Shown piece after piece: positions 1 to 64,000 of a DNA stretch of 64,000 bases. The position numbers and the translations under genes are program-made. This DNA is from Candidatus Limnocylindrales bacterium (GTDB lineage Bacteria > Moduliflexota > Moduliflexia > Moduliflexales > JAUQPW01), in the NCBI GenBank assembly GCA_035559535.1, contig DATMBG010000058.1, positions 248,001 to 312,000 of the forward strand. The letters run 5' to 3'. Every line of letters begins with the position of its first letter. The stretch's first letter is position 1. The notes under the pieces are model-generated. The model saw only the letters and a program-made list of their open reading frames with translations, was not told the DNA's origin and ran no database searches.

Positions 1-692
1 TAAATGCCGATGAGAACGCCGGCTGCACCTCCTAAAGCGGAGCCGATTAAGAACGTCAAGGAGATAATCCGATTGATAGGGATCCCCATAGAGCTTGCCA
101 TTTCCCGGTCTTCCGCTACAGCTCGCATAGCACGTCCCAGTGTGGTTCTATGAACCAGGTAATAAAGCCCCATCATGATTCCCAACGAGACCAGGGTGAT
201 AACGATAACAATGGCAGATATATTCACCCCTCCCACCTGAATTCTCCAGGAGGGTGGGAAGAGGAGCCGGCTACTGTAAACCTTCATGCGGGCTCCCTGG
301 GTAAGCATAACGGCATTTTGTAGGAAGATAGAAGCTCCAATGGCACTGATTAGAGGGGCAAGTCGGGAAGCTCCCCGTTTATAAAGGGGACGATAAGCTA
401 AAAACTCCAGAGTTACTCCAACAAACGCAGATCCCAGCATGGCGATTCCTAACAACAAGGGGAGAACCCAAATAGGATGGAGAAAGGATAGCTTTAGGGA
501 CAAAAGCCAGGTGAGAACCCCCCAACCCAGGTAAGCCCCGATCATAAAAACCTCCCCATGGGCAAAATTGATCATGAACAGGATCCCATAAACCATGGTA
601 TATCCCAGGGCGATCAATCCATACACGCTCCCCAGGGCGAATCCAAAGACCAGTTGTTGGGGAAGAATTTGAAGAGTCTGTTCAAAATTCAT
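1..692 (-). CDS. livH: Branched-chain amino acid ABC transporter permease LivH (runs off the left window edge)
   Basis: Not in the ORF track. Manual translation from ATG at 692 (overlapping the upstream TAA as TAATG) gives MNFEQTLQILPQQLVFGFALGSVYGLIALGYTMVYGILFMINFAHGEVFMIGAY, the typical LivH N-terminus. Confidence 0.9.
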   Translation of the reverse strand, partial: MNFEQTLQILPQQLVFGFALGSVYGLIALGYTMVYGILFMINFAHGEVFMIGAYLGWGVLTWLLSLKLSFLHPIWVLPLLLGIAMLGSAFVGVTLEFLAYRPLYKRGASRLAPLISAIGASIFLQNAVMLTQGARMKVYSSRLLFPPSWRIQVGGVNISAIVIVITLVSLGIMMGLYYLVHRTTLGRAMRAVAEDREMASSMGIPINRIISLTFLIGSALGGAAGVLIGI

Positions 693-1888
693 TATTTCAC
701 CACAATGGTCTTCACCTGCTCAAAGGCATTATTTTTGACCTGGTAAAAGTAAATAACTCCTCCGGCCACATCCCCTTTTTCATCAAAGGAGATGGGAACC
801 CCCAGAATTCCTCTATAATCCTTTGTGGCACGGACTGCATCCCGGATAGCTGCACGATCGGCCTTACCGACCTTTTGAATAGCCGTCAGGATAATATTTG
901 CGGCTTCATAAGCCAGAGGACCATAAGAACTTAAAGGTCCGTATTGGGCTTCAAATTTTTTAACAAATTCGGCGGCTTCAGGAACTTTTCTCATATCCGG
1001 AGCCAGAAAACTTACGTAATTTCCCTCTGCAGCTCCTCCGGAAGCCTGAATATAATCCACAGGCTCAAATTGACCATCGGGCCCAATCATACGAACATCC
1101 AGGCCCACCTCCGGCAGTTGCTTAGCCATCAGGGAAGCCTCTGGTGACCATAGGCTGGCATAAATGACCTGTACATCTTTCGGAACGGTTCCCAGTATGG
1201 AACGGAGGTCTTTATCTCCGGCCTTAATAACAAAACGAAAGGTTTGGGCTCCCAACTCTTTAGCTTTTTTCTCGAATTCATCGGCGGCTCCCCGAGGCCC
1301 AGTCGTTCCATCGTCAAAGATAGCAATTTTTTTGGCTTTTAGCTCTTCCACTGCAAAGATAGCCCCTGCAGGACCCTGGGCATCATCCCGTGCACAAACG
1401 CGGTTGACAACCTTCAGGCCTCGATCCGTCACCTTAGGATTGGTACATCCGGGGGAGATCATAACCAGATTGGCAGCCTCAAATTTTTCCGATGCAGGAA
1501 TACAGGTTACACTGGTTATTCCATAAACTACTCCCATGACCGCCGGATCCGCTATGATTTTTTCAGCTGCGGTAACTCCCATTTGGGGATTTCCCTGATC
1601 ATCGGCTTCCAGAACCTCAATCCTGGCTCCCAGTACACCCCCCCGTTCATTCCATTCCTCAGCAGCCAGCTTAACTGCGTTGGCCACCTCTTGCCCCTGT
1701 TTAGCCAGAGGACCTGTCAGGGGAATTCCCACCGCAATCTTAATGACCTCTGTAGCATAAGAAGTTTCTAAAACCAGCGTCATCTGAACAAGAAAGCTTA
1801 AAGCTAAAGCAAGAATCCTTAAAATTCTCGGAGAATTCTGAGTTTTTTTCATGGCTCTTAAAACCATACAGCGTAATGTATAAAACAT
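692..1888 (-). CDS. Branched-chain amino acid ABC transporter substrate-binding protein (LivJ/LivK family)
   Basis: Signal peptide; IKIAVGIPLTGPLAKQG, DDQGNP, RVCARDDAQG and ISFDEKGD motifs; directly upstream of livH. Start could be 1852. Confidence 0.9.
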   Translation of the reverse strand: MFYTLRCMVLRAMKKTQNSPRILRILALALSFLVQMTLVLETSYATEVIKIAVGIPLTGPLAKQGQEVANAVKLAAEEWNERGGVLGARIEVLEADDQGNPQMGVTAAEKIIADPAVMGVVYGITSVTCIPASEKFEAANLVMISPGCTNPKVTDRGLKVVNRVCARDDAQGPAGAIFAVEELKAKKIAIFDDGTTGPRGAADEFEKKAKELGAQTFRFVIKAGDKDLRSILGTVPKDVQVIYASLWSPEASLMAKQLPEVGLDVRMIGPDGQFEPVDYIQASGGAAEGNYVSFLAPDMRKVPEAAEFVKKFEAQYGPLSSYGPLAYEAANIILTAIQKVGKADRAAIRDAVRATKDYRGILGVPISFDEKGDVAGGVIYFYQVKNNAFEQVKTIVVK

Positions 1889-1909
1889 AGCCTTTAAAAC
1901 CTCCTATTT

Positions 1910-2086
1910 ATGACGCTTTGTTTACTTGGTTTTGCTTGACTTTTAGACGACCCCCCCCGGTTCCTCTCCCACGCTGCGGGCGAGGGGAGTTGAGGAGTTG
2001 GTCTGGAGATTTACCGGCTCTCCTCCTACCCTGGGGGAGGGGCCGGGGGAGGGAAAAGAACCCTGCCCCTTTAGCTTTACAAAACC
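1910..2086. repeat. Composite palindromic intergenic element (C-rich/G-rich core, MITE-like end)
   Basis: CCTCTCCC...GGGCGAGGGG and CTCCTACCC-TG-GGGGAGGG hairpins. Left end TTTACTTGGTTTTGCTTGACTTTTAGACG resembles the reverse complement of 42344-42380. Confidence 0.6.
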
Positions 2087-2121
2087 ACCCGATCGGTAGT
2101 ATTTCCCGAAGAAATAATTTG

Positions 2122-2256
2122 TCCTTGTAAGAGGCCCCTTCAGCAGACTCAGGATAAACTCCACAAAGAAACAATCCCAGGAAAAATCGCTTCGCCGGGT
2201 TTATTCCGATATATCCAGGAACTCACCAGGGCCTCCCACCTGTTTACTTACAAGTC
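2122..2256 (-). ncRNA. Candidate structured 5' leader RNA of the liv operon (unassigned family)
   Basis: Nested inverted repeats CTTGTAAG/CTTACAAG, GAGGCCCT/AGGGGCCTC and GGATA/TATCC would form a ~135-nt irregular hairpin. I recognise no riboswitch consensus. Confidence 0.3.
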
Positions 2257-2425
2257 GATATAAAACCTGTTTTTTATACCTGACCGAAGGAAGGTTAGAT
2301 ACGTCTTATACATTACGTGGTACGTTTTACTTCTTACCTTTAAGGATATGCGTCAAGTAGTTAAATCTTTTCATATCGGGTTTTAAGAGGGATTGTCAAC
2401 ACTTTTTTCTGAATATCTTTATTCC

Positions 2426-2454
2426 TTGACAGGGGACGGTAGAAACGATATAGT
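2426..2454 (+). promoter_or_regulatory. Sigma70-type promoter of the TPR/LolB-like operon
   Basis: TTGACA-N17-TATAGT. Confidence 0.7.
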
Positions 2455-2516
2455 GTCTTTAATGAATGGGTTAATGGGCTTTTATGAACACCAACTCTAT
2501 CTTTAGAAGGGATCAC

Positions 2517-4328
2517 ATGGATACGATTAAACGTTTATTTAAAAGTAAGGGGACTTTCTGGATTTTGATTGTCCTTTTAAATTCATGTAGTTCAACGGCT
2601 AAGTCAACACCTCCTTCATTGGAATCTCAAGCGGAGGTGGTTAGCATAGGGCATGATAAAGTCAAAGAGAATTCAGAGAAAAAACTTGAAAATGTAAAGG
2701 CGATCGATGCTCAAGCTTATTATCACTATCAACTCGGGGTCTTAGCCCTCGCCTCAGGGGATATTGAGCAGGCGATTACTCACTACTCCGATGCCCTTAA
2801 GTTAGATGATAAATCCCCCTTTTTATACGTAGAGCTTGGAAAAGCTTTGGCTCGTAAAGGAGACTTCTATAGGGCTAAAGAAGTCTGCGAGAAGGCTTTG
2901 GTTTTAGATGCTTCCTATCTCCCCGCTCGAACATTACTAGCGGCTGTGTATTCCGGGCTTAATGAAAAGGAACAGGCTATCCAGGAATATCAAAAAGTCA
3001 TCGAACTCAATCCGAAAGACGCACAACCTTATATTGCTTTAGCAGGTTTATATAAAGAAAAGAAGGACTATACCAAGGCTTTAGAGGTTTTAAATCGGTT
3101 AACCGATCAGCCTGAAAATGCTCAAGTCGGGTTCTATCAGATGGGGCAAATCTATCTCGAAATGAAGGATCTGGACCGGGCTATCCAGAGCTTCGAGAAG
3201 GCCATCGAAGTCGATTCTGATTTTATTCAGGCCTATGCGACTTTGGCAGCTCTCTATGAGACACAAAAACAATATAAAAAGGCGGCAGAAACCTACGAGA
3301 GGGCCTTACATGCCATCGGGGAAGAGCCCCGTATAATGGATCGGCTCATGAGACTTTATACCCAATTGAAGGATTATACCAAAGCTTTACAATATGCCGA
3401 GAAACTTAAAAGTGTGGATCCCGATAATGATGAAATCGATATCGATATCGGCGTTATTTACTACGAATCCAAGCAGTATGAAAAAGCTGAGAGTCTTTTC
3501 AAGGATTATCTGGCCCTCCATCCGGAGAATATTGAGGTTCGAGCTTATCTTGCAGCCACCTTGGAGGAGAATCAAAAGTACAATGAAGCGCTGGGGGAAT
3601 GGGAAAAGGTTCTGGAACAGGATCCTAAATCTTTTGATACCCGGATTCGAATCGGAATGCTCCTTTCTCAACAGGGTAAACAGGATCAGGCGATAAAAAT
3701 GTTTGAGAAAACCCTGGAACTATTTCCGGACAAGACCCGGGCTTATATTTTATTGGGAATTGCTTATAGCCAGGCCAAACGCTATGAAGATGCTTTAAAG
3801 GTTCTTCAAAATGGCCTCCAGCAGAATGAAAAGGATCCTGCTTTACTGGCCACCTTACAATTTCATACCGGGGCCGTGTTGGAGCGCCTGGGCCGATTTG
3901 ATGAAGCCCTTGAGATGTTCAAAAAGGTTATGGATCTGGATCCTACCTACAGTAATGCCTTCAATTACTATGGTTATATGCTGGCCGAAAAGGGGATCCG
4001 CCTCGATGAAGCCCTTACGGCAATTCAAAAAGCTTTGGAGCTGGAGCCGGACAATGGGGCCTACATCGATAGCTTGGGCTGGGTGTATTATCAAAAAGGG
4101 ATGATTGATGAGGCGATTCGGGAACTGGAGCGTGCCGCAAACTTAATTAAGGATGATCCAACCGTTCAAGAACATCTGGGAGATGCCTATTCTAAAAAAG
4201 GCTGGTTCCAGAAAGCTATCGATGCCTATGAAAAGTCCTTAAAGTTAAAACCGGAAAACGAGAAGCAAGTCCAGAAAAAGTTAGATGAAATCCGACTCAG
4301 ACTAAAATCAGAAGCAAATCAGAAGTGA
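2517..4328 (+). CDS. Tetratricopeptide-repeat lipoprotein
   Basis: Lipobox LLNSC, many TPRs and the C-terminal NYYGYMLAE...YIDSLGWVYY...EHLGDAY signature. Start 2517 has an SD-like GAAGGGA; 2484 is the alternative. Confidence 0.85.
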   Translation: MDTIKRLFKSKGTFWILIVLLNSCSSTAKSTPPSLESQAEVVSIGHDKVKENSEKKLENVKAIDAQAYYHYQLGVLALASGDIEQAITHYSDALKLDDKSPFLYVELGKALARKGDFYRAKEVCEKALVLDASYLPARTLLAAVYSGLNEKEQAIQEYQKVIELNPKDAQPYIALAGLYKEKKDYTKALEVLNRLTDQPENAQVGFYQMGQIYLEMKDLDRAIQSFEKAIEVDSDFIQAYATLAALYETQKQYKKAAETYERALHAIGEEPRIMDRLMRLYTQLKDYTKALQYAEKLKSVDPDNDEIDIDIGVIYYESKQYEKAESLFKDYLALHPENIEVRAYLAATLEENQKYNEALGEWEKVLEQDPKSFDTRIRIGMLLSQQGKQDQAIKMFEKTLELFPDKTRAYILLGIAYSQAKRYEDALKVLQNGLQQNEKDPALLATLQFHTGAVLERLGRFDEALEMFKKVMDLDPTYSNAFNYYGYMLAEKGIRLDEALTAIQKALELEPDNGAYIDSLGWVYYQKGMIDEAIRELERAANLIKDDPTVQEHLGDAYSKKGWFQKAIDAYEKSLKLKPENEKQVQKKLDEIRLRLKSEANQK

Positions 4329-5299
4329 GAAACAGGACGCAAAGAGCATCTATAAAAGGGGCACAAGGAGTAAAGGCCAGAGAGCTGAAGTTGTGGAAGT
4401 CTATTTATTTTCATCTCTCTTCCTCGATTCCTTGTTACCTGCTTCTTGTTTCTTGGTTTTTGCTTCTCATTGAGGGTTGCGCAAAAAAACTACCTCCCCC
4501 TCTTACCCCGCTTTCTACACCGGCTAAATTATCTACCGGGGAGTTATACCAGTTGATGGAACAACGTATGGCCGGTTTTCAAAACTTCCGAGGTATTGCC
4601 AAGATCCGGCTGGTCAGCGAGAACAAAAAGTATCGATTTACGGAGGTCATCGTTCTTGAGAAACCGAACTTGTTCAGGTTGGAGACCCTGGGATTTTTAA
4701 ATCAACCTGCTTTATTTGTTGTTTCCAACGGTAAGTCCCTATCCCTTTATTCTAAAAGAGATAATCAGTATTATTCGGGTACGGCTTCTCAGGCAAATCT
4801 GTTTAAGTTGACCGGCCTTAATCTGGCTGTTGAAGATGTGGTTCGCGTTTTATCGGGCAATCCTCCTCGATTGGAAAAGATCAGCTCAAAACAATCCCGT
4901 TATTTTCCAGATCAAAAGGTATACCAGTTGGAGTTGATCTCGACCCGGTCTCAAATCCGGCAGTTGATTTCTTTAGATGCGACCACCAACACCTTCTCCC
5001 AGATGGAATCTTATCGACTTCCCGACGGGGTCCTGCTTCTTAAAGTTATGTGGGAAGATTATCGAAGTGCAGACGGCTATCCCGTTCCGGGAAAGGTAAT
5101 TATCGATAAACCTTTAGATAAAACCCGTATCGAGCTGACGTATCAGAGTTTTGAGGTGAACCAGAGTTTAGATGGCGATCTTTTTTATTTGAAACCTCCT
5201 GAAAATGTCACCGTTCGTCTGTTAGATAGTCCTGCAGAAGAACCCTTAGAGCATCTGGCCCCTTTTAAAGAATTTGAACGCCCGGATGGGTCGGACTAA
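4325..5299 (+). CDS. LolB/LolA-fold outer-membrane lipoprotein (DUF4292-like)
   Basis: Lipobox IEGC; beta-rich body (PNLFRLETLGFL, YPVPGKVII, NQSLDGDLFYLKPP); 4-bp overlap with the TPR gene, matching common TPR-lolB synteny. Confidence 0.7.
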   Translation: MRNRTQRASIKGAQGVKARELKLWKSIYFHLSSSIPCYLLLVSWFLLLIEGCAKKLPPPLTPLSTPAKLSTGELYQLMEQRMAGFQNFRGIAKIRLVSENKKYRFTEVIVLEKPNLFRLETLGFLNQPALFVVSNGKSLSLYSKRDNQYYSGTASQANLFKLTGLNLAVEDVVRVLSGNPPRLEKISSKQSRYFPDQKVYQLELISTRSQIRQLISLDATTNTFSQMESYRLPDGVLLLKVMWEDYRSADGYPVPGKVIIDKPLDKTRIELTYQSFEVNQSLDGDLFYLKPPENVTVRLLDSPAEEPLEHLAPFKEFERPDGSD

Positions 5300-5327
5300 T
5301 AAGGCTTCCCCGGAGGCTGAAGATAAT

Positions 5328-6182
5328 TTAAGATGAAGAAGCAGAAATCAGGCGAACCACAAGAATAATCCCTATCAGGGCATAAAGAAAAAATAAGAAT
5401 AAAGCATACGGCGCGAAGACCAGAAGGACTATCAGCATCCCACAGAGAAGATCATGTTGCCAGGTTAATCTGGGATAATCCCAGAATAAAACCCTTTTAA
5501 TACCCTGGAAGACTCTTTCCAGGGGAGTGGAGGGTGTATACGTTTCATCCAGGGATAGAATAGGTTCGGGACTTACGCCTGCAGGAACTTTAGCTAATTG
5601 TCTTCGGGTTTCGAAGATACGATGGATCACCGTGAGGTTTGTGAAGAAAGCCAGAATCCAGACAACCATGTAGAGGTGGTTGGTTAGAGAGCCGATAATA
5701 ATGGTGACGGTTCGCTCCGGTCTTTCCATGAAACCTACCTTACAACTGGGAATGATGCACTCAGCTCGGGCCCGTACATAGCTGGTCATAATAGTTCCTA
5801 TCAAGGCGATGACCGAAAGGGTTATATAGAACTTGCTTTTCTCTAAGGCGTAGTAGATGATGATACCGATAAAGATGGCTATATCCGAATATCGATCGAT
5901 AACCGAATCAAAGAAAGCTCCAAAACTGGTAACCCTTCCGGACATTCTCGCTACGGCCCCATCCAGGACATCAAAAGCTCCGGCAATAATCAAGATAACT
6001 CCGGCCAATATAGGGCGTCGATAACCAAAGGCTATGGTGGCAATCACATTAATCCCTAATCCGATGAGCGTGAGCGTATTGGGGGTAAATCCAGCCTTGA
6101 TTAAGAGTCGAGCCAGGCTATCTCGCCATCTGGCAAAAAGTCCACCTACTTTCTTTCCGACTATATTTTTATCTATCCTCAT
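5328..6182 (-). CDS. CDP-alcohol phosphatidyltransferase (PgsA/PIP-synthase-like) with C-terminal membrane extension
   Basis: TPNTLT and the signature DVLDGAVARMSGRVTSFGAFFDSVIDRYSD, plus SYVRARAE and GFMERPER. The track start 6224 lies at the predicted promoter, so ATG 6182 is preferred. Confidence 0.88.
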   Translation of the reverse strand: MRIDKNIVGKKVGGLFARWRDSLARLLIKAGFTPNTLTLIGLGINVIATIAFGYRRPILAGVILIIAGAFDVLDGAVARMSGRVTSFGAFFDSVIDRYSDIAIFIGIIIYYALEKSKFYITLSVIALIGTIMTSYVRARAECIIPSCKVGFMERPERTVTIIIGSLTNHLYMVVWILAFFTNLTVIHRIFETRRQLAKVPAGVSPEPILSLDETYTPSTPLERVFQGIKRVLFWDYPRLTWQHDLLCGMLIVLLVFAPYALFLFFLYALIGIILVVRLISASSS

Positions 6183-6191
6183 TACTGCGCT

Positions 6192-6221
6192 ATGATATAA
6201 ATTCAATTCAAGGGTTGTCAA
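6192..6221 (-). promoter_or_regulatory. Sigma70-type promoter for the CDP-alcohol phosphatidyltransferase
   Basis: Minus strand TTGACA-N18-TATCAT, 9 nt before ATG 6182. Confidence 0.55.
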
Positions 6222-6245
6222 CAATAAAATCTTAGAGCTTTATAC

Positions 6246-6273
6246 TTGACATTGTCCGTTTAAATGCTAACAT
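6246..6273 (+). promoter_or_regulatory. Sigma70-type promoter (extended -10) for the PASTA-rpe operon
   Basis: TTGACA-N16-TAACAT with TG at the extended -10 position. Confidence 0.6.
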
Positions 6274-6325
6274 TTAATAACCGGTTTTTTCATTTTACCC
6301 GGTTGTAGTAAACCGGTTGTAGTAA

Positions 6326-7312
6326 ATGGCCATGATTTTGAAATTTTTCAAAGACCTGCTTAAGCTTATTTTCTTTGTTGTTTTCCTGGTTGGATTGAGT
6401 TTCCTGAGTGGTTTTATTGTCATGAAACTTTATCTGGCCGGAGGTGAAGTCGAAGTACCCGACTTAACCGGAAAAGAAGTTGAGGAAGCCAAACAGCTTT
6501 TATACAAGAAAGGTCTCAACCTTAAGCTGGTGGATGAGAAGAATGATACCAGCATACCTAAAAATCATGTTCTTTCTCAGGACCCTGCACCGAATTCCCG
6601 AATAAAACAAAACCGAACGGTTCGTGTGGTTCTAAGTCTGGGACCCGAGGAAGTAACCGTTCCCACCGTGGTAGGAAAGCCTCTGCGAAATGCCCAAATC
6701 CTTCTTAGACAGAATGGGCTTTTAGCGGGAAGAACGGTTTACATTCATTCAGATCAGGTTCCTATGGATAGTGTTATTGCTCAAAATCCTCCGGGCGAGT
6801 CTAAATATAGTAAGAAGGGGAAAGTAGATCTTTTACTGAGCCGGGGACCTTCTGAAAAGTCCTACATCATGCCGGATTTAATTGGAAAGAAGCTTGACTT
6901 TGCCAAAAAAGTTTTAGAAGAAATCGGGCTTGTGGTAGGACGGGTTGAGCGGGAAGCCTATGAAGGGGTTGAGTTCGATGTGGTTATCAGTCAAACCCCC
7001 AAACCGGGTACGATTATTAAAAAAGAGAACCTGGTCAATCTGGTGGTAAGTGAAGGGTCTTCTGGACTGGGAGCAGAGTCCAGATTTATTCCAACCAATC
7101 CGGTTACTCAGGTTTCCCTTGAGTATGTAGTTCCAGAAGGTCCTCCTACTCAGGAAGTTCGGGTGATTGTCAACAATGATGAGGGAGTTTCTGAAATTTT
7201 TAGACAATTCCTTCCTCCTGGGATGCGCATTCAGGTGGCTGTGCCGGTTATTGGGGAGACTTTAGTAGGAATTTATATCGATGGCATGTTGGTCCAACAA
7301 CGACGATTTTAA
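6326..7312 (+). CDS. PASTA domain-containing membrane protein (three PASTA repeats, no kinase domain)
   Basis: N-terminal TM; repeats VPDLTGK..A...L, VPTVVGK and MPDLIGK, each with a V(L/I)xQxP motif; upstream of rpe. Confidence 0.88.
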   Translation: MAMILKFFKDLLKLIFFVVFLVGLSFLSGFIVMKLYLAGGEVEVPDLTGKEVEEAKQLLYKKGLNLKLVDEKNDTSIPKNHVLSQDPAPNSRIKQNRTVRVVLSLGPEEVTVPTVVGKPLRNAQILLRQNGLLAGRTVYIHSDQVPMDSVIAQNPPGESKYSKKGKVDLLLSRGPSEKSYIMPDLIGKKLDFAKKVLEEIGLVVGRVEREAYEGVEFDVVISQTPKPGTIIKKENLVNLVVSEGSSGLGAESRFIPTNPVTQVSLEYVVPEGPPTQEVRVIVNNDEGVSEIFRQFLPPGMRIQVAVPVIGETLVGIYIDGMLVQQRRF

Positions 7313-7380
7313 AATTGGAGATGAGAGACCAGAGGTCTGTAAAACGGGCCTGGGGTCTTTAGTCTCAAGCCACCCGTTTC

Positions 7381-8046
7381 ATGATTAAAGTTGCTCCTTC
7401 CATATTATCGGCGGACTTTGCCAGGTTAGCCGAAGAAGTTAAGATCGTCGAGGCCGGGGGGGCAGATCTCATTCATGTGGATGTAATGGATGGTCATTTT
7501 GTTCCTAATCTGACCATAGGACCGATTGTGGTGGAAGCCTTACGAAAAAGGACTTCCCTTCCCCTGGATGTGCACCTGATGATTGAAAATCCAGATGCCT
7601 ATATTCCGGATTTTATCAAGAGTGGTGCGGATTCTATTACTGTTCATGTCGAAGCCTGTACCCATCTCCACCGAACGGTTCACCTTATTAAAGAAAAAGG
7701 GGTCAAAGTAGGGGTTGCCTTAAATCCTGCTACTCCTCTGACAAGCCTGCAGGAGATTGTCCAGGAGATCGATATGGCCCTTTTAATGTCTGTCAATCCC
7801 GGATTTGGTGGGCAAAAATTTATTCCTTCGGTACTTTCTAAGATTCAGCGATTCCGGCGAATCTTGCAGGATATGAATATTCTCCGGTTGGAAATTGAGG
7901 TGGACGGAGGAATTAAAGTCGACAATGCGGCTCAAATAGCCCTGGCAGGTGCAGATATTTTAGTGGCTGGATCGGCTGTCTTTGGATCTTCGGATCCAGC
8001 CGGTGTGATACGAAAAATAAAGGAAGCCTGTGCTATTCAGGTTTAA
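7381..8046 (+). CDS. rpe: Ribulose-phosphate 3-epimerase
   Basis: [48 protein letters not shown]. Confidence 0.98.
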
Positions 8047-8105
8047 TCAGGAGTCAGAATCCAGGAGTCAGAAACTAACTTCCTGACTCCTGACTCCCGA
8101 CTTCT
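8047..8105. repeat. Intergenic fold-back of 7-nt repeats (TCAGGAG/TCAGAAT vs CTCCTGA)
   Basis: TCAGGAG TCAGAAT CCAGGAG TCAGAAA ... TTCCTGA CTCCTGA CTCCCGA CTTCT. Confidence 0.85.
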
Positions 8106-8121
8106 ATCATTAAAAAATAGA

Positions 8122-9423
8122 ATGGATTTAAAAGAAAAGATTCTCCAACGAAAAGCTGTTGCCGGCGTGATCGGACTGGGCTATGTAGGCCTCCCCTTAG
8201 CCTTAGAGTTCTGTAGGGCTGGTTTTCAGGTCATTGGGTTTGATGTAAATATCAACAGGGTTAATGCCATTAACCGGGGCGACTCTTACATTCAGGATAT
8301 TTCTCCAGAAGCGGTCCAGGCGGCATTGCAGCAAAAGCGGTTACTGGCCTCCACAGATTTTTCTCTTCTGAAAGAAATCGATGCCGTCAGTATCTGTGTG
8401 CCGACCCCTTTGAGGAAGACAAAAGATCCGGATATTTCCTATATCGTAGCTGCTGTGGAGCAGATTACCCGGTATTTACATAAAGGGCAACTGATCGTTT
8501 TGGAAAGTACTACCTATCCGGGAACGACCGATGAGGTGATCTTACCCGAATTAAGCAAAACGGGCCTTAAAGTTGGAGAAGACTTTTATCTGGCTTTCTC
8601 CCCGGAGAGAGTGGATCCCGGAAATACCCGGTTTACCACACGAAATATTCCCAAGGTCATCGGTGGAATTACCCCCCAATGTACCGAAATGGCCATGACG
8701 CTCTATGAGCAGATCATTGAAAAGGTGATTCCTGTTTCTTCGACCAAAACGGCCGAAATGGTTAAACTTCTGGAGAATACCTTTCGCAGCGTTAATATTG
8801 CCCTGGTTAATGAAATTGCACTGATGTGTGATAAGTTGGGTATCGATGTGTGGGAAGTCATCAATGCTGCAGCCACTAAGCCTTTTGGCTTTATGCCTTT
8901 TTATCCGGGACCGGGTTTAGGAGGTCATTGTATTCCGCTGGATCCTTTTTACCTGGCATGGAAACTTAAAACCCTTAATTATACGGCACGATTTATTGAA
9001 CTGGCCGGAGAGATCAATGCCTTCATGCCCAATTATGTGATTAGTAAAGTTGCCGGAGTTCTCAATGATAAGGAGAGAAGTGTCAAGAACTCAAAAATTC
9101 TCATTATCGGGGTAGCCTATAAAAAGGATGTTAACGATATTCGAGAGTCTCCCGCCTTAGATATTATCCGTCTTCTAGAAAAGCAGGGAGCCAGGGTGTA
9201 CTACCATGATCCTTATATTCCTGAAATTACAGAGGAAGGAATCGTTTTAAAATCGGTAAACTTAACAGAATCTCTTCTGGCCGAAATGGATTGCACCGTC
9301 ATCGTAACCGATCATAGTGCTTATGATTACCAATGGCTGGTAGATCACTCTAACGTTGTGATTGATACCCGGAATGCTACGAAAAATGTTCGAGATTCTG
9401 GCAGGGTGATTCGGAAATTATAA
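8122..9423 (+). CDS. UDP-N-acetylhexosamine/UDP-glucose 6-dehydrogenase (WbpA/WecC-like)
   Basis: GLGYVGLP, CVPTP, ESTTYPGTT, SPERVDPG, KLLENTFR, catalytic GGHCIP, D(I)RESP. Confidence 0.93.
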   Translation: MDLKEKILQRKAVAGVIGLGYVGLPLALEFCRAGFQVIGFDVNINRVNAINRGDSYIQDISPEAVQAALQQKRLLASTDFSLLKEIDAVSICVPTPLRKTKDPDISYIVAAVEQITRYLHKGQLIVLESTTYPGTTDEVILPELSKTGLKVGEDFYLAFSPERVDPGNTRFTTRNIPKVIGGITPQCTEMAMTLYEQIIEKVIPVSSTKTAEMVKLLENTFRSVNIALVNEIALMCDKLGIDVWEVINAAATKPFGFMPFYPGPGLGGHCIPLDPFYLAWKLKTLNYTARFIELAGEINAFMPNYVISKVAGVLNDKERSVKNSKILIIGVAYKKDVNDIRESPALDIIRLLEKQGARVYYHDPYIPEITEEGIVLKSVNLTESLLAEMDCTVIVTDHSAYDYQWLVDHSNVVIDTRNATKNVRDSGRVIRKL

Positions 9424-9429
9424 AAACCC

Positions 9430-9472
9430 AAGGTTAAAGTCTCGGGTTTTGTTAACCTGAGACTTTAACCTT
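9430..9472. terminator. Hairpin between convergent genes, likely a bidirectional terminator
   Basis: AAGGTTAAAGTCTCGGGTT / AACCTGAGACTTTAACCTT 19-bp stem overlapping the rbfA stop. Confidence 0.6.
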
Positions 9473-9848
9473 TGGATTCGGAACTGATTTTATCCAGTAG
9501 CTGAAGAACCCGATGGGTCTCTTCCAGGGCTTCATCGAAAACAAATTTGATATCCGGAATATATTTTAAATCTAATCTTTTACCTAATTCGCCCCGAATA
9601 TAGCCACTAGCCCTCTCTAACCCCCCTAAAATTTCCCTTTTCTTTTCCTCAGCTATCGTAACCCCTTGGATCTGGGTAATCGAGGGAATTGTTACATAAA
9701 ACTTGGCATATCGAAGGTCTTCTGTCAGGTCTACCCGGGTAATGATCACTAGCTTGACTCGAGGATCTTTTATTTCTCGTTGTAAGATAAGGCTAACCTC
9801 CTGATGGAGGAGATCCCGAACCCGGTCTGCTCGTTTATACCTGCGCAT
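9465..9848 (-). CDS. rbfA: 30S ribosome-binding factor A
   Basis: RADRV, EIKDPRV, ITRVDLTEDLRYAKFYV, L..ASGYIR, PDIKFVFD; GGAG SD before ATG 9848. Confidence 0.95.
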   Translation of the reverse strand: MRRYKRADRVRDLLHQEVSLILQREIKDPRVKLVIITRVDLTEDLRYAKFYVTIPSITQIQGVTIAEEKKREILGGLERASGYIRGELGKRLDLKYIPDIKFVFDEALEETHRVLQLLDKISSESKG

Positions 9849-9849
9849 A

Positions 9850-10152
9850 TTACAATTCTCCATGGTTTAAGCTGGTTAATTCGATTCCATAATCCAGAAT
9901 ACTGACTATTCCCGAGCCTTCTATATGATTTATGACTTTGTTCAATTCCTGATTCACGTAATTTTTATCGTTGCTGACCATAGCAATCCCAATGGTAGAA
10001 CGCTGCCAGGTTTCCAGATGCCCTATTTCCGCAATGGAAACATTGAATCGATTTTTAATTCGGCTTTTGATGCTGTTAAGTACCTGTCGCTTTCCTTTTA
10101 AGGAGTGATTGCTTGGAAGATAAAGTTCTACTCTGCAAATTCCGATAATCAT
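9850..10152 (-). CDS. DUF503 (YlxP) family protein
   Basis: HSLKGKRQVL...RFNVSIAE...WQRS; located between infB and rbfA. Confidence 0.92.
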   Translation of the reverse strand: MIIGICRVELYLPSNHSLKGKRQVLNSIKSRIKNRFNVSIAEIGHLETWQRSTIGIAMVSNDKNYVNQELNKVINHIEGSGIVSILDYGIELTSLNHGEL

Positions 10153-10209
10153 TATGAATTATCAATTATCAATTAAAAAATATTAATTGATAATTGTTAA
10201 TTTATAATT
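10151..10209. repeat. Intergenic fold-back of 7-nt repeats (ATTATCA vs TGATAAT)
   Basis: ATTATGA ATTATCA ATTATCA ATTAA-loop-TTAAT TGATAAT TGTTAAT TTATAAT, spanning the infB stop to the DUF503 start. Confidence 0.85.
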
Positions 10210-12319
10210 TAGAGGCCACTTCTTCATAAGAAAAGGCTTCAATGATATCTCCTCTTTTGATATCATTGTAATTTTCCAAGCTGATCCCACATTCAAACCC
10301 GCTGGGTACTTCTTTAACATCTTCCTTAAATCGTTTCAAGGAAGCAATTCGACCCTGATGAACCACGACCCCGTTTCGAATGAGACGAATTTCGGCGTTT
10401 CGGACCATTTTACCCGAAAGGACTCGACACCCGGCGACCATCCCTACTTTAGATATGGAAAAGACTTCTTGAATTTCGGCCTGTCCCAGAATCACTTCTT
10501 TATAGGTAGGTTTGAGGAGTCCTTCCATAGCCTTTTTCACATCCGATATGGCATCGTAAATAACACTATACAGGCGAATATCTACTTTCTCTCTTTCTGC
10601 CGATATTCTTGCTTTGACTTCGGGTCGAACATTAAATCCCAGGATAATGGCATTGGAGGCTGAAGCTAACATTACATCTGTTTCAGTAATGGCTCCCACT
10701 GCGCCATGGATAACCTTTAGCCGGACCCGTGGGGTACTTAATTTCTCCAGAGATTCCTTGATAGCTTCTACAGAACCCTGGGTATCTGCTTTGACCACTA
10801 ACCTTAATTCTTGAACATCTCCTTCTTGAATCTTTCGGTATAGATCTTCCAGAGAAACTTTAGCCGATTTTGAGAGTTCTTCCTCCCGTTGTTTTTCTTG
10901 ACGGCTTAAGGCAATTTGACGTGCTTTACGTTCATCGCTGACAACGATAAAGGAATCTCCTGCAGAAGGTACACCGGTCAGGCCAAGAACCTCTACCGGG
11001 GTAGAAGGACCCGCTTCTTTGACTTTGTGACCCATGTCATCGATCATGGCCCGCACCTTTCCATAGTAGAGCCCGCATACAAAAGGATCTCCAATTCGCA
11101 AGGTTCCATTTTGCACCAGGACGGTTGCAACCGGGCCACGTCCTTTATCTAATCGAGCTTCTAGAATAGTTCCTTTGGCAGGCCTATCCGGATTGGCTTT
11201 GAGCTCCATGATTTCAGCCTGAAGCAAGATCATCTCCAGCAGAAGATCCAGGTTAATACGCTGTTTGGCGGATATTTCCACGAAAATGGTATTTCCTCCC
11301 CAGGCCTCGGGCAACAAATCATATTTAGTCAATTCATTTTTAACGCGCTGAGGGTCGGCATTGGGTTTATCGATCTTATTGATGGCCACAATAATGGGAA
11401 CTCCCGCTGCTTTTGCATGATCAATGGCTTCTATGGTTTGAGGCATCACGCCATCATCTGCAGCTACCACCAGGACCACAATATCGGTAACTCGGGCTCC
11501 TCGGGCCCGCATCGCCGTAAACGCCTCGTGACCAGGTGTATCCAGGAAAACAATCTCCCCTTTATCCAATCGAACTTTGTAAGCTCCAATATGCTGGGTA
11601 ATCCCGCCAGCTTCTGTAGCGGCAATCCTGGATTTTCTAATGGCATCTAACAAAGAGGTTTTACCATGATCTACATGGCCCATAATGGTTACAACCGGAG
11701 GCCTTGGTTTCAGTAAACTTTCATCCTCCTGCTCACCGGGGAACAATTTCTCCCCTTCTAAATCGATGGATTTTACGTTGAAACCAAATTTATCTGCAAC
11801 CGAAACAGCCGCATCGATATCTAAGATCTGATTAATATTGGCCATGATTCCCATCTTAATCAGGGACTTAATAACTTGAGGAGGTGGAACTCCCATTTTT
11901 TCTGCTAATTCTTTCACCGTGATAGCTTCTGTCATTTCAATGGTAGGTCTTGCAGGAGGCGTTGGTTTATCGGGTTTTTTCGTTTCTGGTTTTACGTCCG
12001 GCTTTACCTCGGGTTTTATTTCCGGCTTTTTTTCCTTTACAGCCTCTGCCTTCACATCTTTCTTTCCCTGGACCTTTTTCTCCTGGACCTTGAGAGTCTC
12101 TGGTTCTTGAGTTGGAGTGGGCTTTACAGCTACTTCCATTCCCTTTTTAGTCTCAGCCGAGGAGCTAAATATATCCATGATTAGATCCGCCGTATCACTA
12201 TCTACCGAACTCATGTGGCTGGTGACCTCGATCCCTTCCCCCTGGACTAGCTTTACAAGATCCTTGCTGGCGATTCCAAGCCTTCTAGCAAGATCATAAA
12301 GTCTCACGTTTTTTCCCAT
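10202..12319 (-). CDS. infB: Translation initiation factor IF-2
   Basis: [47 protein letters not shown]. Confidence 0.99.
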
Positions 12320-12347
12320 AATGCATCTTCCCTCCTATCCCTACAAA

Positions 12348-13625
12348 CTAAGGCTGAGAATCCGGAGGTTCAGGGGGCTTTATGAGCTCCTGAGCGCTGT
12401 GTAGGATCCTCTCTGCTATTTCTCTTTCATTACCTAAAACTTCTGATAACTTTTCAAGCGAACTTCGGGCAATTTCTTTGGCAGACAAAAACCCTGCTTC
12501 GGTTAGTTGCCTGGCAATCTTTGGGTTCATCCCGGGAATTTGTAAAAACTCTTCTGGAATTTCCGCTTCATTTTCAGCTTTTTCCAATTTATCCTTTTTC
12601 CCTGATTCCGGTTTGATCACGACCCGCCACCCGGTCAACTGAGTAATCAACTTTATATTCTGCCATTTTCTTCCAATAGCCAATGAAAATTGATCATCGG
12701 GTACGATAACCTCTACACAATGTTCCTCTTTATTGACCGAAGCATGCACCGCTTTAGCCGGGCTTAAAGCCCGGGTAACCAGGATGGCCGGATCTTCATC
12801 CCATTCAATAATGTCGATCTTTTCTCCACGGAGCTCCCTTACAATCGATTGAACACGTGAACCTCGCAATCCTACGCAAGCTCCAATAGGATCCACATTT
12901 TTATCTAAAGATATCACTCCAATTTTAGCTCGAACTCCTGGCTCCCTTGCAACCCCTTTAATTTGAACAATCCCTTCTGAGATTTCGGGAACCTCGATTT
13001 CAAAAAGTTTGGTTAAAAACTCCGGACAGGCCCTGGATAAAACAACCTGAGGACCTTTACTTCCCATCTTCACCTCTTGAATATAAGCCCGAAGCTTCTC
13101 CCCCCGACGATAAAATTCTTTAGGTAACTGTTCTTTTTTAGGTAAAATGGCTTCTGCATTTCCCAGGTCTACAATAATTAAGTTTTTTTCAACCTGATAA
13201 ACGGTCCCTAAGACAACTTCCCCTTCACGGGCTTTATATAAGTTATAAATTTTTTGCTTCTCAGCCTCTTTAACTTTTTGAATAATAATTTGCTTGGCCC
13301 TTTGGGCAGAAATACGCCCAAAGACCGTCATATCTGCCGGTAATTTAATGTCTTCTCCTTCTTGAACTTCCGGTGAGATTTTCCTGGCTTCCTCCAAAGA
13401 GATTTCTACTTTTGGATTGGTAACCTCTTTAACAACCTTCTTAATACTGAAGAGCTGGATTTGGCCACTTTTCTCGTCATATTCTGCCTTGAAATTATAC
13501 CCGGAATTATACTTTTTTCTGGCTGCCGATTCAATGGCGGCTTCGACAGCTTCTATTAAAATATGGATAGGGAGCCCCTTTTCTCTCCCTACCTGTTCTA
13601 ACGCTTGTACTAATTCGCGGCTCAT
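12348..13625 (-). CDS. nusA: Transcription termination/antitermination factor NusA
   Basis: FGRISAQRAKQ, S1 domain, AREPGVRAKI, GACVGLRGSRV, SLAIGR and one C-terminal HhH; GGAGGGAG SD before ATG 13625. Confidence 0.97.
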   Translation of the reverse strand: MSRELVQALEQVGREKGLPIHILIEAVEAAIESAARKKYNSGYNFKAEYDEKSGQIQLFSIKKVVKEVTNPKVEISLEEARKISPEVQEGEDIKLPADMTVFGRISAQRAKQIIIQKVKEAEKQKIYNLYKAREGEVVLGTVYQVEKNLIIVDLGNAEAILPKKEQLPKEFYRRGEKLRAYIQEVKMGSKGPQVVLSRACPEFLTKLFEIEVPEISEGIVQIKGVAREPGVRAKIGVISLDKNVDPIGACVGLRGSRVQSIVRELRGEKIDIIEWDEDPAILVTRALSPAKAVHASVNKEEHCVEVIVPDDQFSLAIGRKWQNIKLITQLTGWRVVIKPESGKKDKLEKAENEAEIPEEFLQIPGMNPKIARQLTEAGFLSAKEIARSSLEKLSEVLGNEREIAERILHSAQELIKPPEPPDSQP

Positions 13626-13671
13626 GGTCTCCCTCCAGTCCTTCTCTTTAGGAAAGTCGATCTCCTCCCAC

Positions 13672-14133
13672 CTAAAATTCAACTTCTAATCTAGACTTCG
13701 AGATATTCTCATAAGGTATTTCGATCTCTTGGTTTGATTTGGTCCTAATCCGTACCTTGTCATCCTGCATACCCTGCAAGTATCCAGAGAAGACCTTCTG
13801 TCCATTAATGGAAGAGAAGGTTTTTATTTTCACTAATTTGCCTTGAAATCGAAGATAATCCTCTTTTGTCTTCAAGGGCCTATCTAATCCAGGAGAAGAG
13901 ACTTCTAGTGTATAAGATCGGTCGATAATATCTTCAATATCCAGCAGAACCTCAACCTCCCGGCTGACTTTTTCACAATCCAAGAGGGTAACTCCACCCG
14001 GTTTATCAATAAAAATCCGAAGATACCAGATTTTACCTTCTTTTTTAAATTCAATATCCACCAGCTCCATCCCCTCAGATTCCACAACCGGAGTCACTAA
14101 AGTTCTTACGGAGTTAATTATCTCGTTCTTCAT
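13672..14133 (-). CDS. rimP: Ribosome maturation factor RimP
   Basis: LRIFIDKPGGVTLLDC, YTLEVSSPGLDRPL. Confidence 0.97.
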   Translation of the reverse strand: MKNEIINSVRTLVTPVVESEGMELVDIEFKKEGKIWYLRIFIDKPGGVTLLDCEKVSREVEVLLDIEDIIDRSYTLEVSSPGLDRPLKTKEDYLRFQGKLVKIKTFSSINGQKVFSGYLQGMQDDKVRIRTKSNQEIEIPYENISKSRLEVEF

Positions 14134-14169
14134 ACCTTACAAACCTCAAACTCTTTTTAGAGAGACAAT

Positions 14170-14196
14170 AAAAAAGTGGGCTTTTTGCCCACTTTT
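14170..14196 (-). terminator. rimP-leader terminator hairpin
   Basis: Minus strand AAAAGTGGGC-AAAAA-GCCCACTTTTTT about 40 nt upstream of rimP, matching the conserved rimP leader. Confidence 0.8.
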
Positions 14197-14302
14197 AAGT
14201 GAAAAACTTTTTTATAATAAAAATTACTATATCTGATTTGCAATTGCAAGGAGAAAATATAAATTTTTCACTTCGCTTCTCTAATCTTTAGAAGAGATTA
14301 AG

Positions 14303-14380
14303 AATGCGGGAGTGTGGAGGTATGGAGGTATGGAAGTGTGGAAGTATAAAAAATAGACTCCCATACTCCCCTACCTCCCT
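14303..14380. repeat. Intergenic 8-nt repeat fold-back (TATGGAGG vs CCATACTC)
   Basis: TGTGGAGG TATGGAGG TATGGAAG TGTGGAAG ... ACTCCCAT ACTCCCCT ACCTCCCT. Confidence 0.8.
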
Positions 14381-15356
14381 ACTTATCCCGGGTTAATACC
14401 AGGTAGGTAAGATCTGATAAGATTTGCTTGGCGGTGCAGTCTTCAAATTCCTCCAGATAATCCCTGGCCATACTTGCGTATTGTTTAGCTTCCTGTAAAC
14501 TCAATTCAATGGCGTTATACTTATGAATAAGATCCAGGACGGTTTTAAAATCCTCTTCTTTGAGTTCTCCAGAGTTTTGAATCACGTGTTCTAAAAGAAC
14601 CCTTTCTTTAGGGGTGGCCTTCTCTAACAAAATAAGAAGGGGAAGGGTGACTTTCCCTTCCTTTAAGTCTGTTCCTGGAGTCTTACCAAACTTCTCGATA
14701 GGGGCAATAAAATCTAAGGTGTCATCGGTAATCTGGAAGGCAAGTCCCAGGTGGAGGCCGTAATTTCTTAAAGCCAGTTCTTTTTGTTGGGTAGCCTTCC
14801 CCAAAATGGCTCCCAACTGACAACAGGCTGAAAAAAGATACGCTGTCTTTAATTTGATAATTTCTAAATAATCAGCCCGTTGCATTCGGATATCTCGACT
14901 CCGAATCGATTCCATCACTTCTCCCTCGGTCATCCGCATGGTCAAATCCGCAATCACCCGCATAATGTTCATATCTCCGTCATGGACCGCAAGGAGCATG
15001 GACTTGGAGTAAAGGAAATCTCCTACAAGAATCGGAAGCGTATTGCCCCATACCGAATTGGCCGAAAGCTTTCCTCTTCTTAATTCCGCCCGGTCAATCA
15101 CATCGTCATGGAGTAGCGTGGCGGTATGGATGAATTCTACCACGCTCCCTAAAATATATTTTCTTTTACCCCGGTAGTTGGAAAGCTCTGCACTTAGCAA
15201 TACTAAAGCCGGACGTAAGCGTTTACCGCCACTTTTACAAATATGCCGGCCAATTTCCGTAATTAACTCCACATCCGATTGAAGTTGCCGTTCAATCTCA
15301 GCTTCTACTTCCTGGAGATCCTTCTGAAGATCTTTAAATAGCTGGTCAAGGGTCAT
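14379..15356 (-). CDS. Long-chain trans-polyprenyl diphosphate synthase (IspB/HepT-like)
   Basis: GGKRLRP, HTATLLHDDVID...RRG, KTA, FQITDDTLD, GKTPGTDLKEGKVTLP. Confidence 0.95.
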   Translation of the reverse strand: MTLDQLFKDLQKDLQEVEAEIERQLQSDVELITEIGRHICKSGGKRLRPALVLLSAELSNYRGKRKYILGSVVEFIHTATLLHDDVIDRAELRRGKLSANSVWGNTLPILVGDFLYSKSMLLAVHDGDMNIMRVIADLTMRMTEGEVMESIRSRDIRMQRADYLEIIKLKTAYLFSACCQLGAILGKATQQKELALRNYGLHLGLAFQITDDTLDFIAPIEKFGKTPGTDLKEGKVTLPLLILLEKATPKERVLLEHVIQNSGELKEEDFKTVLDLIHKYNAIELSLQEAKQYASMARDYLEEFEDCTAKQILSDLTYLVLTRDK

Positions 15357-15501
15357 CTATCACCTCGGTGATCTTTGCAGGAAACCTATTAAGTGTCTGA
15401 AAGATAAAGGGATTTCTTCTAAAGATTTAAGTTAAATATATGTGAAATTTACCCTCCGTCAATAGGGTTTCCCGTCCTTTACAGAATTTTTTTAAAAATC
15501 C

Positions 15502-15560
15502 TTGACAACTCACCGAAGAGATGACTATTTATTATTAGTAATAGTAACTACTCCTAATAA
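15502..15560 (+). promoter_or_regulatory. Promoter with Fur/PerR-type inverted-repeat operator
   Basis: TTGACA at 15502-15507, then the dyad TTATTAGtaaTAGT-A-ACTActcCTAATAA (15532-15560) just before the Fur-family gene. Confidence 0.6.
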
Positions 15561-15581
15561 GGAATAAGGAAAAAGTTAAGA

Positions 15582-15992
15582 ATGAAAATGAAAAATAAAC
15601 GAACTCGGCTAACGCGCCAGCGCAAAATTATACTGGAAACCCTTCAACAAACAAGGTCTCATCCAACTGCTGACTGGATCTACCAAAAAGTTCGGGAACA
15701 ACTTCCTCATATCAGTTTAGGGACGGTTTATCGTAACCTGAACGTTTTGAAAAAGGAAGGTAAAATTCTAGAGCTCAAATACGGAAAGGATGTCAGTCGC
15801 TTTGACGCTTTAACCACAGATCATTACCACTTTACCTGTGAAAAGTGTCATAGGATTTACGATCTGGATGTGGCCTTGAACAAGGATCTGGAGCAGATGG
15901 TTGCCCAGAAGACCGGTTTCAGTATTACCTATCATCGGGCCGAGTTCTATGGAATTTGTTCAGATTGCCAAAAGTCTGATGCATCCAACTAA
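15582..15992 (+). CDS. Fur-family regulator, PerR-like
   Basis: RLTRQR, HPTADWIY, ISLGTVYRNL, RFD...HYHFTCEKC, FYGICSDC; heads a rubrerythrin operon. Confidence 0.9.
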   Translation: MKMKNKRTRLTRQRKIILETLQQTRSHPTADWIYQKVREQLPHISLGTVYRNLNVLKKEGKILELKYGKDVSRFDALTTDHYHFTCEKCHRIYDLDVALNKDLEQMVAQKTGFSITYHRAEFYGICSDCQKSDASN

Positions 15993-16127
15993 CTTATAAG
16001 GATGACTCGATCTGGTACCTTCAGAGAGGGATCTGTCTCTAACTCCTTACTTCGGAGGCAGGTTTGCTCTAGAGTAAGGTTACCAGGTAGGAGTATCTTA
16101 ATTTAAAGAAGAAGGAGGGAGAATTTC

Positions 16128-16574
16128 ATGAATAAATCACTCAAAGGAACCAAAAGTTTAGAGAATTTAAAGGAAGCTTTTGCCGGGGAGTCCCAGGCCA
16201 ATCGGAGATACTTATATTTTGCTCGAAGGGCTGATATCGAGGGATATCCTGATATCGGTGGACTTTTCCGAGATACTTCGGAGGCTGAGACGGGCCATGC
16301 CTTTGGTCATTTAGATTTCTTAAAAGAGGTCGGTGATCCGGTCACAGGAGTTCCTATTGGAACTACCGAGCAAAATCTCCGATCGGCTATAGAAGGGGAA
16401 ACCTACGAATATACCCAGATGTATCCGGGATTTGCCAAGGTTGCCCGTGAAGAAGGTTTCCAGGAGCTTGCCGAATGGTTTGAAACCCTGGCCAAAGCAG
16501 AAAAATCCCATGCCGGAAGATTCTCCAAAGGGCTTGAGAAGATAACCGGTAAGGAACCTGCGGCAGCCATCTAA
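16128..16574 (+). CDS. Rubrerythrin-family di-iron protein lacking the rubredoxin domain (erythrin/sulerythrin type)
   Basis: [38 protein letters not shown]; no C-terminal CxxC pairs. Confidence 0.93.
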
Positions 16575-16577
16575 CCA

Positions 16578-16668
16578 CAGAAGAGAAGTATAAGAGAGTA
16601 GGAGTGTGGGGGTTCGGGGGTATGGGAGTAGGGGAGAAATTCTATATTCCCATACCCCCTACATTTTA
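16578..16668. repeat. Intergenic 8-nt repeat fold-back
   Basis: AGAGAAG TATAAGAG AGTAGGAG TGTGGGGG TTCGGGGG TATGGGAG ... TTCCCATA CCCCCTAC. Confidence 0.75.
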
Positions 16669-16673
16669 CACCT

Positions 16674-17942
16674 ATGGGGTTTGATTTTAGCTCAAGGGAA
16701 TTCTGGAATGAATCGGCTTTGGAAAAAGAAATTCGCCGGGTATTCGATATCTGCCATGGCTGCCGGCGTTGTTATAATCTTTGCCCATCTTTTTCCGATC
16801 TCTTTAATCGCATCGATGAGGAACGGGTGGATGGAGATGTAGATAAATTGGATAAGGAGGATTTCAAACAAGTTACAGACCTTTGCTACCAGTGTAAACT
16901 CTGCTACAACCACTGCCCCTATACGCCCCCACATCGATGGGATATCGATTTTCCCAGACTTATGCTCCGGTCTAAAGCCGTTCATGGAAGGTATCAGGGA
17001 ATTACCTTCCAGGATAAAATTCTAGGGAGAACCGATCTGATAGGTCGAATAGGAAGTACCTTTGCTCCGGTGGTTAACTGGGTCAACCGAAATAAGATTC
17101 TGCGACGCCTCATGGAGAGATTTCTCGGTATTGCAGCAGAAAGAAATCTCCCCCCTTATCATCGAGATACCTTTGTGGCGTGGTTCCAGGATCGACCTGT
17201 TCGTTTGCGGCAACCCGGCGTTGGTACAAAGGGTAAGATCGCTTTATTTTACACCTGCCCGGTTAATTACAATTACCCGGAGGTCGGAAGAGCCAGTGTG
17301 GAAGTTTTGGAAAAAAATGGGGTTGCAGTTAGCTGCCCGGAACAGAAGTGCTGTGGCATGCCTTATTTAGATGGGGGAGATATCGATTCGGCCCTTCAGA
17401 ATGCAAGATTTAATGTCAATTCCCTCCATCAAGCAGTTCGAGATGGCTATATCATCCTTTCTCCAGGACCTACCTGTACCTATATGCTTAAACAGGAGTA
17501 TCCTGTTTTAGTTGGAACCCCAGAAGCCAGGGAGGTTGCCCAAAACACCTATGATATTTGTGAATATCTGATGAAATTGAAAGAGCAGGGGAAGTTAAAT
17601 ACCCGCTTTACCCAGGCTGTCGGAAAAATAGCCTACCATCTCCCCTGTCATCTAAAAGCTCAAAATATCGGATTTAAGTCCAGAGATCTGATGAAGTTGA
17701 TTCCGGGAACAACCGTTGAGCTGCTGGATCATTGTTCTGCTGTGGATGGAACCTGGGGATTAAAGAAGGAATATTTTAAACTTTCTCTCAAAGTAGCTAA
17801 TCCTCTTTTAAAAGGCATCCAACAACTCCAACCCGATGCCGTAGTTACCGACTGCCCTCTGGCAGGGCTTCAAATTCAATACGGAACCGGCATTAAACCA
17901 CTTCATCCGATTGAAGTATTGAAGAAGGCGTATGGAATTTAA
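16674..17942 (+). CDS. Rubrerythrin-associated Fe-S oxidoreductase (GlpC/HdrB-like; two 4Fe-4S motifs + CCG domains)
   Basis: CHGCRRCYNLC, CYQCKLCYNHCPY, CCGMP, YHLPCH, TDCP. Confidence 0.9.
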   Translation: MGFDFSSREFWNESALEKEIRRVFDICHGCRRCYNLCPSFSDLFNRIDEERVDGDVDKLDKEDFKQVTDLCYQCKLCYNHCPYTPPHRWDIDFPRLMLRSKAVHGRYQGITFQDKILGRTDLIGRIGSTFAPVVNWVNRNKILRRLMERFLGIAAERNLPPYHRDTFVAWFQDRPVRLRQPGVGTKGKIALFYTCPVNYNYPEVGRASVEVLEKNGVAVSCPEQKCCGMPYLDGGDIDSALQNARFNVNSLHQAVRDGYIILSPGPTCTYMLKQEYPVLVGTPEAREVAQNTYDICEYLMKLKEQGKLNTRFTQAVGKIAYHLPCHLKAQNIGFKSRDLMKLIPGTTVELLDHCSAVDGTWGLKKEYFKLSLKVANPLLKGIQQLQPDAVVTDCPLAGLQIQYGTGIKPLHPIEVLKKAYGI

Positions 17943-18025
17943 GTCAAAGGTAGGAAGCCGGAGACAAGAGGTAAGGAGTGAGATTTCTTATTTCTTGCTT
18001 CTTGCCACCGGCTTCTTAAGTTTCG

Positions 18026-18619
18026 GTGAAAAAGATAGAGTTCGGAGACATTAAAAACATTCTGGAATACGAAAAAATTCGAGATGCGTTCCGTAATCAT
18101 CTGATAGTACTTAAAAAGAATCGGCGAATTCAGGTGGGGGATCTTATCTCCTTTCTGTTTGAAAACCGGGAAACCGTCCTGTTTCAAATTCAGGAAATGA
18201 TGCGTGCTGAGCGAATCGTAGAAGACGCTAAAATCCAGGAGGAAATCGATGTCTACAATGCCTTGATTCCTGATAAAGGAGAACTCAGTGCGACCATGTT
18301 CATTGAAATAGATGAGAAGAATAAAATTAAAGAAGAGTTGGATCGGATGATGGGGATCGATCAAGAAGGGACTGTCTATTTTAAAATTGGTGAGCAAGAA
18401 AATGTACCTGGATTTTTCGAAGCCGGACACAGCAAAGAGGATAAAATCAGTGCCGTTCATTATGTTCGGTTCCGATTTACTCCGGAGCAAATAGAAAAGT
18501 TTAAAAACGAGCAGGAAGAAGTTTTTCTGGTCATAGATCATCCGAACTACCGGCAAAGGAAAGAGGTTCCCTTGGAAGTTCGAAGAGAGTTGATAAAAGA
18601 TTTACTTGAAGAGGAGTGA
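18026..18619 (+). CDS. DUF3501 family protein
   Basis: KKNRRIQVG, FENRETVLFQIQEMMRAE, YNALIP, KISAVHYVRF, DHPNY; usual partner of the rubrerythrin/Fe-S cluster. Confidence 0.9.
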   Translation: MKKIEFGDIKNILEYEKIRDAFRNHLIVLKKNRRIQVGDLISFLFENRETVLFQIQEMMRAERIVEDAKIQEEIDVYNALIPDKGELSATMFIEIDEKNKIKEELDRMMGIDQEGTVYFKIGEQENVPGFFEAGHSKEDKISAVHYVRFRFTPEQIEKFKNEQEEVFLVIDHPNYRQRKEVPLEVRRELIKDLLEEE

Positions 18620-18649
18620 GCACGTTGGGGAGTGGGCGGTTAGATATTT

Positions 18650-19612
18650 TCATTGCCCACCAACCGCCGGCTCTGACTCACTTTTATTCACAAACCAGGC
18701 AATCGAACGTCTTAATCCTTCCTCTAAGGTGACGGTCGGGGAGAAGCCTAAAATCTGTCGTGCCTGGGAGATATCGGCCAGAGAATGGCGAATGTCCCCA
18801 GGTCGTGAAGATTCATAAACAGGCTGGATATTCTTCCCTAAGAGGGTATTCAAGGTTTTGATTAATTCATTCACAGTAATCCGCTTTCCATAGGCAATAT
18901 TAAAGATCTTACCAGGAGCCTCCGGCGCCTTTATGGCCAGGATATTGGCCTGAACCACGTTCTCTACATAGGTAAAATCCCGGGACTGCTCACCGTCTCC
19001 ATACACTAAAGGGGGTTTGTTGACCAATAGGGCGTTGATAAATCTGGGAATGGCAGCAGCATACTGGGAAGTGGGATCCTGTTTTGGACCAAAGACATTA
19101 AAATACCTTAAACAAACGGTCTCCAATCCATGGATTTTATAGTAAACTTTGCAATAGTATTCACCAGCCAATTTGGTAACGGCGTAGGGAGAAAGTGGAT
19201 TGGGAACGGCATCCTCCCGTTTGGGAAGTAGGGGACTGTCTCCATAGACCGAAGAGGAGGAACTGAAGATAACCCGCTTGACCCTCATTTGTCTGGCTGC
19301 TTCCAATACGTGGAGTGTTCCCTGGATATTAACCTCATTGGAGGTAATGGGATCCTGGATGGATCGAGGAACTGAAGGAAGCGCACCCAAATGAAAAATA
19401 AAATCAACCGCTTCCGCAGCTTTTCGAACCGTTTCAAAATCTCTCAAATCTCCCTCTATAAATTGAATATGGGAAAGGATGGAAGAAATATTCTGCCGTT
19501 TACCGGTCATAAAATTATCTAAAACGCGTACCCGATAATTAATTTTTAAAAGAGCTTCTACCAGGTGGGAGCCTATAAACCCTGCTCCCCCCGTTACCAG
19601 ACAGGTAATCAC
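18650..19612 (-). CDS. NAD-dependent nucleotide-sugar epimerase (WbpP/TviC-like extended SDR)
   Basis: TGGAGFIGS, SVPRSI, SSSSVYG, SPYAVTK, LRYFNVFGP, GDGEQSRDFT. Confidence 0.92.
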   Translation of the reverse strand: MITCLVTGGAGFIGSHLVEALLKINYRVRVLDNFMTGKRQNISSILSHIQFIEGDLRDFETVRKAAEAVDFIFHLGALPSVPRSIQDPITSNEVNIQGTLHVLEAARQMRVKRVIFSSSSSVYGDSPLLPKREDAVPNPLSPYAVTKLAGEYYCKVYYKIHGLETVCLRYFNVFGPKQDPTSQYAAAIPRFINALLVNKPPLVYGDGEQSRDFTYVENVVQANILAIKAPEAPGKIFNIAYGKRITVNELIKTLNTLLGKNIQPVYESSRPGDIRHSLADISQARQILGFSPTVTLEEGLRRSIAWFVNKSESEPAVGGQ

Positions 19613-19625
19613 TGAGAATTCCTCC

Positions 19626-20459
19626 CTATTCTTTCGGATATTTATACTTAATTAGGGTTAATTCATTGCCCCGGTCATTATAGACTACTTCGTCCATGCT
19701 TAACCTCATAAACAAGATCCCACGCCCACTCATTTTAAGAAAATTTTTGGGATCAGTGGGATCCGGTACTTCTTGAACTTTAAATCCTTCTCCTTCATCT
19801 TTTATAACAATTTTAATCTTTTCGGTATCAATATCCACCTGAATTTTAACTTTTTTACTTTCATCCCCTTTATTTCCATGTTTAATCGCATTGGTAACCG
19901 CTTCATCAATGGTTACCGGTATTTTATCCCTTAGTTCCCTTTCATTATATCCCATGAGCCTGGCTTCCTGAATGATGTTATGGGAAATACCCTTAATAAA
20001 CCTGATCTGACTGGGTATCTCCATATAAAGCGTTCGCGTCATAAAAGGAATCAGCTCTTCACTCTCGAAGGATAACTCTTTAAGCCGAGAAGCCCGCCAG
20101 ACTACATCGAGGATTTCTCTGGAGTCGGGAGGTTTTCGGAGGAAGTTAGTTGCCCCAAGATTAAGCGCCCGAATCGCCGTTTCTATGGTAGTTTCACTGG
20201 TAATCACAATAATAATAATATCCCGATTAATCTCTTTGACCTTTTGGAGAAGCTCCAGGCCATCCATTTCCGGCATAACCACATCGGTGATCACGATATT
20301 AAAGGCGTTATTAAGCCGCTGACTTTCTTCTATGGCTTCTAAGGCTTCTTTGCCGTTGGAAGCCGTTTCAATCAAATAGCCCTCCTTTTTAAGCAGATCC
20401 CGCAGGTAAAACCGCATGGTTTTACTATCTTCAACCACAAGTATTCTGGGTGTTGCCAT
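19626..20459 (-). CDS. Receiver domain fused to an RsbW/SpoIIAB-type HATPase (anti-sigma/Ser kinase) domain
   Basis: ILVVEDS...ITDVVMPEMDG...FLRKP receiver; EAVTNAIKHGN, DEGEGF and SGRGI boxes. Start 20459 preferred over 20537. Confidence 0.85.
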   Translation of the reverse strand: MATPRILVVEDSKTMRFYLRDLLKKEGYLIETASNGKEALEAIEESQRLNNAFNIVITDVVMPEMDGLELLQKVKEINRDIIIIVITSETTIETAIRALNLGATNFLRKPPDSREILDVVWRASRLKELSFESEELIPFMTRTLYMEIPSQIRFIKGISHNIIQEARLMGYNERELRDKIPVTIDEAVTNAIKHGNKGDESKKVKIQVDIDTEKIKIVIKDEGEGFKVQEVPDPTDPKNFLKMSGRGILFMRLSMDEVVYNDRGNELTLIKYKYPKE

Positions 20460-20662
20460 AGAACCGAGATTATCTCCCTTTCTCCTTTTGGCTAATGGCC
20501 TGAAAAGATGGTTATAAGAATCTTTTACGATCCACAATGAATTCTCCCCAGATTAGTCTAAACTGGTAAATAAAGTCAAGTCTTTTTTGATAGCTTCCTG
20601 TTTCCCGCGAAATTTTGAACTTGACGACTAAGGTAAAAACAGATCTAATTTTTATAGTTAGA

Positions 20663-21979
20663 ATGATCCGGTTAAGGAAAAATAAAAAGGGTCCAGGTTC
20701 ATTTATTCAGCTGACTGAATACATTACCCAGGCCGACGTGTTTCTGACCCGGGAGGAAGCTCTCTTTTTAAAAGAGAACTATAAAGATTATTTATCTATT
20801 TCTCCGTCCTTCCACAAAGAAGGATGCTATGATTTAACTCCCCGACATTATGTGGGCCATCTGGTCTTACCTACCGGACGAACTTTAGTGATAGTTCCCA
20901 AATTTAGCTTATTGAACCTGTTTTATCTCCTGACTTACGCCTATGATCTGGTGGATTTCAGATCGGATTGGGTTGGATACGAGGAATCCTCGGATCTTTT
21001 GGAGGTTTTGGTAAAAATTTTTGTTGAAAGCACCGGGGATCTTATCCGAAAGGGTCTCTATAAAGCCTACCTGGCACAGGAAGAAAATCAAAAATTTATT
21101 CGAGGAAAGATTTTATTTCCGGCTCAGCTCAAAGAAAATCAATGGCGAAAAGATCGAATCTATTGCCAGTATGCAGAAGCTACCCCGGATGTTTTAGAAA
21201 ATCAAATTTTAAAGTTTACCACAGCGCTTTTGTTCCTGCCTGCTTATCACCATACCGATCTTGTTGAAAAGCTTAAGGCCAACTACAAGCATCTGAATGG
21301 AGTTTCTTGGGTTCCTGTTTGGGCGGAGGATGTATCTCGAATTGCTTACAATCGACTCAATCAACATTATAAATCTGTCCTCTCCCTGTGCGAGTTGTTT
21401 TTACAACATATCTCCATCCGGAATTATACAGGGGACATTCCCTTTTTTTCTTTTCTTCTGGATATGAATCGAGTTTTTGAACGGTTTGTTGCCGGAGCGC
21501 TGAGAGAGAAGTTGGCGGATTATCCTTCTTTAAGCTTAAGCTACCAAGAATCCAGATGGTTAGATCGGGGGGCCACGCGGAGTTTCTCACCCGACCTTAT
21601 TCTGTATGAAAAAGATGACCCAATTTTGGTTTTAGATATGAAATATAAGCGTAACAACGACCCTACGCAACGGTCTGGTAATTCTATGGAATTACCCCGG
21701 GACCCTTTCCTCTCTTTTCAAAAAGACCCGGATAGCGAAGATATCTATCAAATTCTTGTTTACTGTCAGAGTTTAGGGGTAAAAACCGGGGTTCTCCTTT
21801 ATCCCGAACCCATAGACCAAGAATTGGAAACCTGGTATGGTGTTACGGTTCAAACTTGGGGCGTAGGCCTTCAAGGGAATCCCCTCGAAGTGGAGGAACA
21901 TATTAAAAATCTTACCAGGAGGATTTTAGAGATTGTTCGCAGGAACAAAAAGGTCATTTCGGGTTCGCAGGTTTTTTGA
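20663..21979 (+). CDS. McrC-family restriction component (PD-(D/E)xK nuclease)
   Basis: YVGHLVLP, IRKGLYKAY...IRGKI, DVLENQILK, DMNRVFERFV, PDLIL...LDMKYK, DIYQILVY. Start uncertain (20615 or 20663). Confidence 0.85.
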   Translation: MIRLRKNKKGPGSFIQLTEYITQADVFLTREEALFLKENYKDYLSISPSFHKEGCYDLTPRHYVGHLVLPTGRTLVIVPKFSLLNLFYLLTYAYDLVDFRSDWVGYEESSDLLEVLVKIFVESTGDLIRKGLYKAYLAQEENQKFIRGKILFPAQLKENQWRKDRIYCQYAEATPDVLENQILKFTTALLFLPAYHHTDLVEKLKANYKHLNGVSWVPVWAEDVSRIAYNRLNQHYKSVLSLCELFLQHISIRNYTGDIPFFSFLLDMNRVFERFVAGALREKLADYPSLSLSYQESRWLDRGATRSFSPDLILYEKDDPILVLDMKYKRNNDPTQRSGNSMELPRDPFLSFQKDPDSEDIYQILVYCQSLGVKTGVLLYPEPIDQELETWYGVTVQTWGVGLQGNPLEVEEHIKNLTRRILEIVRRNKKVISGSQVF

Positions 21980-22071
21980 GAAAATTTTTGTTTGCAAGCT
22001 GGACATCCAGGATATAAATTGAGGGGTTGAAATAGGAAATAGAAGATATTTGATTTTAAAAAAGTTAGGAC

Positions 22072-22123
22072 AAAAAAGGAGTCTATCTTTATCCCTTTAA
22101 AGAGGATAGACTCCTATTTTTTT
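22072..22123 (+). terminator. Intrinsic terminator immediately upstream of the APC permease start
   Basis: 13-bp stem AGGAGTCTATCTT/AGGATAGACTCCT followed by A + T7, preceded by A6. Confidence 0.75.
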
Positions 22124-22140
22124 GAGGTAGCTGGAGATGT

Positions 22141-23865
22141 ATGGTGCTGATTAAACGCCCGAGAAATGTAAGCTCTTCCCGGGCTGCTGCGATGCTGTAT
22201 GGAGACTGGGGAACCAGTAAGGCCTACGTAACAGGAATTGCCTTTGCCCTGGCCGGTTACTCTTCTTTCTATCTTATTCTGGCCATGGCCCTTCTGACTA
22301 CCCTCGTAGGGATTAATTACATCTGGATCTGTAAATACTATCCCGATGGAGGTGGGGTTTATTCTTCGGTTAGAAATCGTTCACGTACTTTAGCAGTTAT
22401 TGGCGCCCTTCTTCTAACGGCGGATTATACCGTAACCGCTTCTCTGAGTAGCCTGGATGCTTTTCATTATTTAGAGTTCCCGCACCCGCATTGGTGGGCT
22501 ATAGGTTCCCTGGCTTTACTTGGGGTTGTGAATATTTTTGGACCACGTCATAGTGGTGGAATGGCCATATTCCTAGCGGTTCCTACTGTTCTGGTAGTTG
22601 CCGTTCTCTTGGGAGCTTCTTTATCCCATTTATCGGAAGTCCAATTAACTCCTTTGAGTGGAGGATTCCTGAATAACTGGCTTAATTTTGTGGGAATTGT
22701 TCTGGCACTCTCGGGAGTGGAAGCCATTGCCAACATGACCGGGGTGATGAAATTAGATCCGGGCAGTACCGAAGACAACCCTTCCGTCCATAAGACAGCC
22801 AGAAATGCTATTCTTCCTGTACTGATAGAGGTCACCGTATTTACCACAGCTTTAGGACTTATTATGCATGCCGTTCCCAATCTATCGGATCACACGGAAG
22901 ACATGATTCGTTTTCTAGGGGAGTATTATATCGGAGAGGGTTTTGCCAATGTGGTCAGTATTGTTTTTGGATTGCTTCTTCTGTCAGCCTGCAATACGGC
23001 TATTGTGGGAATGATCGCTGTTTTCTACATGATGTCTAGAGATGGAGAAATGCCTCAAGCTTTCAGCCGCCTCAATAAATATGGAGTTCCCTGGATTCCT
23101 CTTCTGCTGGCCACTATAATTCCCATTTTAGTTCTTCTCTTTGAAAGTGATTTAACCCACCTGGCGGCTTTATATGCCATTGGCGTTGTGGGAGCCATTA
23201 CCATCAATCTGGGAGCTACCGCCACGAATTTTCAACTCGGGTTGTCTCCCCTGGAACGGGGGGTCATGCTGGGAACTTTTGGTTTGATGGCCTTCATTGA
23301 AGCTACCATTGCCTATGAAAAGCGAAATGCCCTAATTTTTGCGGTAATTATGTTGACCACCGGGCTGGTCATCCGATATGGCGCCAAGACTTACGAGCGA
23401 AAACGGCAGATGGCTGTTTCAGAAAGGATTCCCACACCTACGCCTCATCTGGTTTCTACAAGGCCGGTAACTTCCATCCTGGTAGCGGTTCGAGGCGTTA
23501 CGGATACCTTGCGCTTTGCAATCGAAGAGGCTAAATTGCGTCAGGCTACCTTGTATGTGCTTTTTATCAGGGAAATAGCCATCAGCTTATTGCCCAGTGT
23601 TGCCAAGCTTCCAGAGGATAAAGAAGCCCAGGAAGTTTTCTCAACGGCTAAAGCCCTCAGTAATGGACTCAAAGTCATTCCGGTCTATGCAGTCAGCAAT
23701 TCCCCTGCAGAGGTTATCCTCGATGAAGCCGCTACCCTGGGTGTTGATTACTTAATCCTCGGCAGTTCTACACGGAATGCCTTAGTCAAGCTCCTTAAGG
23801 GAAACGTCATTGAAGAGGTCGCCAGACAACTTCCTGAAGAAATTAAGTTGGTTATTTACGGCTAA
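22141..23865 (+). CDS. APC-superfamily permease with C-terminal universal-stress-protein (USP)-like domain
   Basis: About 12 TMs; YPDGGGVY, LSGVEAIAN, MSRDGEMP, LYAIGVVG; C-terminal ILVAV...PAEVILD...LILGSS...LLKGNV USP pattern. Confidence 0.88.
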   Translation: MVLIKRPRNVSSSRAAAMLYGDWGTSKAYVTGIAFALAGYSSFYLILAMALLTTLVGINYIWICKYYPDGGGVYSSVRNRSRTLAVIGALLLTADYTVTASLSSLDAFHYLEFPHPHWWAIGSLALLGVVNIFGPRHSGGMAIFLAVPTVLVVAVLLGASLSHLSEVQLTPLSGGFLNNWLNFVGIVLALSGVEAIANMTGVMKLDPGSTEDNPSVHKTARNAILPVLIEVTVFTTALGLIMHAVPNLSDHTEDMIRFLGEYYIGEGFANVVSIVFGLLLLSACNTAIVGMIAVFYMMSRDGEMPQAFSRLNKYGVPWIPLLLATIIPILVLLFESDLTHLAALYAIGVVGAITINLGATATNFQLGLSPLERGVMLGTFGLMAFIEATIAYEKRNALIFAVIMLTTGLVIRYGAKTYERKRQMAVSERIPTPTPHLVSTRPVTSILVAVRGVTDTLRFAIEEAKLRQATLYVLFIREIAISLLPSVAKLPEDKEAQEVFSTAKALSNGLKVIPVYAVSNSPAEVILDEAATLGVDYLILGSSTRNALVKLLKGNVIEEVARQLPEEIKLVIYG

Positions 23866-23949
23866 TTGTAAATCCTTAAACCCTAGATCCTGAACCTTGA
23901 ACCGAGGACAACGGACAGATGTCCGTGGTTCGTGGTCCAGAGAGGATAT

Positions 23950-25119
23950 ATGCCTAAGTTTTCTGAGCGAATGAACTTACTGGGAACAGAGTCGGCTTTT
24001 GAGGTTTTGGCCAAAGCAAAAGCTCTGGAGCGCCAGGGCCGGGATATCTTACACTTTGAGATAGGAGAGCCGGATTTTGATACCCCTGAACATATTAAGG
24101 AAGCAGCCATCAAAGCTTTAAGGGAGGGTTATACCCATTACTGCCCGGCTCCTGGAATCCCTATACTTCGAGAGGCCATCGCAGAACATATCTCCAACAC
24201 CCGTAAGATTCCCGTTAGTCCAGAAGAAGTCGTGGTCACCCCTGGAGCAAAGCCGATCATGTTCTATGGCATTATGGCCTGTGTAGATCCGGGGGATGAA
24301 GTTATTTATCCCAATCCCGGATTTCCCATCTATGAATCGGTGATTAACTTCGTAGGCGCCAAACCTATTCCGGTTCCACTCCTGGAAGAGAAGGGATTTA
24401 GCTTTGATATGGAGGTCTTTGAGAAAAGTATTACGCCCAAAACCCGTATGATTATCCTGAACTCTCCCCAAAATCCCACCGGTGGAATTCTTTTGGAATC
24501 GGATTTGAAACGAATTGCAGAAATTGCCAGGGAAAAAAATATCTGGATTTTATCCGATGAAATTTACGATCAGATTTTATATACCGGTCGGTTTGTGAGT
24601 ATTACCAGCCTGGCGGACGTAAAAGACCAGACCATCTTACTAAATGGATTTTCTAAGACCTATGCCATGACAGGGTGGCGACTGGGATACGGGGTCATGC
24701 CGAAAAAGCTGGCAGAGCTTGTGACCCGATTGATTATCAATTGTAATTCCTGTACGGCCACTTTTGCTCAAATGGCGGCTTTTGAAGCCTTGAAGGGTCC
24801 TCAAGACTCGGTTGCCAGGATGGTAGCCGAATTCAAACAAAGGCGGGATCTCATCGTATCCGGGCTGAATCAGATTCCGGGCATAAGCTGTCAGGTTCCC
24901 CAAGGGGCTTTTTATGTATTTCCCAATGTGAAGAGTTTTCAAAAACCTGCCAGTCAACTGGCCGATTATCTTTTAGAGGAAGCCGGTATTGCCGTTTTAT
25001 CCGGTACCGCCTTCGGAAAGTATGGGGAAGGTTATCTACGTTTTTCCTATGCCAATTCCCAGGAGAATATTAAAAAGATGTTAAAACGTTTGGAAGAAGC
25101 CCTGGCTCGTTTCAAATAA
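23950..25119 (+). CDS. PLP-dependent class I/II aminotransferase (aspartate aminotransferase-like)
   Basis: IGEPDFDTP, TPGAK, NSPQNPTG, SDEIY, GFSKTYAMTGWRLG, GAFYVFP, LRFSYA. Confidence 0.93.
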   Translation: MPKFSERMNLLGTESAFEVLAKAKALERQGRDILHFEIGEPDFDTPEHIKEAAIKALREGYTHYCPAPGIPILREAIAEHISNTRKIPVSPEEVVVTPGAKPIMFYGIMACVDPGDEVIYPNPGFPIYESVINFVGAKPIPVPLLEEKGFSFDMEVFEKSITPKTRMIILNSPQNPTGGILLESDLKRIAEIAREKNIWILSDEIYDQILYTGRFVSITSLADVKDQTILLNGFSKTYAMTGWRLGYGVMPKKLAELVTRLIINCNSCTATFAQMAAFEALKGPQDSVARMVAEFKQRRDLIVSGLNQIPGISCQVPQGAFYVFPNVKSFQKPASQLADYLLEEAGIAVLSGTAFGKYGEGYLRFSYANSQENIKKMLKRLEEALARFK

Positions 25120-25184
25120 AAAAGGTTATTTGGTGTTTGGATAGTAAACCTCCGGACGGTATACCTTTGTGGAAAGGTTCATCC

Positions 25185-25298
25185 ACCCAAGGTCCCGAAG
25201 GAATTAAGGAATAAAGGGGCTCAACCCCTCCAGGAGATCCCTGGGATCTTAACCCAAGGTCCCGAAGGGAACGGGGTTTTTTCCTGCTTAAAGGTCCC
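25185..25298 (+). repeat. 17-bp direct repeat (two exact copies + one partial) in the aminotransferase-SDR spacer
   Basis: ACCCAAGGTCCCGAAGG at 25185-25201 and 25252-25268; AAGGTCCC at 25291-25298. Confidence 0.8.
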
Positions 25299-25328
25299 TC
25301 GTGGCCTCCGGTGGATCCATTAAAATCT

Positions 25329-26081
25329 ATGCAAGAAAAAGGAAGAGTCGCTCTCATTACAGGTGGAGGAACGGGTATTGGCCGTGCTTCAAGTTTGGCC
25401 CTGGCCCGCCAGGGGATTCAGGTAGCCATCAATTATTCTAAATCCGCTCGAGAAGCCCAAGAAACCGCTCAAGAAGCCGAGAAGATGGGTGTTTCAGCCA
25501 TGACGATTCAGGCAGATGTTTCCAAGGATGCAGAAGTTCGAGCCATGGTCAAAAAGGTTATGGATACCTGGGGACGTATCGATATGTTGATTAACTGTGC
25601 CGGATGGTCCCAGCGAACCCCCTTTAATGACCTGGAAGCCCATACCGAGGAGCTTTGGGACAGGAATCTGGCTATTAACCTCAAAGGTGTCTTCTTTTGC
25701 TCGCGGGCGGTAGCCGATATCATGAAGCGTCAGGGACAAGGTGCTATTGTCATTATAGCCTCGGTAGCCGGAATTACAGGAGTTGGAAGTTCCATTGCCT
25801 ATGCTGCTTCAAAGGCCGGGGTTATTTGCCTGACCAAATCTCTGGCTAAAATCTTAGCCCCCGAGGTTCGGGTCAATGCCATTGCCCCAGGGCTTGTAGA
25901 AACTCGATGGATTGAGGGCTGGGCCGATGCAGATGAAATACGCGATCAGACCCTTAAGACGACTCCTTTAAAAAGGATTTCAACCCCTGAAGATATCGCA
26001 GAAGCCGTCTGTTTTCTGGCAACTGACGCCCGAATGATTACCGGCCAGGTTCTGGTAATCGATGGGGGAAAAATTATGTAA
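25329..26081 (+). CDS. Short-chain dehydrogenase/reductase (FabG-like)
   Basis: TGGGTGIG, NCAG, YAASK, VRVNAIAPG, ITGQVLVIDGG. Confidence 0.92.
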   Translation: MQEKGRVALITGGGTGIGRASSLALARQGIQVAINYSKSAREAQETAQEAEKMGVSAMTIQADVSKDAEVRAMVKKVMDTWGRIDMLINCAGWSQRTPFNDLEAHTEELWDRNLAINLKGVFFCSRAVADIMKRQGQGAIVIIASVAGITGVGSSIAYAASKAGVICLTKSLAKILAPEVRVNAIAPGLVETRWIEGWADADEIRDQTLKTTPLKRISTPEDIAEAVCFLATDARMITGQVLVIDGGKIM

Positions 26082-26162
26082 GCTTTCTTGGTTTGCTCTG
26101 TTCTGCCCGGATGGATTTCAGATTCTGGTAATCCAGGACAGAAAGACTCTGTAAGGGTTGAT

Positions 26163-26229
26163 GTTCCGGGTCTGTTGTTTAGAGCCCAGGCCTTGCTAAT
26201 GTATCCCCGGCCAACAACGGACCCGGAAC
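26163..26229. terminator. Long hairpin between the convergent SDR and PepSY genes
   Basis: GTTCCGGGTCTGTTGTT / AACAACGGACCCGGAAC 17-bp stem. Confidence 0.5.
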
Positions 26230-26248
26230 TACCGAGGGCTTTTCAAAT

Positions 26249-26803
26249 TTATCTTACCATCTCATCAGGTTCTCTTCCGATCTGGTAAATTTTTTCGCTT
26301 GACTCGGTAATCTCTGCGGTAGCCGTATCGACTTCTACCTTGATCTCCTTGCCACCCTCTCCGGAGGTTCTCACATCAAATTCATAAACGGCCCTGCCAT
26401 CCGGCTTCATTTCATACTCGGTTTGCAGAATCTTACCGGGGTAGGTAGTGAGTACCACTTTCTTAGCCTCGGCATCGGTTACCTTTATCCTGGCCTTGAA
26501 AAGCGGGTCTCTTAAATTAACTTCTCGATCTTCTCCCACAATCTCACCGGTATTTGCATGGCAGGTATACTCCCATTCTGTGGTATCGTTATCTCTAATC
26601 TCGATTTCATAAGCCGGACCGTCTTTTTTAACCGTAAATTCCAACTTTTCAATGTCTCCAGCCCGCTTGGTCAGGGCTGCTCTCAGACAGGTTTCCATAC
26701 TTACTTTGGTTTCCGGCATTTTGAAATCTTTATTCATGGCCACAACAGGACCTGTAGATAAAACCATAACCCCCCCAAGCAGCATTTTTTTAAGGATTCT
26801 CAT
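26249..26803 (-). CDS. Periplasmic twin-PepSY protein, lanpepsy (LanP)-like
   Basis: Signal peptide; two PepSY repeats (KVSMETCLRAAL...YEIEI...CHANTGEIV; KVTDAEAKK...YEFDV...VEVDTATAEI); C-terminal YQIGRE; GGAGG SD. Confidence 0.8.
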   Translation of the reverse strand: MRILKKMLLGGVMVLSTGPVVAMNKDFKMPETKVSMETCLRAALTKRAGDIEKLEFTVKKDGPAYEIEIRDNDTTEWEYTCHANTGEIVGEDREVNLRDPLFKARIKVTDAEAKKVVLTTYPGKILQTEYEMKPDGRAVYEFDVRTSGEGGKEIKVEVDTATAEITESSEKIYQIGREPDEMVR

Positions 26804-26887
26804 CGGATTAACCTCCCTTCTTTGAACGCGGAGCGCAAACTCAAAGGGTTCTTTAGAACCCTTTCCGAATCCGCGCTATTAAAAAAC

Positions 26888-29227
26888 TTATTGATTTCCA
26901 TAGATTCGTTTGTACTCTTCATAATACCATAACACCCGTTGAACGTATTTCTTGGTCTCCCGATAAGGAATACCGGCAATGAACATCTCAGGGTCTTCTC
27001 CAGACTGTTGCCGCAACCAGGCCTCTACCCGATCCTCTCCAGCGTTGTAACTGGCAATGACCGGAACAATATTCCCTTTAAACCGGATTAAGAGTTCTTC
27101 CAGGTAAGAAACCCCCAAAGCAATGTTCAATTCGGCATTCAGGAGCATCTCCTCAGAAAACTGGGTAATCCCCATGTTTTGAGCCAGCCGGTTGGCGGTG
27201 CTGTAAATAAGCTGCATCAATCCAGTCGCAGCCGCAGGGGAGCGTACATCAGGATTAAATTCGCTTTCCGCCATCATAATGGAGTAAACCAGAAAAGGAT
27301 CGATCTGAGGGGTGGTATATCGCCTGACTAATTCTTCATATCCAAGTGGATAAGCCATTTTCCAGAAGTTACCGGGTACTGAGGAATCTCCTCGACGCAG
27401 CCAGTCTGAAAAATATTGTCGGGAGAATTGAACCAATTTACGGTAATTCCGGGCTTCGTAATACAGTTCAAGCAATCGGTAAATTTCAGAAGATATCCTC
27501 ATCTTATTTTCGCTCTGTAAAGCCTTTTCCAATTCCCGGGCAGCTTCCTCATAAAGGGCCAGTTTCGTAAGCTCTTGGGCTTTGAGAAGTTGTTGACGAT
27601 AGGTGGTTGAGGAGAGCTGATTGGCGGTCGGTTTTAGTTTGAGTTGCCCGGGAGAGTCTGGATTTTGAACCTTGAGATTTTGAAGCCCCGGGTGTTCTTT
27701 GAAAAGAGAGGTCAGATGGTCTAAACTTCGGATACCGTAGTAAGACCTGGGATGGGTAAGATGGGCTCTCTGGAAAAACTCTACGGCTTTTCTCCAATCT
27801 CTCAACTTTTCAGAAGCCCTCCCGGCCCAATATAAGGCTTCTTCGTAGTAATAAGAATGCGGGTATTTACGTATAAGTTCTATCAGAATATTCCGGGACT
27901 TTTGATACTCTCCAGATCGGTAGTAGATCCAGGCACTTCGCCAGAGGGCATCCTCCTGGCGAGGGCCTCGCGGGGATCTTTTTAAAAAAATTTCATAGGT
28001 ACTCAGGGCCTTCTTGAAATTCTGTTGGTTTTCTTCATAGAAGGTCCCGAGCAAATAAAGGGTATCTAAGGTCCATTTATCGTGGGGATAGGTCGTATTC
28101 AGTTTCTGATAGATTGTTAAAAATTTATCTCCATTCTCCATCCGAAGATAGATTCTGGCCATGAGATTTAGTACTCGAGGGATTTCTTTATTCTGAGTAT
28201 AACGGGTCAGGAAGTTTTCGAAGATTTTGAGGGCTTCCTCGTTTTCCCGGAGGTTATAGGCTATTTTCCCTGACAGGAGAAGGGCTTTTTCCAAAAAAGG
28301 GCTTTCAGGAAATTTTTTAATCAGCCGGTTGAGGGTCTCTTGAGCCTGGGAAAATAAATTTAAGTTGTAGAGGCGTTCCCCCTCCTGGTAGAGTTCCTGA
28401 TCATTCCATTCAGGTTCTAAAGTTGGATACTGGGCATAGATTTCTTTTTCCCGCTTATAGGCCTGGGCTGCCCAGAATGAGTAAGGATAGCTTCTCTGCA
28501 GGTTTCGGTAGGTTTCCAGGGTAATCTTAAAGCTATGCTGCTCTTCCAAAAGACGGGCCGAGTCCCAAAGGGCTTTGGGAGCCAGGGGGTGATCTGAAAA
28601 TTTTTTAGAAAATTGGATATAGGCCGCGACAGCTTCCGGGTATTTTTTTAGAAGTTCTAAAACCTTTGCAATCTGAAACCGGGCCTCCGCCTGGAGAAGA
28701 CTGGAGGGGTAGCGATCGATCAGAGTTTGATAAGCCTGGAGGGCTTCAGGATAAAGTTCTTGTTTTCGATAACTTTCTGCCAGGTAATATTGGCCGTAAT
28801 CGTTCAGGATAAAGGAAGGAATCCGGGTGATTAAAAGATTCCAGACTTCAGAAGCTTTTAAGAACCTGCCCTGCTGGAAATAGAGATACCCGGCCAGGAA
28901 GAGAAACCGGGCTTTCCAGATCGGATCTTGCAGGTGGGAAAGAGGGGTGTTTTCTGGAGAGGTCGTAGGAGATGCCTCTACGCTGTTCAAGGTGTCCTGG
29001 AGTCGAAATAGATACGGTTCCAGTTCCTGGAGAGCCTCTTGAAAGTTGCCCTTTTTATATTTGGCTATCAAACTCTGCAGGAAAGGTTCTGGTTCGGGGA
29101 ATGTGGCTTCTCCGGAGTAGGGATTCCCGGACGGATCTGTTGGGGCTGATAGGGCCGGTTCCAACCTGAATAGATTAAATAAGATAAGCAGGAAAAAAAT
29201 AAGATAGTATCGATGATATTTTTTCAT
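26888..29227 (-). CDS. Soluble lytic murein transglycosylase (Slt-like) with TPR superhelix
   Basis: TPRs followed by YPLGY, IMMAESEF, SPAAATGLMQL, ASYNAGE, IPYRETKKYVQRV. Confidence 0.9.
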   Translation of the reverse strand: MKKYHRYYLIFFLLILFNLFRLEPALSAPTDPSGNPYSGEATFPEPEPFLQSLIAKYKKGNFQEALQELEPYLFRLQDTLNSVEASPTTSPENTPLSHLQDPIWKARFLFLAGYLYFQQGRFLKASEVWNLLITRIPSFILNDYGQYYLAESYRKQELYPEALQAYQTLIDRYPSSLLQAEARFQIAKVLELLKKYPEAVAAYIQFSKKFSDHPLAPKALWDSARLLEEQHSFKITLETYRNLQRSYPYSFWAAQAYKREKEIYAQYPTLEPEWNDQELYQEGERLYNLNLFSQAQETLNRLIKKFPESPFLEKALLLSGKIAYNLRENEEALKIFENFLTRYTQNKEIPRVLNLMARIYLRMENGDKFLTIYQKLNTTYPHDKWTLDTLYLLGTFYEENQQNFKKALSTYEIFLKRSPRGPRQEDALWRSAWIYYRSGEYQKSRNILIELIRKYPHSYYYEEALYWAGRASEKLRDWRKAVEFFQRAHLTHPRSYYGIRSLDHLTSLFKEHPGLQNLKVQNPDSPGQLKLKPTANQLSSTTYRQQLLKAQELTKLALYEEAARELEKALQSENKMRISSEIYRLLELYYEARNYRKLVQFSRQYFSDWLRRGDSSVPGNFWKMAYPLGYEELVRRYTTPQIDPFLVYSIMMAESEFNPDVRSPAAATGLMQLIYSTANRLAQNMGITQFSEEMLLNAELNIALGVSYLEELLIRFKGNIVPVIASYNAGEDRVEAWLRQQSGEDPEMFIAGIPYRETKKYVQRVLWYYEEYKRIYGNQ

Positions 29228-29641
29228 AGAGCCTGCAATGATTTAAGGCTGGTATTATCCAGATAAGGGGACTTGAATTTTAATCTAACTTAGAAATAGG
29301 TATTTAAGTTGTCAATAAAAATCGACTTAGCTTGAGGTCGATGAGCCATTAATTTCTCCTTGACGGAGATCTTAACCCTATGTTAAAGATCATAGAATGA
29401 GAATTTAAGCATAGTTTGGAACTTTCTCGGTCAGGTTAAAATACCTAAGGTAAAGCTGCCTGTCTTAGAGAATTAAAAAGAGTCGTTATAAGGAAGGAAA
29501 ACCCATAAACCTACCGTCTTCAAGATAAATTATTTTCCAATTTATCCTAAGGACAGAGCAGGGGGTAGAAAATAAACTAAGAATCTGTTACTGGTTTTTG
29601 GTTTCTAATGACCAGTTGCCAGTTATCCGTTTACCAGGACC

Positions 29642-30478
29642 ATGAAAATATTTATAACCGGTGCCGGGGGCATGCTAGGCACAGATTTAATGCGGGAATT
29701 AGGAAAAACTTATGAGGTTTCAGGAGCGAATGCCATAGAATGTGATGTGACGGATTATTACAGAGTCAGTGAGATTATATCTGCTCAGAAGCCCGATGTG
29801 ATTATCCATACGGCGGCTTACACAGATGTAGATGGAGCTGAAATCCATCACGAAAGGGCTTTTAAAGTTAACCAGGAAGGAACCCGAAATGTAGCTTTGG
29901 CCGCCAGAGAAGTAGGAGCAAAAATGTTCCATATCAGTACCGATTATGTCTTTGGGGGAGCTAAGAAAATGCCCTATGTAGAAGATGATCCACCTAATCC
30001 ATTGGGTATTTATGCTAAATCTAAGCTACAAGGGGAACTTGAGGTTCAAAAACACCTTCAGAATTATTTAATTATCCGAACTGCCTGGCTATATGGGAAA
30101 CATGGTGATAACTTTGTTAGATCTATCCTAAGACTGGCTCAAACCACCGATACCCTTCGGGTTGTAAATGATCAGATTGGATCACCCACTTATACTAAAG
30201 ATCTCTGTTGGGGAATTGAAAAGTTACTGGAAAAGGATATTACAGGAATTATCCATTTAACCAACAGCGGCTCTTGTAGCTGGTACGAGTTTGCCCTGGC
30301 CATTCTCAAATATGCCAACATCTCCAACGCCCAGGTGCTTCCTATCAGTACCAGCCAGTTAAGACGTCCGGCGCCGCGTCCCTATTATTCCGTTTTAAGT
30401 AATGCAAAGTTTAAAATGATAACCGGTTATGAAATGCGACCCTGGGAAGCAGGATTGAAAGAGTATCTGAGCTCTTAA
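29642..30478 (+). CDS. rfbD: dTDP-4-dehydrorhamnose reductase
   Basis: GAGGMLG, AAYTDVDGAE, ISTDYVF, YAKSK, VVNDQIGSPT, APRP. Confidence 0.95.
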   Translation: MKIFITGAGGMLGTDLMRELGKTYEVSGANAIECDVTDYYRVSEIISAQKPDVIIHTAAYTDVDGAEIHHERAFKVNQEGTRNVALAAREVGAKMFHISTDYVFGGAKKMPYVEDDPPNPLGIYAKSKLQGELEVQKHLQNYLIIRTAWLYGKHGDNFVRSILRLAQTTDTLRVVNDQIGSPTYTKDLCWGIEKLLEKDITGIIHLTNSGSCSWYEFALAILKYANISNAQVLPISTSQLRRPAPRPYYSVLSNAKFKMITGYEMRPWEAGLKEYLSS

Positions 30479-30644
30479 ATGGAATTGTCCGTTGTTTTTT
30501 GTTTGTTATCGGTTGTTCGTTGTTTTTGGATGGGAATCACGATTTTAACTATCTGGCTCAGTTCAAAAGATGAACGTTTTAACTGAATGCTCCAGGAAGG
30601 CAAAGGACAACGGTTGATGAACAACGAACAACGGGCAAAGCAAA

Positions 30645-31595
30645 TTGAAAGTTCTTATTACAGGTATTACAGGTTTTGTAGGTGGTTATCTTACGGAACT
30701 CCTTGCCAGAGAGTCCTATCAAATTTACGGAACTTATCTGGATCCCTTTAATCTTAAAAACTTATCCCCCTCCCAACAAAAGGCTACCTTTTATCCATGT
30801 GATTTAACCCAGCCGGAGGCTATTGAGGCGGTCGTTAAGGCAGTTCAACCTGACGTAGTTTACCATCTGGCCGGCATGAGCCATGTCCAAAAATCCTGGT
30901 CTATTCGAGAGACTACCTTAAAGGTCAACCTTTTTGGTGCCTTAAATCTTCTTGAATCCCTCCGGAAATTTGCCCCTTCTGCCAAAACTCTTATGGTAAG
31001 TTCCAGTGAAGTGTATGGAAATGTCCCTTTGGATCTTCAACCTATTTCTGAAAACGCCCCGCTTCGGCCCTTGACTCCCTATGCTGCCAGTAAAGCTTCC
31101 CTGGAATTGCTTTGCCATCCTTATATTTACGGGGATAAGCTTCACATCGTTATTGTCAGACCTTTTAATCATACGGGTCCACGCCAGGATCCCTCCTTTG
31201 TCTGTTCAGATTTTGCCAGACAAATTGCCGAAATTGAAAAGGGTTTACGAGAACCCAGGATTTATGTTGGCAACTTAGATGCCCGGCGAGATTTCTCCGA
31301 TGTTCGTGACGTGGTAAGGGGTTATCAGATGATTATGAAAAAGGGGCAGACCGGTGAGATCTATAATATCGCTTCCGGCAAAGCTTATGCTATCGGAGAA
31401 CTTCTGGATATCTTACTCAGTTTAAGTCCGGCTAAAATCCAAATAAGTCCGGATCCCGACCGGGTAAGACCTTCAGATATCCACCTGCTCCTGGGAGATA
31501 ACACAAAAGTTCGTCGTCAAATTGGCTGGGAACCCGAAATTCCCATCCAGGATACGCTACGGGATATTTTAAGCTATTGGAGAGAAAGGATTTAA
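30645..31595 (+). CDS. GDP-mannose 4,6-dehydratase / GDP-4-keto-6-deoxy-D-mannose reductase (Rmd-like)
   Basis: ITGITGFVG, SSSEVYG, PYAASK, RPFNHTGPRQ, GNLDARRDFSDVRD, RPSD; TTG start. Confidence 0.88.
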   Translation: MKVLITGITGFVGGYLTELLARESYQIYGTYLDPFNLKNLSPSQQKATFYPCDLTQPEAIEAVVKAVQPDVVYHLAGMSHVQKSWSIRETTLKVNLFGALNLLESLRKFAPSAKTLMVSSSEVYGNVPLDLQPISENAPLRPLTPYAASKASLELLCHPYIYGDKLHIVIVRPFNHTGPRQDPSFVCSDFARQIAEIEKGLREPRIYVGNLDARRDFSDVRDVVRGYQMIMKKGQTGEIYNIASGKAYAIGELLDILLSLSPAKIQISPDPDRVRPSDIHLLLGDNTKVRRQIGWEPEIPIQDTLRDILSYWRERI

Positions 31596-31601
31596 AGGGC
31601 C

Positions 31602-31733
31602 TGTGGAAGTATGGGGGTGTAGGAGTGGGGAAGTAGGGGAGTGTGGGAGTTCTATTTCTTATACTTCTACTTTCATACCCCCATACCTCCATACTTTCAT
31701 ACCCCCATACTTCCCCACTCCCACACTCTCTTA
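31602..31733. repeat. Intergenic 8-nt repeat fold-back (6 G-rich units vs about 8 C-rich units)
   Basis: TGTGGAAG TATGGGGG TGTAGGAG TGGGGAAG TAGGGGAG TGTGGGAG ... ACTTTCAT ACCCCCAT ACCTCCAT ACTTTCAT ACCCCCAT ACTTCCCC ACTCCCAC. Confidence 0.88.
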
Positions 31734-31750
31734 CATAGATCCTTTAAAAA

Positions 31751-33601
31751 ATGCGCCTGGTTCAAAGATTTTATACATTACAGTGTGTCAGGTGTGATAC
31801 ATTTTGGGATGAGCATCAGACCACTACAGTGTGTCTGAGATGTCGGAATGCTCTGGATGTCAAATATGATTATGACTATATCCGAGACCGGCTTAACCTC
31901 TATTCTCTTAAAAATTCTCCGTTAAGTGCCCTCAAATATATGGATTTTTATCCCATTGAGAACCGTCGCCGGGTGGTTTCTTTGGATGAAGGTGCTACCC
32001 CCCTTCATCGGTCTCAGAATTTATCTAAAGCTCTGGGGTTGAAAAATCTCTATGTGAAAGACGAGGGGGCCAATCCCACAGGAGTATTTAAAGATCGAGG
32101 CTCAATGGTAGAGTTTACCAAGGCCCTGGAATTAGGAGCTCAGGCTGTTTGTGTGGCTTCCACAGGAAATATGGCGGCTTCTTGTTCTGCTTATGCGGCT
32201 ATTGCAGGTCTTCCTTGTTATGTCTTGGTTCCTGAGGGAACAGCCATTGGTAAGTTATCTCAGACCCTGGCCTATGGCGCTCGGGTGTTACAGGTTCGGG
32301 GGACGTATGGAGATGCCGTGAGATTGACCGAGAAGATGGCCGAAGATCATAAATTTTATCTGGCAGGGGATTATGCCTTTCGGGCCGAAGGACAAAAATC
32401 AATCAGCTATGAAATTATCGAACAACTCTACTGGAAAGCCCCTGACTTTGTCATCGTTCCCATAGGCTGCGGGACTAATCTGGCTGCTATTTGGAAGGGG
32501 TTCGTAGAATTTAAAAAATTAGGATTCATCGATACCCTGCCGAAGTTGATCGGGGTACAACCCGAGGGGTGTTCTACCATTTGTGAGGCCTTTAAGCGAA
32601 ACATAGATCGGGCAGTTCTCATAGAAAAACCTAAAACCATTGCCTCGGCCGTAGGCATTGGAGTTCCCCAGGACGATATCAAAGCCTTGAGGGCCCTGAG
32701 AGAATCCAAAGGATACTGCTTAACGGTTACAGATTCTGAAATTTTAGCCTCTCAACAGGAGCTGGCCAAAACGGAATCCATCTTCGTAGAACCTTCTGCA
32801 GCTATTCCTATCGCAGTTCTTCCAACCCTCCTGAAGGAGAAAATTATTCATGAGGAAGACGTGGTCGTCTGTATTGCCACGGGAAATGGCTTAAAAGACC
32901 CCCATGCAGTTCTGAAGATCCTTCCTTCTCCTCCCTCTATAGAGGCTTTGAGCAGCGAAGTAGATAAATTTCTAAAGAACCGTTTGTATGAAATTCAGGG
33001 AATTAAACTTAAAGATCAAGGAGAGATCCTCTTTCAACAGGTTCCCGAGAAAGACAAGCTCTTGGATCTGGTGGAACAGGAGTTCAAGGTAAACTTGAGA
33101 AATCCCTATGGAGACCATCTTTATATCCTGGCTCGGGAATTTGAAGAAAAGGGAAAAGCAGTGACACGAACGGATCTACAGAACCTGGTGGAAACGGTTC
33201 TAAAGAGTACCAGCCCGCATAAATTTCTCAAGGTTTTGGATTATCAGGTTGTTGCGACAAAACATGCCCGTCCCAGGGCCACTGTAACCCTGGAATTTGA
33301 AGGGAAGCGGACCATTTCAGAGAGCGAAGGGGTGGGTCCTGTGGATGCTGCTATCCAGGCTCTTCGGAAGGCGGTTCAGGAAACCCATGACTTTGAATGC
33401 CACCTGGTGGATTATCAGGTTCATATCGATACCTCAGGGACAGATTCTGCCGTTGAAGTGACCATGACCTTGAAAGATAAAGAAAACAACCAGGTGGTAG
33501 CGGTGGGGACTTCTCCGGATATCATCGTAGCCTCTATCGAAGCCTTCGAGGAAGGTTACAATGTACTTTACGGAAAGAATCAGACCCCGCTGGAGACTTA
33601 A
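31751..33601 (+). CDS. thrC: Threonine synthase fused to a C-terminal LeuA/isopropylmalate-synthase regulatory domain
   Basis: N-terminal CxxC..CxxC, NPTGVFKDRG (PLP lysine), ASTGNMA, PIGCGTN, EPSAA, TGNGLKD; C-terminal GVGPVDAAIQAL, LVDYQV, GTDSAVEV, GTSPDIIVASIEAF. Confidence 0.85.
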   Translation: MRLVQRFYTLQCVRCDTFWDEHQTTTVCLRCRNALDVKYDYDYIRDRLNLYSLKNSPLSALKYMDFYPIENRRRVVSLDEGATPLHRSQNLSKALGLKNLYVKDEGANPTGVFKDRGSMVEFTKALELGAQAVCVASTGNMAASCSAYAAIAGLPCYVLVPEGTAIGKLSQTLAYGARVLQVRGTYGDAVRLTEKMAEDHKFYLAGDYAFRAEGQKSISYEIIEQLYWKAPDFVIVPIGCGTNLAAIWKGFVEFKKLGFIDTLPKLIGVQPEGCSTICEAFKRNIDRAVLIEKPKTIASAVGIGVPQDDIKALRALRESKGYCLTVTDSEILASQQELAKTESIFVEPSAAIPIAVLPTLLKEKIIHEEDVVVCIATGNGLKDPHAVLKILPSPPSIEALSSEVDKFLKNRLYEIQGIKLKDQGEILFQQVPEKDKLLDLVEQEFKVNLRNPYGDHLYILAREFEEKGKAVTRTDLQNLVETVLKSTSPHKFLKVLDYQVVATKHARPRATVTLEFEGKRTISESEGVGPVDAAIQALRKAVQETHDFECHLVDYQVHIDTSGTDSAVEVTMTLKDKENNQVVAVGTSPDIIVASIEAFEEGYNVLYGKNQTPLET

Positions 33602-33638
33602 ATTGTTTCAAATCAGTACCTTATGGCTCATCTACGCC

Positions 33639-33654
33639 TGGTACAAATCCTGCT
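33639..33654 (+). promoter_or_regulatory. Putative sigma54 (-24/-12) promoter
   Basis: TGGTACAAATCCTGCT, i.e. GG-N10-GC, upstream of a small ORF. Confidence 0.45.
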
Positions 33655-33770
33655 CTATTCAATAAGGTGTACCATAATATGACATTATCGAATAAGGGAA
33701 TTGGGAAAATTCTCGAATTTAGTTTTCAAAAACTCGGGGTTATCCAACGCCCGTTCATCCAGAGGAGTTG

Positions 33771-33923
33771 ATGCCTATGATGTACCTGATTGCCTTAAGT
33801 TTAGTGGTAGGGTTTTGTATGGGCCTGGCTTTTTTTGCCCTCTTGAGTATCTCCGAAGGAAGCGATGAGGAAGAGAGTTCCTCTAAGGAGGAGGGTTATT
33901 ACCAAAACTTAATCTGTAGGTAA
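33771..33923 (+). CDS. Small single-TM protein with acidic tail (48-50 aa)
   Basis: Below the ORF-track size cutoff. MPMMYLIALSLVVGFCMGLAFFALLSISEGSDEEESSSKEEGYYQNLICR*, with SD GAGGAG at 33762-33767. Confidence 0.6.
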   Translation: MPMMYLIALSLVVGFCMGLAFFALLSISEGSDEEESSSKEEGYYQNLICR

Positions 33924-33982
33924 AGAAGGAATAGAGAGTAAAAGATTGTGAAGTGTGCGGGAGCAGGGTATCTGCGTCTTCG

Positions 33983-34786
33983 TCATAGCAAACCCTGAGT
34001 TCGTAAAGTCTTCAAAGTCACCGGATGTAAGATTTTATTTCCTGCGCATAAACCCAGGATATGACCTGGATTTTTGTCAGTATAAAGAATAGGAAGTCCT
34101 GCTAAGTCTGTTAAAACCCCTCCGGCTTCCCGGATCAGAAGATCTCCGGCAGCAATATCCCACTCACAGGTGGGCCCCCGTTTAAGATAAATATCTACCT
34201 CTCCACTGGCTATCAGGGCCGCTTTTAACGAAAGACTGGCCTTTAAAAGGATCGGTTTTGTTTCAAGAACCTGGAGAATCTTTTGATAGATCTTCTTCCG
34301 GAACTGTTCGGGAGTCAGTAATTGTCTGGCCTCTTTTAAGGTTTGTTTAGAACTAACCTGGATGCGCTGATCATTCAGGAAAGCCCCGTCTCCTCGTGTG
34401 GCATAATAAAGCTGTTCAAGGGCCGGAGCATAGATAACGCCGGCCAGGACTTCCCCATGATACGTATAAGCGATGGAGATGGAAAAGTACTTTCCGCCGG
34501 AGATAAATTCCTCGGTTCCATCTATGGGATCTATAATCCAGGTCTCCGGAGAGTCCTTGCCAAGGAAAATTCCTTCTGTCGGGGGGAGTTCTTCACTTCG
34601 GATTTGATGATTAAAATATCGTCGGATGGTTGAGATAATAACTTCCTGTGCAGCTAGATCAGCTTGAGTGACCGGAGAGTTATCTTCTTTAAATCGGATC
34701 CTCAGATCGGGACGATTGCGAATTTCGGTGATGATTTTACCGGCAATTAGGGCTGCTTCTCGCGCTACGTTCAGAAATGGATTCAT
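33983..34786 (-). CDS. Inositol monophosphatase / CysQ-family phosphatase
   Basis: PVTQADL, SEE, WIIDPIDGTEEF, EWDIAAG..L.EAGG. Confidence 0.9.
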   Translation of the reverse strand: MNPFLNVAREAALIAGKIITEIRNRPDLRIRFKEDNSPVTQADLAAQEVIISTIRRYFNHQIRSEELPPTEGIFLGKDSPETWIIDPIDGTEEFISGGKYFSISIAYTYHGEVLAGVIYAPALEQLYYATRGDGAFLNDQRIQVSSKQTLKEARQLLTPEQFRKKIYQKILQVLETKPILLKASLSLKAALIASGEVDIYLKRGPTCEWDIAAGDLLIREAGGVLTDLAGLPILYTDKNPGHILGLCAGNKILHPVTLKTLRTQGLL

Positions 34787-35024
34787 GCTAATAAGTAAAC
34801 GGTCGTAAATAATTATTATTTACCATCATTTCCATGGAAATCGAGATGGGATACAAACCAGAGTTTTAAACTTAAGTTAAACTTTTCCGTTGGTGACAGC
34901 CTGTCGAACCCCGAACGGCAGGGATAACGACCGACCCATTTTAATCAAAAATCACCCTTACAAAGGTTTAGAATCGATTACTTAATATAATTACCCGGGG
35001 AAGTTTTGTAAAGGAAGGGAGATT

Positions 35025-36086
35025 TCAATCAAAAAGCTGGGGTTGATAAGGATCCTGTAGAGAGATCAGATTGGATACAGAAAGACCGATCCGGCGAATC
35101 TTCTTTCCTTTCAGGTCTATTTTGTTCAGTAACGGCAAGGCGATTTTCAACAATTCTTCTTTTTGTTGTAGCTTTCCAAAAACGGTTCGGCTTCGGGTCA
35201 TCTGCCGCTGGTTATCTAAGCGTACCTTCACGGTTACCGTCCTGGCCCAGTAACCTTCTTTTTTGAGATGATCCTCAATATCCTCGGCTAAAGAAGTCAA
35301 AATCTGGTGGATGGAATCCATGGGAATCCGGTTCCCCAGAGTCGTTTCTCGGCTGATCTGCATGTGGCTGCGGGCTGGCATCACCGGACGCAAATCAATT
35401 CCATTGGCAAAGTCATAGAATTGCAGCCCGAGTTTTCCAAAACGTTCTTTAAGCTGGGTTCGGTCAAAAGCGGCAAGTTGTCCAATGGTGAAGATTTTCA
35501 AGCTATTCAGTTTCTTTTGAGTAACCGGTCCAACTCCCAGGATACTTTCTACCGGCAGATCTCGCAAAAATTCTTGAACCTGATGGGGTCTGACTACGGT
35601 CAGTCCATCCGGTTTATGCATTCCCGAGGCCAGCTTGGCAATGAATTTATTGGGTCCGACCCCGGCCGTAGCGGTGAGGTTCAGTCGAGATTTAATCTCC
35701 TGTTTGATGGCTATGGCAATATCCACGGCATCTTGGGAATTTGCCGTAACATCCAGGTAGGATTCGTCAATGGAAACCGGTTCAATCAGAGCGGTATACT
35801 GGGAGAGGATTTCCATAACCTGTCGAGAAACCTGGCGGTAGTATTCCAGCCGTACAGGCAGAAAGATTCCTTGGGGACAGAGCCTGGTGGCCTGGGCTAA
35901 GGGCATGGCAGAGTGCACACCGAATTTTCGGGCCTCATAGGAGGCTGTGGCGACCGCTCCGTGGCGATGGGGGGCATCCAATCCCATGACTACGATGACC
36001 GGTTGTCCCTTTAGGGCGGGATTGTCTCTTTGCTCGATGGAGGCGTAGAAAGCATCCATGTCCAAATGGATAATCTTCCGCAGCAT
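35025..36086 (-). CDS. dinB: DNA polymerase IV
   Basis: IIHLDMDAFYASIEQRD, ASYEARKFGVHSAM, SIDESYLD, AKLASGMHKPDG. Confidence 0.96.
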   Translation of the reverse strand: MLRKIIHLDMDAFYASIEQRDNPALKGQPVIVVMGLDAPHRHGAVATASYEARKFGVHSAMPLAQATRLCPQGIFLPVRLEYYRQVSRQVMEILSQYTALIEPVSIDESYLDVTANSQDAVDIAIAIKQEIKSRLNLTATAGVGPNKFIAKLASGMHKPDGLTVVRPHQVQEFLRDLPVESILGVGPVTQKKLNSLKIFTIGQLAAFDRTQLKERFGKLGLQFYDFANGIDLRPVMPARSHMQISRETTLGNRIPMDSIHQILTSLAEDIEDHLKKEGYWARTVTVKVRLDNQRQMTRSRTVFGKLQQKEELLKIALPLLNKIDLKGKKIRRIGLSVSNLISLQDPYQPQLFD

Positions 36087-36194
36087 GGAAGATAAAGATG
36101 CAGAGATGTGGAAATGCGGAGGTTCTTTCTTTCCCTGTTCGGGATCCTCCGCATCCCCTGAATTCCCGCATCTTTATAGCCTCGTGTTTCCTTT

Positions 36195-37160
36195 TTAAGG
36201 AATCAACAACAACTTACCCGAGGTTTTACGCCCTTCCAGAGCCTGATGGGCTTTATCTGCTTCCGCAAGGGGATAAGTATGGTCAATCCGAAGCTTTAAC
36301 TCTCCGGAAGTAATCCATCGAAAAAGATCGCCAGCCCGCTGCAGAAGCTCTGCTCGATTGGCTGCATAATGGGAGAGAGTAGGTCGGGTTAGAAAATAAG
36401 ACCCCTTTGCAAGGATGCGGAGATCCACCGGGGGAACCGGACCGCTGGATTGACCGAAGAGGGCGAGATAACCTCGAGGTTTCAAACAGTTAAGACTCTT
36501 GTCAAAGGTAGTTTTCCCAACCGAATCATAGACTACTTCAACCCCTTGCCCGTTGGTCAATTTCTTAATCTCTTCTTCAAAATCAGATTGAGTGTAAAGA
36601 ATGATGGCGTCGGCACCTGCTTCCTTTGCCAGAGAAGCCTTTTCCTCTGTGGAGACAGTACCGAATACTTTAGCCCCCCGGCGTTTAGCCATCTGAATAA
36701 GAAGTAAGCCAACCCCTCCGGCAGCCGCATGGATCAGCACGGTGTCTCCTGTCTTGAGAGGATACGTGCTATGGGTCAGGTAATGAGCGGTCATTCCTTG
36801 AAGCATAGCCGCAGCGGCAGATTGGGTACTTAAATTATCCGGCAAGGGAACCAGCTTCCAGGCAGGTACAATGGCATACTCTGCATAAGAACCCTGCTGC
36901 ATCGCATAGGCGACCCGATCTCCTACCTTTATTTCTGAAACCCCAGGTCCTACCTCATCGACTACACCGGCCCCTTCCATACCCGGAGTGAAGGGAAGCT
37001 GACCGGGATAGAGACCGGTTCGATGATAGATATCGATATAATTAACCCCTGCGGCTTCGATTTTAACCCGCGCTTCTCCGGGGCCCGGTTTGGGAGTGGG
37101 AACTTCCTCATACTTGAGAGCTTCCGGACCTCCATAACTATGGACTCGAATGGCTTTCAT
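36195..37160 (-). CDS. qor: NADPH:quinone oxidoreductase (zeta-crystallin/Qor family)
   Basis: [50 protein letters not shown]. Confidence 0.93.
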
Positions 37161-37471
37161 AACACTCAGGTAACTTAAAACCGTGCAAGACTGCTCGACC
37201 CAGTCTTACCCTGCATAGTTCCAGTTACCTCCTTCCTTTAGCGTTAAGAACTTCTTCCCTACCGAACCAAAAAAAGAGAATTTTTAACGGAATTTATTTT
37301 ATCCCTTTATGGGATATTTTATCTTGAATGATTCAGACCATAACCCGAACAGATGAAAGTTTTACCTTTTAACCCTACTCATACTTCCTCAAGTTGCATC
37401 CTTGTAGGCGCTCTGTCAAGGGATATGTACAGAATATCCAGGGCTTCTGGGGTAAGGAACTCTTTAACCCT

Positions 37472-38551
37472 TCATGCCCGATTCGTAGGATTTTTCAAAA
37501 GCCCAGAGAGATGTTCAACGACGGCTTCATAGACTTCCTCAACGGTAATGGCCTGCATACCTCCGGAGAATCCTCGGCGGGGTTTGTAGATGAGTCGATG
37601 ATAGGAGCCTGGATACGGATAGGGGCCGTATAAGGTCGGTGACCCGGAACCAAAGAGCGCCACACAAGGAATTCCAACGGCGGCTGCAATATGCATAGGG
37701 CCGGAATCGGTACCGATGAATATACAGGCCCGACGGAAGAGTTCTATGAGATCCAGAAGGGTCTTGGTAGGCAAAGACAGTAAAGCTTTTCCATCGGAAG
37801 CTGCTACAATCCTTTCGGCCAGCCTTCGTTCACCGGGTCCGTAGCAGACCACACAGCGAAGTCCCTTCTCTATGGCAAGTCTTCGTGCAACCTCTGCAAA
37901 GTATTCCGGTATCCAGCGCTTATCCTTCCGGGCCTCACTACTTCCCGGATGAAGCACGGCGAAGGTTGTCAGTCCACAGTCCTGAAGGAATGCTTCGACA
38001 CGCTTCCGACTCTCCGGTGATTCAGGAAATGGAAATCGCAAGCAATCCGGGCGGGCTCCAAGAAATTCGGCTACGGCCAGGAACTTCTCGACCAGATGCA
38101 AAGGCCATCTCGGAGGGGTCACCTGCAGGTGTGAAAACCAGTAATTCCCTTCGCGACAATAGCCACGGGCGAATCCCACCCGTATGCGGGCACCGCTTAA
38201 AATCGAAAGAAAGGCTCCTTTCAGATTGGCCTGTAAATCCAAAACTATATCGTAGCGCTCGGACCGCATTTCTCGGGTCAACGCAAAGATCTCACGGAGG
38301 GTTGCCGGCCATCGCCAGGGTCTGAAAATCGTAGCTGCCCAACGCTTACGCGGAAAAAAATGCACACGATCTACAAAAGGATGCGAGGCAATAAGATCGT
38401 AGGGGCGTTCATCGACGATATAGCCAATCCTTGCCTGGGGGAAGGAAGATCGGATGGCATCCAATGTCGGAAGTGTCAGAACGACATCCCCCACAGCACT
38501 CGAGCGAACAATCAGGATACGATTGAAACGCAAGGAACAGGTTTCCTTCAT
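37472..38551 (-). CDS. GT9 LPS heptosyltransferase (WaaC-like)
   Basis: ILIVRSSAVGDVV, YDIVLDLQ, LHPGSS...KRW, GTDSGPMHIAAAVG...LFG. Confidence 0.9.
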   Translation of the reverse strand: MKETCSLRFNRILIVRSSAVGDVVLTLPTLDAIRSSFPQARIGYIVDERPYDLIASHPFVDRVHFFPRKRWAATIFRPWRWPATLREIFALTREMRSERYDIVLDLQANLKGAFLSILSGARIRVGFARGYCREGNYWFSHLQVTPPRWPLHLVEKFLAVAEFLGARPDCLRFPFPESPESRKRVEAFLQDCGLTTFAVLHPGSSEARKDKRWIPEYFAEVARRLAIEKGLRCVVCYGPGERRLAERIVAASDGKALLSLPTKTLLDLIELFRRACIFIGTDSGPMHIAAAVGIPCVALFGSGSPTLYGPYPYPGSYHRLIYKPRRGFSGGMQAITVEEVYEAVVEHLSGLLKNPTNRA

Positions 38552-38553
38552 GG

Positions 38554-39492
38554 TTATGTTGTGGTAGGTCTGGAACCCGGCGTGGTAATCACACCTGAGG
38601 GACCGTACTGAAGAATATAAAATGGAGAAAGTTCCGGATACCGACAGTTACCAAGTGGAATAATAAAAGTACTCACAAAGGCAAATTGCCCCGAGATACA
38701 GGCATGACTTACCATATCTGTAAAGGCCATCCAGGCCGTATACGGTTTGAATCTGAATTCCTGATGCCCTTCCAGGCTCTGCTGGAAAACTGAAGAGTCT
38801 TTCATGAAATTATGGAAACGACGCATAGTTCGGTCATAGGGTGAGCTATCCATGAACTGAACGGGTGGCATAAACTTAGAAAGCTCCCGTAAAACACCGG
38901 TGTAGAGACGCTGCAAGGGTCCTTCGGTTAATAATTTGGGCGGAGCAACTCCGGCGGTTTCTCCCCAACGCGTATATATCTCCGGAAAAGTACCTTTCGT
39001 AATCCAAACCCGATCCCTGCCGGGATTTATATTCACAAAGAAACGTAAAATACGATCTCCATGGGTAGCCCCATAAGCACCGGCATCAATGTGGACCAGT
39101 TCATTGGATGCGTGGGCCGGCAAGTTACGGCCTTGTTCCTCTATGGGACGAAAACTGCAGGTCGCCACCACCCATCCCTGGATGAGATGGGAAATCACCC
39201 GGTGGAGGAATTCCTGAACATGATGGCTATGTTCCTTAAGAATTCGTGTGATACGGGCAGTCTCTTGGGTCGTACCCCGAAATCCGTATACACGATCGGA
39301 CTCCCGGTGATAGCTGATATTCTTAAGCTTCAGGCGCCAGGGTAGCTCTTCGAGCAAAAACCTCATATCGTCATGTTTCGGTAGCGGCACTGGGCAGGGA
39401 TCAAACACAACAATGTGACCCTGCTCAAGTTCGTCGGAGATCGCATGGGGAGCCAGCATCTCCAGTTGTTGGGTGGTATAAGTTGTTAACAT
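38554..39492 (-). CDS. Kdo hydroxylase (KdoO) family dioxygenase
   Basis: LEQGHIVVF, KNISY, SFRPIEEQGR, LVHIDAG...GDRILRFFVNINP...RVW, YDRTMRRFHNFMK, FTDMVSHACISGQ. Confidence 0.82.
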   Translation of the reverse strand: MLTTYTTQQLEMLAPHAISDELEQGHIVVFDPCPVPLPKHDDMRFLLEELPWRLKLKNISYHRESDRVYGFRGTTQETARITRILKEHSHHVQEFLHRVISHLIQGWVVATCSFRPIEEQGRNLPAHASNELVHIDAGAYGATHGDRILRFFVNINPGRDRVWITKGTFPEIYTRWGETAGVAPPKLLTEGPLQRLYTGVLRELSKFMPPVQFMDSSPYDRTMRRFHNFMKDSSVFQQSLEGHQEFRFKPYTAWMAFTDMVSHACISGQFAFVSTFIIPLGNCRYPELSPFYILQYGPSGVITTPGSRPTTT

Positions 39493-39513
39493 ACCTCAAT
39501 CTTATTAAAAGGC

Positions 39514-39840
39514 ATTACCTTGTAAATTTTAACTGTTTTGCCCTCACCCTAACCCCTTTCAGGGCAGGTTTTTGAACCTACCCCCCTTCGACTCCCCTTC
39601 CAGGGAAGAGGAAAGTAGGAATCCAGACAATCCCCAAGTACCCCCTTCCCGAATCGGGAAGGGGGTTAGGTTAGAAGAAACCTGTCTTTGTAAACCTCCC
39701 AACCCCTTCTCCCGACGCTTCAGGAGAGGAGATACCGGGGAAGTTGACCTGGAGATCCGCCGGTTCCTCTCTTCCACAGCATGGGAGAGGAGCCAGGGAT
39801 GAGGGAAGAAAACTACGCAGAATTAACTTTACAAAGTAGT
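39514..39840. mobile_element. MITE-like composite palindromic element (about 330 bp)
   Basis: Imperfect terminal inverted repeats ATTACCTTGTAAATTTTA / TTAACTTTACAAAGTAGT (14 of 18 match) enclose several CCCTCACCCTAACCCC / CCCCTTCC...GGAAGGGG hairpins. Confidence 0.6.
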
Positions 39841-40481
39841 CTACGCTGATATAGAAATAAGACCTCTTTCATTCAAGGAAAAATCATCTTAACCACCAAA
39901 GTACCCGATTCACTAGCGGGATCCATCAACTCGTGTATTCAGAATTCTATCTATTAAACAGGGACGTTTGACCTACTGTTTACCCATAACCGTCCTCTGA
40001 CTTTGACATTCTTTAACCTTTTCAAGAATTTTAGGTAGGTCTCCTCGCAGAGTCAAGGAGATTTACAGGAATCTTTAGATAAAGCTTTTCTGTAAAAATT
40101 CCCCATCTCTCATGCCTGTTCATAACCCTTAGATCGACTTTATATTGAAATTTGACCTGAGCGTAGGGGTCTGTTACAACGGGCCCCTAACATCCAGGGA
40201 TAATTTCAAAATGAATTTAATATGACTTCCCTGGTCATTCACTTTGAAGGAAAGAAATCCATTAAAATTTAAATTTATTCCATTTTCATATTGCTAATAA
40301 TTCCTTCTCTCTATAAAATGGATTTAGATTTTGAAAGAACCTATACTTCAGATGAAATTTTAGAGTGCCTGGATCACTTTACCAGACAGGCAGGAATGGG
40401 GTTAGAGGAAGAAAAAATTTCCGGAGATCTACGGATAGATTTCACAAAAAGGAGTAACCTCAGGTATCTTTACAGATCAAA

Positions 40482-41258
40482 ATGGAACGCCATCACAAAA
40501 CTTCCTTATTGACTGTTCGTAATCTGACCGTTAAATTTGATGGGATTGTGGCACTGGATGATGTTTCCTTTGATGTGGAAGAAGGACAGATTGTCGGCTT
40601 GATTGGGCCGAACGGGGCCGGTAAGACTACGCTCTTTAATTGCTTAAGCCGTCTCTATACGCCACATCGAGGGGAAATTCTCTTTGAGGGCCGATCGATT
40701 TTATCTCTGACTCCTCATCGTATTGCCCGGCTCGGTATTGGCCGTACCTTCCAAAATCTGGCGTTGTTCCACACCATGACGGTTCTCCAGAACATCCTGG
40801 TAGGTATGCATAGTCGAACCCGGAGTGGTTTTCTGAGTAACGCCTTGAGGCTACCTGGGGTAGCCCGTGAGGAGCGTAGGATACAGGAGGTAGCCCGGGA
40901 ATTGCTCTTTTTTCTGGATCTTGATGCTGTTGCCAATCATCCGGCTATCGGTCTTCCCTATGGGACTCTGAAACGAGTGGAATTGGCCCGTGCTTTAGCC
41001 GGCAGGCCTAGACTTCTGCTGCTGGATGAACCGGCTGGAGGCCTGAACCATGAAGAGGTAGTGGCATTGGCTGGTCTTATTCGTAACATCCGAGACAACC
41101 GGCGAATAACCCTATTGCTGGTCGAGCATCACATGAATCTGGTTATGGGAATTTCGGACAAAGTTGTGGTATTAGATTTTGGGCGTAAAATCGCTGAAGG
41201 TCCACCTGGAGAGGTACAGAGGAATCCCGAAGTAATTCGGGCCTACCTGGGGAGTTAG
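40482..41258 (+). CDS. livG: Branched-chain amino acid ABC transporter ATP-binding protein LivG
   Basis: GPNGAGKTT, RTFQN, LPYG, LLLDEPAGG, VEHHM, VIRAYLG. Confidence 0.92.
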   Translation: MERHHKTSLLTVRNLTVKFDGIVALDDVSFDVEEGQIVGLIGPNGAGKTTLFNCLSRLYTPHRGEILFEGRSILSLTPHRIARLGIGRTFQNLALFHTMTVLQNILVGMHSRTRSGFLSNALRLPGVAREERRIQEVARELLFFLDLDAVANHPAIGLPYGTLKRVELARALAGRPRLLLLDEPAGGLNHEEVVALAGLIRNIRDNRRITLLLVEHHMNLVMGISDKVVVLDFGRKIAEGPPGEVQRNPEVIRAYLGS

Positions 41259-41310
41259 TCCGGTGTTAATCCTCTCTGAAATCCGGGTTTTGAAGGATTG
41301 AATATCGAAA

Positions 41311-42024
41311 ATGGCAACCTTGTTAGAGGTCGAAAATCTTGAATCCTTTTATGGACAAACCAAAGTCCTCCGAGGCATAAGCTTTCGGGTAGAAAAAGGG
41401 GGCATAACCGCTATTCTTGGGGCTAATGGGGCCGGTAAAACAACGACCCTGAGAGCTGTTTGCGGTATGGTGCAGACTTCTGGAAAGATCCTCCTGGATG
41501 GCCATCGAATAGATAAAAAGGCTACGGAGGATATAGTTCGACTGGGTGTTGGTCATGTACCGGAAGGAAGGGGAACCTTCGGGAATCTGACGGTAGAAGA
41601 AAACCTTCGGCTCGGTGGGTATACCCGTAAGGAAAAGTGGCTCATGATGGAAGACTTGAACAGGATGTACGAGTATTTTCCTGTACTGGGAAAGCGGCGC
41701 AGACAGTTGGCGGGCACCCTTAGTGGAGGCGAACAGCAAATGCTGGCCATAGCCAGAGCTTTAATGTTGCGCCCCAGGTTATTGCTCCTCGATGAACCTT
41801 CCCTGGGATTGGCTCCCCGCATAGTCCAGGAAATCTTCCGTATTGTGCGAAAGATTAACCAGGAGGAAGGGGTCAGTGTGCTGCTGGTGGAGCAGAATGC
41901 CTCCATTGCCCTGGATCTGGCAGATCAGGCATTTCTATTGGAAACAGGTAGGGTTGTCCTGTCAGGGCCCTCTGCCATTTTCCGGGAAGATGACTCCATT
42001 CGACGATCTTATCTGGGTTACTGA
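41311..42024 (+). CDS. livF: Branched-chain amino acid ABC transporter ATP-binding protein LivF
   Basis: GANGAGKTT, VPEGR, LSGGEQQMLA, LDEPSLGLAP, VEQNA, YLG. Confidence 0.93.
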   Translation: MATLLEVENLESFYGQTKVLRGISFRVEKGGITAILGANGAGKTTTLRAVCGMVQTSGKILLDGHRIDKKATEDIVRLGVGHVPEGRGTFGNLTVEENLRLGGYTRKEKWLMMEDLNRMYEYFPVLGKRRRQLAGTLSGGEQQMLAIARALMLRPRLLLLDEPSLGLAPRIVQEIFRIVRKINQEEGVSVLLVEQNASIALDLADQAFLLETGRVVLSGPSAIFREDDSIRRSYLGY

Positions 42025-42204
42025 CCTGGTGTTTTTCAAATCATTCTTGCAACCTTAACCGGGTCGTTCTGAGCTTTGACTCTTATCGTTCCTTGCAATG
42101 ACAAATTCCATATTACAACCTTAATCTGAAAGAGTACGGGTGGGCAATGGGTAGGAAGATCTGTAGAATCAAGTTATCTGTCAGTGTCCATTCAATGCAA
42201 TAAA

Positions 42205-42380
42205 TACACTGTTACCTTAATTTTGAAATTTTGACCACCTAAGGCTGCTTTCACTCCCCAACTCCCCTCTCCGCCCCCACCCCTTCCTTCCCCGTGGACG
42301 GGGAGGGTGAGGGAGGGGGAGAAGGACTGGGGGGAGGGTGAGGGCGCTTAAAAAGCAGGCAAAACGAAGTAAGCAGTGTA
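42205..42380. mobile_element. MITE-like element with TA-flanked terminal inverted repeats, inside the liv operon
   Basis: TA-CACTGTTACCTTAATTTTG ... CAAAACGAAGTAAGCAGTG-TA around a C-rich/G-rich palindrome. Confidence 0.65.
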
Positions 42381-42438
42381 AAATTCTATTCTTACAAGCC
42401 TTGATAACTTACTGCCCGGTGCCTGCAACCCACGGTTT

Positions 42439-44328
42439 ATGGATACTTTTCTCCAACAAATTGTATCCGGTCTGGCAACCGGAGGTATTTATGCGAGCCT
42501 CGCCTTAGCCCTGGTCATGATTTATCAGGCCACAGACGTTGTCAATTTTGCCCAGGGTGAGATGGCCATGTTTAGTACTTACCTGGCATGGTCCCTTCTT
42601 AATGCCGGAGTACCCTACTGGATAGCATTCTTTTCCACCCTTGCCATTGCCTTTATAGGAGGTCTTTTGATTGAACGGACGATTATCCGACCTATGGAGA
42701 ATGCTCCGGTTCTTTCCATTGTAATCGTTTGTATTGGACTTTTGGTCATCTTTAACAGTTTAGCCGGATGGATCTATTCCTATGTTATTCAGTCCTTTCC
42801 AAGTCCCTTCCCAAGAAAACCCTTAAAAATCGGGAATATCGTCTTCGGTTTGCACGATTTAGGCATCATCGGGATTACCCTTATCCTCTTGATTTTTCTT
42901 TACCTGTTTTTCAAATATACCTCCCTCGGCCTTGCCATGCGAGCAGCCGCCCAAAATCCGGTATCCAGCCGACTGGTTGGAATTCGTGTAAGCTGGATGC
43001 TGGCATTGGGTTGGGGATTGGCTGCTATGATCGGGGCCGTGGCTGGTATGATGATAGCTCCCATTGTCTTTCTAGAACCCAACATGATGGGAGGTATCAT
43101 GATCTATGCCTTTGCTGCTGCAACCCTGGGTGGATTTAACAGTCCCCTGGGGGCCGTAATAGGCGGGATTTTAGTCGGTATTACCGAAAATCTGGCGGGT
43201 ACCTATATTCCGTTTATCGGTACAGATCTCAAACTCACGGTTGCCCTGATGGTAATCCTTATGGTCTTGCTGGTAAAACCTACGGGATTGTTCGGTAAGG
43301 CAAGGATCGGTAAGATATGGGAAATGAAAAGAACCACTCAGATACCGGAATTTGCCGGGGTGGGGGCACCCTCGATCCCTTCCTATTGGAAAATGATCGG
43401 CCTGCTTGGGGTGTTAACCGTTGCCGTTTTATTGCCCTTCGTTGTGAGCAGTTATCGCCTGTTTCAGTTTACAATGGCCTATGTCTATGCCATTGCTCTC
43501 CTAGGGCTTAATATGCTTACCGGTTATAACGGTCAGATCTCTCTGGGGCACGGAGCCTTCTATGCCCTTGGAGCTTATACTACGGCTATACTCATTGAAC
43601 GTGGGGAGATGGCGTACGGTTGGACGATCCCCATAGCAAGTTTTATTTGTTTGATAACGGGTTTTCTGTTCGGAATTCCGGCCCTCCGGCTGGAAGGCTT
43701 ATATTTGTCCCTGGCTACCTTTGCCCTGGCCCTTTCCATTCCTCAGATCTTAAAATACTTTGAATCCTGGACGGGCGGTGTACAGGGGATCATTCTCTCC
43801 AAGCCCGAAGTGCCTTTTGGCCTGTCGCTCAACCCGGATCAGTGGCTCTACTTTCTGGTTTTAGGGATTCTGGTCATATCCTTTGGAATCGGCTGGAATT
43901 TGCTTCGTGGACGTGTCGGTCGCGCCATCATCGCCATACGAGATCATCCCATAGCAGCTGAAACCCTGGGAATTCCTAATGCCCTTTACAAATCCCTAAC
44001 CTTTGGTGTGAGCGCCATGTATACCGGTACTGCCGGAGCACTGGGAGCCCTTGTCGTCCAGTTCGTGGCTCCGGATAGCTTCAATGAATTTTTGTCGATT
44101 TCCTTTCTGGTGGGGATCGTCATAGGAGGTCTTTCTTCAATTTCCGGAGCCCTTTTCGGAGCCTTCTTCATTCAATTCGTACCAACCTATGCCCAAAACA
44201 TTTCAAAAGCAGCTCCGTGGGCCATTTACGGGATCTTTTTGATTGTATTTATGTATGTGATGCCGACAGGTATTGCAGGTTTTTTGCAGAAAGTCTGGGG
44301 CCGGCTTGGCCGGTTTAGGAGGAAGTAA
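42439..44328 (+). CDS. Fused LivH-LivM branched-chain amino acid ABC permease
   Basis: N-half LivH (VNFAQGE, GLAMRAAAQN, KPTGLFG) and C-half LivM (GYNGQISLGHGAF, LRLEGLYL, GRAIIAIRD) in a single 629-aa ORF. Confidence 0.88.
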   Translation: MDTFLQQIVSGLATGGIYASLALALVMIYQATDVVNFAQGEMAMFSTYLAWSLLNAGVPYWIAFFSTLAIAFIGGLLIERTIIRPMENAPVLSIVIVCIGLLVIFNSLAGWIYSYVIQSFPSPFPRKPLKIGNIVFGLHDLGIIGITLILLIFLYLFFKYTSLGLAMRAAAQNPVSSRLVGIRVSWMLALGWGLAAMIGAVAGMMIAPIVFLEPNMMGGIMIYAFAAATLGGFNSPLGAVIGGILVGITENLAGTYIPFIGTDLKLTVALMVILMVLLVKPTGLFGKARIGKIWEMKRTTQIPEFAGVGAPSIPSYWKMIGLLGVLTVAVLLPFVVSSYRLFQFTMAYVYAIALLGLNMLTGYNGQISLGHGAFYALGAYTTAILIERGEMAYGWTIPIASFICLITGFLFGIPALRLEGLYLSLATFALALSIPQILKYFESWTGGVQGIILSKPEVPFGLSLNPDQWLYFLVLGILVISFGIGWNLLRGRVGRAIIAIRDHPIAAETLGIPNALYKSLTFGVSAMYTGTAGALGALVVQFVAPDSFNEFLSISFLVGIVIGGLSSISGALFGAFFIQFVPTYAQNISKAAPWAIYGIFLIVFMYVMPTGIAGFLQKVWGRLGRFRRK

Positions 44329-44583
44329 GCAGCCTTATATCTATCCTGAACTCCGTGTAACTTATGCCCGGGTGGAGCCCAAAAGATCCCAACCGACCAC
44401 GATCCATACATATTATAGAACAAGAGGTCCCTATCCTTGCCTTGCAAGGATTACCGGCCCGGATATCCTTCTATTCATGACGGTATATCCTTTTTGGAAG
44501 ATTGGGAAGAAGGATTTTTGCCTTCCAGATCCCTCATCCTTCCGGTCGATGGAATCCAAATCCAGGATTTCAATTCCCTTTGT

Positions 44584-45699
44584 CTATTTATAGAAATTTT
44601 TAAAGAATCCGGTTTTTTTAGGTGGAGCCACGGGTTCGTTACTGATGCGGGCAAACTCCCGAAGCAACTCTTCTTGTTTCTCGGTTAAATGGGTAGGTAC
44701 GCTGACAACCACCCGGACATACTCATCTCCTCGTCCATTCCCTCTCAAGTGAGGAATACCTTTACCTTCCAGGGTAAAGACCTTCCCGGTTGGTGTTCCG
44801 GGTGGGATTTTAAGTTTTGTGGTTCCCTCCAGGGTAGGAACCTCGATTTCTGCACCCAGAGCTGCCTGGGTGAAGGCTATGGGGACTTCACAGTAGATAT
44901 CGTTACCGTCCCTTTTGAAAATTTCATGGGGTTCTACCGAGATGAAAATATATAAATCTCCAGGTGGTCCCCCCCGGAGGCCCCCTTCCCCTTCTCCTTG
45001 GAGTCGTAGTTGAGCTCCGGTATCCACGCCTGCCGGAATTTTTAGACTGAGCTTTTTCTTCTTCTGAACTTTCCCCGACCCTTTACACTCTTTACAGGGC
45101 TCTTCGATGGTACTTCCAACTCCTCCACAGCGGCTACAGGTAAGGCTAACGGTGAAGAATCCTTGAGATCGACTTATAGTACCGGTCCCACGACAGGCCG
45201 GACAGGTAATTCGTCCCGTACCGGGTGCAGCACCCGTCGCCCCACACGTCTCACAGGATTCAGCTTTTTCTATCTGAATTTCCTTTTCTGTTCCGAGGGC
45301 AGCCTCCATAAAGGAAATACTTAAATCGTACCTTAAATCAGATCCCCGCTGAGGACCTGCCCGTCTCTGTCTGGAACTTCGACCTCCAAATCCTACATTG
45401 AAGAAATCCTCAAAGATATCCCCAAAGCTGGAAAAAATATCTTCAAATCCACCAAATCCACCAACACCGGCCCCTCTTAGACCTTCATGGCCGTATTGAT
45501 CATATAAACGTCGTTTTTCAGGATCACTTAAAACCTGATACGCTTCCGCTGCTTCTTTAAACTTTTCTTCGGCTTCTTTGCTACCTGGATTCTTATCCGG
45601 GTGGTACTTTAAAGCTGCTTGCCTGTAGGCTTTCTTTATTTCAGCTTCTGTAGCATTTCGAGATACACCCAGAACCTTATAATAGTCACGCTTTTCCAT
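44584..45699 (-). CDS. dnaJ: Molecular chaperone DnaJ
   Basis: J domain with HPD, G/F-rich region, four CxxCxGxG motifs, C-terminal domain. Confidence 0.98.
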
Positions 45700-45865
45700 A
45701 AAAACCTCTCTTCATTTTGATTTCTAAGCAGAAGGGTTTGTACCAGAGTGGGATGTGTTTTATTCTCTGGGGACATCGATCCATTTGACATTTATAAGAT
45801 AAATTCCAGGGGGGTATTCGTCAAGATATTCCCCTTTTTAAGGACGGTAACGTTGATCCGGGTGG

Positions 45866-47413
45866 TTAAGGGGATGTCAGGGCTTGATGAAGTTCTCGGA
45901 AGCTTTCTTTGAGGTTCGGATAAAGGGCCTTATAAACTTCAAAAAAGCGGGTATATAGGGGATACAACTCAGGGTTAGGAAGGTAAGTTTGAAACGGAGA
46001 AGCAGCCGCCAGTTTAACAGCCTCCCGGTAATCTCTATAGATACCTGCAGCTAAGCCACCAAGCAGGGCCGCCCCCAGAACGGCAGTTTCTTTAATATTC
46101 AGGGTATGAACTACTTTGTTCATGGCGTCGGCCTTAATTTGGTTCCAGAGATCGCTTTTAGCGCCGCCCCCAACGGTATGGAAGGCATTAACAGAAAATC
46201 CCAATTCTTTCTCCACAATCTCCACATTCTGACGGAGGCCATAGGCAGTTCCTTCCAGGATTGCCCGGATAAAGTCCCCTCGGGTAGTGCTGAGAGAAAA
46301 TCCGAAAAACAGGCCCCGGGCCAGGGGGTCCCAGATAGGGCATCGTTCCCCTGCCAGATAAGGGAGGAAAAGAACCCCACCGGCTCCGGGTGGGGATTTT
46401 TTGGCTTCCAAATCCATGAGCTCATAGGCACTTATTCCCAGCTTTTCACCGACTTCTTTTTCATACCGGCAGAACTGTTCCCGAAACCATTGATAGGCTG
46501 CCCCCGGTGCGACCATGGCTCCCATGAGCAACCAGCGATCCGGGACGACGTGACAGCGGTTCATGAGGCGAATATCAAATTTAGGCTGATCCGAACATAC
46601 CGAGATCACATCCGAAGTGCCGGTTGTTTCAAAAACCTGGCCCGACTCTGTAATCCCAGAGCCAAAAGCCGAACAGGCTGTATCGGCTCCACCTATAGCT
46701 ACTGGAATGCCTGCAGGTAATCCGGTTACCCGGGAGGCCTTGGAAGAGACTTTTCCGATAACTGTGGGAGAGGATAGGGCCGGAGGTAGCTTATCCTGAT
46801 TAAGTTCCAGTTCTTCAATCAGATCAAAACACCAATCTCTACATCCACCTGTATCGAAAATCCCGGTAAACGAGGCATTGGTCCAGTCTATACCAAACTT
46901 TTCTGTCAGACGGAAGGCCAGAAAAGTATTGCCATGCCCTAATACCCGGGCCTTCTGATAAGTATGGGGTTCATTTTCTTTTATCCAGAGCATGCTGGTG
47001 ACCGAGAAGGTTCCAGGGGCTATACGGTTTCCTACCCTTCGAAAGATTTGTTCTAAACCGCATCTTTTGATGATCTGCTCGCTTTGTGCCACGCTACGAC
47101 GATCCAGGTAAAGGATAGCAGGCCGAAGAGGATTCCCCTCTTTATCCAGGGCAACCAGGGAGGGGCACATGTTACTGATTCCAATCCCCACAATCTCCCT
47201 CTTTTTAATCTGGGCTTGCTGACAGGCCAGATCCAGTCCTTTTAAAAACGCCTGCCACCATATCTCCGGGTCTTCTTCTGCCCAGGAAGGATGAGGATGC
47301 TGAATGTCATAGCCTATCTGACCCAGACCGCGGATTTTACCTCGCTCATCCACCAGGGCTACTTTGGCACTTTGAGCCCCCAGGTCTATACCTAACAGGT
47401 AGGAGTTTTTCAT
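45866..47413 (-). CDS. FGGY-family carbohydrate kinase (xylulokinase-like)
   Basis: LGIDLGAQS, GGADTAC, TGTS, FLPYLAGERCP, GGGAKS. Confidence 0.9.
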   Translation of the reverse strand: MKNSYLLGIDLGAQSAKVALVDERGKIRGLGQIGYDIQHPHPSWAEEDPEIWWQAFLKGLDLACQQAQIKKREIVGIGISNMCPSLVALDKEGNPLRPAILYLDRRSVAQSEQIIKRCGLEQIFRRVGNRIAPGTFSVTSMLWIKENEPHTYQKARVLGHGNTFLAFRLTEKFGIDWTNASFTGIFDTGGCRDWCFDLIEELELNQDKLPPALSSPTVIGKVSSKASRVTGLPAGIPVAIGGADTACSAFGSGITESGQVFETTGTSDVISVCSDQPKFDIRLMNRCHVVPDRWLLMGAMVAPGAAYQWFREQFCRYEKEVGEKLGISAYELMDLEAKKSPPGAGGVLFLPYLAGERCPIWDPLARGLFFGFSLSTTRGDFIRAILEGTAYGLRQNVEIVEKELGFSVNAFHTVGGGAKSDLWNQIKADAMNKVVHTLNIKETAVLGAALLGGLAAGIYRDYREAVKLAAASPFQTYLPNPELYPLYTRFFEVYKALYPNLKESFRELHQALTSP

Positions 47414-47498
47414 TTTGAAGCCACCCCGGCACGGAAAACATTAAGATTCTATTTTTACTTCTCCATGAATCCAGTGCCTCCGGTAGCTTTAGGTTCCC

Positions 47499-48299
47499 TT
47501 ATCCCTTCAAAATTTCCAGAGCTTCCTGGACACTTTTATTTTCATGAATAATCGCCTTTAAAGCCTTAATAATCCCTATGACATTCTGATGATCCCAGAT
47601 ATTTCGTCCGTAAGCAACCCCCAGTGCGCCGGCATCCATGACCCCTTTGGTCATTTGAAGCAGTTGCTCATCGCTATCCATCTTCGGACCTCCTGCAGCC
47701 ACTACCTTTCCAGGAGCTACCTCTACCACTTTTCGGAAAGTTTCGGGATCTCCAGAATACCAGGTCTTGATTACATCTACACCTAACTCCTCTCCCGCGC
47801 GAACACAATAGCTGAGGTTAGGAACCGAATAACGTTCCTCATCCTTAATGAGTTCCCCTTTGGGATACATATGAGCCATGAGAACTAATCCGGCCAGTGA
47901 AGCATCCCGGGAGAGGGCTCCTAAATTTCTTAACATCTCCGCCTGTCGCTCACCCCCCAGAATAACTCCCATGGAAATTGCATCGGCTCCTAATCGAATA
48001 GCCTCATCCACCTGGGTTACCCAGGTATCATAGGTGGGATGATACGGCGAAAAGCTGGAAGCTTTTATAAGCAGAGGAATTTCTCCGGCATAGGGATAAA
48101 AAAATCGTTCGGCAATGCCTTTATGCATGAGAAGGGCATCGGGACCTCCCTGAATGATCTTCTCCATGGTATCCTCCATCTTAACCAATCCCGGAAACAG
48201 ACCCCGGGTAATGGGATGGTCCACGGTTACAATGAAAAGCTTCCCGGATTTCGGGTTTAAGATTCTTTTGAGTCGGACTTTTTTACCTAAAGATAACAT
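47499..48299 (-). CDS. Class I aldolase, DhnA/FbaB/LsrF family
   Basis: VDHP, AIRLGADAIS, MAHMYPKG, ELGVDVIKTWY (Schiff-base Lys), AGGPK, GRNIW. Confidence 0.88.
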   Translation of the reverse strand: MLSLGKKVRLKRILNPKSGKLFIVTVDHPITRGLFPGLVKMEDTMEKIIQGGPDALLMHKGIAERFFYPYAGEIPLLIKASSFSPYHPTYDTWVTQVDEAIRLGADAISMGVILGGERQAEMLRNLGALSRDASLAGLVLMAHMYPKGELIKDEERYSVPNLSYCVRAGEELGVDVIKTWYSGDPETFRKVVEVAPGKVVAAGGPKMDSDEQLLQMTKGVMDAGALGVAYGRNIWDHQNVIGIIKALKAIIHENKSVQEALEILKG

Positions 48300-48304
48300 A
48301 ATTT

Positions 48305-48412
48305 ATAGGATGGAGGTATGGAGGTATATTCTCCCTCCTACACCTCTATACTCCCATACCCCCATACCTCCATACCTCCATACGCCCATACTCCCATACC
48401 CCCACACTCATC
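48305..48412. repeat. Intergenic 8-nt repeat fold-back
   Basis: GATGGAGG TATGGAGG ... CTCCTACA CCTCTATA CTCCCATA CCCCCATA CCTCCATA CCTCCATA CGCCCATA CTCCCATA CCCCCACA. Confidence 0.88.
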
Positions 48413-49448
48413 AGGGTATTACAACCACTTTAATTCCTTTACTTTCTACAACGGTTTTAAGGGCCTTATCGATTTCTTCCAGGGGGAATCGATGGGTAAT
48501 GAGCTTATCGAGTTTAATCTGTCCGGAGATGACCAGTTTCATAGCCTCGTTAAAATGCCAGGGGGCTGCAGAAGCGGTACCTGTTACATTAAGTTCATTG
48601 TAGTGAATCAAATTGGCCTCGATGGTCGATTCTCCTTTACCACTAAATCCGGCAAAGAGATTGATATTTCCCTGCTTGCGGGTTATTTTAAAGGCCTCAT
48701 TAATCAAGGAGGGGACACCAATGGCCAAGAGAGTCACATCTGCCCCAATACCCTGGGTCTCTTGCATGACCACTTCTTGGAGACTGGTCGTTTTAGGATT
48801 TACACAAATATCGGCTCCCAGTTCCTTGGCAAGAGCTAAACGTTCTTCGACAGGCTCACTGACTATCACTCTGGTTGCACCCGCTTGTTTAGCGAGTTGG
48901 AGGTGCATCAATCCAATAGGACCCGCCCCCATGATGACGACTGTATCTCCCAACTTGATCTGAGAACGGCGATTTCCATTATAACAGCAGGCCAGCGGTT
49001 CAATCAACGCAGAGACTTCGAAGGGAATATCTTCCGGTACTTTAAATATATTACCCTGACGGATGGCTATGCCTGGGATTCGCAAGTACTCCTGGAGCCC
49101 CCCATCATATTCATAACCGATGGCCGTTCGATTCATACAGATATTATCCATGCCTCTTTGGCAGGCATAACAGACCCCACAAGGAATTACAGGACAGATG
49201 CTGACATGATCGCCTTCTTTAAAATCTCGAACCTGACTTCCCAGGGCTTCCACAATTCCAGAAATCTCATGGCCGATTACCGAAGGATAGTGAACCCCTT
49301 TGGTTTTGGTACCGTAGTAGATCCGGGTATCGGTTCCACAGATCCCACAAGCTTTAACCCGTACCAACATTTCATCAGAGTTAATAGAGGGGATTTCTAT
49401 TTCTTCTACCTTTATGTCATTGGGTTTGTGGAGTACCGCAGCTTTCAT
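48411..49448 (-). CDS. Zinc-dependent polyol (iditol/sorbitol-type) dehydrogenase
   Basis: CGICGTD, GHE, CGVCYACQRGMDNIC, EPLAC, GAGPIG, IHYNE. Start 49448 (MKAAVLHK) preferred. Confidence 0.9.
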   Translation of the reverse strand: MKAAVLHKPNDIKVEEIEIPSINSDEMLVRVKACGICGTDTRIYYGTKTKGVHYPSVIGHEISGIVEALGSQVRDFKEGDHVSICPVIPCGVCYACQRGMDNICMNRTAIGYEYDGGLQEYLRIPGIAIRQGNIFKVPEDIPFEVSALIEPLACCYNGNRRSQIKLGDTVVIMGAGPIGLMHLQLAKQAGATRVIVSEPVEERLALAKELGADICVNPKTTSLQEVVMQETQGIGADVTLLAIGVPSLINEAFKITRKQGNINLFAGFSGKGESTIEANLIHYNELNVTGTASAAPWHFNEAMKLVISGQIKLDKLITHRFPLEEIDKALKTVVESKGIKVVVIP

Positions 49449-49647
49449 ATAAGAATGATGTCTCGCAAAGCTCACAAAGCCGCCAAGTTTTTGATTTTTC
49501 GCAATGTGGCCGACGTATTTTATCTAAACGGAAGCTATCTACTATAGGGATCTTCAACTCGAACTGACGATTTCTGCGGTATTGCGATTTTCTTTGCACC
49601 TTTGCGCCTCTGCGAAGGATCCCACAGGTCGAATATCAAAATAAATA

Positions 49648-49745
49648 TGGCGGGAATGTGTGGGAATCGAACCCACCGCGGACTTGATTAGAGCCCGCCA
49701 CTGGATTTGAAGTCCAGGAGGCCCACCAGGGACCTAGCCATTCCC
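49648..49745 (-). tRNA. selC: tRNA-Sec (anticodon UCA)
   Basis: Minus strand GGGAATGG-CT-AGGTCCC-TGGT-GGGCCT-C-CTGGA-CTTCAAA-TCCAG, long variable arm, GTGGG-TTCGATT-CCCAC, ACATTCCC-G-CCA: 98 nt, long D-stem, UCA anticodon, encoded CCA. Confidence 0.95.
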
Positions 49746-50075
49746 GCAGAGTTAATCATTTTACTACAATATAGACTTTGATCTTTATAGCTTGTCAATA
49801 GGTTTTTATTCTTCCCATGACCCGGGGTAAAAGCCTGGGAGCCAGATAAGAAGGGTAGCTCCAGTGGGGCGATCTGTTTACCAGAACGCTGCTACGGAGC
49901 TTAAAAAATTCTGGATTTCTGAAACCCTCGACGGAAGTTGAAGGTTACAGGTCGTTGGCTCCTGATTGGACTTTTACCCTTATCCTGGCGTGTATGGGGA
50001 AGGGGAGTAGGGTGGCGAGCCGCCCGCGTTCCCAGGCAATGGGGTCAAGCTTTTCTACCTTTTCCCGGCTTTCCA

Positions 50076-51350
50076 TTAACACATACATCCACTGGCGGTA
50101 GCAAAACGGGTTACGGTCATGGCTACCTGGGCCGGGGTAACCTTTGCAGGGACACCCAGAGGTTCTTCTATATTCAGTTGTACAGATCGACCTTCCTTAA
50201 ACACATAGGTAGGACGTCGTAACACATCCAGGTTGCTGAGGGGATCTCCATCTACGACGATCATATCGGCCATTTTACCGATTTCGATGGTTCCTGTAAC
50301 TTCATCCAATCGCAGGGCTTCAGCGCTGGTCTTGGTGGCTGCTATAATCGCTTCCATGGGAGTCAGTCCGGCCTGCTGCATTTGCTCGAGTTCCGTGACC
50401 GTTTCACCCGGTATATTGAAGGGGGTTCCGGCATCTGTCCCGCAAATGATTTTTACTCCCATCCTTTTTGCCATCTTAAAGCTCTCTATATGGTCCCGAT
50501 ACATGCTTTTGATTTTCTCTACCACATAGGGGGCCATCTTCCCGCCCTCTGCATGTTTTAGAATGAAATAAGGTGCTGCCAGTGTGGCATCCAGATAGAC
50601 TCCGCGGTCTACCATCATTTGACAGGCCTCTTCATCCAACCAAACCCCGTGTTCAATTGTACGAACTCCGGCTCGGATGGCATTCTTAATTCCTTGGGTA
50701 GACTGAGCGTGGCTGGCGGTCAGTTTCCCGGCTTTAATGGCTTCTTCAAATCCTGCTGCCAACTCTTCAACTGTAAGGGAGGGGGAACGTGGATTGACGT
50801 TTGGGGTCAACACCCCTCCCGAAGCCATCATCTTGATATTATCTGCACCCATTTTAAGGTTAAGTCGGGCATATTTACGGGCTTCATCGGGTCCATCGAT
50901 TTCTTGTCCGATGAACCAGCCATGTCCACCGGTCATGGTCAGGAGTTTACCCGAGGAAAGCATCCGCGGACCCGGAATGATCCCTTCGTTGATGGCTTGC
51001 TTAATGGCGGCGTCTGCAAAATCCATAGCCCCAACATCCCGAATCGTGGTGATCCCCCGACGTAACATCCTCCAGGCATTCACAGCCCCTAAAATAGTCA
51101 TATAAAACACCGACTTCGTCTGATAGGCTGCAAAGGGATCGGGTCCTGCATCGCTCATAAGATGTACGTGACAATCAAATAAACCCGGCAAGACGGTCTG
51201 TCCGTTCAAATCAAGTGCATCCCGGGCCGACATTTTGGCTTCATTGCCGGTCCAAAGTTGCTCGATTCGACCCTGGTCATTGATGGTTAAGGCAGCATGC
51301 TCATAAAACCGCCCGGTTCCATCGATTAGACGAAAATTTACCAGTTTCAT
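50076..51350 (-). CDS. Metal-dependent amidohydrolase (Xaa-Pro dipeptidase-like subfamily)
   Basis: PGLFDCHVH, GITTIRDVG, TGGHG, IKMMASGG, SHAQ, IEHG, GTDAG, GKMADMIVVDGDP. Confidence 0.9.
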   Translation of the reverse strand: MKLVNFRLIDGTGRFYEHAALTINDQGRIEQLWTGNEAKMSARDALDLNGQTVLPGLFDCHVHLMSDAGPDPFAAYQTKSVFYMTILGAVNAWRMLRRGITTIRDVGAMDFADAAIKQAINEGIIPGPRMLSSGKLLTMTGGHGWFIGQEIDGPDEARKYARLNLKMGADNIKMMASGGVLTPNVNPRSPSLTVEELAAGFEEAIKAGKLTASHAQSTQGIKNAIRAGVRTIEHGVWLDEEACQMMVDRGVYLDATLAAPYFILKHAEGGKMAPYVVEKIKSMYRDHIESFKMAKRMGVKIICGTDAGTPFNIPGETVTELEQMQQAGLTPMEAIIAATKTSAEALRLDEVTGTIEIGKMADMIVVDGDPLSNLDVLRRPTYVFKEGRSVQLNIEEPLGVPAKVTPAQVAMTVTRFATASGCMC

Positions 51351-51486
51351 TTTTACCTCCCTGTGAGAAACTCAAACCGGTTTATTCAAAAGAACTCTCT
51401 TCTGGCTACCCGTTCATCAAACTACATACCGATTCCTCTTATCTGTCAAGGTTAAAATTTCGAGGGAATAAGGTAGTGATTTACTC

Positions 51487-51515
51487 TTGACAGAACGGTT
51501 TTTTTAACCTACAGT
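51487..51515 (+). promoter_or_regulatory. Sigma70-type promoter for site-2 protease-trpS
   Basis: TTGACA-N17-TACAGT. Confidence 0.6.
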
Positions 51516-51629
51516 CAAAGTAATTACGAAAGAATTTCGCCTCACACCTTTATCGCTTAATACAAAAGGAATCTGGCAGGTTCTCTACAGTAAATAAATT
51601 AAAAAACTTTACAAATAGAAGGAGATTTT

Positions 51630-52265
51630 GTGCTAACTTTAAATATTTCTGATTGGATTATCCAGGGTGTAGCCTTTTTAATGGCTCTTACCTTTCATGA
51701 GTGCGCCCACGCCTGGGCAGCTAAAAAATTAGGGGACTCTACGGCTGAAGCAGAAGGGAGATTAACCTTGAACCCGATTCCTCATATTGATCCGGTGGGA
51801 ACCGTTATTCTTCCTTTGCTGGCCATTATAACCCATTCACCTTTTTTTATCGGGTGGGCCAGACCGGTTCCCATTAATGCCCGTAATTTTCGGAATCCAA
51901 GGAGAGGCCTGGTATGGTCGGCGGCAGCAGGCCCCGGAATGAATCTGGCCCTGGCTATTCTCAGTGTACTGGGGCTTAAACTTTTCCTCTTTTTAGGACT
52001 TTATACCCAGGCCATTGGAACGCTTTTCGTTTCAATTATGCTCGTAAATGTGGGACTGGCCGTCTTTAATATGTTACCTATTCCACCCCTGGATGGGGGT
52101 ACGGTTCTTACGGGCCTTTTACCCAGGAAGCAGGCCTATGCTTTGAGTTCCCTGGAACCTTATGGATTTTTTATTATCTTAGGTCTTAGTTATTTTGGAC
52201 TCTTGAGGTTTGTTTTGTATTATCCAACAACGATCATTTTACGTTTTCTGGATAGTTTAATTTAA
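51630..52265 (+). CDS. Site-2 protease family (M50) membrane metalloprotease
   Basis: HECAH, GRLTLNP..HIDP, AAGPGMN, FNMLPIPPLDG; AAGGAG SD with GTG start. Confidence 0.93.
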   Translation: MLTLNISDWIIQGVAFLMALTFHECAHAWAAKKLGDSTAEAEGRLTLNPIPHIDPVGTVILPLLAIITHSPFFIGWARPVPINARNFRNPRRGLVWSAAAGPGMNLALAILSVLGLKLFLFLGLYTQAIGTLFVSIMLVNVGLAVFNMLPIPPLDGGTVLTGLLPRKQAYALSSLEPYGFFIILGLSYFGLLRFVLYYPTTIILRFLDSLI

Positions 52266-52305
52266 ACGAACTGATCTCAAAGCTGCTGGGGAGGAGAACG
52301 GATCT

Positions 52306-53295
52306 ATGTCAAAGGGTAGAATTTTAAGTGGGATGCGACCGACCGGGAAATTGCATCTGGGAAATTTATTGGGAGCGCTGGAAAACTGGAAAGCCCTTCA
52401 GAGTGAAGGGTATGAATGTTTTTACTTTGTGGCGGATTGGCATGCACTGACCACAGACTATATGGATACCCGCCATATCCGATCTAATATTGTGGATATG
52501 GTTACGGATTGGTTGGCTTCTGGATTAGATCCTGAAAAGAGTGTTTTGTTCATTCAATCGCTGGTACCGGAGCATACCGAACTTCATTTGATGTTGTCTA
52601 TGATTACCCCGGTCTCCTGGTTAGAGCGGAATCCAACCTATAAGGAACAAATGCAAGAGCTCTCTAACAAGGATATCTCCACATACGGTTTTCTGGGATA
52701 TCCGGTCCTCCAGGCAGCAGACATTCTCATTTATAAGGCTAATTATGTCCCCGTAGGTATTGATCAGGCACCCCATGTGGAACTGACTCGGGAAATTGCC
52801 CGTCGATTTAATTATTTCTATGGGGAAGTCTTTCCCATCCCGGACCTTAAACTGACGGATTTTCCCAAAGTGTTGGGGACCGATGGTCGAAAAATGAGTA
52901 AGAGCTATCAGAACGCTATTTACCTGGCAGATTCTCCGGAAGAGGTACGTAAAAAAGTCAGTATTATGGTTACAGATCCCCAACGGGTTAGAAGAACCGA
53001 CCCTGGAAATCCAGAAGTCTGTCCGGTATTTTCTTTGCATAAGATATTTACATCTGTGGAAACCCAGAAAATCCTTGATAGGGATTGTCGAACGGCTCAA
53101 ATTGGGTGCGTGGATTGTAAAAAAATCCTGGCAGGAAATTTAATAACGACCCTTTCTCCGGTATACGAAAAACGTCAAACCCTTTCACAAAAACCTGATG
53201 TGGTTATGGATATTTTAACCAAAGGATCTGAAAAAGCACGTCAGATGGCGAGAAAAACCTTGGAGGAAGCCAAAGCTGCCATGAAGATGTTATAG
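52306..53295 (+). CDS. trpS: Tryptophan--tRNA ligase
   Basis: SGMRPTGKLHLGN, YPVLQAADIL, VPVGIDQ, KMSKS. Confidence 0.98.
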   Translation: MSKGRILSGMRPTGKLHLGNLLGALENWKALQSEGYECFYFVADWHALTTDYMDTRHIRSNIVDMVTDWLASGLDPEKSVLFIQSLVPEHTELHLMLSMITPVSWLERNPTYKEQMQELSNKDISTYGFLGYPVLQAADILIYKANYVPVGIDQAPHVELTREIARRFNYFYGEVFPIPDLKLTDFPKVLGTDGRKMSKSYQNAIYLADSPEEVRKKVSIMVTDPQRVRRTDPGNPEVCPVFSLHKIFTSVETQKILDRDCRTAQIGCVDCKKILAGNLITTLSPVYEKRQTLSQKPDVVMDILTKGSEKARQMARKTLEEAKAAMKML

Positions 53296-53467
53296 AGGAG
53301 TTGAGGGTTAAGGCGTAAATATGTATTTATAAGATGAGGGGATAAAGATTTATTTAGTAGTATGATAACATTTAGCTACCTTATTCGTCTATCTTTATAA
53401 ATATAAATAGGTAGCTAGGTGTTCCCTGGTCTTTTTTTAACTTACTTTTTTAAGAGGTGATTTTATC

Positions 53468-55528
53468 ATGGTGGATAGCATAATATCCCTAATCAGAGAG
53501 AAACAGGATCTGCGTCGGTTTAAGGAGCAGAATTGGGAGGGAAGTTATGCAGAGTATTTAGAGATTGTGCGGCGAAATCCAAAAGTGGCCAGATCTGCGT
53601 TCCAGAGGATTTACGACATGATCCTTTCTTATGGGGTTGAGGAGTACACGGAACATAAAGAGAAGCTGATACGATATAAATTCTTCAGTGATCCTCAGTT
53701 TGCTGGAGAAGACGCCATTTATGGCCTCGATCGCACCCTCATGAAGTTAGTCAACGTCTTTAAATCCGCTTCTCGGAGATATGGTACAGAAAAACGGGTT
53801 ATTCTCCTTCATGGTCCTGTGGGAAGTTCAAAAAGCACCATTGCCCGTCTTTTAAAACGGGGTCTGGAGGAGTACTCTAAGACCGATGAGGGTGCTTTGT
53901 ATTCTTTTGGTTGGAAGCAGACGGAGAAAACCGGGTTAGAGACCTCGGATGGTAAGCCTTCTGTTGTTAAATGTCCCATGCATGAGGAGCCGCTCCATTT
54001 AATACCCCCGAACTTCCGATCCATTGTCTTGGAGGAGATTAATCGAACCCTTCCGGAAGAGGAGAAGATCGTCATAGAGGGTAATTTATGTCCTTTTTGT
54101 AGATATATGTATAAGGAGTCCTTGAAGAAATACGGTGGAGACTGGACGCGGGTCATGGAGGATGTGGTGGTTTATCGTCTTATCCTTTCAGAGGAGGATC
54201 GCATTGGAATCGGGACTTTCCAGCCCAAGGATGAAAAAAATCAAGACTCTACAGAACTCACCGGGGATATTAACTATCGTAAAATCGCCGAGTATGGTTC
54301 TGATTCAGACCCTCGGGCCTTTAATTTTGATGGGGAATTTAACATTGCCAACCGGGGAATCGTTGAGTTCATTGAAGTCCTTAAATTGGATGTGGCTTTT
54401 CTATACGATCTGCTAGGAGCTTCTCAAGAACATAAAATTAAACCGAAAAAGTTTGCCCAAACGGATATCGATGAGGTAATCATCGGTCACACCAACGAAC
54501 CGGAGTATAAAAAACTTCAAAATAACGAATTTATGGAGGCCTTGAGGGATCGGACGGTTAAAATCGACGTTCCTTATATTACCAAGTTGAGTGATGAGAT
54601 TAAAATCTATGAGAAATATTACAATCCCTCAAAGATTAAAGGGAAACATATTGCCCCTCATACCATCGAGATGGCCGCTATGTGGGCAGTACTGACCAGA
54701 TTGGAAGAGCCTAAAAAAGCCCAGTTGAGCCTCATGCAAAAACTGAAGCTTTACAATGGAAAAACTCTTCCCGGCTTTACTGAAGATAACATTAAAGAGC
54801 TGCAAAAAGAAGCTCCCCGGGAAGGTATGGAGGGGATCTCTCCCCGGTACATTCAGGATAAAATTTCCAATGCGCTGGTCAGCGATGAAGGAGCCGGTTG
54901 TGTGAATCCCTTTATGGTCATGAACGAACTGGAAAATGGACTGGAACATCATGCACTCATTACGAGCCCGGAACTCCGGAAACGATATAAAGAACTGCTG
55001 GCTCTGGTAAGAGAGGAGTATGAAGACATCACGAAAAATGAAGTCCAGCGGGCCATCTCAGCCGACGAAGAAGCACTCACCAGACTTTGTGCCAACTATA
55101 TCGATAACATCAAGGCGTATACCCAACGGGAAAAGGTTAAGAATAAATATACCGGTCAGTACGAGCCTCCCGATGAACGGCTCATGCGCTCCATTGAGGA
55201 GAAGATTGATATTCCGGAAAGCCGTAAGGATGATTTCCGGCGGGAGATCATGAATTATATTGGAGCTCTGGCTGTGGATGGAAAAAAATTTGATTATAAA
55301 ACCAATGAGCGCCTGCAAAAAGCTCTGGAACTTAAGCTCTTTGAAGATCAAAAGGATTCCATCAAACTGACCAGCCTGGTCTCCAGTGTCGTCGATAAGG
55401 AAACCCAAGAAAAAATCGATGTGGTTAAAAATCGACTGATCAAAAATTACGGCTACTGTGAGATCTGTGCTACCGATGTTCTGAACTACGTGGCCAGTAT
55501 TTTTGCCCGGGGCGATACCAAGCGATGA
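53468..55528 (+). CDS. prkA: PrkA/YeaG AAA+ serine protein kinase
   Basis: [65 protein letters not shown]. Confidence 0.95.
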
Positions 55529-55649
55529 GATAAACCCAGAGGATCCAAAGTGCTTTATGTTTTAAGGGTTCTGAAGGGTCCAGTCCTTAGGCCCTTCAGG
55601 CCCTTAAAAACTTTAGGCCCTTAAAAGATCCTTCAGTCTGTTTTAAGTT

Positions 55650-56750
55650 ATGTCTAGCAAAATTGAAAGAGACCACGCACGATTTAATCAGATTATTCGA
55701 GGTAAGATCAAGAAGGAACTACGCCGATATATGACGCGTGGAGAACTGATCGGGAAGAAGGGAAAAGATCTGGTTAGTATTCCGATTCCTCAAGTGGAGA
55801 TTCCCCATTTTGAATTTGAAACCCGAAAACTCGGGGGGGTAGGTCAAGGAGAGGGTGAGCCTGGAACCCCTATTGGTCGAGGAGATGCCGAACCCGGGCA
55901 AGGTGCCGGAGAAACTCCCGGGGATCACATTCTGGAAGTTGATCTTTCCCTGGAGGAATTGGCTAAAATCTTGGGTGAAGAGCTGGAACTGCCCCGGATA
56001 GAGCCCCGAGGTAAGAAGAACATTGTTAACGAAAAAGAAAGATATACCGGCATCCGTCAGGTTGGACCTGAAAGTCTTCGTCACTTCAAAAGAACCTATA
56101 AGGCGGCTCTCAGACGTCAACTGGCCACAGGAACGTATGATCCCAATCACCCCCTTGTGATTCCCATTCAAGAAGATAAACGCTACCGTTCCTGGAAATT
56201 GACCAAGGAACCAGAAAGCAATGCCATTATTTTTTATATTATGGATGTATCGGGTTCTATGGGTGATGAACAGAAGGAAATTGTTCGTATAGAATCCTTC
56301 TGGATCGATACCTGGTTACGTTCTCAGTATAAAGGGATTGAATCCCGTTACATTATCCATGATGCGGTAGCCAGAGAAGTCGATAGCCACACCTTTTATC
56401 ATACCCGGGAAAGTGGAGGAACCATCATCTCCTCTGCCTATGAGTTATGTAACCGACTCATCGAGGCACATTATAATCCCTCCGAATGGAATATATATAT
56501 TTTCCATTTTTCCGATGGGGATAACTGGTATGGGGATACCGATAAGTGTCTTTCGATTCTTGAAAATCACCTGCTCCCCAAAGTTAATCTCTTCTGTTAC
56601 GGACAGGTCCGAAGTTTTTATGGAAGCGGTCAATTTAAAGGTGAGATCGATGAGTACTTTGGAGATACGGAGAATGTAGTAACTTCGGAAATTAACAGTA
56701 AGGAAGGGATTTACGATTCCATTAAGGAATTTCTCGGAAAAGGGAAATAG
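55650..56750 (+). CDS. yeaH: YeaH/YhbH (DUF444) vWA-like protein
   Basis: GVGQGEG, MDVSGSM, ESGGT, FSDGDNW; lies between prkA and spoVR. Confidence 0.92.
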
Positions 56751-56842
56751 AAGCGACACAGAGACACGGTGACAGGGGGAGGCGGCCTTTTTCCCCTCAT
56801 CGTTGTATCTCCGTGTTGCTCTCTCTTAGCAGTACCGGTTTT

Positions 56843-58327
56843 ATGAGTCTTACCCCTGAGTTAGAAGCTATCCGTAAAGAGGTCGAGGGCTACGCCCGGG
56901 AGTACGGTTTGGATTTCTTTGAGGTAATCTTTGAGATCCTGGATTTTGACAAGCTCAATGAAGTAGCCAGTTATATGGGCTTTCCAACCCGATATCCCCA
57001 CTGGCGGTTCGGTATGGAGTATGAACAACTCCAGAAAAGCTATACCTATGGCCTTCAGAAGATCTACGAAATGGTCATTAACAATGATCCTTCCTATGCC
57101 TATTTGCTCAAGTGCAATAACGATGTGGATCAAAAACTGGTTATGGCCCACGTATACGGTCATGTAGACTTTTTTAAAAATAATATCTGGTTTTCACAAA
57201 CCAATCGAAAAATGATGGATGGCATGGCCAATCATGGAGCCCGAATTCGTCGCTATATTGATAAGTATGGGGAGGAAAAAGTCGAGCGTTTCCTGGATTG
57301 CTGCCTGTCTCTGGAGAATTTGATAGATCCCCATTCCCCCTTTATTAAACGCCAGGATGAAAAGCCCCGGTTTAATTTTCAAGAAGAAGAAGAGGAGAAG
57401 ACCGTCAAAAAACTCAAAGTTGAAAGACCTTACATGGATAGCTACATCAATCCGTCAGATTTTTTGGAAAGTCAGAAAAAGAAGTTAGAACAGGAAGCCG
57501 AAAAAAAACAAAAATTCCCGGAGAATCCCGAGCGGGATGTTCTCTTGTTCCTCATTAACCATGCCCCTCTGGAAAACTGGCAACTTGACATTTTGTCCAT
57601 TATTCGAGATGAAGCCTATTATTTCGCTCCCCAAGCCCAGACAAAGATAATGAACGAAGGATGGGCCTCCTACTGGCATTCTAAAATTATGACCCAGAAA
57701 TGCCTGAAGGATTCTGAAGTGATTGATTATGCCGATCATCACTCTGGAACCCTCAGTACCCGACCTGGGCGGATTAATCCTTATAAGCTCGGTATAGAAT
57801 TGTTTCGGGATATCGAAGATCGGTGGAATAAGGGAAAATTCGGTAAGGAATATGAGGAATGTGATGATCTGGAGAAAAAGAAAAATTGGGATAAAAAGTT
57901 GGGTCTGGGGCTGCAAAAAATCTTCGAGGTTCGGAAAATTTATAACGATGTGATGTTTATCGATGCCTTTTTAACGGAGGAGTTTTGCCGGGAACAGAAA
58001 CTTTTTACTTATAGATATAATGAACAGACCCAGATGTATGAAATTGCCGATCGAGATTTCAAAAAAATAAAGGCTTCCTTACTCTTCAGTCTGACCAATT
58101 TCGGTCAGCCTTTTATTTATATTACCGATGCCAATTATGGGAATCGAGGTGAACTTTACCTCCAACATCGCTACGAAGGGGTTGAACTTCGGATTGACTA
58201 TGCCAAGGATACCCTTCAAAACCTTTATACCCTGTGGAAACGCCCCGTTCATCTGGAGACTGTGGTCAATGACAAAGGAATTCTCTTTACGTTTGATGGG
58301 AAAAGTCATGAGGAGAGACGAATTTAA
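56843..58327 (+). CDS. spoVR: SpoVR/YcgB family protein
   Basis: GFPTRYPHWRFG, IYEMVINNDP, AHVYGHVDFFKNN, TKIMNEGWASYWH, NPYKLG. Confidence 0.95.
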   Translation: MSLTPELEAIRKEVEGYAREYGLDFFEVIFEILDFDKLNEVASYMGFPTRYPHWRFGMEYEQLQKSYTYGLQKIYEMVINNDPSYAYLLKCNNDVDQKLVMAHVYGHVDFFKNNIWFSQTNRKMMDGMANHGARIRRYIDKYGEEKVERFLDCCLSLENLIDPHSPFIKRQDEKPRFNFQEEEEEKTVKKLKVERPYMDSYINPSDFLESQKKKLEQEAEKKQKFPENPERDVLLFLINHAPLENWQLDILSIIRDEAYYFAPQAQTKIMNEGWASYWHSKIMTQKCLKDSEVIDYADHHSGTLSTRPGRINPYKLGIELFRDIEDRWNKGKFGKEYEECDDLEKKKNWDKKLGLGLQKIFEVRKIYNDVMFIDAFLTEEFCREQKLFTYRYNEQTQMYEIADRDFKKIKASLLFSLTNFGQPFIYITDANYGNRGELYLQHRYEGVELRIDYAKDTLQNLYTLWKRPVHLETVVNDKGILFTFDGKSHEERRI

Positions 58328-58359
58328 TTAACGGGGAATCAATGAATGGGGAGTGGGGA

Positions 58360-60063
58360 ATGAGAAAGACAAAACTTCAAACTCTCATCTGGATTGCAAC
58401 GGCCTGTATAGCCTTATTCCTTTCAACCGGTGCGTATATTGCGTATCGTAGCATGGAAGGAGAAATTGCGAATCAATTTAATAAACAACAGGAGATGCTG
58501 GCCAAGCAGGCGGCTTCCGGAATCGAAGCCCATTTTCAAGAAATTCTCTTTACCCTAAAATTGGGGACTTCCTTGGAAAATGAAGGAATGGGGGTTAATT
58601 CGATTAACCTCAAAACCCTCTATGATCGACTCAACGGAAAAGTGATTAGCCTGGTTCGGGTAGATGAGTCCGGAATCCCAAAGCAAGCCTATCCTGAGGA
58701 AATCCTTGAACAGGTTAAAAACCGAAATTACCACGGAGTAGATTATTTTCGGGTCTGCTGGATTACCGGCCAACCCTACATATCTAAATGGTTAACAGAT
58801 AAAACCCAGCCAAGGAAGATCATCGTAGCCGTTCCGGTTTTTAATCGGGAAGTACGGGATGGTCTTTCGGCTTTCAAAGGGATTCTCCTGGCCGATGTAG
58901 ATCCCAATATTATTATCGATACCTATATTAAACCCATAAAATCCGGTAAGTCGGGATTTGCCTGGCTCATCGATAGTAATGGAACTCTTTTATATCATCC
59001 CTTTCATCCGGATAGTAAGGATTCGGCAGATCATTCTTATAGTGAGAACGAGGATAGTTGTAGGGAATGTCATCAGTCCTTTGACCTTGAGACCAAGATG
59101 GTGACCGGGGAAGCCGGTCACACCCGGCTAAAGACTCATACCGGTCAGGAATATTTAATTGCCTATTCCCCGGTTCATATCGATGGGGCGATGTGGGCTG
59201 CTATCGGGGTCAATGTTCCTTACTCGGATGTAACCAATTCGGTTCGAAGAAGCTTCATCTGTATTTTCATCCTGGTCATTATGACCGTAGCCATTATTAT
59301 CATCGGAGCCGCAGCCATCATCCGGCTTAACAATAAACGAATCAAGGCCGAGGAAGTCCTTGCATCGGAAAGATTGGTTACCATTGGAAAAATGGCGGCT
59401 CAAGTGGCCCATGAGATTCGTAACCCCCTCAGTTCTATTAGCTTAAACGCCGAACTCCTGGAAGAGGAAATTAATAGTTATGAAGGGGTATCGACGGAAG
59501 AGGCCAGATCGCTTTTAACGGCAATTATGTCTGAAGTCGATCGATTAGCCTCTATTACAGAGGATTATCTCAAATTTGCCCGGTTACCCAGGCCGGTCTG
59601 GGAAAAGGAAAATATCAACCATATTCTCCTGGACTTACTCAACTTTTCCAAGGAAGAAATTGCAAAACATGGGATTCAGGTTATGACCCAATTTGATCCT
59701 TCGATTCCGGAGATCAAGTTAGATGAAAAACAACTGCGGGAGGCTTTTCTGAATATTTTGAAGAATGCCTTCGAAGCCATGCCCCAGGGCGGTGAGCTTC
59801 AGATTACCACAGCCAGGACGGGTGAGCAAATCGAAGTGATCATCTCGGATACCGGAATCGGCATAGAGGAAAAAAATCTGGAGAAGATCTTTACTCCCTT
59901 TTTCACAACCAAAGAGGACGGTACCGGACTTGGCCTGGCTTTAACTCAGCAAATTATCCACGAACACGGAGGTACTATCCAGTGTAGAAGTCAGGTGGGC
60001 AAAGGAACAACTTTTGTCCTACAATTTCCTGTGGTGGGTCAACGCGTGAAAATGGATAAGTAA
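58360..60063 (+). CDS. Membrane sensor histidine kinase with periplasmic Cache domain containing a CxxCH motif
   Basis: Two TMs; Cache motifs (PYIS, VAVPV, GKSGFAWLIDSNG..YHP); SCRECH; H-box AHEIRNPL; N/G/F boxes. Confidence 0.92.
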   Translation: MRKTKLQTLIWIATACIALFLSTGAYIAYRSMEGEIANQFNKQQEMLAKQAASGIEAHFQEILFTLKLGTSLENEGMGVNSINLKTLYDRLNGKVISLVRVDESGIPKQAYPEEILEQVKNRNYHGVDYFRVCWITGQPYISKWLTDKTQPRKIIVAVPVFNREVRDGLSAFKGILLADVDPNIIIDTYIKPIKSGKSGFAWLIDSNGTLLYHPFHPDSKDSADHSYSENEDSCRECHQSFDLETKMVTGEAGHTRLKTHTGQEYLIAYSPVHIDGAMWAAIGVNVPYSDVTNSVRRSFICIFILVIMTVAIIIIGAAAIIRLNNKRIKAEEVLASERLVTIGKMAAQVAHEIRNPLSSISLNAELLEEEINSYEGVSTEEARSLLTAIMSEVDRLASITEDYLKFARLPRPVWEKENINHILLDLLNFSKEEIAKHGIQVMTQFDPSIPEIKLDEKQLREAFLNILKNAFEAMPQGGELQITTARTGEQIEVIISDTGIGIEEKNLEKIFTPFFTTKEDGTGLGLALTQQIIHEHGGTIQCRSQVGKGTTFVLQFPVVGQRVKMDK

Positions 60064-60083
60064 CTAGAATGGATTTTTGTAAC

Positions 60084-60147
60084 CCTACCTCACCCCCCTT
60101 CCCCCTTTCCTGAAGCTTCAGGAAAGGGGGAAGGGGGGTGAGGTAGG
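60084..60147. repeat. Perfect 64-bp palindrome without spacer
   Basis: CCTACCTCACCCCCCTTCCCCCTTTCCTGAAG | CTTCAGGAAAGGGGGAAGGGGGGTGAGGTAGG. Confidence 0.92.
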
Positions 60148-60260
60148 AAGATCTCTTACGCCTTATTCTTCTTTATTTGAAATTTTGGGAAAGGGGTTAG
60201 AAAGAAGGAATTGATTTTTACTTTATCTTTTTTATTCTTTGTTTTTATTCTTTGTTAATT

Positions 60261-61739
60261 ATGGATACCAGCTCAGAATCTACTATTCTTATCGTAGATG
60301 ATCATAAGGAAACTCAAGAATCCCTCATAAAGATTCTTCAAAAAGAGGGTTACACCGTACTTGCTGCGGAAAGCGGTGAAATGGCTTTGGATATTATCCG
60401 AAAACGCCCGGTCCACGTCGTCGTGACCGATTTAAGGATGCCCGGGATGAGTGGAATCGATCTACTCCGGGCCTGTAAGGCCATAGCCCCTGAAATAGAG
60501 ATTGTTTTGATTTCAGGTTATGGGACTATAGAGACGGCTGTAGAGGCTATGAAAGAAGGGGCCTATGATTTTGTGGCTAAGCCTTTCAAAAAGATCATGC
60601 TGACCAAAACCATCAAGAAGGCTCTTGAAAAACAGTCATTAGCGGCTGAAAATCGTTATCTTAAAGAGCAGATCAAAGACTTGAAGAGTTTGGGTTCAAG
60701 AAAACAAGTTATTGGTACCAGTCTGGCCATGCGTCGGGTTCTGGAGATTGTTTCCCAAGTGGCCTCCAGTTCAGCAACGGTACTCATCCAGGGTGAGAGT
60801 GGGACAGGTAAAGAAGTTATTGCCAATGCCCTTCACTATTACAGTTCTCGAGCCGATAAACCCTTTGTGAAGGTAAGCTGTGCCGCCTTACCTGAAACTC
60901 TATTAGAAGCCGAGCTCTTCGGACACGAGCGGGGTGCCTTTACAGGAGCAATAGCCCGTAGGGAAGGAAGATTCGAAGTCGCCAATGGAGGAACCCTATT
61001 CCTGGATGAAATTGGCGAGATGAGTATGGCGACCCAGGTTAAACTCCTTCGGGTTCTCCAGGAAGGTGAGTTTGAAAGGCTTGGCTCTTCCAAGACTATC
61101 AAAGTAGATGTCCGTCTTGTTGCGGCGACGAATGTGGATTTGCTGGAAGCTATCAAACAGAAAAAGTTTCGAGAGGATCTCTATTACCGGTTAAATGTAA
61201 TTACGCTTACCCTTCCTCCTCTTCGGGACCGAAAAGAAGATATTCCCTTACTGGCCGAGCATTTCTTAAATATCTATCGGGAGAAAAATCATAAATCTAT
61301 CAAAGGAATCTCCAAAGAAGCCATGGATATTCTGTTAGCCTATTCCTGGCCTGGGAATGTTCGCGAGCTGGAGAATACCATAGAACGTGCCGTGGTTCTG
61401 GCAAGAACTGATCTAATCACCCTGGAGGAGCTCCCTGAAAATCTTAAACGGTCTGTCGTCTCCCTGGGGGCCGATCCCATTACTCCGGAAGAACTCTCTG
61501 AAACCCTTAAAGGAGAAAACTTGAACAAGAATTATTTGATCGTTCCTCTGGGAACTCCCTTGGAAGAGATAGAACTTCAGGTAATTCATGAAACTCTGCG
61601 GCGGGTCAAGGGGGATAAGAACCTGGCGGCCAAACTTTTAGGAATTGCCTCCAGAACCATTTATCGAAAGTTAGGTGAGTTGGAAAAGATGGACTCGCCT
61701 TCGGAGCATAAAGAAGAGATCATCCTGGATCAGACCTGA
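60261..61739 (+). CDS. Sigma54-dependent response regulator (NtrC/AtoC family)
   Basis: Receiver (TDLRMP), [37 protein letters not shown]-terminal HTH ([15 protein letters not shown]). Confidence 0.96.
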
Positions 61740-61855
61740 AACTCAAGATCCTTTAGATCGCTAGACAATATAAAGGGAAGGTAACTCTTTAAGCTTTCTC
61801 AGGCAATGGGGATCCCCACCCTAACCCTCCCTATGGACAGGGTGGTCAATTCGTT

Positions 61856-61886
61856 ACCTGACTTTTGACAAAGTGTCAAGTCAGGT
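61856..61886. promoter_or_regulatory. Dyad, candidate upstream activating sequence for the NtrC-family regulator
   Basis: ACCTGACTT-TTGACA-AAG-TGTCAA-GTCAGGT, about 120 bp upstream of a sigma54 promoter. Confidence 0.5.
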
Positions 61887-62000
61887 CGGAGAAGATGGAA
61901 AAAAAGCAAGATTGTAAAAAGACTTTAGAATCAGAAAAGACCGCATTTCATCCAGGCTTAAGAGGTTTTTCTCCTCTCTTAAGCGGGTAAGTTCAAGGAA

Positions 62001-62016
62001 TGGCTTGTATCTTGCA
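62001..62016 (+). promoter_or_regulatory. Sigma54 (-24/-12) promoter
   Basis: TGGCTTGTATCTTGCA matches TGGCAC-N5-TTGCW spacing. Confidence 0.7.
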
Positions 62017-62120
62017 CTTTAAAAAATCGTTCTCACTATATTACCGGTAAAACAAGACCTCTCCCAAATAGCATCAAAGGAAAGGTTTCACTGTCAGCTT
62101 AACCTAAAGATTTCAAATTT

Positions 62121-62552
62121 ATGCTCCAACATTCAACACCTTGCATCTTAGTGGTAGATGATGATAAAGAAATTCGCTGCGCACTAACCCGAATCTTCTC
62201 GAAGGAAGGCTACCAGGTAGCTGCAGCAGCCAGTGGAGAAGAAGCCCTTGCGCTTTTTCAAAAAAATAAATTTAACCTGGTCATTACGGATTTACGCATG
62301 CCCGGCATAGGGGGTTTAGAACTCCTGAAGAAAATCAAAACAGACAAGCCTGAAACGGTGGTAATCATCCTGACCGCTTTTTGCGATGAGATTACCTATA
62401 CCGATATGAAAGCCCTCGGAGTCTATACCTACCTCTGTAAGCCCATCAAAAAAAATGAAATGCTGACGGCAGTCAAAAAGGCCCTCTTACCTACCCCGGG
62501 TTACAATCAACCCTATTCCATCGTGTTTCCTCAACCGTCCCCTAGTCCCTAG
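62121..62552 (+). CDS. Single-domain response regulator
   Basis: ILVVDDD, ITDLRMPGIGG, ILTA, CKP; no output domain. Confidence 0.88.
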   Translation: MLQHSTPCILVVDDDKEIRCALTRIFSKEGYQVAAAASGEEALALFQKNKFNLVITDLRMPGIGGLELLKKIKTDKPETVVIILTAFCDEITYTDMKALGVYTYLCKPIKKNEMLTAVKKALLPTPGYNQPYSIVFPQPSPSP

Positions 62553-62756
62553 TTTTTAGTTTTTTTCCTTTAAGTTAAAAATTCCCTTGATTAAATTTTC
62601 TATTCTCAATACATATACCTCAAATTCCGTTTCCAGATTTTGTTATGGATGAGAAGGTTATTCTGCTAAAGCAGGCGAGACGCCTGCGTTCCTAAGCTGC
62701 GTTAGATTTTGTTATCGATTGGATGGTCATTACCGTATGAAGGAGGTAAAGCTGTT

Positions 62757-64000
62757 ATGCCAACACCCCTATCACTGGATGAGCGCATCGCTTCTCTGGT
62801 TCCAGAGGTTGGTGAAGAATTTCGGGTGGAACTCAGGCATGCCTTACAAACGTTACGGGCGTCAGAGAATCCCATTGGGGTTTTATTGGGTATGCCCCAT
62901 TTGATTTGGCGATTAATCGAGGAGATTCTAAAATGCGCAGGGTATAGACGACCCAGCAATAGTCTTTATGACTGTATCCTTATGGCCGCTCACGGGGATC
63001 CCGAAAAAAAGATTAAGGGATTGAATATCCTGCCCGATGAGATGGCTTCCCATTTCCATAGGCTCTATAAGCTTTCTAACCGGGCCGACCATGTTACTGA
63101 ACAAGCCACCCTGACGGTTGCCGATGCCGAAAATGCTTTGCATCTTTTCCTGCGTGTGCTGGAATGGTTTTATTGTGAAAGCGAGCCGGGTCCCCATTTA
63201 CCTACCATTTACGGGGAAATAACCGATGGGAGTTATAAAGCTCCCGAAAAGTTACAGGAAATATCCCAAAAAAGGGCCCGATTGGAAAAACTCTTGAAGG
63301 AAAGGTATACAAAACCCGTTGCAGTCATGTTTATTACCCTGGAAGGTACTGGAAAGTCTTTTGGAGGATCGAGTGATCTCATGGATTTTAAAAGGCTCCA
63401 ACCATATCGCGCGCTGCTTCTTCCTATCACGGAAGGGCAGGGTAGGGTTATCCAAACCACCGGGGATACTCTGATAGCTTGTTTCAATAATCCTGAAAAA
63501 GCTGTTAAAACAGCTATCGAAATGCAAAAGATTCTTCGGGAAACCGCCGGTCAGGGGGAAGAAACTTATCTGTGTATTGGAATTAACTATGGGATCGGTA
63601 TGGTAGAGCAGAAAGAAGACGGCACCCTGGAGGTATCTGAAGCGGCTGTGAACCCGGCAGCCTGGGTCAAAGAAGAGGGAAAAAAGATTAGTCAGGTTTT
63701 TATCTCTCAATCTGTTTATAAAGCTATCCAAAATTCTAAAGAGATTACCCGCCTCTCTAAGGAGAGAGAAAAAACCGAGAAGAAAATAAAACCTTCCCCT
63801 ATTTATCCGGTTGTTCTGAGAGCTATCCTGGGGATCACCCTTATAGGACTTGTTCTGATTGTAGGGTTCTTCAGCTATAAGCACCGGCTTTCCCCACGAC
63901 TCCCGTCCCATGAACCTGCAATAAGACTGCCTTACGATCAAGTTTCTCAGGAACCCGGATCTTATAAGCCGGAGAGTATCGAAGCTATCGTTAAAACTCC
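62757..64000 (+). CDS. Multidomain membrane protein (partial): DUF4145/HEPN-like N-terminus + degenerate class III cyclase + TM
   Basis: Absent from the ORF track because it has no stop in the window. SD AAGGAGG, ATG 62757, open to 64000: MPTPLSLDERI...HRLYKLSNRADH...LRVLEWFY...VAVMFITLEG...TTGDTLIACF...CIGINYG...AVNPAAWV...ILGITLIGLVLIVGFF. Confidence 0.75.
   Translation, partial: MPTPLSLDERIASLVPEVGEEFRVELRHALQTLRASENPIGVLLGMPHLIWRLIEEILKCAGYRRPSNSLYDCILMAAHGDPEKKIKGLNILPDEMASHFHRLYKLSNRADHVTEQATLTVADAENALHLFLRVLEWFYCESEPGPHLPTIYGEITDGSYKAPEKLQEISQKRARLEKLLKERYTKPVAVMFITLEGTGKSFGGSSDLMDFKRLQPYRALLLPITEGQGRVIQTTGDTLIACFNNPEKAVKTAIEMQKILRETAGQGEETYLCIGINYGIGMVEQKEDGTLEVSEAAVNPAAWVKEEGKKISQVFISQSVYKAIQNSKEITRLSKEREKTEKKIKPSPIYPVVLRAILGITLIGLVLIVGFFSYKHRLSPRLPSHEPAIRLPYDQVSQEPGSYKPESIEAIVKT

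Follow-up and report, generated by a model that had tools for sequence, protein, structure and literature searches.

Intergenic fold-backs of a Candidatus Limnocylindrales genome are probably gene-less forms of an IVS-like element whose complete form encloses a PF05635 gene

Within the window, the whole 64,000-nucleotide stretch of DNA that we analysed, spacers between neighbouring genes hold stem-loops, many of them with repeated units on the two arms (Table 1). A sequence-only reading had listed 15 such sites as intra-operon fold-backs made of short tandem units and their complements, and we compared the folding energy of each listed site with those of 200 dinucleotide shuffles. All 15 fold (dG -15.1 to -62.5 kcal/mol), and 13 of them do so beyond chance (z <= -3.1), the exceptions being 29575-29637 and 49460-49617. 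The tandem structure held for part of the list: strict detection (TRF inverted pairs or an 8-mer pattern) flagged five of the 15 sites (10151, 14303, 30485, 31602 and 48305), and four others (8047, 16578, 7317 and 56752) had weaker support, with period-7/8 self-matches of 0.56-0.83 on at least one arm. The site at 55538 scored 0.44 at period 9, and its units are therefore not tandem. The label "intra-operon" was too strong, as several flanking pairs are functionally unrelated neighbours and there are sites in convergent spacers and beside tRNA-Sec; many hairpins lie inside conserved operons, e.g., prkA-yhbH-spoVR and nusA-infB-rbfA. With an SD scored as an SD core at -18..-4 relative to the start, all ten window starts that had been called SD-less lacked one and all four that had been called SD-bearing had one. 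We also noted two convergent-spacer hairpins that are not in the earlier list (9424-9478 and 26163-26229).

Table 1. Stem-loops and fold-backs of the window (dG in kcal/mol; z against dinucleotide shuffles; G001, a relative of the same genus)
Feature	Position	Strand	Context	Folding and other data
Stem-loop, weak period 7	7317..7370	+	PASTA-domain gene stop 7312 to rpe start 7381 (without SD)	dG -28.1, z -5.96; retained in G001 (6 substitutions, 1 insertion)
TCAGGAG/TCAGAAT fold-back	8047..8105	+	rpe stop 8046 to 16 nt short of sugar-dehydrogenase start 8122	z -4.11; arms 26 nt, 77% complementary; genome family of 4 members
Convergent-spacer hairpin	9424..9478	.	stop 9423 to stop 9465	z -7.97; arms 25 nt, 88% complementary; 8-nt insertion in G001
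ATTATCA/TGATAAT heptamer fold-back	10151..10209	-	overlaps infB stop and next gene's start 10152	z -7.31; arms 26 nt, 92% complementary; TRF period-7 inverted pair
GTRTGGRR (family A) octamer fold-back	14303..14382	-	adjoins polyprenyl-synthase stop 14379-14381	z -4.73; G-rich arm absent in G001, identical difference in a contig of run X4
Family A fold-back	16578..16668	+	rubrerythrin stop 16574 to GlpC-like start 16674 (without SD)	z -4.83; arm period 8, self-match 0.83/0.67
CAAGAAG/CTTCTTG-type hairpin	17943..18018	+	immediately 3' of GlpC-like stop 17942	dG -41.9, z -6.90; arms 38 nt, 74% complementary
Convergent-spacer hairpin	26163..26229	.		z -6.97; arms 17 nt, 94% complementary
Weak stem-loop	29575..29637	+	upstream of rmlD (start 29642)	z -2.33, 6/200 shuffles equal; barely above chance
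GTTGTTC/GAACAAC heptamer fold-back	30485..30640	+	rmlD stop 30478 to next start 30645	dG -55.9, z -5.80; TRF period-7 inverted pair
Family A fold-back, largest of the window (66 bp)	31573..31756	+	spans stop 31595 to start 31751	dG -62.5, z -5.52 for the listed part 31602-31733; both G001 contigs aligning to its flanks terminate there
GATGCGGA-type hairpin	36088..36178	-	quinone-reductase stop 36195 to dinB start 36086 (without SD)	sense-strand dG -42.6, z -6.67
Weak stem-loop	47420..47495	-	aldolase stop to xylulokinase start	z -3.10, 1/200 shuffles equal; no periodicity
Family A fold-back, unequal arms	48305..48412	-	Zn-dehydrogenase stop 48411 to aldolase start 48299	z -3.49; 18-nt arms 100% complementary; TRF period 8 and 8-mer pattern match
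CGCAAAG/CTTTGCG inverted arms about 85 nt apart	49460..49617	-	downstream of tRNA-Sec (49648-49745), before next gene	whole fold no better than shuffles (z -0.83, 39/200); outer arms alone pair
Hairpin, units not tandem	55538..55640	+	prkA-yhbH junction, stop 55528, start 55650	dG -43.3, z -5.14
GACACGG-type hairpin	56749..56830	+	yhbH-spoVR junction	z -3.52; diverged in G001; genome family of 17 members
Perfect 32-bp palindrome, C-rich arm first (not in the earlier list)	60084..60147	+	3' of histidine-kinase stop	dG -67.2, z -11.89; TRF period-8 pair

Across the genome (G000), tandem arrays were paired in inverted orientation 141 times and in direct orientation nine times. The inverted pairs comprised 53 distinct units, with 93 pairs of period 8 and 47 of period 7, the two periods that also predominate among all TRF arrays (775 and 892 arrays, respectively). 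The tandem fold-backs were long and very stable (median hairpin length 94 nt, median stem 35 bp, median dG -47.5 kcal/mol). Of 313 sampled spacers, 71 held a stem-loop of -25 kcal/mol or lower, compared with 17 after shuffling. By sequence, 853 of 1333 strong stem-loops were singletons. In family A the G-rich arm came first in 146 hairpins and the C-rich arm in two, and in 44 of the 146 the G-rich arm was able to form quadruplexes.

Gene calls were taken as the longest ORFs of at least 80 aa; they are crude, and both the start positions and the spacer classes behind the following occupancies are therefore subject to error: tandem fold-backs were found in 150/2293 co-directional (6.5%), 27/455 convergent (5.9%) and 10/553 divergent (1.8%) spacers, at a median distance of 9.5 nt from the stop. 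In co-directional spacers the distance from the stop to the 5' base of the stem peaked at -4 to +11 nt and that from the 3' base to the next start at 0-19 nt. The elements sit mainly right 3' of stop codons, whether the spacer is co-directional or convergent. The preference for co-directional spacers that the sequence-only reading had expected was not found, an outcome which that reading had itself named as refuting it. For orthologous sites we used G001. At 23 gap-free sites the energy change was +2.15 kcal/mol, versus +6.44 kcal/mol in random mutants, and 18 of the 23 folded better than their own random mutants (p 0.005); base pairing is preserved beyond what random mutation would allow. Among nine orthologous tandem fold-backs, eight differed by indels of at least 19 nt and eight still folded at -43 kcal/mol or lower in the relative; the fold-back at C35:88929, for example, is 131 nt long in G000 and about 50 nt in G001. 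Between these congeneric genomes the elements keep their sites, units are gained and lost in both arms, and the sequence changes fast. A MITE would have terminal inverted repeats with a target-site duplication, and empty sites in relatives; none of the nine sites was a clean empty site in the relative, one being a remnant, and no target duplication was noticed in an unsystematic look at them. The arrays could be growing in place, without insertion.

The earlier reading stated that similar repeats flank four-helix-bundle genes in other bacteria, remarked that the window holds no such ORF, and interpreted the spacer hairpins as intervening elements present as empty copies. The window indeed has none: no window site carries a PF05635 ORF in its loop, and the sole PF05635 match of the genome is on another contig (C36:151036-151350); no match to TIGR04256 was found. 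That single gene occupies the loop of a fold-back whose GTGTGGGA arms belong to the same 8-mer family as the window's TATGGAGG sites. The statement on other bacteria proved sound in a survey that covered 13 genomes (among them G000) and 20 PF05635 loci: 18 loci had inverted arms with a 7-9-nt period, each of the 18 with its own unit and 11 of them with an arm alignment score of at least 35. Some of the window's units recur around these genes elsewhere: GACRCGG-type units, as at 56752 and 36088, also bracket the PF05635 gene of G001 (L044), and TCAGGAG/TCAGAAT units, as at 8047, bracket one in a distant genome (L042). The PF05635 gene inside family A arms and the units shared elsewhere support the idea of empty copies. 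In addition, one convergent spacer with flanks 92.6% identical carries different cassettes in G000 and G001, in opposite orientations, with proteins 53% identical and arms of GTGTGGGA versus GACGCGGG; in both genomes the arms adjoin both stop codons of the spacer.

The closest known counterpart is the intervening sequence (IVS) of 23S rRNA. In the accessible part of one report, the Coxiella burnetii IVS is described as a 28-bp stem with tandem heptamers that is excised by RNase III, and S23p/PF05635-carrying 23S rRNA IVSs are given for that species and, by citation, for Leptospira and others (PMC4990558). The G000 elements share with the IVS as described there the long stem of terminal inverted repeats, which the 13 window sites with z <= -3.1 display, and tandem repeats of variable number (heptamers in the IVS); the PF05635 ORF that the IVS holds in its loop has its one G000 equivalent at C36 (PMC4990558). 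Unlike the IVS so described, the G000 copies lie between protein-coding genes, their main unit is an 8-mer, and about 210 are gene-less. Insertion into a 23S rRNA helix was rejected as a class for the window sites, all of which lie between protein-coding genes or beside a tRNA gene.

We consider it probable, on balance, that the spacers hold gene-less IVS-like fold-backs whose complete form encloses a PF05635 gene. The arms would be complementary tandem arrays of 7-8-nt units, and the complete element would be such arms around a gene for a four-helix bundle of the 23S-rRNA-IVS-protein or Avd-like kind. Once transcribed, the elements would form double-stranded stems of 20-60 bp, a substrate that RNase III is expected to cleave, as with rRNA intervening sequences. 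The genome encodes RNase III (rnc, C44:235602-236261), and by this analogy RNase III processing of the hairpins is plausible. The sequence-only reading had proposed, as an alternative to coupling, that the hairpins may act as processing sites setting operon stoichiometry. Counting against the IVS-like explanation is the imbalance in cargo, with one PF05635 copy to about 211 fold-backs. The many singletons among the strong stem-loops, the lack of a noticed empty site or target duplication at the nine sites compared, and a sense-strand bias that is only modest also weigh against it. Family A arms occur at 48.0 per Mb in G000 and 44.3 in G001, and GAYRYGGR arms at 4.6 and 5.5, respectively; since these densities are similar despite the different cassettes, the arms around PF05635 do not predict how abundant a family is. 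When the cargo-arm sets of other genomes were sought in G000, two of 17 were clearly enriched and a third weakly so (L038, 23 versus 9).

A competing account, which we find rather unlikely, places the origin of the elements in the spacers themselves: slippage would expand 7-8-nt units and quasi-palindrome template switching would copy the changes to the other arm, so that any small palindrome 3' of a stop could grow tandem arms, with PF05635 genes merely lodging in loops. It would fit the 53 distinct units among 141 pairs, the many singleton hairpins, the fixed sites with unit numbers varying on both arms (as at C35:88929), the lack of a noticed empty site with target duplication among the nine sites compared, and an abundance independent of the cassette present. 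Against it, the 146 copies of a single 8-mer family with an arm order of 146:2 point to copying, identical unit types bracket PF05635 genes in other genomes, and a whole cassette has been replaced at one site. The placement directly 3' of stop codons, the rarity in divergent spacers and the stability of the stems would also suit transcript 3'-end elements, either intrinsic terminators or stabilisers of the REP kind, which block 3' exonucleases. Near stop codons these could also stall terminating ribosomes, as E. coli REP sequences reportedly do. We regard this as very doubtful, as T-tracts are not enriched (17/105 sense versus 21/105 antisense), the median stem is far above terminator length, and many of the hairpins lie within the conserved operons named above; the short G+C-rich stem with U-tract of an intrinsic terminator was accordingly rejected as a class. 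A Y1_Tnp/RAYT gene (PF01797) had no match in the genome, which is an estimated 95.8% complete. In the accessible part of the REP/REPIN-RAYT literature, the resemblance is that hundreds of extragenic hairpins stand beside one single-copy gene, itself bordered by the repeat; REP/REPINs differ in being 20-40-nt palindromes, whereas the G000 arms are tandem arrays, and in being associated with a RAYT transposase rather than a four-helix bundle (PMC3116915).

The sequence-only reading had also predicted that SDs would be depleted behind hairpins, and this was borne out: 79 of 486 starts behind a hairpin had an SD versus 420 of 1135 starts without one, where 11.5-13% is expected by chance. By distance, the frequency was 9-14% when the hairpin ended below 16 nt from the start and 21-26% at 16 nt or more. 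Under the IVS-like explanation the missing SDs would be mostly a matter of survivorship and geometry, as an SD does not fit where a hairpin ends under 16 nt from the start, so that such a hairpin would persist only before starts that need none, and the elements would not be built for translational coupling; counting against this reading, SDs are still somewhat infrequent at starts where one would fit. The reading's own model was that the hairpin loops out, bringing stop and start together, and that terminating ribosomes reinitiate on the SD-less gene. Hairpins do often stretch from stop to start, the starts behind them have SDs at close to the chance rate, and the prkA-yhbH-spoVR junctions that are hairpin-filled in G000 measure 0 and -4 nt in one genome (L004) and 29 nt in another (L006), with fold-backs at the matching junction in other phyla (e.g., L113). 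Convergent spacers, however, have no start to couple to and are equally occupied, so that the coupling interpretation is not supported, and the PF05635 cassette itself fills a stop-to-stop spacer. Moreover, when hairpins were excised in silico, 13-17% of the virtual junctions had an SD compared with 11-18% of shifted controls; yhbH is SD-poor across phyla whatever the spacer length, short spacers included (SD in 18/64 junctions); and the 5' arm at 14303 is absent in G001, so the stem is not conserved there. We thus rejected assignment to a translational-coupling junction class and consider the model very unlikely.

In several hundred genes a very stable stem lies within 16 nt of a start that has no SD, and translation of these genes must begin in some other way. 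One reading, to which we give only a slim chance, is that the hairpins are working expression parts that replace the SD. We propose two routes by which they might do so: a terminating ribosome would melt the base of the stem and pass across it to the start, or RNase III would cut the stem so that the new 5' end lay only a few bases ahead of an AU-rich start lacking an SD. If this were true, selfish PF05635 cassettes would have been recruited across phyla as a general SD-independent initiation module in operons.

The "23S rRNA IVS protein" family is widespread, and apart from diversity-generating retroelements we know of no role for it, nor of any catalytic activity of the PF05635 four-helix bundle. 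The excess of 7-8-nt tandem repeats in the intergenic DNA of bacteria, the PF05635 family and rRNA intervening sequences, all three poorly explained, may be connected. G000 is a clear case, with a single cargo copy to about 210 hairpins that lack a gene, and with another cassette in a close relative at the same site. A literature search, conducted largely outside subscription journals and on partly accessible texts, found no paper linking PF05635 cassettes to intergenic tandem-repeat hairpins generally. Inverted pairs of intergenic 7-8-nt tandem units, the defining trait of Xanthomonas/STRR-type heptamer repeat pairs, are present in G000. The accessible part of a report on those repeats gives 70-75 convergent inverted pairs of G-rich GGGAATC heptamers per Xanthomonas genome, along with heptamer repeats in Nostoc; likenesses to G000 are the intergenic tandem 7-nt arrays, often in convergent pairs able to form stem-loops, and the G-rich, quadruplex-capable nature of some arms, while neither four-helix-bundle genes nor downstream ribosome-binding sites are mentioned in that part (PMC4692102). 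Unlike the heptamers described there, the units of G000 are of many kinds and 8-mers dominate. In Beggiatoaceae and cyanobacteria, according to the accessible part of another report, TAACTGA heptamers form intergenic arrays that adjoin start codons on their upstream side, and where such repeats lie inside ORFs there is no recognisable SD between the repeat and the downstream start; in contrast to G000 these repeats are direct (169 sets versus one inverted repeat) and make no hairpins (PMC4679880). Finally, the fold-backs of G000 had a modest sense-strand bias, both in hairpins (87 versus 60) and in G-U pairs (516 versus 414), which could be explained by transcription-linked mutation bias.

Fold-backs whose complementary arms are built of 7-8-nt tandem units are abundant across this genome (5.6 Mb in 58 contigs, ~45% G+C), and their place is behind stop codons. 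Genes were called crudely, as longest ORFs of at least 80 aa, which gave 4544 ORFs and 3301 spacers of at least 30 nt, and the gene starts and spacer classes used here depend on those calls. Stem-loops of -25 kcal/mol or stronger numbered 1333 across the spacers, and in a sample of 313 spacers this energy was reached by 71 real versus 17 shuffled sequences. Tandem Repeats Finder (TRF) returned 7 and 8 nt as the commonest periods (892 and 775 arrays, respectively); 141 arrays had a neighbour with the reverse-complement unit within 150 nt, versus 9 whose neighbour was a direct repeat of that unit, and 53 distinct units were found among the 141 inverted pairs. We used this TRF pairing in place of a strict periodicity filter (self-match of at least 0.7 in both arms), which caught 30 of 2511 stems. 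TRF pairing and a search for the 8-mer pattern GTRTGGRR together gave 211 tandem fold-backs, the 150 in co-directional spacers having a median length of 94 nt and a median dG of -47.5 kcal/mol, and the median stem was 35 bp in the 129 RNAfold stem-loops that overlapped a fold-back.

Within the window, which is C58:248001-312000, all 15 sites that the sequence-only reading had listed as fold-backs (7317..58360) do fold, 13 of them better than dinucleotide shuffles (z <= -3.1), but those at 29575 (z -2.33) and 49460 (z -0.83) were unremarkable, and the tandem units described for these sites were strict at five, loose at about four more, and not borne out at 55538. When the spacers were read by eye, a TCAGGAGTCAGAATCCAGGAGTCAGAAA ... 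TTCCTGACTCCTGACTCC fold-back was seen directly after the rpe stop, and a 130-nt GTATGGGG/CCCCATAC hairpin lies in the interval from 31595 to 31751. Three further hairpins of the window are given in the table.

Hairpins in the window additional to the 15 sites first listed
Position	Setting or structure	Remark
9424-9478	convergent spacer filled stop to stop	looks like the listed ones
26163-26229	convergent spacer filled stop to stop	looks like the listed ones
60084-60147	perfect 32-bp palindrome	looks like the listed ones; C-rich arm first, the reverse of the family A order

The family with the 8-mer unit GTRTGGRR (family A), into which the group first described as the TATGGAGG family falls, has its G-rich arm first in 146 hairpins and the opposite order in 2. 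A G-rich 5' arm was considered as a general rule for strong hairpins and dropped (719 versus 586), being true of family A only. Variation within the family A unit is almost wholly A/G on one arm and C/T on the other, and 44 of the 146 hairpins have a canonical G-quadruplex motif in their 5' half. Together with C-first elements similar to the palindrome at 60084 (e.g., C10:81799), family A falls into the largest BLAST cluster, which has 333 members.

A tandem fold-back is present in 150 of the 2293 co-directional spacers, in 27 of the 455 convergent ones and in 10 of the 553 divergent ones. A further 24 lie within ORFs as called here, and some of those calls are certainly wrong. The sequence-only reading had proposed that the hairpins loop out of the mRNA and couple translation of adjacent genes, and had named a preference for co-directional spacers as its own criterion; on this the proposal failed, convergent spacers being occupied at a rate like that of co-directional ones. 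Fold-backs lay a median of 9.5 nt from a stop codon, with 106 of the 204 distances on the stop side at 10 nt or less. Class occupancy and stop distances thus indicate that the common factor is a position just behind a stop codon, not one that separates cistrons within an operon. The depletion in divergent spacers was confined to strictly tandem fold-backs; strong stem-loops as a whole showed no preference among the co-directional, convergent and divergent classes (0.336, 0.356 and 0.318 per spacer). There was no excess of T-tracts after the stems (sense 17/105, antisense 21/105).

Starts behind hairpins are depleted of Shine-Dalgarno (SD) motifs, as had been suspected in the window, where the ten starts called SD-less and the four called SD-bearing were all upheld. 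The 16S rRNA has a canonical 3' end, and SD motifs are most frequent 15 to 9 nt before starts (-15 to -9); the chance rate of our SD test was 11.5-13%. An SD was found at 79 of 486 first available starts behind a near-start hairpin versus 420 of 1135 in hairpin-free co-directional spacers (Fisher p 1e-17). The rates were 8/67, 10/107 and 19/132 in the three bins with less than 16 nt between hairpin and start, and 20/76 and 22/104 in the two bins at 16 nt or more. A split SD rejoined by looping out the hairpin was rejected, since in silico excision gave SD rates of 13-17% versus 11-18% for shifted-boundary controls; the excised junctions equal their controls, so no hidden SD is carried to the start by folding, and the excision test adds nothing to the coupling proposal. 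We infer that the depletion is a matter of survivorship, a stem closer than 16 nt being tolerated by some starts and not by others. SD-independent reinitiation behind hairpins may be considered as a less probable candidate reading. We compared the prkA-yhbH junction in many phyla: over 64 junctions the spacer had a median length of 20 nt, and only 18 had an SD. Spacers of at least 50 nt had one in 2 of 17 cases, and several of the 17 held fold-backs. Hairpins running from stop to start were seen at this junction in unrelated bacteria (loci L113, L115, L167 and L140), with a clear CGGATTT/AATCCGA heptamer fold-back in L113. Locus L004 has a 0-nt prkA-yhbH and a -4-nt yhbH-spoVR junction, and locus L006 has a 29-nt junction upstream of yhbH.

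The tandem fold-backs are akin to cassettes in which a gene of the four-helix-bundle/23S-rRNA-IVS-protein family (PF05635) sits between inverted repeat arms. Its sole PF05635 match (C36:151036-151350) sits in a hairpin loop whose arms are GTGTGGGA arrays, i.e., family A; GxxExxY (TIGR04256) had no match anywhere in the genome. PF05635 matches were found in 16 of 31 genomes searched. Among the genomes used for comparison there is a single close relative (same genus, ~93% DNA identity), seven more belong to the same order, and the remainder are related at domain level only. Inverted arms of 7-9-nt period bracket the PF05635 gene at 18 of 20 loci examined, with a unit that differs per locus; the arm alignment score was at least 35 at 11 of the 18, and the weak alignments may be chance. 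Units of the window fold-backs at 56752 and 36088 resemble the PF05635 arms of the relative (locus L044; 144 shared 13-mers versus 10 in a reversed control), and the TCAGGAG/TCAGAAT units at 8047 resemble cassette arms in a distant genome (locus L042; 58 versus 3). In the comparison with arms of 17 foreign cassettes, sharing was clear for these two only, with a weak excess for locus L038 (23 versus 9). Among 37 inverted tandem-array pairs 150-3000 nt apart, no cargo gene was found at the eight candidate loci inspected, and a PF05635 gene lay between far-spaced pairs at C36 only. The ilvN-like gene at C36:53330, considered as cargo, proved to be an ordinary gene between two separate heptamer fold-backs with related units of AAAGGCG and GTAAAAC types (C36:53232-53352 and C36:53898-53960). 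We also rejected the idea that family abundance depends on which arms flank a genome's own PF05635 gene, as it is equal in the two congeneric genomes despite their different cassettes.

Those two cassettes (L001:1431-1966 in the genome under study and L044:1383-1958 in the relative) occupy one convergent spacer, with flanks 92.6% identical over ~1350 nt on each side. Their DNA similarity is undetectable, their PF05635 proteins are 53% identical, their arms are GTGTGGGA and GACGCGGG, respectively, and their genes have opposite orientation, and in both genomes the arms start directly at both stop codons. Different cassettes in the same spacer, abutting both stops, imply either whole-cassette exchange at a fixed site or a site that is a repeated target. 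Two published descriptions match our elements in part, namely the Coxiella IVS, which carries an S23p ORF, has a 28-bp terminal stem and tandem heptamers in varying number, and is excised by RNase III (PMC4990558), and the Xanthomonas GGGAATC arrays in 70-75 convergent pairs (PMC4692102). By analogy with the IVS, RNase III would probably cut the fold-back stems, which are well above two helical turns, and an rnc gene is present.

The fold-backs persist at their sites while changing fast and symmetrically, with pairing preserved. Across 71 orthologous hairpin sites, compared over 722 kb (13%) of the relative's genome, hairpin segments were 85.3% and flanks 93.4% identical; 23 sites were of equal length, 30 had small indels and 18 large ones. 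At the 23 gap-free sites the relative's version loses a mean of 2.15 kcal/mol versus 6.44 in random mutants matched for number and kind of changes, and 18 of the 23 beat their own mutants (p 0.005). Of nine tandem fold-backs compared, eight had indels of at least 19 nt and eight retained a fold of -43 kcal/mol or stronger, one being a remnant in the relative; one was ~50 nt there versus 131 nt here, with both arms shorter, and the G-rich arm of 14303 was absent from the relative. The sense strand folds better in 87 and the antisense in 60 co-directional fold-backs (G-U pairs 516 versus 414), a modest bias for which mutation pressure could be an alternative source.

DNA contigs of four runs over window 7000-16999 showed strain differences and breaks at hairpins (contigs of one run, X3, ended at 9430-9439, 14308-14347 and 16599), and contigs of the relative likewise end at hairpins (C157:16233, C159:70537 and the start of C61). 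As close-strain assemblies break at hairpins, draft genomes will undercount these elements. The genome also has small families of short REP-like palindromes, GTAGGGGC at the start and GCCCCTAC at the end (e.g., C16:2061-2137, C21:180372-180407 and C51:482748-482782), although no Y1_Tnp/RAYT gene (PF01797) was matched in it; REP sequences have reportedly been linked, in one paper, to ribosome stalling at stop codons. The window has a tRNA-Sec gene at 49648-49745 (-) (ARAGORN; Rfam RF01852, 74.5 bits), with the CGCAAAG/CTTTGCG arms a short way downstream. A folded dispersed repeat of ~160-190 nt at 49830-50020 (dG -69.5 kcal/mol), not related to the tandem fold-backs, has 15 further partial copies in this genome (74-92% identity) and many in the relative.
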